From contig VJWM01000182.1 of the NCBI GenBank assembly GCA_010909165.1, positions 310,001 through 374,000 of the forward strand: 64,000 bases of DNA, read 5' to 3'. A model generated the notes under the pieces. That model saw only the letters and a program-made list of their open reading frames with translations, was not told the DNA's origin and searched no databases. The stretch comes from Anthoceros angustus. Taxonomy: Eukaryota; Plantae; Anthocerotophyta. Shown here in pieces: positions 1 to 64,000 of this stretch; the first letter of the stretch is position 1; each line of letters begins with the position of its first letter. The position numbers and the translations under genes are program-made.

Positions 1-724
1 ACGCCGCTTCTACCTTCCACACACACACACACAATTTGATGGGTGCAGCAAGCTCGGTCGCCTGTTTGCGAAAATATCCACTTGGCATTGTTGTGGGCCA
101 CAAGTACGTCCTACTAAGTGGTTTGGCATCGCCAAGACGAGATACAGGGGCTCCCGAATTGGTCCACGTCCATCGAGAGACCATCCCTGCCATGACAAGC
201 TCACCAAGCTAGCCGTGCACATGTCCACCTTCCTCTCAGTCCCGGCTTCGAAGAGAGACGTCTCAGAAGGGTGATGAAACTGCTTCCAAGTCCAAGGGTT
301 TCCCCACGAAAAGCGCTGGCCCCATGTAGGATACAGGTGCGGTGGGCGGAGAAACCTCAAAGGGGTTCGACCCACAGTTGTGACCGAAGAGCGCTTGCAC
401 CACAGCTGGACGGAATTCCGGAGCTGCAGGCATGGCTTGTGAGGGCTACCTGTATGGCAACAGCCGACTGCATTCTCGCATCAGGCTGGCTGCGATGCAA
501 ATCAGGGACTGGCAAATTCCAAACGTTACCCCGTGACGAGGCCATGATTGTTTACAACAGGTAGCCCCACAGGGCATGGTGATGGGTGGCACCCACCCAC
601 CAAGCACTGATCCGTCCCAAGGACGCTAAACTGTAGAGTTCCATGCAACTCGTGTCCGGATGGGAGGACAACACTCTCCCTCGACCTCGACGCATGGCTT
701 TGAACACATCCACGTCCGACTCAG

Positions 725-1593
725 TTATGAGACCTCGGGAGGCAAAGAAGTGGAGAAGGACCAGGCGTAGACGAAATTGTTCTCCGCGTTCAAACCGGTG
801 GCAGCCGAGAATCCCACATACGAGAGCGGGTTGATGATGCTGAGCAGATCGAGGTAGTAGGAGAAGAGGAACGTTTTCTGCGCGGACCCCTTAGCGGCAT
901 ACACCGTCACGAGATGCCGGAATGCGTCGTAATCCACCCACACGGTCGCCTGCTGCGGGGGGAGAATGAACTTGTCTATGACGATACCTGAGACGTCCGC
1001 CGTGATCTCGGACACAATGCTGTTGACATCCAGCCCGATGTGGGGTACGAATCCGGGGTCCCACGCGTTCTGGAAGGTGTCGATCTCCACCGCAACCGTG
1101 CGGATAGCGGGGTCCCCGTTGGGGTAGTCCTCGGAGAAGATCCCGATGTGGCCCCCGACGGCCGAGGCATTGACGTAGGGCGTGGGCGCGATGACAAACG
1201 CCAGCCCGTCGGCAGTTCCGGAGACATTCGACCCGCCAGGCGGCGCCTGGATGGCGAATGTGAAGTTGGTGGAGAAGGAGACGGGCGTGCCGGTGCTGGG
1301 ATCCAGGAAGGGGACGGAATCGTTGTAGAATGCACCCGCCGTGGTGTTCCGGTCTGGCCCCACGAGCGACACGAAGTTGGTTGCGTAGAAGGCCTTCTCG
1401 CTCAAGGTGATGGGCGAATCGGGGCTCCACTCGCTGACGCTGAAGCTCACGAGTTGTCCCGGCAGACCGCTGTCGCCGCCGACTGTCCACACAGCGGTGA
1501 GGAGCAGAGCCAGGCGTGCAGCAGCGACAGCGCCAGGGGAGTGTAGCCCACACTGGCGTGACCGGTACGAGGTCGAGTCGAGGAGGAAGCCAT
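725..1593 (-). CDS. Secreted L-type (legume) lectin, copy L1; 1-nt frameshift just after the start codon (pseudogene or assembly error)
   Basis: ORF 725-1492 has ADGLAF, VAVEIDTFQNAWDP..PHIGLDVNS and YVGFSAATG. The family start motif ATG GCT TCC TCC TCG (MASSS) is at 1593 but is 101 nt upstream, so out of frame. Adding one G at ~1577 gives MASSSTSTSYRSRQCGLHSPGAVAAARLALLLTAVWTVGG, a plausible signal peptide. Confidence 0.88.
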
Positions 1594-1799
1594 GGCTGGG
1601 CTGCTTGGGCTGCTGGTGCCGCCGCCGAGGCTGAGGGGCCTTGGCTGATGACTCTGTGTGCCATTGTATTGCATGCCATTGCTAGATATATAGTGCGGAC
1701 TCGGATCCCTGCCGGGAATCCGATGGGTGTCAGTCAAGGAGGGGATTGATTGGCCAAGTATCCTAGATAGAAGAAAAATGGTACAGTAATAAATTATGA

Positions 1800-1869
<70 letters not shown>

Positions 1870-1915
1870 GTTATTGTTATTGTTATTGTTATTGTTATTA
1901 TTATTATTATTATTA
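1800..1915. repeat. (ATT)n microsatellite with (ATTGTT) variants
   Basis: Read directly; ~115 bp of att/gtt triplets. Confidence 0.97.
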
Positions 1916-3224
1916 TATGAAATGGGTTTCAAAGGACATCTAAAACTACCCCTTAACCACCGCGGTATGTGTGACCTTGTTTTTTTCGGTTGTATTGTAC
2001 TTCAATATGCTACGGCATCTTCAAGATTTTTTCGTATGATATACATATAATATGTGCCACACATCAACCCGGGTAGGGTCGTACGTGGGCAAAAAACTTT
2101 CTATCACACACTTTTGACCTAGTGTTCCCATTGTCTCATGTCGAAGTTTTGTTCTTGGGGTTTTAGGGTTACGATCAGGTACTCAATGTTATGTGAAACC
2201 GCACCCCTATAGCCAGCAACAAATGCTGCAGCCACCGACAAAAGCGCAGCCTTGCGTGAGAGGCAAACGATCGAGACGCAGAAGTGCCAAATGCACCTGC
2301 AGACGCTTGACCACTTAACATATGCACAATGGAAGGGCACACAAATGCCCATCACAAGAGTCAACCCTAAACCCTAATCACAAGGGGGCAAGAGAAAAAA
2401 AGTTTGTGTGCATCATCAGCTTGACGAGATCGGTACATTGCGGGGCCACGGCAGAGACTGATGTAGTCATGTTGGACATACAGAAATAGTCCCCCCATAT
2501 GTAGCGGGACTATTTCTTTATGTACATAACCATAAGTATATATGGATGGCCTGTGATGAGATCGGTATTTCATACTCTAGGACCTTCTTAGCTTCCTGTC
2601 CAATTTGTGGGTCGATGTATTGCTATACAACTTGAGATTTTTTTAATTTATTATTTTGAAAATAAATCAAAACAACCCCGAGGAGAAATCTTGAGCAAGG
2701 GTTTTGATTCCCCTATGTTACACATCGTATATCACATCAGAAAAAGATTATACTCTTCCCAAGGTCATATGAATACGTGCCTAGATACCATCGCAAGGTT
2801 ATGTGGGACTTGGGAAAAATTCCTCACCCACTAAAACTCCCCACCCTTTACCTTGGCCCGAGAATAAGGGCTGCCGTACATTACTACGTTGGCTCCAACA
2901 TACAACTTGAGATGACATGTTCTTCGTTGTTATAACAACAAGGGACTAAGTTATAATATATGTTTGTTGTATACATGATTGTAACCGCTCTACGTTCTCC
3001 ATTACGAAAGAGAGTCGAATATTTATGGAATAGGGGACCAGGTCTTTGTATACAATATATACTTCTCACGAGGGACTCACACCTTAAAAATATGGGTCCG
3101 TCAGATATGGTTCCGTCAAGTGACAGAGACTATCCTCCCACGTTCATCAGGCCAACGGCGTCAAGGTGAACAGGGAACACCGTCGCCGACCTACCCTGTC
3201 CGCAGTCAAATGGTGAAGCTAATT

Positions 3225-3295
3225 AGGTCTGGGCTGGATCGACCGGGTCGACCTCGAGGAGGAAGCCATGGCTGGGCTGCTGGTGCTCTGGTGCT
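3225..3295 (-). pseudogene. Orphan 5' fragment of a lectin gene (start-codon region only)
   Basis: Plus-strand cgaggaggaagccatggctgggctg matches the start regions at 1580-1603 and 18057-18080. It reads MASSSRSTRSIQPRPN* with no lectin domain following. Confidence 0.75.
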
Positions 3296-3559
3296 GGCCA
3301 ACGTCGGATTTGTACTGTGGAATCGGTCATGGCACGGGACTGATTTGGTAAAGAATATGAAACAGAAGGTGGACCAGTATATATGTTTCTCCACCAGAAT
3401 CCACAGATCTTTCTCCTTCAGGTGCCGCCTGACGCTCTCCTCCTATCCCTTCTTCGGCCTGACGCTCGGCTCCCACGTTGATCATGGCAATGGCAATGCC
3501 ATCAAGGTCGAGGTCAATTGGAACGCCGTCAACCTCAGCCATAGCCAAACCAAAGGTTC

Positions 3560-4350
3560 AACGCTTCGCTTGCGTGGCCCGAATTTGACACTGCGGCCAG
3601 CCCCAGTTTGGACAGGGATGGAGATTCCCGTCCAAGCCTATCACCTCCAAGAAAAAACGACAAGCACAATGCAAATGCACAAGCTTGAAGGACAGCTACA
3701 AAGAATTGAGTTTATGCCTTCACTCCTGACCTACACATCTCATGGTACAGTTTGCCCACGGCCTCCTGCAGACAACCTCCACATGCAATACATGGACAAA
3801 ATATGGTTCCCCAAGTATGCATCCGACTCGTACCCAAATTGACAATGAGGTCATGAACTCGTCGTCCCACAACCAGATCCTTCCTAGCTGCACTGTACAG
3901 TTTTAACACACAGTAAAACAGAGACTGAGAACTAGCAGAGTCCATCTGCGCCAGAGATTCCAGGGCTCCAACGGCCTGGGAAAGCTTCCCCTGCTGACCT
4001 AACAAGCTCACGGTTCCAGCCGTTACAACGCCCATTTCCGATCCTGCACGCTTGCCGGGTACAAAAACCTAGCTTGCGTCTTCCAGTGCACCACATTTTG
4101 TATACATGTCCACAGTCTCTTTCCACAATCTGTAAATGCAGCTACCTGCCTTTCTGTAAGGCACCAGTGCTTGCCCAGGCCTTCAGAAGGCCAGCCAAAG
4201 TACCATGGTTAGCCAAATTCAGCGCTCCCCTCCTGCTCCATTTGTCCATAGAGAACAAGTGCCTCATGTCCGAGCCCTTGCCCGACATACCCAGCTATCA
4301 GGGCACACTCGAGTCCCCCACCAGAGTCTTGTCTCTCATGAGACGTCTCA
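3560..4350 (-). pseudogene. PLS-class PPR pseudogene remnant
   Basis: Frameshifted fragments read GQQGKLSQAVGALE, VLKLY...KDLVVGRRVHDLIV and ALIAGYVGQGLGHEALVLYGQMEQEG...KGR*LHLQIV...DMYTKC. It is homologous to 18950-19990. Confidence 0.85.
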
Positions 4351-4439
4351 GATAGATGGGATGGTGAACGCGCTAGCTAGCAGAATGCATTGCTGTACGA
4401 GGGTATAACAGACCCACTGCCAGCCCAGAATCCCACAGG

Positions 4440-4690
4440 GTTGATGATGCTTGTTTCCAATTGAGCTTGTACCGGAAGGGACGCTTGGCCTCGGCTTTCT
4501 GGGCAGGCGCCTTGGCGGCAAACACCGCCAGGATATGCGATTCAGAGCTGTAGTAGTCCACCCAGATGGTGACCTTCTGCGGGGGACCTTCATCGGGCCC
4601 GTGTGAGATGATAGCGCTGGCATCCGCAGCGATGTTGGACGCAATGCTGTTGGGGGAAGGTTTCGATCTCCACGGCAACTGTCTTGACAG
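4440..4690 (-). pseudogene. Internally deleted C-terminal lectin fragment
   Basis: VAVEIETF is joined directly to NSIASNIAADASAIISHGPDEGPPQKVTIWVDY...LAVFAAKAPAQK, closely paralleling L2. There is no N-terminal half. Confidence 0.88.
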
Positions 4691-4911
4691 ACGAGTTCCC
4701 ACTATGGGCTAGCCTCATGGATCCGTGTGTTGGGAGCACGCTGACGCAATGCTGTCGAGTGGATTGAACAGGCCCGGGGGAATAAATTTCTTGTACATTC
4801 CTTCAGGCTAGCTAGCGATGCATGCGAATGAGGGCCAGGCAAAATCTGGTGCGCCCTCTCGGCGCATTTGCACTTGAAACAAGCGTACGATTCCGCTTTG
4901 GACAAACACTA

Positions 4912-5757
4912 TCAGGCCGATGGACAAGGTGAGAAACAAGACTTGAAGGACCAGGAGTAGACGAAATTGTTCTCCGACGCACCCCCGCTGGCAGCCGAGA
5001 ATCCCACATACGACCGCGGGTTGATGATGCTGGTCAGAATGAGAGGCGCCAGGGACAAGAGAAGCTTTGCCTGAGATTTCCGGGCGGGCGCCTTAGCGGC
5101 AAACACCGCCAAGGAATGCGAACAGGCGTCGTAATCCACCCAGACCGTCACCTTCTGCGGAGCACCCGGCCCGTCCGTGACGATAGCGCTGGCATCCGCA
5201 GTGACGTTGGACACAATGCTGTTGATATCCAGCCCGATGTGGGGAACTGCGGGGTCATAACCATTCTGGAAGGTGTCGATCTCCACCGCAACCGTCTTGA
5301 TGGCGGGGTCCCAGTTCGGAAGGTTCTCGTCGAAGATCCCCATGTGCTCCCCTGCAGACGACGCGGAGACGTTGGGAGTGGGCGCGATGACGAACGCCAG
5401 CCCGTCGGCAGGCCCTGGAACTGGGTTGTTGGCAGCCGGCCCCTGGATGGCGAATGTGAAGCTGGTGTTGAAGGAGGCGGGCCTGCCGGTGCAGGGATCG
5501 ATGAAGGGGACGGCGTCGCTGTGGAAGGCACCCGCCGAGGTGGACTGGGGGAAGCCAGGGCCGACCAGCTGCACGAAGGAGCCGTTGTCAGCGAAGAACG
5601 CACCCTGGCTCAACGTGATGCCCGAGTCGGGGCCCCACTTCCTCGTGCCGAAGCACACCGGTTGAGTTTGACGGTGCCGACTGCAGTTTCCGGCCACGCT
5701 CGACAAAGCGGCGAGCAGCAGAGCGACATGGAGGCACCAGGTCGAGGAGGAAGCCAT
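4912..5757 (-). CDS. Secreted L-type (legume) lectin, copy L2, intact, intronless
   Basis: ATG at 5757 gives 281 aa. It has a signal peptide (MASSSTWCLHVALLLAALSSVAG) and the motifs ADGLAF, VAVEIDTFQNGYDP..PHIGLDINS and YVGFSAASG. It stops right after the lectin domain, with no TM helix or kinase. Confidence 0.95.
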   Translation of the reverse strand: MASSSTWCLHVALLLAALSSVAGNCSRHRQTQPVCFGTRKWGPDSGITLSQGAFFADNGSFVQLVGPGFPQSTSAGAFHSDAVPFIDPCTGRPASFNTSFTFAIQGPAANNPVPGPADGLAFVIAPTPNVSASSAGEHMGIFDENLPNWDPAIKTVAVEIDTFQNGYDPAVPHIGLDINSIVSNVTADASAIVTDGPGAPQKVTVWVDYDACSHSLAVFAAKAPARKSQAKLLLSLAPLILTSIINPRSYVGFSAASGGASENNFVYSWSFKSCFSPCPSA

Positions 5758-5768
5758 AGCCAATGCTG

Positions 5769-5802
<34 letters not shown>

Positions 5803-6067
5803 AGCCTATGCCGATGTTGGGGGCCTTAGCGAGTTCGGAGACTTCAAAGATATTTCGTTCTTTCCAAGTTCGTATTGGATGGCATGCACCTTTTGCAACT
5901 CCATATGTCTGTGTCGGGATCCGCCTGCCGGCAAACGCAATTCCAAAGCGCACCGTCTTGCCAGGCCTACAGAAGAGAATCTGGTTACGACATGGTTTCG
6001 ACAACTCTAAATTTGATCCCCGCGCAGGGTTCGAGCCTTTGACCAGTGCGATGTAAACGCCATGCTT

Positions 6068-9000
6068 AACAACAACAACAACAACAACTTTATTTATGTC
6101 CACTAAGGATGGAAGAACCATCATGGGACAGGGATAGTACAGCATAAAAGAGGTTTAAAAACCGAGTATACTTACGTCGAACTAGAGAAGCAGACTGTAT
6201 GAGGGAAGCAAAAAGAAGGCAAGACTACAAGGAGTCCAACAAGGACCGCCAAGATCAAGAAGCTCGAGAGACATAGTCCAGAGAGCCTAGGAATGTGGAA
6301 AGAAAAAATCAAGAAGCCGCACATTCAAAAGAAGAGAGTAACGAGACCGAATATCGGCATAGGCGGGACAATAAAGAGGAAGTGTGATTGATTCGGGATC
6401 CAAGGAGCAAAGCTTGCATCCTATCGCCTTGGGAGGGGTAGGCTTGAGCCAACGGCCGGTCTCAATCCGAGGTGGTGGGAGCTAACACGAAATTGACCTA
6501 TGAGTGTGCGGAGTTTGAAGGAAAGGGGAACCGAGGTAGCGGGGTAGGAAATTTACGGAGGAGGATTAACTCGGAGCTCGTCTTTGTAAAAGCGGAGTCT
6601 AGAAGTGAGAGGGGAAAAGGAAAGAGGGGACCGTGAGGCGAAGGTATCTTAATTTAAGGGCCTGAATGGAGTGGTTGGGGGATGTGAGAAAGGGGAGTTG
6701 GGAGGAGGAGAGGGCCAAGCGAGTCGAAAAAGGTTCAAACTCGAATCTTCTAAGCTTGGCAGCTTGAGAAAGCCAAAGAAAAGAAGCTTGTGGGTCAAGA
6801 TTGAGCGAGCGAGGAGGACCTAAAGGCAAGGAGGAGGTAAGGGGATCCAAAATGGGATTAGCAATATCAAGGAGGTGGAGGCGGTAAAGAAAGGATGAGA
6901 GACGAAAAAGGCCATCAAGTTCGAGGGAAAAGGCTGCAAATTCGTAAAGGAGGATGGGTAATGGAGTTGAACGCTTACAAGCAATGTGAGCGGAGAAAGG
7001 AAGATTGAACCCTTTCCACCTTCGCCCAAGAAGAAGGGAAAGATCCGGCCCCAAATTTCAGCGCCATACAAGGCGGAGGGAATTACCATAGTGTTGAACA
7101 TGCTCAAGATTGATATCCAAGATTCATCCTCAGATAAAGAACGGCGCAGTACATGAGCCCATCCCTTGGTAGCGGGAGGAGGCGAGGAGGTCCAATTAAA
7201 TTTAGGACCGAAAATAGTGATACCAGATAAGTATAGGATCGAACCATCTCCACCTCGACCATCATAATAAAATTTGCAATCACCCTTGTAATCCCGAGTG
7301 TTGAACCGCATAATCTTGGTCTTGCAGATTGACAAAGAGACCCTTGGTTTTACAAAAAGGGATAAAACATCCAGCTTTTTGCTACTCCGGAATGAGATAA
7401 AAGAACAATATCATCCGCATATAGGAGGATAGGAATACTTTCCAGAAATAGCCGAGCACCAGGGTCGCCAGATCGAAGAAGCCATTCCTCAAGCTCATCA
7501 ATATACAACCCAAAGAGATTTGGGGACAAAGGGTCGCCCTCGCGAACGCCAAGTTGGATAGGGATCTGGTGGGAAGACAAACCACAGGGAGTCTTGATTC
7601 GAGCAAAGACCCTTTTGTAGAGAAGGGTAGCAGCATGCCACAAATGAGGAGGCATCTTAAGAGATTGAAGTCTGTCAAACAACTTATCCCAAGGCACAGA
7701 GTTGAAAGCACGCTTAAAGTCAACAAAACAACGAGACGTGCTTCTTGGATGTCGAGCCCCTTCAACAATAGCCGGAGGGTAAAAGATGATCCAAAGTATT
7801 CGACCGGGCGGAAACCGCTTGGCCCCGAGCACGCACCTTAGCCTCCTCACCAGAAGTAGTCAAGATCTCCAAACTAGAGCTAAAGATCTTAGCATAGATA
7901 GACTCCACGGTGATAAATCGGTAATTAGAAGGGAGATAAGGGTCGCCACTTGAGAATGGAGTGGATATCATTCTCACACCAAGGATCAAACCAAAGACAA
8001 AGCATCATTAAACAGAGAGGCAAGATGCGAGGAGAAGGAGGTAGAGTCAAGAACCGGAATAAATCCCTGTGGATACCATTAGGGTCGATGGTACCACTTG
8101 AGCCCGGATAGCACGGGCAACTAGATTGGCGTGAAAACCCGAGACCGGGATCGAGGAATCGAGGCGGGGAGGCGAGGGATGTGGTAAAGACTATGAACAT
8201 AGGAGAGGAGTTCAGAGTGGCTTTGAGAAGAATGGGTGAGCGGGTGGAATTCCTTCCAAAAGGCGAGCCACCGGGACGCTCAAGCGAGAGATAAGACGGT
8301 GTGTTCACTTGGATGAATTGGGACTTTTCATGGAGATGAAGGCTTTGTAAGGCTTGATGGCTTTGTAAAGAGCGGAATGATGGGATCCGGGAGGAGATTA
8401 AGTTGGCGCAAAGTGAGATGCAATTGAGAGCGCATGCGCTACAATCCGCATCAAACCAGGGATGGCGGGGGTTGGTTTGCACGGGAGGATGGCAAAATTT
8501 GAAAGGAAAAGTGGAGCGGGGCGAGGTTAGAACAGCGGAAGTGGCGGTAGCAAGAAAAGGGAGGTGGGGGAATGGAAGCAAGGAGGAGCGGAGCAAGCTG
8601 GAAAATTGGGGTACAAGGTCTTGTGGAAAGGTGAACTGTGGAGAGAAAGGGAGGGAGGGGATCCCGAGGGGGCGGAGGAACAAAGATCAAAACAATCAAG
8701 AAGATGGTCGACTCCAAACATGTGGAGTCCAGAGTCCGAGCCTAGAAATACGCGAGAGAAGGCCGACGTCACCAATAACATAATCCAACTCGCTAGAAGA
8801 GGAACCATCATCAAGAAAGAATTACTCGTGTCCGCCAACGGGAGTCCGTTGAAAATGACCATGTTGTGGGATTCAGAAGACGAAAAGGGCAACACCATAG
8901 GAATTTAGTGGATGGGTATCGAGGAAGACCGATCGAGCCCGAGGTCGTGATCCTGAGAAATTTTGTCGAAATCAAGGAATCATAGATAGCGACTTGTTGA

Positions 9001-10560
9001 CCGGTCCAAGCGTTGAAGTCCCCAACGAGAAGAATATCGAATAGGGGAAAACTGAGATGGACTCGGAGAGATCCGCATATGGATTACCGCCCTGAGCATA
9101 TTTGGAGGACCTTGGAGGGAAGTAACAGACGCCAACATATAAGTCACGGTGAGAAGAGAAAAGAGCAGAATTAACCCGTGAGGATGAGCTAAGCTCGTCG
9201 TGACGAATAAGGGAGATAAAAGGAGTCAAGGACTCCCGAAAATAGCAAGCAATACCCCCGAAAGCCTTGGGAGAGTTGCTGGAGACATGGTGTCTAAAGG
9301 TAGAAAACATGAATATCCGGAGAACGGCCTAAGGGGCGGTATGATGCTCATGAGTCTCGATAGAAACACAATATCCCGCAATCCCGCCCGTGAGGAGATC
9401 AAGCATTCCGCCAGGTGTAGATTGATAGATCCGCTGCAATTCCAAGAAGCCGGAGGATGCCATCACGGGCCCCGCATCCCTACGGACATGCGCGCCTTGG
9501 GTTCCGTATAACTAGGTCGTCATCAATGAAATAAGCCACCATACCCTCTGATTTTGCCTTCTTACAGTCAAGCAACAATTGCTTCTTGCGTTCCCATTGG
9601 AGAGGAGTAAGGTCAGGGTTTCAAGTTTGTGCGTGCACGTAACACACGCAACCTGTCCTCAAGAGTAAAAAAACGGACAATATAAGTGGGGAATCGAGAA
9701 TGGTCCTTACCCACTCTCCACGCGTGTTGGAACCGAACATCGACCTTGATAACATCAACCAAAAAACCCCTTACAGACTTTCGGAGTAGTTCCGATATCC
9801 TGTAATACGGAGGTTTCGAGATCGCTTATCGCGATCGGGACTCAAATGGTAGCGAATGCGGGCGAAGTTCGCCGCGCCGTGACGGCAAAAGATCGGGTCA
9901 GGGGCAAGGGGCCTATCCGCAATTCTTGAATAACCTCATCATTCTTGGACATGCCAAGACGGATAGAAGTTAATTTGTCTTCAACAATAATTTCAACCTT
10001 CTCCAAAAGGCCGTAGGTCAAACGTGGTAGCCGGAGTAGAGTGTGGAATTGTGGTCAGCTCAACGTGCTTAGAGATCATATTAGCCGCCGTAAATCTTCC
10101 TGTGAGCTCCTTAAGAGATGTCTCAAGATCGATGTCAAGCCATCCATGCGGAAAGTGTCTAGAGAAGTCTGCAATAAGGTGTTCCCATTCTGAAGGCTCA
10201 AAACATCAGCCTGTGTTTGCCGTAATTCATTGAGGAGGGAATCATTGGCTGTATGGAGGGCCTCAAACCTATCAGATAGATCCGAGTGCTTGGCAGAGAG
10301 ATCATCGAGTCTAGCCTCCAAGATAGTAACAGACTCCATGAAAGAAAGTATTTGCCCTCCAAAACGAGAGTCTCCTGCCTCAAGACTATGAACCCTGGAG
10401 AACAGATCTGCCATGTCACATTGCACCTTAGATTCAAGAGAGGACTCTTTAGGGCCATCCGCTGGAGCCATTCCCGCTTGCCAAAATACCGTAGTAGAAC
10501 ACTGAAAGAGAGATTAGCGCGCCATAAGCAGGTTGCCCAATTACCAGACCCTTAGGTGGG
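6068..10560 (-). mobile_element. Decayed near-full-length LINE (ORF1 + APE endonuclease + RT + C-terminal Cys/His region) with (TTG)n 3' tail; clade not determined
   Basis: RT motifs: FVDFKRAFNSV, GVREGDPLSPNLFGLYID, LLYADDIVL. APE fragment: GGIACYFRE..LYVGVCYFPP. C-terminal fragments: FRVSSHHL, CKLCS..HFLFYCPAY. ORF1 has a coiled coil (10076-10471) and DLTPLQWERKKQLL. There are many frameshifts. It ends ...ataaataaag(ttg)n at 6068-6097. The 5' boundary is approximate. Confidence 0.92.
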
Positions 10561-11143
10561 CGGGGCCTGACACGACACAGGGCATGGGCCCCAAGAAGAA
10601 ACCCCTGCATGTAGGACCTAAAAGAAGCCTCGGCCGCCACACCACCGCACCCTAGTACATCGAATCCCGTGCAGCACGGGCACCGCCTGAGAACCAGAAG
10701 GCCCCGACTGTCCGCTCCGCTCTCTACGCACCTCAACCAACTGATCCAGCCCGATAAACATCATTAACCTTGTAAGGAATGGCCCCTCCACACTCGAGTC
10801 CAAACTATCCACGATTTAGTTGCGCGGTTAGGATGCCCGTTGTGGATGCGCGTCAGGCGGACATGAGGGCTTATGGACATGAAATGCCAAGTAGGCGGCC
10901 GTAGGCGGATAGGATCGGGAATTGAGACACAGGCGTCGGCCGATCGAGGGGATCCCGCTGCCCAATTCCATAGCTCAAGCATCTGGACTCGATTCGCCGC
11001 TCAATTCCATAGCTCAAGCATGCAGTCCCGACGAGGTGAGTGTGAAGCGAAGCGAGAACTTTCGAAGCGACGGATGTAGACAACTTCGCCAACGTTGTGC
11101 AGCCGGAAGGAAGTTGCCTCAAGTCCTGATCATACCAGCCCAT

Positions 11144-11670
11144 TGTTAGAAATAATGTATGCATAACATATCAAGAACTGTATGCATAACATATCAAGTA
11201 CTGTATGCATAACATATTAAGTAGAACTAAGCTAAGTCGAGAAAATAATTGAACTAAAGAGCTTCTAGGGCATAGGCCAAGGGCAAGCGGGCAAGTCCAG
11301 TCGCCGAGAGTAGTTGGGCCAATGCCGCCAATAAGCTCCAAGCTAAGGAGCTAGCCTCCTATACAAGGATAGGCTACCTAGAAGTCTAGTGTGGCATGTT
11401 CTTTTGTTGTGTTCAAGGTCCTTGTATCTCTAACTAGCAATACTCTATATTGTAGGGGGAGTATATGTTTGTATGTTATGAAGAGACTATTTTCACTAGC
11501 ATGGTAGTTCCAAGAATTTAGATTGTGTTGTCCCCAGTGCACCTTTAATATGATACTAATGCCCGATGGACTAGGATACTTAATATTAATGCACATCTAG
11601 GGTCTTTAGAGATGTGCATTAATGCACATCTAGCAAGCCGAACTAAGCTCCTTGCAGGAAAAGCGAAACA
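11144..11670. mobile_element. Solo LTR (527 bp)
   Basis: Termini are TGTTAG...GAAACA and the flanking 5-mers are cccat/tccat (TSD with 1 mismatch). It contains a ~20-bp tandem tgtatgcataacatatcaag x3 and starts with the same TGTTAGAAAT as 43707. Confidence 0.7.
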
Positions 11671-12083
11671 TCCATTGCACACACTCTATTGTGTAACTTA
11701 TCTTTTGAACGCAACTACTCCACTCACAATAGAAAAAGCAAAAAATATAATGTGCTCCAGCAAGCACAAAAGGAAAGATAAATCATAACTAATCTGGTTA
11801 AACTAATCACAAACTATTTCATAAATTCCTAAATTGTAATTACAATTGGCTTCAAAGAAACCCTAAACTCTAATTTCCATACACACACACACACCATCAC
11901 AATTGTTCCGAAGCCCCTCAGGCCCCGGGCTGCTAGCAGGATGAGAGTGCATGTGGAAGAATGGTGGATTGCCAACATGTATGACAGAGGGCAGGGCGCA
12001 AGGAAAATGTGAGAAACATGGGTGCACGTGGTGCGGTCATGCGAAGGCTACTATAAGGTCATACACATATCCAGAACAGCGTC

Positions 12084-13522
12084 TGTGTAGAAAGGGGTTC
12101 TCCTAAAACCCCTTTTGGCACACGGACATGGCCGGACCCCTTTTTGCACTTGAAAAAATCCGCACTATAATCAGCCTTTTTGGTATTTCTCTGCAGACAT
12201 GTCACCCGCAACCTTTTGAATAATTGTTTTAATACACGTTATTTGAGATTGCAGATTGCAAGTACATGGCAAAAACCTAAAGTCCCATTCTCGTTCAGCT
12301 TTTTCTTTCAAACTGGACACAGAATTCATGCGCAAACTTGTGCGCGCACATCTAAGCAGTCTCAACACACACATGATTGCGGTGTTGACTCTCTAAAATG
12401 TTTAGAGTTTTTAGGGCTTGCTGTAATTCTGGTGTGCAAACTTGTTTGCGCACCAACCTTTCATTCATACCAGTCAATCCTCAGACTATACTCTCGCTCT
12501 GGGAATTTTACAGGACTTCTTGACCTTCTTGACCCTTCTTAACCTTGGGTGCGCGCACTTGTGCATGCACCTGGGCCTCCTATGTGTGTCCAAATGGCTT
12601 AGGCCAAATGGACACACATTTATAAGAACGCCGTGATTAAGCATCCTGAGCTTAGATCGGGACTTAGATGGGGTGCCTGAAGGGAGTGGATGCCCTTGGT
12701 GCAAGTAGCTTAGGCACACCATAGTACAAGTTGTTAAGTAACAAGTCCCATGACGGAAATCCGTCCTTAGTGGACTAAAATAAAATTCATCTTCTTCTTC
12801 TTCTCCTTGCCCCCTGGTGCGCGCACAAGTGCGCGCACCTGGGCTGGCCCCCTTGCCCCCTTGTGCGCGCACCTGGGCCCCCTTGCCCCCTGGTGCACGC
12901 ACTTGTTCATCCAGCTGGGCCCCCTTGCATGTTTGATGATAACCCGGCACTAGGTCACCGCCAAAAAAGACGGAAACACCGTAAAGGATAAAAAGGGGAT
13001 AGAGTGTTCTTCGGCGCATTAGGGCATAAGATAGATATATGAGAGCGGTCTCGGTGAACCTCCGCCGATGTCTCCTACTTGTTATTTTGTCGGGAGTTCC
13101 GGCACATCCTCAAACCTCCAAAAGGACATGTTTCCCCATGAGAAGATTATTTTTCGCGTGCTTATTGCACAGTGTGCGCACAAGTTTGCGCATAGCGTTG
13201 TACCAGGTGCGCACTTATGCGCGCCTAGGCCCCCCTGGTATACAAAAACATACAAAACCACACAAAATGCAGAAACTACGGACATGACGAAATTATGGAA
13301 CAATGAGGTCACTGGCCCTTCATCACATCGACTAAATCGCCATGAACCTAAGTACAAGGCGGCAGCGCGGTGTAAATAACTCAGAAAGTGGTGCCGGAGC
13401 CGAGAATGCCCGAAACCGATGAATGAACACCTACAAAAACCAAACCAACTTCAATTTCCGGCGAAATAGGGTTGGGATTTTTTCCAAAACCCCTTTTGAC
13501 AGGAGAAACCCCTTTCTACACA
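12084..13522. mobile_element. Non-autonomous TIR (MITE-like) DNA element with a nested SINE-like insertion
   Basis: Left end is tgtgtagaaaggggttctcct; right end is aggagaaacccctttctacaca (reverse complement, one extra base). Internally there are GC-rich tgcgcgcac/ctgggcccccttgccccc repeats and no transposase motifs. No clear TSD. Confidence 0.7.
12582..12802 (+). mobile_element. SINE-like structured repeat, copy A
   Basis: It runs tgtgtccaaatggcttaggccaaatggacac...gtcccatgacggaaatccgtccttagtggac-AATAAA-(TTC)n with TSD ctcct at 12577-12581 and 12803-12807. Removing it restores the host repeat unit cacctgggcctccttgccccctggtgc. Confidence 0.85.
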
Positions 13523-14099
13523 ATCCCTGACAGGGATGATTTCTTGTGTCCTCCAATGTGAGTTTTATAGTATTTTCTGTTTAAAAAAATGAGAAATGTA
13601 TCTTGCCAAACTAGAGACTAGGAGCGATCTCCACTTCATAGGAGACCTTGTTGAGCTTCGCACTTATCTATTAAGAGTATAGGAAAACCTAGCAACATTG
13701 CGAAAAAAGGGAGGAACCCATAGTGTTGATATTGAGATTGCAAATGAAGTTACATATTTTCATGTATAAAATATTTTTTATTTATTTCAGAGTATCATTG
13801 CACTTACATGTTATTCCTATTAGAAGGTTCATTTATTCTCATTGAGATCCCTCCCAAAACCTATTGAGGCCCAACTTTTAATTAGATTTCATGCCTTTCT
13901 AATATATTCTTTCTATGATATGCTTTATGCTACTATGGATTTGAGATTCGTACATATATTCAATTTGGGCCAGATAACATATTGCTTCAAAATATTCTGA
14001 TTCTTTTCTTCTACCTATATAATTTAGTAAATAATTCATTAAAAACTACAATGAACATAATTTTTTTCCATATCGGCCTAAGGACTCATACTCATTTGA

Positions 14100-14540
14100 A
14101 TGAGCAAAATGCAGTTTTTTCCAAAATATCATTCAAAGTTAGCAATAGTTTGTTTCTACTTTATTTGTATTTCAATATTTTACATCAAGCCAAAAGTGCA
14201 AGCAAATCTTGATTCAGTGAAGTATGAGTGCAATGAACTTTCTTATGATGATGGCTCAACATATGCAAGAGCTGTGAAGACAATTCTACAAGATATTTTG
14301 GAGCATGCAGATGATAAAATTGTTTACAATTTACCAGGTTACAAAAACTCAGAACTTATTGAAGGTAATTCATATGTTTATGGAAATAGCTATTGCGAAG
14401 ATGTAGTTTATTATGCTTGTAAACAATGTTTGATGGATGCAATCCAAGTTTTACAAGCTGTGTGTACCAATATGGCGGGAGTTAAAATTCAAACCACCGG
14501 TCCCTCATGTTTTGTAAGATATGAGGAGTATCGTTTTTAG
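14100..14540 (+). CDS. Secreted single-DUF26 (Gnk2/ginkbilobin-2-like) cysteine-rich protein
   Basis: 146 aa with a hydrophobic N-terminal signal (LAIVCFYFICISIFYI). The six Cys fall in YECN, YGNSYC-x7-C-x2-C, VCTNMAGVKIQ and SCFVRYEEYRF, matching the Gnk2 C-terminus (ICNNAIGARVQ..CFIQYEQRSF). It is intronless and AT-rich. Confidence 0.85.
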   Translation: MSKMQFFPKYHSKLAIVCFYFICISIFYIKPKVQANLDSVKYECNELSYDDGSTYARAVKTILQDILEHADDKIVYNLPGYKNSELIEGNSYVYGNSYCEDVVYYACKQCLMDAIQVLQAVCTNMAGVKIQTTGPSCFVRYEEYRF

Positions 14541-14980
14541 CTAGTAGTCACTTGTTTATTATTTATATTATTATTCAAGTTATCAATAAAAATATAGATA
14601 TTGTGTTAAAGAATAATACAACCATAAACAATAAATACATTATGACACTTTTATTGACCTTTTAAGGGCCTACCACAACGACAGGGACGGGGTTGACCTC
14701 CCCCTTTCCAGTATCGTGGCATATTGCAGGCAACGGATTTTTATCGCCTTGCAAAGGGCGTTGGCTAGTGCCATCTTTAGACGATCACGAGTGCTGTAGA
14801 AGCGGCATCGGCAGCACCAGTGGTAAGTAAGCCCTTCCCTATCTTGGATGGCGACATCTTGGGGGTGGTGGTTATAGGGTAGATTAATGTAGAGGCACGC
14901 CCTTGGCCTGGTGTCCCGTCATCGTGGTCCCCTTCCGCCTCGGGGTAGATGGGATTTCCCATCTAGTTCTTTTTATAAAA

Positions 14981-15086
14981 TCTCCACATTCTCTTTTTAT
15001 TGACTTCTCTTTTTATTGACCCTTTGTCTCCACATTCTCTTTTTATTGACCCTTTGTCTCCACATTCTCTTTTTATTGACCCTTTG
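14981..15086. repeat. 30-bp tandem repeat (tctccacattctctttttattgaccctttg) x~3
   Basis: Full copies lie at 15027-15056 and 15057-15086, plus a variant at 14981-15026. Confidence 0.9.
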
Positions 15087-15111
15087 TTGTGACCTAAACA
15101 TGTTCACAATA

Positions 15112-15600
15112 CTAGTTGTTGCGTTGAAGAGAAATTGAAAAGCTCGTCAAATCGAGAGGGTAGGAGAGGAGACGCTTTGCCCGAGATTTCTCTGGAGACA
15201 CAGCTATGACATGGGAATGAGCGTTGGAATCCACCCGGACGGTCACCTTCACCCGAGAATCGGCCTCGTGCGTGACGATAGCGCTGGCATCTGGAGTGGT
15301 GATGGACACAATTGCGTGGATATCCAGCCCGATGTGGGGAACTGGGGGGTGGCGTTATCCCGACTCTGGGATGGCGGATGTGAAGCTGGTGGAGAAGGAG
15401 GCGGGCTTCTTGGTGGAGGGATCGATGAGGGCCACGGGGTCGGTTCGGAAGGCGCCCGCCGAGCTGTGGATGCTGGAGGCTGGGACCAGCAGCCCCAAGA
15501 AGGAGCCGGCGTCCGCCTAGAACGCGATCTGGCTCATCGTGACCGGAGCGCAGCACACACCGGCTGCAGGAGGAAGCCAGCCAGGGCTGGACACAGGCTC
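15112..15600 (-). pseudogene. L-type lectin pseudogene L3
   Basis: It reads AF*ADAGSFLGLL...SSAGAFRTDPVALIDPSTKKPASFSTSFT (near L4), then HIGLDIHAIVSITTPDASAIVT..KVTVRVD..LLSYPLDLTS. It has an in-frame stop, a deleted DGLAF/VAVEIDT core, and a start motif decayed to ctggcttcctcc. Confidence 0.9.
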
Positions 15601-15649
15601 GTGGGCATCGTCCGGACGGGGCTCATCTATCAAGTATTAAACAAAGACC

Positions 15650-16500
15650 TGTAGTCATTTATGGGTCAAGCATGCACGTGGGGAGAAGCGAGGGGACCAG
15701 GGGAGATGCACAAGCATTCAGTTTGCATGTATGCAGACTGAGGAAGGATACGTACGGACTTGTTTCAGGAGGCTGCTTCCATTCCTCTAAGCCAGGTATG
15801 GCCTGGAATCTGCACGTTCCAGATCTCTCACAGCATTTGCAGCATGCGAATGACTGCCTGACGCGATCCCTGGCAATATCTTGCCACTCTGCCGCCTGGC
15901 ATTGTTGTGGGCCACAACAATATGCTTGCTTCTGTGTTGCCTTACATTGCATTGCTCCAAGTACCAAGTGCCGTGATGGAGAAGAACTAAAATCCTTCAA
16001 GGATTGGGCATGGAGACCGGATGATGGTCGTGGAACATTTCAGAAAGGCCTGCAGCCTTCCTTTCTGAGCAGTGAACAGTGCACAGGTGGGGCTACACCT
16101 GAAAAGATGGCTCCGTCAGGTACGGCTCGACGCTCTCACCCGACGTCGCTCATCACAGGGCCATAGCCCAACAGGACAGAAGGAAGCCTGCTAAGCGACA
16201 AGGAGATGGGTCACAGCACATTCAGGTGGGGAGGAGCGGGGGGGCCCAGGAGAGCCGCTCAAGCATTCAGTCCGGATGTATGTGGACTGCTTCGCCAATG
16301 TCGTCCAGCCGGGAAGGAAGTTTCATCGACCAGGCACTAGCACGTGCTGGTCACCGTTGCTGGCTCCTCTTGAAGCTTCCATTGCTTTGAAATCGATCCT
16401 TCGACGCCTGTAACGAGATGTAGTACAGCAAATTCATCTGATTACCTCTTACGCGATGAGGCGTTGATGAGTGTTTACCATCCATGCAGTCCAATTTGGA
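15650..16500. pseudogene. Highly decayed duplicated block, possibly PPR-derived; homologous to 18270-18640
   Basis: It shares tcaggtacgg, acagaagga, agcgacaagga and ggatgtatgtgga with 18.27-18.55 kb, and tggcattgttgtgggccacaa with position 82-102. PPR origin is only weakly supported. Confidence 0.4.
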
Positions 16501-17239
16501 CAGGGATGGCATTGGACACAACATTCACATTCACACTAGTCACCCCCCACGAGAAAAAGCAACATTCTCTGGCGTACGCACTTGAGCACTGACCACTTCA
16601 GAATTCTCACGATCCAATGGCTGGTGAAGGCGCTTGCTAGCAGAATGCATAATTTGCAGTACAGAATCAGCGATGCGAATCAGAGCGAGGCGAATGCATT
16701 TGAATGAATCCCAACCACAACTGGACGGAATTGCGGACCTGCAGGGATGGAAGTGAAGGCGCTTGCTAACAGAAGGCGTCCTCTCCTGTACATAATCAGC
16801 GAGGAACTTTATTTCTGTGGCGCGCACTCTGGGCGCATTTGCGATTTGAACAGTGCGTTTGTGGCATGGAAAGCGTATTATTCGCTTGCAACGCACACAA
16901 CACAACACAACACAACATAGAGGAAAGATAGATATGGTCCCTTATTGAGGTGAGAAAACGATGGGAAGAGCCCATCCAAAAGGGAACAACCAAAGGGACC
17001 CGGGGTTGAGATGGAGAGGAGCAACTGAGCTCCCCACCTGAAGTCACCTACTCCATCCACAATGTGATATGCAGGAAGAATAAACGGCCTGCAAACCACG
17101 GAGATAGAGAAAGATGCGTCACCTACTGTCGTCGCCTTGTGGAGGATCGCCGTTCAGAGCGTCCCTTCAAGGGCAATTGAAACCCGCTCTGTCGGAAGTA
17201 TGCTGTGAAGTATGCTGTGAAGTATGCTGGAAAGAAAGA

Positions 17240-18070
17240 TCAGAACCACGTCTGGAAGGACCAAGAGTAGACGAAATTGTCCTCCGTGGCAAAGCCGCTG
17301 GCAGCCGTGAATCCCACATACGAGCTCGGGTTGATGATGCTTGCCAAATCGAGAGACTCGTAGGAGAAGAGATGCGTTGCCTGGGATTTGTGGGCGGGTT
17401 CCTTAGCGGCAGACGCAACCAATTCATGCCTTCGAGCGTCGTAATCCACCCAGACGGTCACCTTCTGCGGATCGACACCCTCTACGACGATACCGTCGGC
17501 AGTCGCCGAGACAACGGACACGATGCTGTTGACATCCAGCCCGAAGTGGGGAACTGCGGGGTCGTTGAAATCCCCATTCTGGTAGGTGTCGATCTCCAGC
17601 GCAACCGTCTTGATAGCGGGGTCCCCGTTGGCATACACCGTGGGGTCGAAGATCCCCAAGTACTCCCCTTGACTGGATATGGCGGCAGCGGGTGTGGGCT
17701 TGATCACAAACGCCAGCCCGTCGCCGGTGTTTGCCAAATTCTCCGTCGTGATGGCAAATGTGAAGCTGGTGCTGAAGGAGGCGGGCTTCTTGGTGGAGGG
17801 GTCGACGAAGGCCACGGGCTTGGTTCGGAACGCACCTCCCGCGCTGTCTTGGGTGGGGTTTGGGCCCAGCAGCCCAACGTAGGAGCCGTTGTCCGCGTAG
17901 TACGCACTCTCGCTCAACGTGATGCCCGACTGCGCGTTCCACTGGCCGATGCTGAAGCTCACAATTGGAGGTTGAAGGAGCCGGCCCGTCGCCGCGCTGG
18001 AGACAACGGAAAGGAGCAGAGCAAGAAGCACACAATGGAGCGACCAGGTGGAGGTCGAGGAGGAAGCCAT
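17240..18070 (-). CDS. Secreted L-type (legume) lectin, copy L4, intact, intronless
   Basis: ATG at 18070 gives 276 aa. It has a signal peptide (MASSSTSTWSLHCVLLALLLSVVSSAATG) and the motifs GDGLAF, VALEIDTYQNGDFNDP..PHFGLDVNS and YVGFTAASG. It ends VYSWSFQTWF*. Confidence 0.95.
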   Translation of the reverse strand: MASSSTSTWSLHCVLLALLLSVVSSAATGRLLQPPIVSFSIGQWNAQSGITLSESAYYADNGSYVGLLGPNPTQDSAGGAFRTKPVAFVDPSTKKPASFSTSFTFAITTENLANTGDGLAFVIKPTPAAAISSQGEYLGIFDPTVYANGDPAIKTVALEIDTYQNGDFNDPAVPHFGLDVNSIVSVVSATADGIVVEGVDPQKVTVWVDYDARRHELVASAAKEPAHKSQATHLFSYESLDLASIINPSSYVGFTAASGFATEDNFVYSWSFQTWF

Positions 18071-18699
18071 GGCTGGGCTGGTGGTGTTGGGCACTGGGCA
18101 CTATTGTTGATGTTGCATTCCCTGCCATCGCTCTATATGTAGGAGGCAAATCCAATGGATTGGGCATGCATGGCGGGATTGATGGTCAAATTTGCCAGTG
18201 GAAAGTATGTTAAGAAAAATGTGCAGTCTTATATGTAATGCTTTCCACTGTTCCAGGCTTCCTCCCATGAGACTGCGTCAGGTACGGGCTGACGTAGGCT
18301 TCATGCGACGCCGCTCATCTCGATCTCACGGTCACCCACCATGTCTCAGCCGTAGCCGAACACAACAGAAGGAGCGACAAGGACTTGGGTCTCGCAGCAT
18401 TCACGTGGGAAGGGGAGCTGATGCTGAAGCATCCATTCTAGACGACAAAGGCCAGCCTGAGGGGTGCATGCATGTGAGGGGCTCCATCAAAGCGGTGGAT
18501 GTATGTGGAGTCGTGGACTACTTTGCCACTGTCATCCAGCTGTGAAGGAAACCTGCAAACTTGTTTCAGGAAAAGCTTGACTTGACCTGACCACACACTA
18601 CGGCGTGACAAGTCTGTCAGCCATTGCTGGATCCTTTTCTATGTATGCATGGTCCATTATTGGACCATGAAGGCGGCGTCATTCCTTGCTCAAACTTTG

Positions 18700-20050
18700 A
18701 ACTTTAGATGTGATTCATCGTATTCGAAGTTGTGGCCAGAAAGGAGCATCTCATGTACACTGTAAAACACAACAAATCCATCATTCCATTCTGATTATGT
18801 ATCTCACTTATGATAAGATGTGGATCACTTGTCCCAGTGTGGACAGGGCTCGGTCAAAAACCTGGCGTGCATCTTCCAGTTCACAGCATTTGGCATACTT
18901 GTCCACCAGGCAGGTGCCAGCATTACGTTACCCAGCAGTCCTCTTTCCACAGTCAATGAATGCAGCTGCCTGCCCTTCTGTGAGGCACTAGTACTGGCTT
19001 GCACAGGCCTTCAGAAGCAAGCAAAAGTAACGTGGTTAGCAAAACTCCGCCCCTCCTGCTCCTTTCCACAGACTGTGAGTGCCCCTGCCTGCTCTTCTTA
19101 AGGCACTAGTACTTGCCCAGGCCTCAGAAGGCAAGCAAAAGCAGCAACATGGTTAGCCAAGATCTGCCCCTCCTGCACCATTTGTCCATACAGAACAAGT
19201 GCCTCATGTCCGAGCCCTTGCTCGACATACCCAGCTATCAGGGTGTCACCACATTTTTTGTGTTCGAGCTCTCAAAAACCTGGCATGCATCTTCCCCAGT
19301 TCCCCACACTTTGCACACCCAGGTATCAGGGCATTCATTCCTTGTCACCAACTCCGTGGTGGCCATGCTGTCAAAAAAAGCTGGCATGCATCTTCAGTTC
19401 GCCGCATTTTTCATACGTGTCCACCAGGCAGTTGCCAACAAACAAGTCAGGAGGAATCCCACTCTGCGCCACATCGCAGTCCACTTTTCTGCCAGATTCC
19501 AAGTCGGCAGCACATGCACAAGCTAGAATGGCATACAAAAAGACGTGAGCATCCACCTTCACTCCTGACCTACGCCCATCTCATGTTATAGTTGTATGAC
19601 CTCCTTACGTTTCCCACGCTTAGCCTACGCAGAAATTCATGGAAAACCACATTGAGGCATCTGATTCGCCCACCCTGGTGAACACATCCATGGCCCCCTG
19701 CAGAATACCTCCACATGCATCCATGCGCAAGATATGGTTCCCCAAGTATGAGCCCGCTCGTAGCCAAGTTGATTGACAGTGACTGCATGAACTCGTCGCC
19801 CCACAACAAGATCCTCCGTATCTCCACCCTGTTTTAGCACAGTGGAAAAACAGAGACTGAGAAATAGCAGTCAGTGTCCGCCAGACTCCAGGGCTCCAAC
19901 GGTCTCAGAAAGCTTCCCCTGCTGACATAACATGCTCACGATTCCAGCCCTCACGACGGCCATTGCCGATCCCCCACGCTTGCCAGGTTCACGCTTAGCC
20001 GGAGAGCTCGACTAGGAAGGAGAGGCACCATGAGTCATGGTGCCTCTCCT
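18700..20050 (-). pseudogene. PLS-class PPR pseudogene
   Basis: Fragments read MLCQQGKLSETVGALE, DLVVGRRVHAV, AILACACAADLESGRKV..VAQSGIPPDLFVGNCLVDTYEKCG and GLGHEALVLYGQM. There are many stops and frameshifts. Confidence 0.88.
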
Positions 20051-21048
20051 GCTCCAGCTCAAACCCCTCATGGTCCATATCCAAGGAAACCAGCTAAGGT
20101 TTCCTCATCAACCAAAGCTGGCTTAACCACAGAACTTGGCAGGACCCCTTAAGCCAGATCTCGCCTGTTGTCCCACCTCAAGGTAGGGTAGGAAAAAATT
20201 GTTGCCACAAGTGCTCCTTTCCTGCACTCGTGGCCATCATGTAAATCGCGTTGGCCAATCAATACATCAATATGTATCTAGTTCTTATATATATATATAT
20301 ATATATTTTATTCATTGATAATTCTTTTTATTAATATTATAGGATAACTATTCACTTGAATTGAGTGAACCCTAATGAGAACTCACTTAGGGTGATAAAA
20401 GGGTGCTTACATAATGAGTGAATAACTAATCCATAGAGGAACCTAGCAGTTAAGTAACCCACACTAGAATTTAGATCGGGTGCTTGTTTTACATTCAAAC
20501 TTCATATATTTTCCTCTTTTTGTCAGATAACCATTCATTATAATTATGTGAACCCTCACTAGAAATACAAATGTTCATAATAGATGCATGGAACGAGTGA
20601 ACCTGTTCACTCAAGTATTGCCCTTGCAAGTGCTCTTTGGAGGACAATAGCTCAACACCGTTCGTGGGAACATGATATGTTGGCTTTAGTGCAAGACTTG
20701 ATAAATTTATCAAAATCCTTAGTCAACGCCCCATAGAACTTCCTGTAGGATGTTTGAAGGATGACTATTAAGGTAAATCCATAGATTTTTTCTTCTCTTA
20801 ATGAATATAAATAAAATAATTCATAGGTATTGGATAACTATTAGATCCTTATAGAGAACCTAATAGTTAAGCCATTCTCACTAGAATTTGGATGAAGCAC
20901 TTGATGTTTCACATTTGAACTTCCTATATTTTCCTCTTATTGTTGGATAACATTCACTTTGATTAAATATACACTCACTAGAAGTGAGAGAGAGTGTTTA
21001 AAGGGTGATTATTTAAACTTCACAGATTTCTCTCTTTTGATTTCTCTC

Positions 21049-21251
21049 AAAGTGTGTCTAAATGGCCTAGGCCAAATGGACACACATTTATAAGCCGTGA
21101 TTAAACATCATGAGCTTGGATTCGGTACTTAGATAGGATGCTTAAAGAGAGTGGATGTAGCTTAGACACACCATGGTACAAGTTGTTAATACCAAGTCCA
21201 TGACGGAAATCCGTCCTTAGTGGACTTAAATAAAATTCTTCTTCTTCTTCA
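21049..21251 (+). mobile_element. SINE-like structured repeat, copy B
   Basis: Same head, body and 3' motif as copy A with a short internal deletion, a (TTC)n tail, and TSD ttctctc at 21042-21048 and 21252-21258. Confidence 0.85.
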
Positions 21252-21412
21252 TTCTCTCCTTCGCGTTTAAATACACTTCCTTCTTACTTCTCCATAAGTG
21301 GAGGACCGCAAAATATAAATTTGAGGAAGAGAACCGCGCGGTACTAGCCGGCGACCCTGCAGGGCTGTGTGCTTTTTGAACACAAAGTTATGCAGTTATG
21401 CAGACATGGTGG

Positions 21413-22286
21413 ATAAGGGAAGGTGTGAGCATCAGAAAAAGGTCTTGAAGGAGCAAGACCAGCTGGGAATCCCCATACCCATGCGAGAGAGAGCGGGTCG
21501 ATGATGCTCGTCAAATCGAGGAGAAGAGACGCTGTGCCTGATGAAAACTTCGCCACCAACCGTCAATTTCTTTGCTTTCAAATTCAAATACGATTCAGCG
21601 GATTCTGCTTAGCTCAAGACTGGGATTACGTTTACGTGGATCTGGGAAGCAGCTACGAGTCCTGCCAAGCAGGACACGCGGCCAGGCCACTTGGCATCAC
21701 AGGACCCACTTCCGGACCGCGTGGTGCCCGCTCAGGGGCCAGCAGAATGGAGCGGAGCAGAGCAGAGCAGAGCAGAGAACAGGAGGCCTGCATCACCCCA
21801 TTCCTCCTTCTTGGAGTGTCAATGGCGGAAGGAGGGAAGGAAGTAATAAGGAAGGTGTGAGCATCAGAAAAAGGTCTTGAAGGAGCAAGACCAGCTGGGA
21901 ATCCCATACCCATGCGAGAGAGAGCGGGTCGATGATGCTCGTCAAATCGAGGAGAAGAGACGCTGTGCCTGATGAAAACTTCGCCACCAACCGTCAATTT
22001 CTTTGCTTTCAAATTCAAATACGATTCAGCGGATTCTGCTTAGCTCAAGACTGGGATTACGTTTACGTGGATCTGGGAAGCAGCTACGAGTCCTGCCAAG
22101 CAGGACACGCGGCCAGGCCACTTGGCATCACAGGACCCACTTCCGGACCGCGTGGTGCCCGCTCAGGGGCCAGCAGAATGGAGCGGAGCAGAGCAGAGCA
22201 GAGCAGAGAACAGGAGGCCTGCATCACCCCATTCCTCCCTTCTTGGAGTGTCAATGGCGGAAGGAGGGAAGGAAGTAATAAGGAAG
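21413..22286. repeat. Near-identical ~432-bp tandem duplication containing a lectin C-terminal fragment (minus strand) and the upstream region of the next gene
   Basis: The two copies are offset by 431-432 bp, with the junction microhomology ataag(g)gaag at 21413, 21846 and 22278. The minus strand reads LLLDLTSIIDPLS..GF, matching lectin LDLASIINPSSYVGF. Confidence 0.92.
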
Positions 22287-22383
22287 CAAGGTAGGAAAAG
22301 GCTGTTGGAAGCATCACTTGGCTCGGCTTCTGAATCAATGGTCCAGGAGGACTGTACAGATCCAAACTAGTGCTGGACTGACG

Positions 22384-24885
22384 ATGGATTCCTGCTGCTC
22401 CTGCTTCACCACCCGCGTTGAGTCAGGCGTTTTTGTGGGCAGATCCGCCACCCGTTTGCATGTCGGAAAAGTGTCTCGTCGTCCACCTGCTGCCAGTGCG
22501 TGCAGTGCAGGCATCGGCAATGAGGTCCCAGTCATCTGTAACTCCACCACTCGCAATGCCTTGCGCAGCACCACGTCCTGTGTGAGCAGCAGGAGCAGGA
22601 GCAGGACACACGGTGAGGCAGTTCGAGGCAAAGTGAGAGACCGACGTCAGGGACTACCACATGGGTCTCGCTCCGGGAGCGCACTGCAGTGCTTGGGCCC
22701 AAGAAAGGAGGTCGAGCAAGATCGTGCGGCCGTCCAGGTCGACGGCATCGAGCTGGACGAGGGCCTGTTGTTGGAGTGCTTGAAGAAGATAGACTCGTCC
22801 CAGCAGGAGCTGACAAATCTGTTGAAGGAGGTGTGCCACCAGGTGGCCACGGACACGGATTGTCCCGCCGAAACGGGCGCTGGAGGAACGGGGTTTTTGG
22901 AAGGGATTGGATTCTTGGCGCCACCTTCTTCCGCGCGCTCGTCTTGTTCGTGTGAGTCAGCAGGCCTGGTGCATGCGGAGAGCCAGCCGCATTGTTTTGG
23001 AGGACAGTCGGTTTCCGATCCGCCTCGGGAGGATCTGGACTACTCTTACTCTGACAACTACGACAGCGACATGGAGCAGCAGCGGAAGGAAGAGGGAGTA
23101 GCTGGAGATTCCAGTTTGGAGCAGGGAGGGGATGCCGGCGGCACCAAGTCCCCTCAGGTTCTGGAGCAGCTCACGGCCACCTTCAGTGACCTGGACTCGG
23201 CCCTTGGTGACATCAACTCGTCGCTCAAGCAGCTCAACTTCTCGCCGGCCGACTCCAGAGTCTTCTCCTCTCCCGACGAGGTGAGCTCCATGCCGGAGGA
23301 GGTGAATTTCTCCTCCAACCACCCCTACGATCCGCACAGGCCGAGTTTCAGCCCGCTGCTTCCGGAGAGCTACAGGCCGTATCCCTCCTTCGAGGGCTGG
23401 TTCATCAGGCTGCTGGATCCGGAGGAGCGGCTGAGTGTGGGATTGATCATGGCCACCAATTATGCCACCAACGAGAGCCAGGTTACGCTGCTCTATTGCC
23501 CCTCCACCTTCCAGCCTCCTCCTACTCCCAGTGCGGAAGCACGCAGGGAAGATCCGGAACCGTCGGGGTATGATGATACAGCGGATCCAAGTCGAGTGCC
23601 AGCTAAAACCATTGCAGTGGCTGGCATGACAAAGGTGCGTTTCTCTCCAGGCTTTCACCGCTACATGTATCCATCATGGGGCCAGCAGGCCCATGGCGTT
23701 ATGCATCTTTGATTGGCTACGCAGGAGGCACGCTTCACCCAACTCCAACACGATGCCCAAGCTGAGAACAAGGATGCGAGCGCATGTGGAATTGCAGGAT
23801 TTGAATGGGAAGCCCATGGGCTCGGCAAGATTACAGCCAAGCCTCACGAGACCAATATAGATGTGGCTGTTGGAGGCTACCACTTCAAAGCCCATCTCAC
23901 CAAAGAGGTACTGCTGTATGCACAATCTCAATCTTTCAACTCAACCGTAGGCTCATCGATTGCTTCATGAACGTGATTGTCACCTCCTGTAAACACGTAC
24001 CTGTAGATAATGTGGAACGAGGAAAAGTCCGAGGCTGGCCCCGAAGGTTGGGCAAGGAAAGTACCTCTCTTCCCTACTCACTGGTATGTCTACAGTCTAG
24101 GATCGACAGCCCAGTACGAGCTCACAAACTCGGAAGCGGGGATCCACCACAAGGGCACTGGGTTTGCACATCAAGAGAAGAACTGGGGTGAGACATTCCC
24201 TGCTGGCCATGTTTGGCTGCAGGCTATGTCACCCAACAACGACGCGCAGGTAGCCATCACACTTCCATACGCAAGGCATGTGGAACAGGCTCTAACGGAA
24301 GCACTCCTCTCTGGCAGCTGGTACTCTCAGGCGCTTACTTCCATGGTCCGGGTGGTCTGAAGCTGCCGTATGTGTTCGCTGGAGGTCTCCGGTTGCCTAC
24401 CATCAAGCTGGACCTGCGAACCAACGACCCTGGAACCGTCTTCAAGGACTTCAAAGTGTCACCCCTCGATGGCTACTTCGAAGTAACTGCAGTCACAGCG
24501 TCACATACCGTTGTGGTGGGTGTTACCCTCTCTCGTCCTTACCCACCTTTCCCCACCACCCTTCCATGCATGACCTGTGTGCTCCCTCATGGCATGGCAG
24601 GTCAAGGGCTCTGCTCCACCATCTACTTTCTCCAACGCCATCCTGGCGCCCATCGGCAAAGTAGACTGGAAGCCCGCCTGTCGAGAATCTTACCTGGCTC
24701 AAGCCGAGGTCGAAATTTACGAACACATAGCGTGGGGAATCGTGGGCAAGGAGAAGCTGGTAGAGACACGAAGCTTCAGCTATGCTGCACTGGAGTTCGG
24801 AGAAGACATGCTGGAGAAAGCTCGGCAGCAGCTGCAGGAAGAGGCTGAGGAAGAGGAGGGACGGAGTCGAGAATTGACGGCCTGA
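22384..24885 (+). CDS. Divergent tocopherol-cyclase (VTE1)-like protein with transit peptide and long N-terminal extension, multi-exon
   Basis: Motifs FEGWFIR, PTHWYV, HQEKNWGETFPAGHVWLQA and PACRESY...KLVETRSFSYAALEFG parallel VTE1 FEGWYF, PHWQ, EKNWGGxFPxKWFWVQC and ACRDSC..AAVEIGG. GT-AG introns are seen at e.g. 23635-23724 and 24250-24317. Confidence 0.8.
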
Positions 24886-25117
24886 CAGACATACCAATGT
24901 TGTAGATGACGTAGCTGGTAGACACAGCACCTCCTGTACACATGTGCCATAACTCTCTTCAGTGTGCATAGCCTACTCCACTGGCGAGTCAGAACTGACC
25001 TAGACGATCGAGCCGCGCGTTTTTTCGAACATGCACCATGCCAGTAGTATTCACGCCTGCTTTGGGCACCAGCAAGTCCTACCGGACTTGGAAAGGCAGA
25101 GCCGGCCTGTAGCTGCG

Positions 25118-28100
25118 ATGCGATATGCCGGCAGGCTGCTATCGAGCATCGCGTCATTGCCCTCTGATTGCTTGGCAGCAGCGCAAGCAGCACCGCGCGC
25201 ACCCGTGATCCGGCGGCCCTGCTTCCAGAAGCTCTCTGCTGGCAAGGCTGCCCCTTTCGGCAGCTCACGCTACCGGGTGCCGGCTCGCTGCCGGGCGGCA
25301 GAGGCGGAATCGGCGTCGTCTGAGTACCTTTTGTCGCTGCCCTCGCTCCCCATGGCCTCCGAGGAGGATGTCGGAATTCTCTGCTACACCAATTCCGTGC
25401 CCGGCTTCCAAGGGATTCTCAAGCAAAGGTGGGGAATTCGGCTCTCTGTGTGGGAGCGTGCAATGCTGTGCGGTGAACTCACCTGGCATGAATTTCCTTT
25501 CAGGTATGCGGATTTCATAGTGAACGAAGTGGACTTGAACGGGGATGTGGTTCACCTCACAGACCTGGAAGCCCCTGCTGACGAGGTATGAAGGGTTTCA
25601 AGAGTCTTGGAGTCGTGAAGGATTCCGAATTCCTTGCCACTCCGCGCTTACAGGTGTTGGCTACCTGTGTGGCAGATCACCAATGCTGAAAATTCGACCG
25701 CGCCAAGCGTAGCAGCGCTGGAGAAGGAGAATGGCAGTCAGGAAGACGGGTTGGATGTGGTGCAATCTAACGCAGTGCTTCTCGAGGAGTTCAGGGCTCT
25801 TGCAGGTGCCTCTAATGCGGAGCTTTTGGAGAAGACGCTTGCCGCCATAAGCTCGGGAGAAGTGGATGAGCTTTCGCCGATTGTGCTTGAACCTGATTCG
25901 GACAAGGCGCATCGCACCGTAAGACTTCTGTTTTGCTTCGTCGCACCGTCTTGTTCGGGTTAAATGTTGTGCTCATCACTTGTGGTGGATGTGAACGCTC
26001 CAGGCGGTCCATAACTTCTTCAAGAGCCGTGTACCGTCGTTGGTTACAGACACTGTGGATGGGCCGGACCAGACATCCAAGTGCATCCGTGTTAGGTACT
26101 GCGTGAGCAAACAGCAGAGGAGAGGGATGAGGGACAATGGGAGCGGAAAGAAACGGGGCAACGATTGGAGGAATAGGCCTGGTGACAGAAAGCGGCAGAA
26201 GGAAGACCAACCGTTTGATAAGAGAGGCTCAGACAGCTGGCCGATAGATCGTGAGAAACATTTGCAGTGAGTCACCGAATACTTTCCAGGGCGTCATGTC
26301 TAGGCTGAGCATTGCTTCCCTACAGGCATCTCATAATAGTCTCTCTTCTGCTCGTGCATCATCAGGTTCTATTTGTATAAGGAGAATAAGGACACACAAG
26401 ATGCGCTCTCAGTGATAGGACGAATGCTAGGAGTGCAGGTAAGCTGGCCATTTGGGAGTTCAGAGGCTGGATGCTGGCTTTGGAGGAGCATTCGAGTGCC
26501 CAGGCACCGACAATCGTGTCAAGTGATAATCCTGGTTTATTGCAGTCTAAATCCTTTGGTTTTGCTGGAACAAAGGACAAGAGAGCTGTCACGACTCAGA
26601 GGGTATGCCCTGCAATCATCTTTGTGATACTGATTGCTCCGTTCTGCTTGTCGTTGCCCACACCCTGCAGTACGCCCGTACTCTCAAGTATTTATGTGCC
26701 TCTCCTCTACTTTCAGCTGGCTGACATGGGTGTATGGCTGCAGGCAACTGTTTTCAAGCAGAGCGCAAAGAAGCTGGCTGCTTTGAATGATAGACTGTTT
26801 GGAATAAAGGTTGGAAACTTCAGGTGAGGATTTTCAAGTTTCGAGCAATATAGAAAACTGTGTCCTCTGCTCTTGCCTGATCATATCCTCATCTCTAGTA
26901 TGGCTTGTGTGATCCAGCTATGTGAAGGAGGGACTGGTCCTTGGTCAACTATCCGGAAATCGCTTTTCTATTACACTTCGGTAAGCCCACCTCACATGTG
27001 CAGTTGCTGTGCTCTTATGTGTCCCTTAGTATGTGGTTCTTATCAAGTGCAATTGCAGTGGTGTTGTTGCAGACACGGATGATGCAGTTATTCAAGCTGC
27101 TGAAGGGCTCAACAAGAGCGGTTTCATCAATTATTTTGGCCTGCAGGTACCTACCTTTCCTTGTATCTTAGTTCTCCAAGTGTCATCGTGGGCTGAGGAC
27201 TTGGGTCTTCACTCTTTAGGGTAAAGACCCAAGTCCCAAGACTCTTTAGATCCTTGCATGTAACCCAAAGTTCAGACATGAGGGGCGGGATACTGTATTC
27301 TTTTGCAGTTTTCCCTTGAATGTGCAGTTGAGTCAATGTGGCTTCTGTTGTCAGTTCTAAGGTATTTTCTTGGTCAGCGCTTCGGAAGTGGATCCGTAAC
27401 AACACACTCGGTTGGAGCTGCCCTATTTCGGGGGGAGTGGAAAGCAGCTGTGGAGCTTATTCTGTCACCGAGAGAGGGAGATATCCTTATTTATTTGCTT
27501 GACTGTGTGCACACACATTGATTTTCACCGGAATGCATTGTATTTTCGGGCTGCTTGTTTGAATATCCGTGGTTATGGTTGCTTGCCTTTTACCTCAAGT
27601 GCACAGATTCCAGCGATTGCAGAAGCTCGAAATTACTACAAGAAAACAAAGAACATTGAGGGGACCTTGATCCGGATGCCTCGATACCTGCTGGCAGAGA
27701 GGGCAATTGTAAGTACACGGGCCTCCTGGTTTGGCGCTATTGAGCTTGATTGCTGTCAGTGCTTATGTTGCAGGTCATGCTTCAACAATCTGTTCCAGCT
27801 TAGAGGGTTCATTTTGGTCCAATGTGGTCCATGCTGCCTGCAGCTTGTCAGCTTGAAGAAAAGCCCAGGAAATTACCTCCAAGCGATTACGGCTATCCCT
27901 AGACCAATTCGGCTCTTGTAAGTTCTGGTTCTTCTTTCTCATGTTTCCTTGCGAGCACTTTAAGGGTCCACATAGGACCAGTTGGCAGGCCCTGATCTTG
28001 CTTGTCATTTATCAACAGGTATGTACACAGCTACCAGAGCTTCCTCTGGAATCATGCTGCTAGTTTTCGAGCTACAAAATATGGTACAGCTATGGCTTCC

Positions 28101-29497
28101 ATGGGGACCTACTTGGGGTGGAGCCAGCATGTGTCACTTCTTCTCAGATGTGATTGCCTGCTACAGGTGTGGAGAATGTTGTTGAAGGGGACGTGGTCTG
28201 GTCAGAGGAAGTCGATGTGAACACTGCCAGTGAAGCGTTGAAAGAGGATGCTGACCACGTTACTATTGATGAGGGGATGGGTACAATAGACTCTGATGTC
28301 ATATTGGGTGACACTGATTTTGCGGGAGATGCACCTGGGCAACATCGACAAGCAAAAGTAGAGATTTGATGCAATTACAAGCACCGATTACTCTAGGTTG
28401 ACAAGTATCTCCTGTTGTAGTCTAACTTCCTTTAATAGCTTGTGACAGCTGAAGATGTTTCATCCGGGAAGTACAGCATTCGAGATGTTTTACTGCCTTT
28501 ACCAGGGTATGTGTGTGTCCCACATATGGGTACTCAATCCTTAGTGAAGTGAGTACTTGTCCCCATTGCGTGCCTAAAAGGATGTGTTTGTGAGAAAATG
28601 AGTCAAGGTGCTGGCATTTGCAGGTCAATGATCTTGTACCCAGGAAATGAAACAGCGGACGTGTACCAGGAGCTGGCCACCAAGGTTGGGTTTTGTTTGA
28701 TACTATCTATCGAAGTCTTTAAGTGTTGCTGTTGCAGACAGGTGTGTCCGACACTGACACCGTTCCTTTTTCAGGACTCATTGGACTTGAAGGCTAGCAA
28801 GCATAATGTCAAGTAAATTCTTTTGCTCTTGAGCTTGCTGCCGAGTCATTTTTCTGTAGTACATTATCAGTGGTGGATGTCAGGGGCGTCAATTAGTGGG
28901 AGATGGATCATGAACTCTCTCCAACTCGTGCTTGGAATGCAGGGAGTTCTCTATCACCAGTGTGGCTGGAGGCTATCGACATCTTTTGCAAAGGCCTATA
29001 GAGCTAGAGTGGTGAGTTAGTGGTGTTTTTCCGTGAATGCCCTCAGCTTCATGGTGGTGGTGGTGTGATGCAAACAGCCACAAACGTGGATGTTGGCTGA
29101 TGGCAGGAAGCTTGTAAAGTACTCAGACCCAACAATAGCACTGGCCGAAACAGACTTGGACACGATCGTGAAGAAAGGAGGGGCAGCACCCCGCCCTAGC
29201 CACGACCACAGCGGCGTCGGGACTGAAGCAGGTTCAGCAGATCAGAAAAGGGCATTGCAGCTGAGCTTCACACTTCCGTCGTCGTGCTATGCGACAATGG
29301 TGATTCGCGAACTTTTGAAGACATCAACATCGGTGAGCCATGGCCTTGCCCCTCCCACTCGTGGTCCCAATTGTGTTTCTTCAAGGTTGGTGAGCCCAAG
29401 TGCCTTGCCATGCACGCAGGTCGCTTTCCACAAGAGTCTGAACCCAAGCCACCAAGATGACGAGGCCCCAGCTGTTGATGGGAGTGCAGTACCGTAA
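25118..29497 (+). CDS. PUS7: TruD-family pseudouridine synthase (PUS7), multi-exon
   Basis: Motifs GILKQR|YADFIVNE, LYKENKDT, catalytic FAGTKDKRAVTTQR, GFINYFGLQ|RFG and FTLPSSCYATMVIRELLK. It has an organelle-type presequence and many short introns. Confidence 0.95.
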
Positions 29498-31058
29498 TGG
29501 GCCTCCCGCCACTGGCAGGAATGTTGCATGGGTTCTTGCTTTGGAGATGAGACGTGTTGGAGCCCAGCGGACATGGATTAGGTTAGAAAAGGAGAGGTGT
29601 GTGTGAGAGAGTTGCCCCTAGGCCAAGCCTAGCCTAGGGGGGCAGAGACAGTGGTTAGCGCTGTTGTGGATGGGAAATGTTTGATGAGGGCCTGACAGAC
29701 TACAAGACAAGACATTCAGACAAGGCAAGGCAGGTGGTTGCCGGCGAAAAAGGAGGAGCCACGGCGTGGCGCGATGTTTCCCTTGTTCCTCTCTCAGGTA
29801 TGTAGAAGATAACAGTAATCACTCCACGCCAAGCAGGTGGCTTTTGGATTATCGCGGACGCGGCGTCCTGCTGCTGGCTTCCTTTTATGTAGCTGGTTGA
29901 GCCACAATTACGGGATGTGGGGCTGTGGAAGTTGTGAGCAATGCTGCCATGCTGATCTCTTAGTAGCCATCCGATACCCGACATGCACCGCTTTGTTTAC
30001 GTCCGTGGGAGTTTAGCTCGCACTCGAAATTGAATTTGGCAATAAACCTGTCACCGAAGCTGCGCAGGCTCGGGCGCAGGGCACAGGCCCGGGGCCAGTG
30101 GACGAGCCCGAGTTCAGGCAAGTCTCTTCTTTCTCGCCTGATGCTCTTCTGGTCCCTGCTGTTCCCCGCTCCGCTCCTCTCCGCTCTTCCCTGCCTGCCT
30201 TTTATCCTGCCTGCCTTCCTCCCAGTCTTCCTTCCTCCATCGCCCATCCCCTCCGTGGGGTGAGCCCCGCCGCCCGCCCCGTGGCCGCTGTCCCCGCCGC
30301 CGGAAGGCAGCCAGCAGGAGCAGCAAAAGGAGAAGGAGAAGGGGAAGGGGAAGAGGAAGAGGAAGAGGAAGAGGAAGCGGAAGAGGAAGAGGAAGAGGAT
30401 GCAAGCACCCGGAGGTGCGGCTGGGCTCGCACCCCGGGCGGCAGCAGGTGTTGCTCCCCTCTCTGTCTCTGCGCGCCCACCGGCCTCGCCATTTCCTCTG
30501 TACAGGCTTTGATCTCCTCCTCCCTTGCTGGTGCCAGCAGGCAGAGCGCGGGTGTAACTGCCGCGCCGCGGCGGTGAGCAGGCAGCACAGCACAGCACAG
30601 CACAGCGCAGCTAGGGAGCAACATTCAGGCAGCACCGTGGTGGCAATTGCCTCCAATTCGGGCGCGGTAGCGGCATCCCAGCCTGGCAGCCCTGTCGCTT
30701 CTTGACGACGCCACGGGCCGGCACGAGGCCAGGCGAGCAGAGGAGAGGGCAGCAGGAGCAGCCGGGGCATGCTCGTCCCTGCACGCCGCAACGCTGGGGG
30801 ACAGGCTGCTCGTCGCTCAATGTCCCGGCCTGGGCGCTGCCTGCTGGGGGCCGCAGCAGCACCCTAGCGCCATTGCGGCCGCCCCGGGCCCGGGCCCGGG
30901 CCAGGACGCCCTTCACCAGCAGCAGCAGCTCGAGAGCACAGCGGCAGCAGCGGCGGCGGCTGCAGCCTGGTGGGCCCGGCCCGGCAGCAGAGTCTGGAAA
31001 AGTGGAGGGCGCCTGGGGAGTGAGCGAGCCTTGGAATGGGGGCCGGCCCGGGAGGAAG

Positions 31059-34949
<3,891 letters not shown>

Positions 34950-36626
34950 ACCATGGCTGACATGATGCTCCTGGTAGCGGATCTCCACTGGGACAAATCA
35001 AGAGCTCCTTGTGACAGCCTTTAGCCCATTACTCCTGTTGGAAAGAATGGTCATCTCAGGCCTCTAGTGCTCATATGATGAAGCAGGTGATGAGCGATGC
35101 CCTACAAAAAGTGCATGTGAGTTAGGGCCCTTTACACCTGAGATGTAGGCTGATGTGAGACCAGACATGCGGCGAAGGAGTTGTGGGTGTTGAGGGCAGG
35201 CAGGTCATACCGATAAAAGGCAAACGTGAGACGGGATGCTTCTTGTACAGAAACATGGTGTACCTTGGGCATGGGCTGCCTACTCCGTCAAGGACAGGTG
35301 CATCATCCCATTCATTCCAGATGTGCCTGTTTGAGCTTCAGGAAGATATTCAAGGGGTTGCAATGGCAGCAACATTGCGAAGAAAGCGTCCATAACCAGC
35401 GTATGTGTTCATATTGATTGTAGAATATTGTGGAGAAGTCCATTGTTTCGAATGAGTTCAGTAGCAGTGGTGATCTACACGGCAGATTGTGTAGGAGAAG
35501 CTGGCCATTTGTTTGTTGCAAGCTGAAATGGCCAGTTGTATGAGTAGGCAGGCAGACCCATTTCCAGTGTGAAGGCGCTGGGAAGATGATGAGAAGCAGG
35601 ATGTTGTAAATTGCCGGGTGGTGAAATGTGCGCTGCTGTATTGAAGAGGTGGTTGTGCATCCATGATTCCATACGTGGTGCGGGCTGTGTGGCCGTCCGT
35701 GAAAGTCAAAGTCGTTCCTGTAGCCGTTGCGAATTGGCATGCCACTAGTGTACAGTACGCCGTCATCGATGCGCAGTGATCTTAGATGGCATCCTCTTAT
35801 TGTCCTCCTTGAGAGGCTTCCCTGTTGTTAGGTGACAGGTCCGGCTCTGATTGGTGGAGAGTCTGGTGTAACGGGAGTTTAACGTTGGTAGTTAATCTCG
35901 GGGTTCTGGAAAGTGTGGTCGACGACGCTCGAGCCCCGAGGTGATGGCGGTCGTGCTTTATCTTCTCCTGGCGGCATGCTCCTGGACGGCGGTTAAGCGT
36001 CCGCAGAGCAAGCAACGGGCGTGTGAACTTAGTAGCATGTGCAAAAGCGAGGGAGTCACGTTACCAGCTGGATCGCCTTGGCGCTCACATACATGCGAGC
36101 AAGCTTTGCCTTGTGTTGGGGTTCAGTCATCCTGTCAGTGGGTCAGTGTCACATGTACCGCCGACACCGCTAGCCAGCCAGCCAGCTGCGAGATGAGAGC
36201 GCCAGCCACTGCCCCGGCCCCGGCCCCGGCCCCAGGCGCAAGGGCGACTCGTGCGCTGCCAGCCGCAAGCCCAAGCATGTTTTGAACTTGTGAGAGAGAA
36301 GACCGAGCCCGGGGGCGAGCCCAAGACTGTCTGCCTGCCCATCATCTTCCTCGGACTTCCTCCCGCCCTTGCTTCCTGGGTGCAGCGGAGTGCGGCCGCC
36401 GCTCCTCGTCCCACCTAAGAGCTGCGAGCTGCAATGCAATGGCGGGATCCGACAAGGCAAGCTGGGCTCGCGCAACAGCACTCCGCCCACTACCAGTACG
36501 GATGGAGCTCAGCTAGTGCTGCTGCACGCTCCCGCATGCGGATGTCCTCCCCGCCTCCGATCTGAGAAGCTCGGGAGCTTCACCGGCTGCATTGCTCGCT
36601 GCTGGTGCAAGGCGTGAAGGGCCAGC

Positions 36627-37934
36627 ATGGAGAGGCCGCGGGGCCACCTCACTTCCTTCTTGCTCCTGCCTCTGCTTCTGCTGCTGCTGCTGCTGAGTGC
36701 GGGGATAGTGCAGGGGCAGCCTCCCCCGGCGGCTCCTCCCTTCAACGCGAGCACGCCCCTGGACCCGGCCCAGGTGGACACCTTGCAGGCGCTGGGGGTG
36801 ACGGTGACGGGGAATCCGTGCGTGACGCAGACGGACATTGTGGGCTGCGACCAAAGCACGCCGGTGAGGCATGTGACGCGGCTGTTGCTGAAGCTGTGCA
36901 CGCAGGGCGTGCCCAAGACGACCGCCGACGATCTCCGGAGCCTCTACACTCTCAAGGACCTCACCTTCCAGAACTGCCCCTTCCGGGACTTCCCCGTGCC
37001 AGCGGAGCTGCTCAGCTCCGTCACCAGCCTCAAGGTGTCTGCGAGCCTGGGCCGCACCATCAGCGATGGCGTCACTGTGCCCGGGCTCCCGGGAACGTGG
37101 CTGGCAAAGTGGTACAATCTGGTGGCGCTGGATGTGGAGGACGTGCTGGTGAACGCCTCCTCGCTGAGCATCATCGTGAACAACATGACCCACGCGGAGA
37201 ACATCAAGTTCTCCAGCACGGGGCTGGGCGGGGACCTGTCCACCGTTTTCTGGCCGACCAACCTCACCAGGCTTGACCTCTCCGCCAACCTCGTCAATGG
37301 CAGCATCCCGGCGGCTCTGGGCGGGCGGACCAAGCTCAACACCGTCGACCTTAGCGATAACAGGATCAGTGGTGTGCTCCCGGATCCGCTCGGGGAGCTC
37401 TTCCTGCTCCAGACCCTGGCGGTGGCCAACAACTTCCTCACCGGGAACTTCCCGCCCAGCTTCGCCAACCTCACCAGCCTCCAAGTGCTGGATACCAGCG
37501 GGAACCAGCTCAACGGCAGCCTGCCGGCGTTCCTCAACCAGCTCCCGAATCTGCGGTCCCTGGACGTGCGCAACAACAGCTTCAGCGGGCCGCTGCCCTT
37601 CAACTCCACCGTCATCGCCGGGTTATCGCTGCAGACGGATGGGAACCCGGAGCTCTGCTACAACTCCACCCTCTTGTCGGCCACGCCTGTGGGCGGGCTG
37701 CAGCCGTGCGGGCCGGACGGCCTGCCGCCGCTCTCCTCGCCCTCGGGCTTCCTCGGCCCTACTTCGGCTCCGGCTCCCGGGCCCTTGCCCGCCAGCGGAG
37801 CTTCGCACCACAAGAAGAAGAAGGGTCCTAAGATCATCGTGGTGGCTGTGGCCACCTCCCTGGCCGCCATTATCATCATAATCGTGGCCATCATCTGCGT
37901 CTCCAGATGGTGTGCTGCCAAGGATTACGAGTGA
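36627..37934 (+). CDS. LRR receptor-like protein, SNC2/RLP51/RLP55 type, single exon
   Basis: 435 aa with a signal peptide, PLDPAQ..L..L...NPC, LRRs, LPFNST....GNPELCYN, a Pro-rich stalk, KKKKGPK followed by a TM helix, and a short tail SRWCAAKDYE. The architecture matches my recollection of Arabidopsis SNC2/RLP51. Confidence 0.9.
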   Translation: MERPRGHLTSFLLLPLLLLLLLLSAGIVQGQPPPAAPPFNASTPLDPAQVDTLQALGVTVTGNPCVTQTDIVGCDQSTPVRHVTRLLLKLCTQGVPKTTADDLRSLYTLKDLTFQNCPFRDFPVPAELLSSVTSLKVSASLGRTISDGVTVPGLPGTWLAKWYNLVALDVEDVLVNASSLSIIVNNMTHAENIKFSSTGLGGDLSTVFWPTNLTRLDLSANLVNGSIPAALGGRTKLNTVDLSDNRISGVLPDPLGELFLLQTLAVANNFLTGNFPPSFANLTSLQVLDTSGNQLNGSLPAFLNQLPNLRSLDVRNNSFSGPLPFNSTVIAGLSLQTDGNPELCYNSTLLSATPVGGLQPCGPDGLPPLSSPSGFLGPTSAPAPGPLPASGASHHKKKKGPKIIVVAVATSLAAIIIIIVAIICVSRWCAAKDYE

Positions 37935-38699
37935 CAGTACGCACTTGCTTGCTGCCTTCTCTCCTGTTTCAATTTCGATTCTTAAGCTTCTTCTTCCTTG
38001 CTTTTATGCTGGTGGAGGGAGGCCGTAATTTATTTTAGATGTATACATATCATGTATCTGTTTCGTGAGCTGGTGACCAGGATGTTGTCTCTTTTAAGCC
38101 AACACTTCAGTTCAGTCCCCTCTTCCTCCAGATTCAAGTTGTTTACAACAGGAAGGAATCGTTGCATCCGCTGCAAGAACCTGAGCATGAAGGTCCAGCT
38201 CCAGTTCGCACCGCTGCTGTCTCTATGACATCAAGCGGACGGTAAAGAGAGGTGCTACAAGCTTCTCCCTGTCAAAACCCCACACAACACGCGCACACAC
38301 ATTGAATTGAAAAGCTGACCAGTTTATCAGCCCCGCATGCTTGCTTCCATTCATTGCGGTTACTGCACACAAAATGCTGCGTGCCTGCACGCAAAGAACA
38401 CTGCCTTTGGCCTTCGCCAAACAAGGTGGGACTAAAACAGTTCCAGGTTTACTAATTACAACAAGACCCCCAATAAAGAAAATGGAGGGACTGTACGCCT
38501 ATTGGCGGGGGCCCATAAAATTAAAGGATAGAAAAACACACAAAAGCTGTGCAGCGAGGCAAACATTGATCCTGCCTTGGATGAGAGAGATCAGCCGTTC
38601 TACTTGCCCGACCAATCAAAGATACAACAGTCCCGGCCATGTACAATCACGCGCGTGACAATAGTGGCATGGACAGAATGATTCCGCCACATGTTTGTT

Positions 38700-41668
38700 T
38701 CAAGGGACTTTCTTCTCCACCTTTGCTTGCCGGATAGGCGCCTTTGATTCCTCAGGGATAAGCCCTATCAATGTGATAGGGACCAAAGCAGCCATGGCTT
38801 GAATAAAAATCCCCAGAGGTAAGTAGGTGAAGCTGTTGGCGGAAATCTGTAGGTAGGAAGCAAGGGCTACTCCCAGGTATGCACTGAAGGTGTTGGCCAG
38901 GCAATGAGCTGACATAAAAAATGCAAACAAGGATCCCTCACTTCCAGCAGGGCATAGCTTCGCCAACAGTACCAGAAAAGGCAGCACCTTGAATTGTGCT
39001 ATGGCCTCCACGAATGCGCTCACCCCCAGGACAAACAATTCGTCCTTGATACCCAGTAGGAGGTTGACACGAGTGACCAAAAGAAAATCCGATAGCATAC
39101 AGAAACCGAGAAGACCCTGCACACATCCGACTACTCTGCGCAGTGGCAACTGTTTCAAGTAACGGTTGAAAAGAACACTCCCACCCATCAGGCCCAGCTG
39201 CCCCACGACCTTCTGCAGCCCAAGATACGCTGGATCGATATGCAGCTGTTGTGTTTGGAAGAAAAACAGGCTGCTACCAAGAGCCGGAATCATGGCATAC
39301 GAAGCTACGAACCATAAAATCGGCCTCAAGATTGCTGGCCTTCTTATTAGCTCCACCAACATGGTGTACTGCTGTGCCATCATCCCAAAGGCACTAGGTC
39401 GATCCAGAATGTCGACTTTTCCCAAAGTCGACAGTTCACAATTGCGTACAGGATCTATATAATCATCGCCCTGTTCTTTCACTCCACCTGCTGCCTGTAA
39501 TGCCAGCCTTGGACTACCCTCCATGCTACGATCCCCAACCTTTTCAGAACTGGACTCAGCTGCATCATCTTCTCCTACTAACCTGGCGGAGTCGTCTGCG
39601 CTCTCTATTTTACCGATGGTGATCTTGCTTTTCCGTTGCAGATTGGGCAAAAAACGCAACGCATTGCTTTTCAACGACACAAAACTCTTCCTCGGTGTCG
39701 TGGAAGATGCACCAGCAACATCCAACATCCCCAAGCCACCTAGTCCAAACGATCGCTCGCTAATTGTGCAGCAAACTAGAAGCTGAGCAGTTACCATGAG
39801 CAAGAAGATGGAAAACATTGTGTGGCAATCCATCCTCCTCAACGCCAGGCCGCCACATAGACTTCCTAAAACGCCCCCCGTCGCTAAGGCAGTCCAGGCT
39901 AAGGATTGCAGCTCACCTGCGCTGTTCTGGTCTTTTTTCCCAGCTTCTGCAACAAGTGCATCGTTCATCACTTCAGCAATTGCTGCCCCCATGTTGCTCA
40001 ATGCGAGGAGTACGGTCAACATCCCTAACGAGCTGGTTGCTCCAGGATGAGCGATGATAGCTCCCCATGACAAAACTTGCAGAGATGCTGCAAAGTATCA
40101 CCAGCAGAGTAGGTTAGCAGCTTATGGCACCTTCAACAAATACATGCATTCGCGGTTCAAGAATCCTGAAAATGGCTTGGCTTACCTGCTATGATCAAGT
40201 AAGGAACCCTGTGTGAGCCTCCAATGTAGAAGGCATCCGACAATATTCCATAAATTGGTTTCGCAACCATTGGCAAACTTGCAGAAGATAGAACGAATTG
40301 CATGGTGGCCGGATCCACCTGAAGGCCATCTTTGAACAGAAAGGACACAGCTAGCCATGGAAAACTTCGAAACCCTTGAATCCAGTAACCCATCACCAGC
40401 AGCCCCATAAAAGAAGCTCCGTAAGTCTTCTTCATGCGATTTAACCACGACACAAAGCCCATGTCGTCTGTATTTGTGGCCGCCAAAAGTTCAGATGCTG
40501 AAACTTGTGGGACAAACCTTCTACGATAAAGCAGCTTGGACAATCGCTCTGTGAGAAAGAATGTCCTGCATCCTTGCAGTACCTGCAGGTTGGTTGACTG
40601 TACTAGTGATGTCTGTCTGCTTGAGTTCAGTAAGGGGCTCTGGGGAACTCTGAACTTGCACTCTGCAAGCAAATGAGAAAACCGGAGGTTGCACAACCAT
40701 AACCAGGATCTTACCCCGCCAGACTGCAATGTCTTCGGAGTACTCACTAGCTTGGGCTCACTCAGGGCATGCAATGTGAGCACATTCGCTCTGTCAGCCA
40801 ACCATCTTTTGCACCACACCAAAAATGCTCTTGATCTGAAAGAAGCCTCCCTGCTCAGACCTTGCAATGCTAGCGAAACCTTCAGCAAGCAAACGGAAAG
40901 CTTGCTAGTAGAATGATCGCATCCCAAAGGCTGCAATTCTTTCAAGTTCACTGCTGGGAGGGTGGTAACTTGTGCATCGGAGCGTTGGTTGCTGACATGG
41001 CCCTTCAATGATCTGTACACTTTTCTCCCGATGTCTAGAGACCTGTAAGATGCTTCTGGTAAAAGACATGAATATTGAAGTAGCTGCCATCCTACCAAAG
41101 TGGGAAGAAGGCCAGATAAAAAGACATGCACGAACCAGAATTCCCTTGGGCCCCCAGTGAAAAGGTCATCCAAGCCCTGGGTGGTAGCAATGCAAGATGT
41201 CCTCAGTGCTGCCAAAGGTGTGCAGATACCCTCCAACCCCGCAAATTCGGTGCTCAGACCGCGAATATATTCAAAGTCATCGGCAGAGGCAAACACGCCA
41301 TGTCTCCCCGCCCTTGCAGCTAGAACACGATGTTTACAGTTGTCGCCAGCAATCCTAAACCGGCTCAAATCCTGTGACGCCAAAGATTTTTCTCCTCGAT
41401 CTACACGAGAAAGTTCTCGCCAACCTCTTGCTCCTCTTGAACAGCAGCTTTGCTGCCAGGTTGGTACCGTCGTCCTCAAGGCACCTCGAGGGAGGCTGCA
41501 ACAATGTGTTGCACAGGTATTACAAAACCGACCTTCAAGGCATACACTACTTCTCCTACCAAAATTCGGGAGGCGTGCTAATGGATCATCATGCGCATGA
41601 CAGTGAGCAGAAGAAAGTCGCGTACATGTCGCACCTACAATGGACTGCAGAGCAGGCAGACTTGCCAT
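38700..41668 (-). CDS. Folate-biopterin transporter (BT1/MFS), FBT8/9-like, probably plastid; 5' end uncertain
   Basis: Motifs GYWIQGFRSFPWLAV..LPMVAKPIYGILSDAFYIGGSHRVPY, AIAEVMNDALVAE, GELQSLAW and LAKLCPAGSEGSLFAFFMS. There is an intron near 40.08-40.18 kb and a long open N-terminal frame from ATG 41668. Confidence 0.88.
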
Positions 41669-43706
41669 CCACCTCCGTTTAAGACAAAATCCAGAAGTTT
41701 GACCCTGGACACACTCTCGGAAGAAGGTTACTCCTCCTTCCTCGGAGGAAGCTGCAGACAGAAACACGCGGCTTAGCGAATCACACAAATCGCAAAGCGT
41801 AGGTCAGCAGAATGAGCGGCCTGTGCTTGCAAAGAGCTTGGTTCAAACTCGATTCTGTCCCGTGAAGCGCTGCATCCATGAGAAGAATTATTCACCGTAC
41901 CCTGCTGCTCCTCTTTCGCAGGCAAAAGACATCATCCAGACGGACACTCGGCCTCTCTAACGACGTCTCCTCACAACCACAGCACAGCCAGACGTGATGC
42001 TGACACAACGTTTGCAATTGGCCTACGAGGCGCGGCCAAAATCCTAGAACGACAACTTCTACAGGGATCTCAACCTCCAACCGCATACCCTGACAGGCAA
42101 GAAATCCCTGACAATTGCGCATTCCACCTGCGTCCTCAGCGGGGGAAGCGGAATTTCACAACCCGACTCTCAGACCCCTGCCTGCTCTCTCTTTTTCCGG
42201 GACGCATACGCACATGCAAACCTGCCTGCTTGTGAAGACACTGGAGAGACGGTAGCGCATTCTTCGTTGGAACTCGGGGGCAAGAATGGCGGTGTGAGCA
42301 AATTTGAGACGGGCCAGGTGAGCAGTCAAAGGGTATGAATGAGCAGCAGCGGTACCTCCCGCCAATGACATCCAGCCGACTTCCTAGGGCATCGCGTCAT
42401 TCCAGCATACCAACTCCAGTGGGGTGTGCACACGCCGGTGAGGCGGCAGGTAGGAAAAAATCGGGAGCGGGCAGGTGTGCCCGGCGGGAATGAGCTCGGG
42501 GGGCTTGGGGACGCCGGATGGAAGGAGAAGGAGGCGACACCTGATGCGATGCTGCTGCGCGCGGAGAGGAAGCGCGACGCGCAACAAAAAAATCGCGCAG
42601 GCCAGCCTCCCGGCTCGAGTCAGACAATGGCAGCGCATGCAATGTGCTGGTCTCGCGCGCTCCAGCCTCCAACCTCCAGCTGCGGGCTGCAGGCCGGGCG
42701 GTGGCATCAGCCCACGTGGACCTCTGGCCTCGTCGCTATGCGTTTTTTAGTCACTGCCTAACTCACGTAGTCTAGGCTAGGTAGGTTTAGTGATGATTCC
42801 GCTCACGTAGAGCTGGCCCTCTTTCCAATGTTACGTTACATTTGAGCACTATCATCTCAAAATAAACTCCGATTTTCATACATAGGCAAACCCTAACCCC
42901 ACCCTTAGACCTTTCACTCGAGCTTCGAGGCATGCATGCCTGCTCTGGACAACATCAGATGCGGTGTGGCAGCAAGTCTTTCTCTCCACGGCTTCCTGCT
43001 TCCTGTGGGGCTTGGTCTTTTAGAGGGATTCGTGACGGATGGGATGTGTGTTCCTTGGGGTCTGGAGCCTGGTGGATGCTTGGGGCTGGAAGCAGCCACG
43101 ACTGCTGGAGAGACTTTGAGGTTCTGTGCACGGGTGTGCAAATAGAGGACTTCAGCCTGCAGGAGGTATTATGCGCAACTTATCTGCCCAGGAAGGGCCT
43201 GTGAATAAGTGAAGAAATCGGAGACGGTCTTGCAAGAGTGCTGTGGATGATTTAACATCACCCGGCTGCCGTGGAGTCACGAATCTGTTGCCGAACTGTC
43301 GCAAATCTTGCGTGCGAGGGCAGCAATCGGCATGCTCTGTCCTTGACGGAGTACGCATTGTTGTCCAGGGATCTCGATGGGTCCATACGGTCGAGCTCGC
43401 CCCGGGAGGCGAACGGACGAAGCAGCTTGAAGTTCAGGAAGCATTCATGACGTTTCGCAAATGGAGGCCTACGGCTTCTTGTGGGCCTTGTTGGGAAGGA
43501 GGCCAAGTCCATTCCCTGGTGGATACTAGGATCTGGAATCCTTAGTCACGAAGCACTGTGCAATGGGGAATAGAGGACTCCTGCAACAAGTGTGCGCGGC
43601 ACCTCATTTATAATAACAGCTGGAGTGGAGTGAGAGGAGTCACGAATTTCTTAACCATTCAGAATTTCTTAACCATCGAGAATTCCTTCCGAAGTAGTCA
43701 TGCTAC

Positions 43707-44300
43707 TGTTAGAAATGATTTATTACAACATATCAAAATATAAAGAGTGCCTTAAAAATAGGTTACGAAGAGTGCCCAAAAAATAACATACTTTTACACT
43801 TTCTAGAAAGTCACGTGTCTTCTAGAGAGTATCTTCTAGAAAGCCCAAAAGTAAAGGGCAGGTCAAGTGACCACTAGAATTCAAGGCGAAGTGACCAATA
43901 GGATTCAAGGTAAGTGACCAAAAGGATTCAAGGTCAAGTGACCAATAGGATTCAAGGCTAGGACTATATAAGGCTAAGCCCACCTACATGTGAGGTGTGT
44001 TATGTGCAAGTGTTCTTCCTTACTTGTGTGATAGTACCTAGTGTGCCTAGTATATATAACCCATATTGTAAGGGAGTGTTGTGTTTCCTTTCGATGAAAG
44101 GCTAAGCTCTTTCCCGGTCCGGGCTCCTCAGACAAAATACGCGCTTGAGGTGAAGGTGATGCTTGCCCTCCAACATGAGGGGAACGTAATCTAGATCATA
44201 AGGGTAATTTAGTCTAGATCTAGAGACAAAAGGGGAATGTAGTCTAGATCATGAGGGGAATTTAGTCTACATCTAGAGACAAAGTGAACTTCACCCTCTG
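43707..44300. mobile_element. LTR-like TE remnant with ~23-bp tandem repeats
   Basis: It starts TGTTAGAAAT like the 11144 LTR and contains aagtgaccaataggattcaagg x4 (43865-43957) followed by ctatataagg. No right terminus or TSD was established. Confidence 0.45.
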
Positions 44301-44787
44301 AAAGCAAGTCTTGCCATTGCCCCTCTAGTTAAGAAAGACAAGATGTTCATTATGGTGACATCGAAAATATAGCTAAACTCTCGTGTTACATACCTCTGTT
44401 TCGACATCACTCTTCGGGTGCAAACGGCCTTAACATGCAAACGATTACTGATTTTTCCTATTTTCTTGCACAGATACATCTAACATAGTATTGAGGGGTT
44501 TACGATTTTTCTTATTTTTTTCAGAATCGTGACAATTACCAGCAGCCAGCACACCGGTAGCCTGAAAATTCATAACAAAACACACTCGCATAACTGTGGA
44601 TCGAAAGACTCAAAATGAGTCGATTCGGTCGTGGTGGGCTTTGTCATGGCCAAGCTTTCTTAAGCCCTAAGAAATTGCTTTCTTAACTGATATATATATA
44701 TATAATCAAGATAAATAACTAACTACATCATACACTTGCCCTATTTTTGGTCACTTTTTGTTATTAAGTATTTTTTATCAGTTTATG

Positions 44788-44887
<100 letters not shown>

Positions 44888-45514
44888 CATAAACTGCACA
44901 CTTACTATCTATAGTTGTTATCACTATACGTATTATCTCCCTGCTTGTTAAATTTCTCAATATATAGGCTATCACTCAATCTTAATCTTTTTTCTAGTGG
45001 AGGAGAAACTAAGAACGATATTTGGAGTTACTTTGGATCGAAGTTATACTACGTTGAGATTAGTGGTGTTTGAGGCTTGCTTAAAATTTAAGAAAACCTC
45101 TAGATTAATTAAGAAAGCAATTTTTTAGGGCTTAAGAAAGCTTCCCTATATCATGGGTGAGCTAGCCTTAGAAAGGGAATACTTCCTGCACATTTTTGCT
45201 TAGAAGGATACACGTCTCAGAGGTTGTGGAAGCGTAGAGTGACTTGTGAGGTTGGAAGAGAGATTGGGATATAAAATAGCATTAAGTAATGCTAGAGCAT
45301 AAGTTCATATGGAGATAAAATATGGTCCCAATACTCTTTGATATCTCTCTTGTACTCTTAAGCTTTTTTATTCATATTAAAGAGCAGCAACAAGGGGTGG
45401 TCTGCGAGTCATCCTAGGGTCAACAATGGGCTACTTGGAGGTGCTGTAGTAGAGCCCAAGTGCGTATGCAGATGCATATGGCCCCAACATGAGTGTCCGT
45501 TGTTCATCTTTACA

Positions 45515-45665
45515 TTGTCTAGGTGATCTTCTTCAAACTTAATTATAGTGTCCATTGCTCATCGTTAGGTTGTGTAGGTGATCTTCTTCAAACTCAATTA
45601 TAGTGTCCATTGCTCATCGTTAGATTGTCCTAGTGATCATCTTCATACTTCACTTTAATGTCCAT
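45515..45665. repeat. ~55-bp tandem repeat x~2.5
   Basis: taggtgatcttcttcaaact(t/c)aattatagtgtccattgctcatcgttag is repeated. Confidence 0.85.
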
Positions 45666-46080
45666 TATTTCTGTATGATCTCCTGGATGCTTATCTTTAG
45701 ATTGTTTTCAGTAATTAGTTAAGAGTGTAATTAAGAATTTAACTTAGACTTTAATTAAGAGGCCTTGGAAATGATAGGACATAAAGCCCTCAGTTTGGAA
45801 CATGCTTTGCACTAGGAAATCATTGCATCATGCTACGTCCGCTGGCTAGGATCAACTATTAACAGTGACTAGTTTTGTGCCTTTACGATTAGGCGAGACC
45901 CCAACAAGTTGGGGGTCTCTAACCGTTTCGCAGTCTGGAGATACTTGATTACGAGGTACAAAATTCTTCGTTATTTCACTCAAGATATATCCGCCCTTCC
46001 CACACTGCACCTTGCGTGCGAATCCACGTTAGAAAGGAGAGAGGGGGAACCATGGTTTCACACAAGAAGAAGCAACAGCG

Positions 46081-49000
46081 TCACTGGTTAATCTGAATTC
46101 CGAGTCTTAAAGCGGTAAGCATTGCCTGACCAGCAAAGGCAAAATCGGGATGGCGCATTAAAACTAGTTCGACTGAAAGTCCAACTCCATCGTCACTTTG
46201 TAGCAGGGGCAGTGTCTCCTCAAAAGTACCCCCAACGTCTCCGGCACCTGTATCTCCGTAACAGCGAGCGGAAGCAAGACAAAGGGCGGTACCTTGCAAG
46301 AATTGCAAATGGTGCTCGTCACTCCACCCCTCATCTTCAGATACCTGCCGCATTGTAGCCCAGTCATCTTGATCAGCAGCCCAAACCCACGCACTTTCCA
46401 GAAGGCTCTTATTTCCTCTCCTGAAAGCTTCTCCAGCTAGGGCAAAAACATCAAACACACTGATCACAAGTTCCTTGCATTTGTGTTTAAGGCAAGCTTC
46501 TATGAGTTGCCTTGCAGAGAGGACTTCATCACCAACAATGCCAGCTTCAACGGCTCTGGCCTGAACATCAAGTATCCCAATGTCAGCATCCAGACGTGCC
46601 AGTTTCTCCTCTGCTTCACGGCCTTCGGTCGAGGCTGCCAAAGCAGAGAGCTTAGCAAGGTACAACAAATGCATCCTATCTTCCAGTTTCCATGATTCCA
46701 AAGTCTCATCCGGAGAGTCATGCATTGCATCTTCACCCACAGGACAGACCTTCGTATTCGATAGAGCCAGAGAGTGAAGAACAGATGACGCAGAGCCCAG
46801 GCTTTCCAGAAACAAATCATGTAACCAGGCTAGATCTCTGTGCTCATGAAGAAAGAATTTCAATTCCTCCTGAAACTCTTCACCTAAGATAAGAAGCCTT
46901 GCGTACTGTTCCTTCCCATAATATTGCTCGAACACATAGTGACAAAAACTACCTTCCTTTGACCCCATGCTCTCACGCATCAAGCTTCGCAGTTGGTCGC
47001 CATCATTTAGATCTGAGCAAATGTCAAAAAGTGTTTGATACCCTGCATGGCGTTGTGCCAGTGCCATGAGAGAAGGGTAGATCTCCTCCAGCACAACACT
47101 TCTCTGATGCTCATTGTGGTCAGAGGTGGCCATTTCCTTGGCTTGCTGGTACAAAGCATTGAGAACAACATCTCTCTTCATGCCATATTCACTTTGTAAT
47201 CCTCTGTGTTCTTCGCCTCTCTCTATTTTTGCTTTCATGGCACCTGAATACCCCTCAAGCATCATATCCGAGACTTCCTCTAACCTGGTAGCTAGCACTT
47301 GCGTCAATTCAGGATGAGAGGTTGCTATCTCTGACTTCAACTCCATAACAAGAGCAGCCAACTTCCATAGACCTGAGCGGATTGTCGCACTGCAATACCA
47401 GGGAGTTAGACCTTCTGGAGACGGGTACCAAAGCTGCTGAGAATCTCTGTATCGGATTGCAGCTCGAAGTGACATTGAACAAGCATCAGCAAGCTCACAC
47501 AGTCTCTGAGCTCGCTGAAGGGAGGGATACTCCAGTCCGATTATCGATTCGCCATGGTGATCTATGCATGCAAAAAACTCTTCCAAGTCCGAGACCCGAG
47601 AGTAAAAGACCTCTGCCTTTTCCCGGTTCATAAGCACTGCATAAGTCCTTCGTAACTTTTCTCCCACCAGCTGAACAGTATCCCAAAGTGCTCCAACGAG
47701 CTCACCGCCCGCCTGGGACTGTGTGTACATATCTCCAGTCTCCGTGGCACGAAATGGATGCCGCCCCTGAGCTCGAGAGTTGTGCAATTCCCTGAGCTTC
47801 ATCATGGCAGCAAGCTTCTCTCCATGTTCCAGAATAGTCTGCAACGCCTCCCTTTGCCTCTGCTGGAGCTCCTCGTGACACCCAGAAGACACTAGGAAGT
47901 TCAGATACTGTTGATGCTGCCGCTGCTTCTCAGCAAACTGAGACGACACAATGGATGTACCTGCATCCCCACCTCTGGTCCAGTGCTTCCCAAGTGTATC
48001 CACGATGGCCTTGCTCGTTCTTGCAAACACGTTCACGTCCCCTTCCCTATCAAAAGCCCTTGCCCTCTGCAGCTTAGCAAGAGCATTCTCCACTAGGCCA
48101 GACGACGTGAACTGCTGCAACAGCTGGGCTACTATCTCTTCAGTCTCCTCATCCCGCACAGGACGCTGAGCCACGGCCTTCGGCAACTTCAGATCTCTGT
48201 TATCAGCCACAGGCCCGCTCTCCGAGCTAACCCTGCGCAGAGCAATGCTCCCGAACGTCTGCTTCCTCCTCTCCTCATTCGCAGTCTCTTCATTGGAGCT
48301 GCCCCTTCGAGACAGGTTCCTTTGCGGAGGCTCCACCCCACCCAACAGCACAACCTTCTCCGGAATCACCCACACCCCAGCCTTCTCCGTCAGCACAACC
48401 CAAGACCCCTCATCCCCATCCTCCAAAGGACGAACAACAGACGCATCCAGCACCTTCCCCACATCCCACGGCACATCAAACTGATACAGTCTCAGGCTCC
48501 CATTCCTCGCAGAATGGGCCACCGTCGCCGTCCCATCCCCTGCCAGAATCACCGCCGACCCAGCAGGCTTCCCCCCAGTCCGCAGCCGCATGGAGTACAA
48601 AAAATCCTCCTCCTCCACTCTAGCCTTGGGCAAGATAACCTGCATGGCCGCCTTCTTCTCCACAGGAGCCACCACCCCATGCCCACCCGACCCCCCAGTC
48701 CCATGCAACAAAAACGTAAGCAACGAATACTGCATGTAATTCGAATTGTTGTTCCTATCCTTCAAATACGACGCCACCAAAACCGTAAACTCCTTCCCCG
48801 CCTGGTCCACCTGCAAATCCAGCAACCACACCTGCTTCTGCCCTGCAAACTCCTTCTGCACAGAGTCCCTAACCTTGTCGCTCCCAGCATTGTCCACAAT
48901 AAAATCATGCGACCAAGCCGCAGTCACACTCCCGCCCCGCCAGCTCCACATCCCAACACTCCACCCCTTAGCCGTGAGCAGCAGGAGCTGCCGCGACCCC

Positions 49001-49981
49001 TCTCCAGCCACAACATCCGGCGTCCGCCACGCCAAACACCGCATCGAGGAGCTGTTGAGGGAGATAATCCCTAACCCCGCCCTCGTCATCTCATCCACAC
49101 TCCGCACAATTCTCTGCCGGGTCACCTCCTGCGGGCTGCAATTCAACCTGTACAGCTCCCCCCCGGCCCTCCCCGCGATGGCCACGCAGCTCCTCCCCCC
49201 GGCCCCGGGCACGGCCGACGCCGCCAAACCCTTGACGAGGTTATGCTCCCTGGACCCTGCCCCCCCGCTCCAGGACGCGGCCGGCCTCCTGGCAGCCGCG
49301 GCGCTGGGCTCCGCGTCCCCGCCCTGCTGCGCGGCGGAGGCCACCACCACCGCCGGGCAGTACCCGTCCCTGAAGGCCTGCGGCCAGTACGCCACGGCCA
49401 GAGTCTTCTGGTTGCAGAGCAGCACGCTGACGCTGGGAACACCCTCCTGCTGCCCCCCAGCCGCAGGTCCTGCTCCTGCTCCTGCTCCACCAGGCACACC
49501 AGCCACTGATCGGCATGCTTGTCCGAGAACCCCAGCTCGGCCGGCACGGTGAGCACGGCGCAGTCCGGGGCGCCTGGCCCCCAGATGGCTCCACACGAAC
49601 ACGCGCTCCGCCTGCAGCAGCCACGAGGCCCAGGCGGGCGTCCATCCCTCCCGCACGCCCAGCTGCCGCTCCGCATGGCTGCGCACCTGCCGGGGAAGTC
49701 GCACACCAGCGCCGGCTGGCTGCCGTCGGAGCCTTCAGATTGGCGCCGCCGCCTCTCGAGTGCTGCGCCGCCCACGGGGTGCAGGGCGTCGAGGGCAGGG
49801 CTGCGCCATAGCCCGCCGCGGCCCGGTCGGGAGAAGGCCGCACTGGAGCGGGCGGAGTGGTAGGAGGAAGCGCACCTCCTGCTGCTCCTGCTGCTGCAGC
49901 TGCGGATGCCGATGCCTGGAGTCTGGCATCCCGTCCCCTCCCTGGCCCGCCCAGGAGCTTCGCCTTTGCGGGAGAAAACAT
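46081..49981 (-). CDS. NUP133: Nucleoporin Nup133; apparently intronless; several frameshifts in the GC-rich 5' ~550 nt
   Basis: It starts MFSPAK (ATG 49981). Motifs include GGMD, RVFVWSH, LCNQKTLAVAYW, ILPKARVEEEDFLYSMRLRTGGKP.GSAVILAGDGTAT, LYQFDVPWDVGKVLDASV and YRDSQQLWYPSPEGLTPWYC. Confidence 0.93.
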
Positions 49982-50340
49982 CCGCCTGATCTGCCTGCCT
50001 GCCCTATCGACCCTGCCATATCACTCCCATCGCTTCTTGCTCGCCCAGCAGTTTGAATGCCGCGCAGGCGGAAAGGAAGCCTCTTCCTCTTCCAAATTGC
50101 ATCACGAAAACATAGGGGTGAGTACATTATAGAAACCAATAGTGTCATACAATGTAACCTTATACAATATAACCTTTATCTTAGTATGGGAAGAATATGT
50201 TCTCTGAGTGTTGAACCCGTGCCTGCTGGCTAGAAGGCAGTAATCCTATCCTGTATACTCCAAACCCCGATTCATAAACCTTTCTTCATCCTCTCCCTAC
50301 TTGATCCAGAGTCTTTTGCCTAAGGGAGTGAGTTCACCTA

Positions 50341-50553
50341 ATGTGGGTCCAAATGGTTTAAGCCAAATGGACATATAACAGCGCCGTGATTAAGCATCCT
50401 GAGCTTAGATCAGTACTTAGATGGGGTGCCTAAAGGGAGTGGATGCCCTTGGTACAAGTAGCTTAGGCACACCATGGTATAAGTTGTTAAGTACCAAGTC
50501 CCATGACGGAAATCCGTCCTTAGTGGACTTCAATAAAATTCTTCTTCTTCTTC
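50341..50553 (+). mobile_element. SINE-like structured repeat, copy C
   Basis: Highly similar to copy A from gtccaaatgg to ccttagtggac-AATAAA-(TTC)n. No clear TSD. Confidence 0.85.
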
Positions 50554-51514
50554 TATTCTATTACTATATATCCAAAATTAAAATATTATAAGTAGGTAAT
50601 GTAAAGTTTTAGAGGTAAAGAATCACTTGACTTCAAAATTTTATATTAAAATAATATTAAAATTGTATATTTCAATCAAATAAGTTATAATTTGTACGTT
50701 TATTAACTATCGGTTCCTAACCCGGAATATGGAAAGCTAATAGCTTTGTACGTGTCCAAATCAGTGGTGTAAGGCCTCTAGACCTTACACAATTTCCTCA
50801 AGCTAGCTAATATATAGCCCAAAGATTAAAAACAATATTATCTGGTGGCTATTGTTCGGAGATTTACAATCTCATTTTCTAATTCCCACTTGGAATATAT
50901 ACATGATTCACAATTGTGGTCTTTTCAACCGTTGGACAATGGTAGGAGAGCACGGTGACTTGATCTTCAAATAAAAATTTATGGATGCATTATAGAACCA
51001 ATAATACAGTATTCCTTCAAGTTCAAGGTCATGATATAGACTTCTCAAGTATGTGGAGATGCAATAATGTCCCGTTTATATTTTTATTTATTATATGAGT
51101 TTAATGGATACATATGTTGTGATGATATGTTTGTTGTAGGGTGTTACAAGCTTATACAATTGGAATTGAAGTTTGCGATATTTGAGAGGCAATTTTCGAG
51201 GATCCATGGACTAACACACAAAAAAATGTTTTGATGCTGTAAAAATAGATGCAATGGTGAATATGAGTAAAGGGGATAAGGGGATCAATGGACTACCACA
51301 AAAACAAATGTTTTGATGGTGTAAAAACTGATGCAATAGTAAATATGAGTGTGGTGGATAAGGTATCTGTCATTACTATTGTAATCTGAGATGTTCGTTC
51401 AATGATATTTTTCTTTTTTAAATTATTTGGGTTTGTACTTACCTAATCTCGTGATGTATATAGAGTATACAGTGCGAAAGGCTTGTATGGCGTGAAAACA
51501 GGTTGAAAATCAAT

Positions 51515-52189
51515 ATGGAATCACATGAAGAAAACAAGTTGAAAATGAAAATTGAATCGCATGAAGAAAACAAGTTGAAAACCAATATTCAGTCGCATGA
51601 AGAAAATAAGTTGAAAAGCAATATTAAGTCACATGAAGAAAACAAGTTAAAAACCAATATTGAGTCAAATATGGATGAGAAGATGTGCATAGGAGAAGGT
51701 TTAGGAGTGTCAGACGATATCTCTCTTCCATCTTGGACAAAATTATTTTCAAATGAAGATAACATACGCATTATACATCAAGAATATAAAAATGATGGTT
51801 CTCCGTTCACTATATATGTGGGGCAAAGTAAGGAAGTGCAAAAAGTAACTCAACATTTTAAACCACTTTCTTCTATGCATATATTTTCAGAAAATAATTT
51901 TAAGGAAGAAATAAAATCTGAGACGACTATTTACTTACCGTTTTTACATGGACCACGTAACGATCACTTCGTACTACAAACAACTTGTATGCCAAGAGTG
52001 CACATTAATGTAAAGTTTGAGATACTCCATGCTGCGATTGTATGGCTAGATATGTGCAAAGATTACAATGATGAAGATGGTTTCTCGGCTATTTTATGTA
52101 TTGGTCATGACATGTATGTCGGAGAGATAAACAAATTGATTGACTTTCATGTTAGGTTGGATTATTTTAGACATAATGTTAGTAACTAA
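51515..52189 (+). CDS. Orphan AT-rich ORF with 12-aa tandem repeats (SHEENKLKxNIx), probably TE-associated
   Basis: About 224 aa from ATG 51515, with a 36-nt tandem repeat x4-5 followed by ~170 aa of non-repetitive sequence with no recognised family. An open frame this long in AT-rich DNA is suggestive only. Confidence 0.4.
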   Translation: MESHEENKLKMKIESHEENKLKTNIQSHEENKLKSNIKSHEENKLKTNIESNMDEKMCIGEGLGVSDDISLPSWTKLFSNEDNIRIIHQEYKNDGSPFTIYVGQSKEVQKVTQHFKPLSSMHIFSENNFKEEIKSETTIYLPFLHGPRNDHFVLQTTCMPRVHINVKFEILHAAIVWLDMCKDYNDEDGFSAILCIGHDMYVGEINKLIDFHVRLDYFRHNVSN

Positions 52190-54666
52190 TGTGAGTTACT
52201 TTATCATGCAAATAAAATGTGAGTTTGACACATAGAAATATAATACATTACGGCCCATGGGTAGAACCCAGCTGTCAACAAGAGTGCACCTTTACTGAGT
52301 GAGTAAAGACAGAGACGGTGATGCGTAGATGATATGCTAACATCTCCTAGTATCAACGACCTTAAACTCGTGGCTTTGCTAAAAGTTTATGTATTAGAGT
52401 TTTTGGGCAATACATAGTACAGCCAAAATTGAATCACTTTACAATCAAATTTTGATATATTTGCAAACAAGCATTGCACATGTGTACTTGCTTGTCTTTG
52501 TTATAGTCGTGCCGACTTTCTTCACATTGCCCAAGTATAGTGTATAGTTAATCGTACATTAGTAGACTTGAGCTAGCAATATTGCAAAGTCTCCCATATT
52601 TTTTGGTCTGTTCCACTTCTTGAAACTTTTAAAACCCAAATACAACTTATACTCTTGAAACTTTTAAATTTGGAGTGCACCTTGTGCTCACCCTTTTAGA
52701 AGGGAACATCCACAACTATGCAAGTTGGTCAAGTCACCAATCTAGTTTGACACGGGTGTAGGTCTTGAAAGTGCAGAGAGTGAGTCAGGTCTATTATGTG
52801 AGTTGTCACCATCTATAGATTTCCATTCCTATCATACATACAGTTAACAAGATTTCCAAGAGATAGTGATAGGCTGCACTTATGGACTTACCTCCAAAAG
52901 AGCAAATCTCACTCAAAAAAATATAAAATCCTGTACGTGAGGTTTTTCCAAGAACAGAGGCAAAAAACACATCCATCAGAGAAAGCAAAGTGGTGAAAAC
53001 AACGTATTTTAACACCAACATGGTATTTTACACATGTGAGAACAAACCAAGGTTTGAAAATTCATGCGTTTTGACAAGTTTTTAAGAGAATTGAGCTAAA
53101 AAGGTTGGTAAATTTCTCTCCACGAATATGATAGAATTTGACAATATATGTACTCTACTACAAAACAAAGCGGGCACCAAAATGAAGAGAATAATCCTTA
53201 TACAAAATTAGGTACAAAAATGTCTGACAATACGCAGACACAGTTATTATATTTGATACTTCTGGAAAAAACCATGAAGTATACGTGCCAAAAACGTCTC
53301 CTGGCTTTTATCGAAGAATGTGATCATAAGTAATGCTTGGTATTCTAAAAGAAAAACCTAAAGTGGAACATGGTTCATGTAACCAATATTTACAAACTAT
53401 ATTTGTTAACTATAATTCTCAAGCTCAAAAAACATATTAGGAAACGAACACATGAGAACTCGCGTATTAAAAACTAGTACCTGATACAAAGGAAGTTAAC
53501 AGCACCAGACCTCGGGTGTCCGGTGGCAGAAACGAACTTGACAGCACGAGACACACGATGTCCGATGGTAAGGTCTTTTTATTGACTGCAAAACCGATGA
53601 AGAGAGTCCAGACCAAAAACCGCAGGGCGGATTTATTAACTGCAAAACCAAGGAGGAGAGCTTAGACCAAAAACCTGAATGGTAACTTAGTTTCACAGCA
53701 ACTGCCGAATAGCTCTTGTCATCGGAGCTAGCTCCCTATACCTCGTGTTGGCATCCCACACGGCGTCCTATGCGTCCAATTCCTCCTAGCTCATCTCCCT
53801 TTCTTACTTCCAGCGGGACACTAGACAAGAAGGTCTTAATGCTCACAATGGTATAAAGAGGGGGCATCGCTGTCTCCTGATATGGTCCTTCTTATGTGTC
53901 CGGCGTCCATGTGGAAGTGACTGCAAAGTACAAATTTGTTTACATGTATGCCATAGCTTTGCTTGCTCTTTGGTACCCGTAACGTGTAAAACAAGCTTGG
54001 GATTTTTAGTTTTGTTGGTACACAAGAAGAGACACAATGGTTTTTTTATTTTTTTTTTCATGACATTGTGTCAGGATTGCGTATTGTAATGCGGCGATTG
54101 CCTCCCGTAATCGACTGTGTGGCGAAAACCTAAGGGTGTATGCTTTCACCCAGCGCGCGCCTGCTTTCACCTAAACCCTAATCCCAAAAGAGGGAGACGA
54201 TTGTTCAATACCCCGCGGTCGTATGCCTCCACCCAATGTGCGCCCTTTCATCGGATGTCCAGTGACATGAATAAGATGCATAGTTCCTCATACATTATCG
54301 TTTTATTCATTTATAGTGTGATGCATATACCACCGGTGCTATGCATATAAAAATTGTAAGGTATGATTGTTTTGTATCATGGAAAAATAGGAGTAAAATT
54401 AAGAAAGTTCTGAAATACATGGTTTCATATATAAAGTCTTCATTTTTATGTGTAAATTTGTTATAAAATTTTGAAAACATGCTAAAAGAAGGTTTTGTAA
54501 AAACATACCCCTATTTTTACATGGTCAAAATTATAGAGGAGGAGCGTCTCTACCTCTTTGAAGACCTTGTTGGTTGCATTATTTGACAATCTGTTCAGGA
54601 AAATAATATTTCTACTACATACTAGGTGGCTTGAATCCTTGTTTACTAATGGAGAGAATATGAGAG

Positions 54667-57318
54667 CTACTGCTTATCAACTCTGTAAAGGTTTCTCAGT
54701 TCTTTGAGTTGCTCAATACTAAAACCAAAACGAGCGTTGGGGCTGTTTCCTGCTATACAATTGAACAAAATTGGTACTGGTTTGACACTTCCCATCTTTG
54801 ATTTTCCACGTTCATTGTTAGGCTCACTATTTTCTTGAGTAGAAGTAGATTGCGAGTCGACTTCAACCATACCAAAGTCGGTCATATACTCTCTTTCCAC
54901 GTCGTGAAAATCAGCAATATTTTCTTTGTCGTCCAGACGAGTACCTTGAATGCTAGCAGATTCCTGGTCCTGTTCAGACATGGACAATCCTGGGGCAAAG
55001 TGGTCCAGGAGCGTGGCAACGATGAATCTTGCTTTCTCCCCCATTAACCTCAGAGCCATAGGAAATCTTCCACACCTGGTTATCGCTTCCAACATGTCAA
55101 ACAACCACAGGATTTCTGGGTTGGGTGTAGGTTCGACAGAGTCTTCGGCACCTGCGTTGCTTGAAGGTTTATCATCACAACTCGGAATGACATCCGGAAG
55201 ACTTGAGCTCGGGCACGATATTTGCTCCTGGTGTTGCTCATTGGCGTCAGTGGAGAATGTGACATCACCTTCCGAGGTAGATCCAGATGCAAAGTCTCGT
55301 CCACCCAACCTAACATTCCTCCTGTGAGCAGGAACATCACCCGGTGCTGACAGTCTAACACTACTGCCATGTTCTGAGCCGGGGCCAGACAAGAACTCCC
55401 GTCCACTGAACTTGAGATTCCTTATTTGAGCAGCGACGTCATCTGACACAGCTGCCGTAATGCTGGCGTCTCTGGTAGGACTGGAAATCACAGGCGATTT
55501 GGGGTTGGCAGGAAGAGCTTGCTTTGCGGGTCCGGCACTGGAATTGGGTTCCCGTTGCCGTTGATCCCGCACCCGGAGCTCGTCCGCAGGGACGGGCTTG
55601 AGTATGCCGAAGCTGCTCAGGATGTCGTCAAATCGTTTGAGGTTCTCGCAAGGCTGGATTATCAGGCTGTACTTGGGAAGCTTCTGTTTGCGAGCCATCT
55701 CCCTCTCGATGGCCCAGGCTTGCGGTTCAGCTAGAGGGGGCCTGTTTTCATCCCGACGTGCCTGTGAGGCAGCCATCTCTGTAGCCAGCATGCGTGCTTC
55801 CAATTGCACCGCAGCATGCTCCTCTGCACTGCGTGGGACGAACCTGTCAGGGCTTGCACTGGCGGTGTCCACATCCCACGTCACTGTTGCCTGGTGCTCG
55901 GGTTCCAGCTTTGTGTGAACGGTTGCCCCTGCCCCTGGCTTCTTCCTGGCTCCAGCCCTTGCCTTGGCGCTGGGCATATCCGAGGGAGGGTCAAGGCAAG
56001 CAGGCTGTTCATGCCCCCGTCCTTGCACACCCGTCGGTAGGCTCTTTCTGACGTCTGCCAGTCCCGGGCCAGCCATATCTCCGTTCTCGAGAGAGGGAGC
56101 CCTTCGGTTTGCTTTTCTGCGAGAGGCTTTGGAAGGTTTGTCACCTCTCGGAGGGTTGGAGGTGGAGTGGGAGCCTGAATTTGAGCCTACGTCTACCCCA
56201 CTCTGGGTCTGCTCGGATGCTGTCCCGGCTTCAGGGGACGAGCAGCTCACCTGTGTGAGCTGCCAGTCCCATAGGGTTTCCAGAATTTCCCCCAGAAGAC
56301 TGGAGGGGATCTCGTCCCTGAACATCCGAGGAAACTCATGAGGTGCCAGCCTTCTGAGCAACCGAAACCTTGCATTTGAATCTTTGCTCATCCTCTTCCA
56401 CTCTTTCCTGAACGTCTCGGCGTTGCAATTGCTGCCTGGGAGACTAGTGGGACCCTGGGCTCCGGTATGCAGGGCTCCGGTATACTGGCCATAAGGAATG
56501 GCAGATATCTTGCCGAGTGCTGGAGGCAAATCATGCATGCCTTTCAAGGCTGCTTCCGGTGCTCCATATCTGTTGTTCTCATGATGTTCTTTCATGGCAC
56601 CATCCAGCCCAGATCCTACTGCTGAGCCTGAGGCTGGCAAGCCCTTGGCTTGCCGACGCACATAGGGAGATCCACCGTTGCCAGCTCCACCTTGTAGGTC
56701 ATAGCCTGTCAGCGTGAGAAGGTGATAAGTACTTGACATGACGGCAGGGCAACTTGTTTGATCAGCAAAAACGCGGGTACCGTAGGAGGCGGTCCTGAGC
56801 GGTTTGATTCTGCCACTGGCCAAGGGTGCTCGAGCATTGGACAGCAGCCGAGCAAGTTTGAGGTCTGCACCGCTTGGCGGAGCCTTGTCTGCGTCTGGTC
56901 GGACCCGACGGCCATTTGCATCATAGAGTGGTGGAGGAGACCTTCGCTTAGGAGACCCATCTCGCCCTTTGGGTCGTGTAGGGGAATTCGCCCCTATCTG
57001 ATCACTGGATACCTGCAGTCCAGGAACCCGGAAGTTGAAAATCTATGCTACCAGTACCCAAGATAGGTCTTCAAACCCTTCCACCTGCAGAGTCCCGACC
57101 ACCAGTACCAGGGCAGAGATGGTTGCGTAATCCACACTGTGAGCTTCAGCTGCATCGACCACAACAGAGGCCTTGCTATTGGCAGCATTTTTCTGTTTTG
57201 AATCCTTCTCCGATTTCTTCACTTGCTTTCCATCCACCTCCTTTTGCCTATTAAAAGCCTTGCTGTTCCTCAGTGGCTTGCAGCCCGAGCTTATGGATTC
57301 TGCCACCTTCCTGGCCAT
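54667..57318 (-). CDS. RPAP3_C-domain protein (RPAP3/CCDC103/SPAG1 C-terminal type), no TPRs seen
   Basis: AETFRKEWKR...RFRLLRRL....FPRMFRDEIPSSLLGEILETL and later LEAITRCGRFPMALRLM...LKELRNLY. Exon 1 probably starts at ATG 57318, with an intron at ~57020-57110. Confidence 0.7.
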
Positions 57319-60300
57319 CCTGCGTGACTGTAGATTGCCCAAATTTACGGCTTTTAGGAAGACGGTAACATGAAACAATTGAAGTCCCCAGTGAAGTGAA
57401 ATCCGAACCCTCATGCTGATGAATGGAGTATAGAAATGCACTCTAGAGTCATGGAAGAAGGCAGAGAACCAGTACCTGGAATTTTTTTTCCGGTCCCATG
57501 GAGGAGCTCATTCTGGTGGGCTTGAAATATACTACCAAGATTATTGAGATTGAACAAGATGATGAGCACTTAGACTAGGTTAGAGGGCGACCCTAGAGGC
57601 TGTTGCAAGCCGTTTTTTTGCGAAGCATTTATAACATTGTGTACTATTCTAACATTCCATACATTAAATAGTATTTACATCTTTCATTCATACATATAGA
57701 TAGCCTTGCCAAGGATCTATACATTTTTAAGATTTTAGATATTGGAGACTTTGGACAGGGAAGTATATACATTCCATATATCATATAGTTTATATTCTCT
57801 TTTACATACACTAAGAGAAACTATGTGCTATGCATTTGAGAATCATATTTCTTTTCATCTTCTTTATCACGTGCACTTAGTATCTATGTAGCATGAAAGA
57901 ATCTGAAAAAAAACACTAATATCTCTGACTAGAATTGATAAACTAATATATTTGGAATCATATTAAATAATTTTTATTATTAATATATAGAAAATAATCT
58001 TCTTATAATGACAAAAATGATTGTTTCATAGAGGTAGTACTTAAAAATATTATGTAATAAATTTATTTTAATCAATGTTAGTTATGTTGGAGTTGAAATA
58101 AATGATAGTCTGTCTGCTCTTGTATAACTTAGTATTTTATTGGATTTAAAAAATACGAGATGACTAGTGAAATTGCATGAATAGAAAAGGAAAAGAACAA
58201 ACCGTGTAAAAGGACAAGGAAGTTAGACTCTTTGATATGAGAATCTAAAGTTACCTAAATGATCTAGAACATGTGAGTAATAAGTGGTTAGTAGAATAGA
58301 TCATACTTTAAGTTCTTAAGAACTTTCCTCTTATCATGTGAGAGAATTTTATTGTGACAATGAACAAGTATCTTTTAAAGAATAAAAAATGATCAAACAA
58401 AGCGATGTTTAAGTAAAATTTTCAAATAGGCTCTGACTTATGACGTATTTGGAAGGTCATAAACAAATTTACAAGTCAAATTTAAAAGTAACATGTAACA
58501 AGAAAGTCCGGTCGTTTGCGGATTAAGGACTAACATATAAAATTTGAAAGAATCTATTTCCTTTAATCCGGTCATAATTTTTATCTAGAATGAGTCTTTG
58601 ATAAACTTATTATAGATGAATAATTTTGTGCTTTTAAGTTACTTCAATCTTCAGGACAACTATTTGTTTTCAATCATCTTGGGATGTGTTGTATTTACGA
58701 CACCCTTTCTCCACTTGCTCAACTAACATCACAATTCCAGAGTCGATTACAGCTTTTATATCAGGTAGCTTATATTTTTGAGCTATGTAGATTCCCACAA
58801 ATGTGCCTAAAGTGAAGGAACACGCATTAACAAAGAAACCCATCTAGATTTGCTCCTTAAATCTCACATATTATAACTATCAAGAGCATGAATTCAAGCA
58901 CAAATATTGTTGTGACCAAGGCATTGTTAGTGGATTATATATACGTTTACCCACTTGTAAAATGGATTCTTATGTCCATTTAACCTCTATGAATCTATTT
59001 CCTAATATACGAGGGTGATACAATTATACGACTCTCATTGAAACAAAAAAAAGGTTCTCATGTTTGATTGAATGAAATGTGCAAGAACACATATAAAGGT
59101 GAAGAGGTGCTTATAAGGAAGAGTTGAGTTGGCTCAAGTTGTTTTGAGTTTGAAAGGGTATGATTTGAAATTAGCTAAAGCTATATTTTAATATAATTTA
59201 AAAATAAAATCCATTACAGAGAAAGGCCCAATATGCATGCTACCTACATCTATGTTCATAACCTGTGTAAGTTATATTTTTTCTTTCCTCCAATAATATA
59301 TATGATATATTTTATGTAACTCACGTTTCTCCTTTTCCTTCAGAAGCGGAGAGGAGAAGTCCCATCTACACCAAGACATTTGGAAACAAACCCCTAAAGA
59401 ACATCGGTCTTAGAAGGATTAATCTCCACAACAACCAGAATGAAAATTACCTACCACTCCTACGATGTCAAAATTCCGTAGCCTAATACCCATGTCTACC
59501 ATGGGGGACCCTAAGTACTTTTTAAATATACATGAAATTCATGCCTACCATTGGAGCATAGGTATTTTATAAACTATATAGTTACATAGTTCAAATATCT
59601 TAAATCCATACCTTGTGTATGAGGTATTTATTTTAATATCAAAAAATAAAATATTTTCATCTCTATATATTTGTAAAGTCTCCATGTCCACACTTAAAAT
59701 ATGTATATTATTTTTTTATAGTAAATATGGAGACCTTATAAATATGTAGAGATGGGAAGTCGTATGGGCCATAGGGAACAACCCTCTAGAGAGCCCAGGG
59801 CAAGGAGGACGAAGCCTTCGTAATGTATACTATGAAGCGGGGACTAAGCCCTAAAAATATCTACTATGAAATGGGGACTAGGCCCTCGGAATGTCTACTA
59901 TGAAGCTACCTACCAGTCCCAAGATGTCATAGTATTGAAAAAGGAAAGGCCTAAAGGAAAGGCCACCGGAGTTGAAGAAACTACGTCCCCTTCTTTCGAA
60001 GCTGTCGTGAAAATTGCGTTTAGCGACGCCAAATGAAAATCCAAACGTAAATCCAACGCCATCTATATATTATTTACCTCCCTTCCTTATAATCTACCGC
60101 TATCCACATTGAAAAAGTCTCCATAGGTGATGAAACAGAAGTAACATGTTAGAGGTCTACACTCAAAAGCGATAGAACTTGGCAGGCGACATTCCAAAGC
60201 CTTCAACCCATTCCACGTGATTCAACCGTAATCTGCAGAGCAAAAGCCCGACGCAGGCGCATAAAGTAGGGAACCTCCATTATGGAGCTGTGTTGTATGT

Positions 60301-60785
60301 CTTTTTGCTTGGACCCTCCAGAACGGCTGTGATGGAGGCGGCTGTGATGGAGGCGGCTGTGATGGAGGTTACATGATGGAAAGCTGCAGGCACAGATTAT
60401 GCATGATCTCTACTTGTGTGGTGGCAGGGAAAAGCAGGCGTCCTGATGTCAGGAACCCAGGACGTATGATGAGCAGTCATGGCCTCAGTTTATGGTATTC
60501 GAAAAAGCCTTAGTCCTGTGGCGTCTGCAGACCTACATACTTTGTGGTGTCTGGATGAGGAGCTGAACCTGACGTCCGTGCAAAAGAAGGCAGCAATCAC
60601 AACCAGTGGAGGTAAGACCGTAGAGTTCATTCATCTCATAGCAGCCATATGGTACATTCAATGTTCACCACGTCAGTGTACAGAGAACTGTAAACTCATC
60701 AAGCAGGGAGCAGGGAGCAGGGATGAGGGAGCAGGGAGGCAGGCAGGTGAAGGAGCAAGTGCTGGGCAGCAGTTGAGAGGGTAGT

Positions 60786-63542
60786 CTACAGGAGCTCGCA
60801 CTGAGAAGATTTCACGCCTGCGTTGCCAGATTTGCTGGGGGTGGAGCTTTTGAGGCACACATCCGCGGAGTCGGCTAAGCCATACGAGTTCCAGCACAAG
60901 TTGGGGTTTGGTGATTTCTTGGCCACCACGACTGCTGGGACCAGACTGATGTCGGTCATGGTGATGTCCACGCAGGGGGAAACGTCGCTGCAGGCCAGGT
61001 AGATGGCGTTGCTCTTCACGTACGTCCCCTTGATGTGGGCGTAGGAGATGTCCGACACTTCCACCGCCGAGGTTTTGTTTTTGCACTTGCTGTTGCCGTT
61101 GCAGTAGTACTGGTCTATCACGATGGGGTTGGCGACGTTGCTCACGCTGATGTTGCTGAAGGTGACGAACTTCACGGACCCAGAGCCTCCCTGCATTCCC
61201 ACCCCCGTTCTGTCAGCGGACGCAGATTCGCCTCTCACGATAATCCCATGGAAATTCTGCTCACTCTCCTACCTGCCATGTCTTGATTCTCAACCCATTC
61301 AAGGTCCCCACCATCTCCACGTTCTCCACGGTAATGTTGGACACACAAGCTGTGGTTCCGTCTGCACCCAATCCTCCGATGCTGCAGCAATCCATGTGGG
61401 AACAGAGCGTGAGAGAGGATGTCAGGGATCCGTACAGTCCCTTTGCAGTGCCCAACAGCAGGGTCGAAAGCAGGTCGCCTGTCGCTACGTACCTGATTCC
61501 ATGACCTGGACCGCACGTGCTATCGCGGATCAGCACATTCGCACATCCCGTCTGGATGGAGACGCAGTCATCACCTGGGCGGATCAGGATCATCAAGCAC
61601 ACGGACTAGTCTACTGTTAATCTTTTGGCATTTTGCTTGTCTACTATAGGAACGGAAGGTTGTTCAAGATGGATTGTTGAGGAGAGCAGTTGGAGGAAGA
61701 GGCGCACACCAGAGCCAACGACACTGTTCTGGATGATGGCGCCTCGAGTGTTCTGGAGGTGGATGCCATCCGTGTTGGGGCTGTTGGCAGGTGTAGAGAT
61801 CGTGACATTATCAACGTTGATGGAGATGCAGTTGTCAAACTTGAGGGTGACTTGGGGGCTGTCCTTCAAGCTCAGATCCCTCACAGTCACATTGACACAA
61901 GAGTAGAACCTCACACCCTGCAAGCACAGCCAGGACATGAGTGATGGATGATCAACTGTGTGATGTCCAGTCACATGCAATATGCATGATCTCCCCCAGA
62001 TCTCATCCGAATTCGAATCAACCCACCGTGGGACTGTCGCCGCAGTAATTCACAATGAGCTCCACTGGCATCAGACCTTTGCTTTCCTGCAGAGGAGCAG
62101 AGCAGCAACCGTTACGACCGATCAAGCCTGCGTGTTCTGCGTCATCACTGAAGCTGAACCCACCCATGACACAGCTTGGGACAGGAGAGCATTAAACAAC
62201 ACAAAAGAATCAAGAAACGATAAATTACCAAGAACTTCTCACAGTTCTTCGTATTCCACCAAGCTTCCCCCACGCCATCCACGACTCCAGAGCCTTGCAG
62301 CGACATGTCGTGGAGTTTGGCGAACTCCAGCCATTGCAGCAACTTCTCTGTGGCTGGCTTCCAGTCAACTGGGCTCTTGGGTGCCCGGAGGATCCCATCC
62401 ACCTACAGGTACACATATGATATTGCACAGGGAGTTGAGGAGCCTTCTCACATGAGTGAGCTACAGGATATGACATGGACTACATGATATGGAAAGAAAA
62501 CAAGCAGGTGACCGAATCTGGATTGTGGCCATACCTGAAACACAATGTTGGGCTGGCAAGGCCCCATGAAGAGGATGGGCCCGATCACGAATGTGTACCC
62601 CTGTGGGGCCAGCAACACGCCCTGGTATGTTTGGCATGCCGACAACCAAGCAGATTGGAAGGCCTGCAGCACACAATTTTGAACAATTGTCGGTGAGTAC
62701 AGATCATACGCAAACCTCAGGTCCTGCTCCTGGTCCACCACAATCGACTTCGCACATAGAATTGATGGACAGAGCAGCATGATTCAATGCGGGTGGAAGA
62801 AAGAGGGGCGGCTGCGCCTGCTGCCCAGTACCTCAGTGTCATCTGCCTGGCCGTCGCCCTTGGCTCCGAAGGCCAGCACGCTGAAGACATTGCGAGCAGC
62901 AGGAGGGTGAGGTCCCGGAGGCGAGTTGTAGTGCGGGGAGGCGGATGGCGGGGGAGGAGGCGGGTGACTCTTGGGTGCCTTGGGTGCCTTGGGTGCTTTG
63001 GGCTTGTCGAGAGGAGGAGGAGGGAAGGGAGAGGGAGACGGGGAGGAATGCTTTGGAGGTGGAGGAGGCGGGCGCGGAGTAGCTCGGGGCGGGGCCGGCG
63101 GGGGCGACGGGTCTTCCAAGGCCTTCTTCTGCTTCTTCTTGTGCTTGCCTCCCTTGGCGTGGTGGCCTTGCCCCGCCTTGTGATGGCCCGTTCCGGACGA
63201 GTGCCCGCCGGACGACACAGTCGCCAGGATTCTGTGCAACAGAGACGGCTTCGGTCCGGGGCGCAATTCCGTGTCCCTGTGTCTGCCCCCGTGGGCTGCC
63301 GACTCCCCCGGCAGCGGGACTGCGGAGATGGAGCTGTATCTTCTGAGAGCGTGCGCGGAAGGCAGTCCTGGGAGTGCTGGCCTGTGGAAATCGGATTGGG
63401 AGGATTCCACATCCCGATCGCGAGCCTCGACACCGGAAAGACGCAAACAGGTAAGGATGCACGGTAGGAGCACCAGGACCAGTCCCTGCTGCGGGCGGCG
63501 TCGGCCGTGACCACTGCAGCAGCAGACGGAGGACTGTGCCAT
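60786..63542 (-). CDS. GH28 polygalacturonase with Pro/Lys/His-rich N-terminal region, multi-exon
   Basis: It has a signal-like N-terminus, VFSVLAFGAKGDGQADDT, and all four PG motifs (SPNTDG, GDDC, CGPGHGI|SIG, RIKTWQGG). Confidence 0.95.
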
Positions 63543-64000
63543 GTCGGAAAATGGAAGCCTGGAAGCCTGGAAGCTCTTCTACTCTGCTGTGGTGCGAGGC
63601 AGCCGCGTTAGCCTACACTGACTAGCACTACAGTCTGAGGAATACTCGGACGAGGAGGAGGAGGAAGCAGAGGGACGGAACTGAAGCTACCTGTAGCTAC
63701 CGAGCTACCTACAATCTAGGCATTCAATGAATGACAAGAGCAACATCGTAGCGACGTGTTCCCGAATGCACCACGACCTACCATGGTCAATGTGGCGGTC
63801 ATCCGCCTGGCCCGGCAGAGTGCGGAAAAGGGTGCCTGAGATGATGGAAGGAGGGATGGCAGCCGCAGCAGCAGCAGCCTTCGCAGCCTTCGCAGCCTTC
63901 GCAGAGGTCTAGGCTGAAGACAGATAGAAAGAGCGGCGGCAGGCTTTTATTGTCCAGAATTCAAGAGCCGGGGCCGGGCTCCCCTTCGTTCGTGAATGCA

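Follow-up and report, generated by a model that had tools for sequence, protein, structure and literature searches.

A probable SINE in Anthoceros angustus with a LINE-type 3′ tail hairpin and a possibly 5S rRNA-related head

Do three short repeats in one stretch of the Anthoceros angustus genome belong to a single SINE, and, if so, what kind of LINE copied them? A tail hairpin common to a SINE and a LINE is the usual sign that the SINE borrows the copying enzyme of the LINE, and animals provide well-known cases of SINE/LINE pairs with a common structured 3′ end. The sequence that we analyzed is positions 310,001-374,000 of the forward strand of contig VJWM01000182.1 (GCA_010909165.1), a stretch of 64,000 nt referred to here as the window, and the evidence comes from three SINE copies and one LINE 3′ end within these 64 kb. 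We put a probability of about 75% on the reading that a single SINE accounts for the three repeats, its non-coding RNA of 205-220 nt having been retrocopied by a LINE reverse transcriptase (RT), and that the LINE partner was most likely a sister of the dead LINE resident in the window.

A preliminary description of this DNA had reported three copies with a common 5′ start, all terminating in AATAAA+(TTC)n and two of them bounded by target-site duplications (TSDs). Comparison of the copies and a profile HMM search gave the following features.

12582-12802, plus strand: SINE copy A, 221 bp (nhmmer, E 3e-83), inserted cleanly within a 30-bp tandem repeat
21049-21251, plus strand: SINE copy B, 203 bp (nhmmer), the most diverged and oldest, with a 13-nt internal deletion
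50341-50554, plus strand: SINE copy C, 214 bp (nhmmer), with no clear TSD
12577-12581, plus strand: 5′ TSD of copy A, CTCCT, with the 3′ duplicate at 12803-12807
21042-21048 and 21252-21258, plus strand: candidate 7-bp TSD of copy B, TTCTCTC (flank comparison)
12582-12619, plus strand: 5′-terminal inverted repeat of the SINE, a hairpin with an 11-bp stem, shown for copy A (reverse-strand self matches and fold of the whole copy)

The profile HMM of the three copies matched these three only in the window (E 3e-83 to 6e-68). Copies A and C are 90% identical, A and B 83%, and B and C 81%. Similarity starts at the same base, A/T-GTGKGTC, in all three copies (12582, 21049 and 50341); we looked for similarity among the copies upstream of this base and found none, the flanks being unrelated. 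At the other end, every copy terminates in AATAAAATTC followed by 5 to 8 TTC units. Joining the flanks of copy A rebuilds the empty site, restoring the neighboring 30-bp tandem unit at 39/43. The TSD of copy B is weaker evidence, because TTCTCTC resembles the tail repeat, and a duplication of at least 5 bp was sought in the flanks of copy C but not found. The ends and duplications reported in the preliminary description were thus all borne out, with this reservation about copy B. A Nup133-like ORF lies about 640 bp downstream of copy C, and the open frame on the reverse strand of copy A gave no match in a protein word search.

As expected of a SINE, the copies are short (203-221 bp, n = 3), non-coding and dispersed, their 5′ and 3′ ends are fixed, and TSDs flank copy A (5 bp) and copy B (7 bp). 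In the window, 3/3 copies have one 5′ end, and they have no coding similarity. These results support a discrete short non-coding retroposon and do not support ragged LINE fragments. As it stands, the SINE looks like an unremarkable transposon family that behaves as expected; its host is a seedless land plant.

The 3′ ends of the SINE and of the resident LINE fold into the same type of domain, as listed below.

12745-12784, plus strand: tail domain of copy A, with an outer stem, an inner 5-bp stem GACGG/CCGUC, loop AAAU, a 3-nt spacer and AAUAAA (fold)
21196-21234 (copy B) and 50498-50537 (copy C), plus strand: equivalent tail domains (fold)
12786-12802, plus strand: (TTC)n terminal repeat of copy A (tail comparison)
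about 21236-21251 (copy B) and about 50539-50554 (copy C), plus strand: equivalent terminal repeats (tail comparison)
6089-6129, minus strand: LINE 3′ tail domain, with the same outer stem, inner stem GAUGG/CCAUC, loop UUCUU, spacer and AAUAAA (SINE-only HMM, alignment and fold)
6068-6088, minus strand: LINE terminal repeat (GTT)7, read as (AAC)7 from the plus strand (tail comparison)

An HMM built from the SINE only matched the 3′ end of the dead LINE at 6080-6131 on the minus strand (E 3.1e-5), and the window contains four occurrences of TCCTTAGTGGAC where 0.34 would be expected: one in each SINE copy and one at 6098-6109 (minus strand). In the alignment, SINE and LINE are identical across the stem apart from one pair, and spacer length and AAUAAA are also identical. 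Upstream of GTCCC there is no resemblance, and the LINE 3′ UTR is unmatched beyond its last ~50 nt. Two earlier claims are upheld by these comparisons, namely that the terminal motif of the SINE matches the minus-strand LINE 3′ end and that the remainder of the repeat is unlike the LINE 3′ UTR. All ten predicted stem pairs are kept in all four sequences (three SINE copies and the LINE). The SINE tails fold at -13 to -16.8 kcal/mol (z -3.1 to -4.9 against shuffles) and the LINE tail at -11.4 kcal/mol (z -1.7). A covariance model of the tail, run on the window with filters off, returned the four known tails and a marginal match at 20777-20815 (E 0.085).

No part of the SINE is better conserved than the tail, whose identity is 95% in every pair of copies, as against 71-94% elsewhere in the element, and the body of copy B is 71-73% identical to those of A and C. 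This pattern fits selection on the tail in source copies. A scan of metagenomes for the tail motif brought up 9 matches, all by chance and none of them a SINE. Taken together, the HMM match (E 3e-5) and the alignment give the SINE and the LINE a common 3′ end, supporting the view that the last ~45 nt of the SINE are of the same hairpin-bearing tail type as those of the resident LINE.

The rest of the LINE is degraded.

6130-9462, minus strand: dead LINE body in pieces, with many frameshifts and stops; 9462 is not a fixed 5′ limit
7353-7859, minus strand: LINE RT piece (RVT_1, Pfam E 7e-17)
6290-6481, minus strand: LINE C-terminal piece with a CxxC motif read by eye, without Pfam confirmation
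8814-9083, minus strand: piece with an endonuclease-like GDFN motif read by eye, without Pfam confirmation
10079-10513: possible coiled-coil ORF1 of the LINE

Pfam confirmed RVT_1 alone among the LINE pieces. The nearest solved RT is that of R2 (1e-13, versus 2e-4 for L1 ORF2p), and by this comparison the LINE RT appears nearer to R2-type than to L1 RTs. Comparison with a protein atlas yielded no clade for the LINE, and searching a collection with the RT piece found relatives only in ferns, at 46% identity or less, which indicates that neither this genome nor its close kin are in that collection. We read the SINE tail as derived from a stringent-type, non-L1 LINE lineage.

The head of the SINE is a different matter. 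No tRNA-like head or other Rfam match was found in the SINE by ARAGORN and Rfam, and a tRNA-derived head was rejected; over the whole window, Rfam at gathering thresholds gave nothing and ARAGORN gave no tRNA. A Cassandra solo LTR was also rejected, as the SINE has no LTR features. There is, nonetheless, a stretch that resembles 5S rRNA, which the preliminary description had overlooked.

12622-12672, plus strand: 5S rRNA-like stretch of copy A, matching plant 5S 37-87 at 33/51 positions in an ungapped alignment (dinucleotide shuffles, p 0.0015)
50375-50425, plus strand: 5S rRNA-like stretch of copy C in the same register, 33/51 identical (p 0.0005)

The references were three plant-type 5S loci (L019, L030 and L079), confirmed by Rfam at 113-115 bits and drawn from 86 eukaryotic 5S rDNA loci that contaminate bacterial assemblies; only these three were compared, and the rest may include human or animal 5S. 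In plant 5S, positions 37-87 form the internal promoter, running from box A through IE into the first part of box C, and identity to L079 by element is 9/15, 3/6 and 9/18, respectively. The three-copy consensus scores 17 against 5S, the best single copy 15, and 4/6000 genomic segments score as high as the SINE head. As in SINE3 elements, the best diagonal places the 5′ end of the SINE near 5S +1 (offset +4 nt for copy A, -2 nt for copy C). The p of ~0.001 for this block arises under permissive scoring only; stricter scoring leaves the alignment without significance, and copy B does not pass the shuffle test. Because neither the Rfam 5S model (E up to 10, on copy C and the head of copy A) nor nhmmer of the SINE against 5S in both directions gave a match, derivation of the SINE front from a 5S rRNA promoter is suggestive only. 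A viral-contig scan with the 5S motif gave 4 chance matches and no 5S gene.

These features would fit the following mechanism. RNA polymerase III would make the SINE RNA from an internal promoter in the 5S rRNA-like stretch (SINE positions ~41-91), a stringent-type LINE ORF2 protein would bind the tail hairpin, and the (UUC)n end would pair with a nicked CT-rich target, priming reverse transcription. The cognate LINE is expected to be a sister of the dead copy, with a C:G pair, an AAAU loop and a (TTC)n tail.

Could the repeats nevertheless be something other than Pol III SINEs, namely 3′-terminal fragments, or internally deleted forms, of some other LINE family that ends in (TTC)n? Their tail is of LINE type and the promoter evidence is weak, with neither a 5S match by Rfam or nhmmer nor a tRNA-like head, but such fragments would hardly share an identical 5′ end in 3/3 copies or have the exact insertion boundaries of copy A. 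The absence of coding similarity, the match to the resident LINE 3′ UTR in its last ~50 nt only, and the spacing between the 5′ end and the 5S-like block, which is what a type 1 promoter would require, also argue against this origin, which we regard as very unlikely. If the repeats are a SINE, its enzyme might instead have come from the resident dead LINE or its family, with loop and tail repeat irrelevant to recognition. Both stems are identical save one compensated pair, and the spacer length and AAUAAA agree. Work on the eel UnaL2 reportedly found that terminal repeats matter too, and the LINE ends in (GTT)7 versus (TTC)n in the SINE. Moreover, the stringent LINEs studied recognize the stem of the 3′ stem-loop generally and the loop specifically (PMC4176376), and a cognate pair would be expected to have the same loop as well as the same terminal repeat. 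Because the loop (UUCUU versus AAAU), the spacer and the terminal repeat all differ, the resident LINE is an improbable donor, and this copy probably represents a sister lineage rather than the partner of the SINE. The pair proposed in the preliminary description, a LINE and a SINE sharing a 3′ stem-loop, thus holds for the tail type and not for the resident LINE as partner.

The sole stem difference, a C:G pair in the SINE that is replaced by U:A in the LINE, had been taken earlier as a compensatory change that keeps the hairpin. The pair is real, and the hairpin is kept, but it is a single event, and four sequences are too few to test covariation; shuffles attained the observed value in 175/500 cases. 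The C:G to U:A differences correspond to CG to TG and CG to CA, both CpG transitions, and the CpG transition is the commonest mutation class. Since both substitutions are of this class and lie in a dead LINE copy, drift is possible: the SINE reading would be right, and the U:A pair would have arisen by CpG deamination at two sites independently, in a methylated copy that is dead and full of frameshifts and stops, with no selection on the hairpin. A CpG in a stem arm always faces another CpG, so that, by reasoning, half of the outcomes appear compensatory if both decay, and the four sequences offer no statistical covariation to oppose this. However, CpG observed/expected in the LINE is 0.80-0.86 without an excess of TG/CA, which indicates that CpG decay is light, and we estimate by hand a chance of roughly 1-2% for the double event. 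The loop, spacer and tail repeat differ too, pointing to a separate lineage rather than to one decaying copy. We consider drift unlikely, though less so than a resident donor, and retain the reading of one SINE copied by a sister of the resident LINE.

The two tail lineages in this seedless plant, C:G/AAAU/(TTC)n and U:A/UUCUU/(GTT)n, offer a naturally occurring comparison for learning what the enzyme reads in the tail. The 5S-like head, if genuine, would fill a stated gap, the absence of plant 5S-derived SINEs (PMC10946416), and would bear on the origin of the Cassandra 5S module by SINE3 insertion (PMC10886601). In its boldest form, the reading would be that this is the first land-plant 5S rRNA-derived SINE (SINE3), whose conserved nested hairpin and trinucleotide tail let a stringent non-L1 LINE lineage mobilize it, and a living example of the source type proposed for the Cassandra 5S module; we offer it tentatively, at somewhat less than an even chance.

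The closest parallels for the tail are the eel UnaL2/UnaSINE1 and zebrafish ZfL2 systems, in which the SINE tail likewise copies the LINE 3′ hairpin, a short spacer and then a simple repeat come after it, and stems are kept while loops vary between lineages (PMC4176376). The present case differs in its land plant host, its trinucleotide repeat, the AAUAAA between hairpin and repeat, a resident LINE that departs from the SINE in loop and repeat, and a recognition that is proposed from sequence. In flowering plants, only three SINE/LINE pairs with a LINE-derived 3′ end have been counted, among them the tobacco TS SINE with RTE-1_STu and maize ZmSINE2/3 with LINE1-1_ZM (PMC3472496). Like these, the SINE described here is a plant SINE whose 3′ end is LINE-derived and forms a stable RNA structure, but its host is a seedless land plant, its head is not tRNA-like, and the LINE RT appears nearer to R2-type than to L1.

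SINE3 elements, which are 5S rRNA-derived SINEs, are found in fish, mammals, reptiles, insects and fungi (PMC10946416, PMC10886601, PMC5063351), and according to a 2024 review no 5S-derived SINE is known in plants (PMC10946416). As in SINE3, the 5S similarity here is limited to the internal promoter region, upstream sequence has diverged, the element starts near 5S +1, and the tail is LINE-derived; in contrast, identity is only ~65% over 51 nt and escapes the Rfam 5S model and nhmmer. Cassandra TRIMs, a group of plant LTR elements, contain a 5S promoter module (PMC10853983) that has been proposed to come from a SINE3 insertion (PMC10886601). They and the SINE are both plant mobile elements, and the SINE may carry the 5S promoter core; unlike Cassandra, however, it lacks LTRs, a PBS and a PPT, and its 3′ end consists of a LINE hairpin plus a microsatellite.

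Three discrete repeats had been described as copies of a candidate new SINE family, and we found all three at their sites, beginning at the same first base and confirmed by a profile.

12582-12802, plus strand: SINE copy A
21049-21251, plus strand: SINE copy B
50341-50554, plus strand: SINE copy C

The profile built from these copies detected no further family members in the 64 kb. Similarity starts at an identical base in A, B and C while the upstream flanks are unrelated, which argues against 5'-truncated LINE fragments, the reading that ragged 5' ends would have indicated. Copy A lies inside a 30-bp tandem repeat, and excision of 12582-12802 with one CTCCT left a junction matching the next repeat unit at 39 of 43 positions. 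This rebuilt empty site fixes the element boundaries and the 5-bp target duplication independently. Copy B is flanked on both sides by TTCTCTC, so that the target-site duplications reported for two copies were borne out; copy C showed no duplication of 5 bp or longer. Both duplications are CT-rich, like the SINE tail, and from these two cases we infer that the (UUC)n end may pair with the nicked CT-rich target and so provide priming. One metagenome scan returned only chance matches, and a protein search with the SINE open frame gave no match. The repeats constitute a genuine SINE whose tail carries a LINE-type hairpin; systems of this kind are known.

A SINE-only profile matched 6080-6131 (minus strand; E 3.1e-5), the 3' end of the dead resident LINE, and the 12-mer TCCTTAGTGGAC occurred four times in the window, with 0.34 occurrences expected. 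The proposed match between the SINE terminal motif and the LINE 3' end was thus substantiated. The block common to both starts with GTCCC, followed by a nested hairpin, a 3-nt spacer and AATAAA; upstream of GTCCC the alignment revealed no SINE/LINE similarity, in agreement with the preliminary description that the rest of the repeat is unlike the 3' UTR of this LINE. The hairpin folds at -13 to -16.8 kcal/mol in the SINE copies (z -3.1 to -4.9) and at -11.4 kcal/mol in the LINE (z -1.7). Tail identity was 95% in every pair of SINE copies, compared with 71-73% for the body of B against A and C, which suggests that the source copies maintained a constant tail.

We then considered the compensatory change claimed for this hairpin. 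All 10 of the 10 predicted pairs are standard in every sequence, and a single pair of the inner stem differs, being C:G in the SINE but U:A in the LINE, so the change itself stood. Covariation could not be established from the window, because with three distinct rows the observed value was reached in 175 of 500 shuffles. A hand estimate gave a chance of about 1% that two substitutions in the 27 non-loop positions would hit a single one of the 10 pairs and leave it complementary. A CpG in one stem arm always lies opposite a CpG in the other arm. Both substitutions of the changed pair are CpG transitions, as would be expected if the U:A pair of the LINE arose by drift through CpG decay. However, such decay is light in the LINE (CpG observed/expected 0.80-0.86, TG/CA excess absent), so drift is possible but not favored. 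The compensatory pair, resting on a single event, is suggestive.

The LINE reverse transcriptase at 7353-7859 (RVT_1, E 7e-17) is closest to fern proteins (46% identity) and nearer to solved R2 reverse transcriptases (1e-13) than to L1 ORF2p (2e-4). The element carries many stops and frameshifts. By eye we recognized a CxxC piece (6290-6481) and, within piece 8814-9083, a GDFN endonuclease-like motif; neither is confirmed by Pfam. Self-comparison of the window revealed no second LINE copy. We conclude that the resident element is a non-L1 LINE. It had been put forward as the pair of the SINE, but the loop (UUCUU in the LINE, AAAU in the SINE), the spacer and the terminal repeat, (GTT)7 versus (TTC)n, all differ. 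Stringent zebrafish LINEs read the stem generally and the loop specifically (PMC4176376). The resident LINE is probably not the partner itself; it is probably a relative of the partner.

Despite the three SINE copies and the LINE, ARAGORN detected no tRNA genes in the window, which is at odds with proximity to tRNA genes as a general rule for insertions of this LINE/SINE system. Several host genes were recognized.

36627-37934, plus strand: LRR protein
38700-41788, minus strand: BT1 folate-biopterin transporter, two ORF pieces, gap 40074-40156
46081-49704, minus strand: Nup133-like nucleoporin ORF, 1207 aa
54667-56823, minus strand: ORF with RPAP3 C-terminal domain

The best named relatives of the BT1 ORF 38700-40073 (minus strand) are in mosses, ferns and a lycophyte (44-63% identity); judged by sequence, the window is DNA of a seedless land plant. 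Three paralogous stretches (755-1510, 4945-5724 and 17255-17962; 69-73% DNA identity) overlap long ORFs and thus form a gene family within this region; additional shared segments are 3756-4063/19688-19991 and 4119-4303/19062-19243. A 431-bp unit, tandemly duplicated at 99% identity (21413-22286, plus strand), closely follows copy B and precedes ORF 22318-23712. The tail covariance model marginally matched 20777-20815 (plus strand; 15.5 bits, E 0.085), some 230 bp before the start of copy B; this match ends in AATAAA and could represent a decayed retroposon terminus or a chance similarity.

Of greater interest as a lead is the 5S-rRNA-like head of the SINE. Our plant 5S reference consisted of three plant-type genes (Rfam 113-115 bits) from a conserved-motif scan of genome contigs, which yielded 86 loci; the others may include 5S contamination of human or animal origin. 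Numerous assemblies of bacterial isolates and MAGs contained eukaryotic 5S rDNA, often arranged as tandem arrays (loci L014-L093), evidently as host or sample contamination; the three loci checked were plant-type. With E values up to 10 admitted, the Rfam 5S model matched neither copy C nor the copy A head, and nhmmer between the SINE and plant 5S found nothing in either direction. Permissive local alignment gave one ungapped 51-nt block, SINE 41-91 against 5S 37-87, with 33 of 51 positions identical (p 0.0005-0.0015 for copies A and C, 2000 dinucleotide shuffles). Only 4 of 6000 random genomic segments scored as high, and the three-copy consensus scored 17 versus 15 for single copies. The register places the first SINE base at most 4 nt from 5S +1, and the block spans box A, IE and the start of box C. 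With stricter scoring the alignment was not significant, and copy B failed. A separate, stronger 5S-like stretch at 593-641 (minus strand), just downstream of ORF 725-1492 (minus strand), aligns to plant 5S 40-89 with a strict score of 34 (shuffle maximum 29, p < 0.0005). It lies outside the SINE family, with no hairpin/microsatellite tail nearby and no Rfam match, and could represent either a 5S pseudogene relic or some other element derived from 5S.

Taken together, the 5S-like head is no more than moderately supported, and we put the probability that it derives from 5S rRNA at roughly 55-60%. According to PMC10946416, plants have no known 5S-derived SINE. SINE3 and Ajax retain the promoter region while their upstream part has diverged (PMC10886601), and the head of the present SINE, if 5S-derived, would show the same pattern, with its putative promoter region kept and its upstream part diverged.
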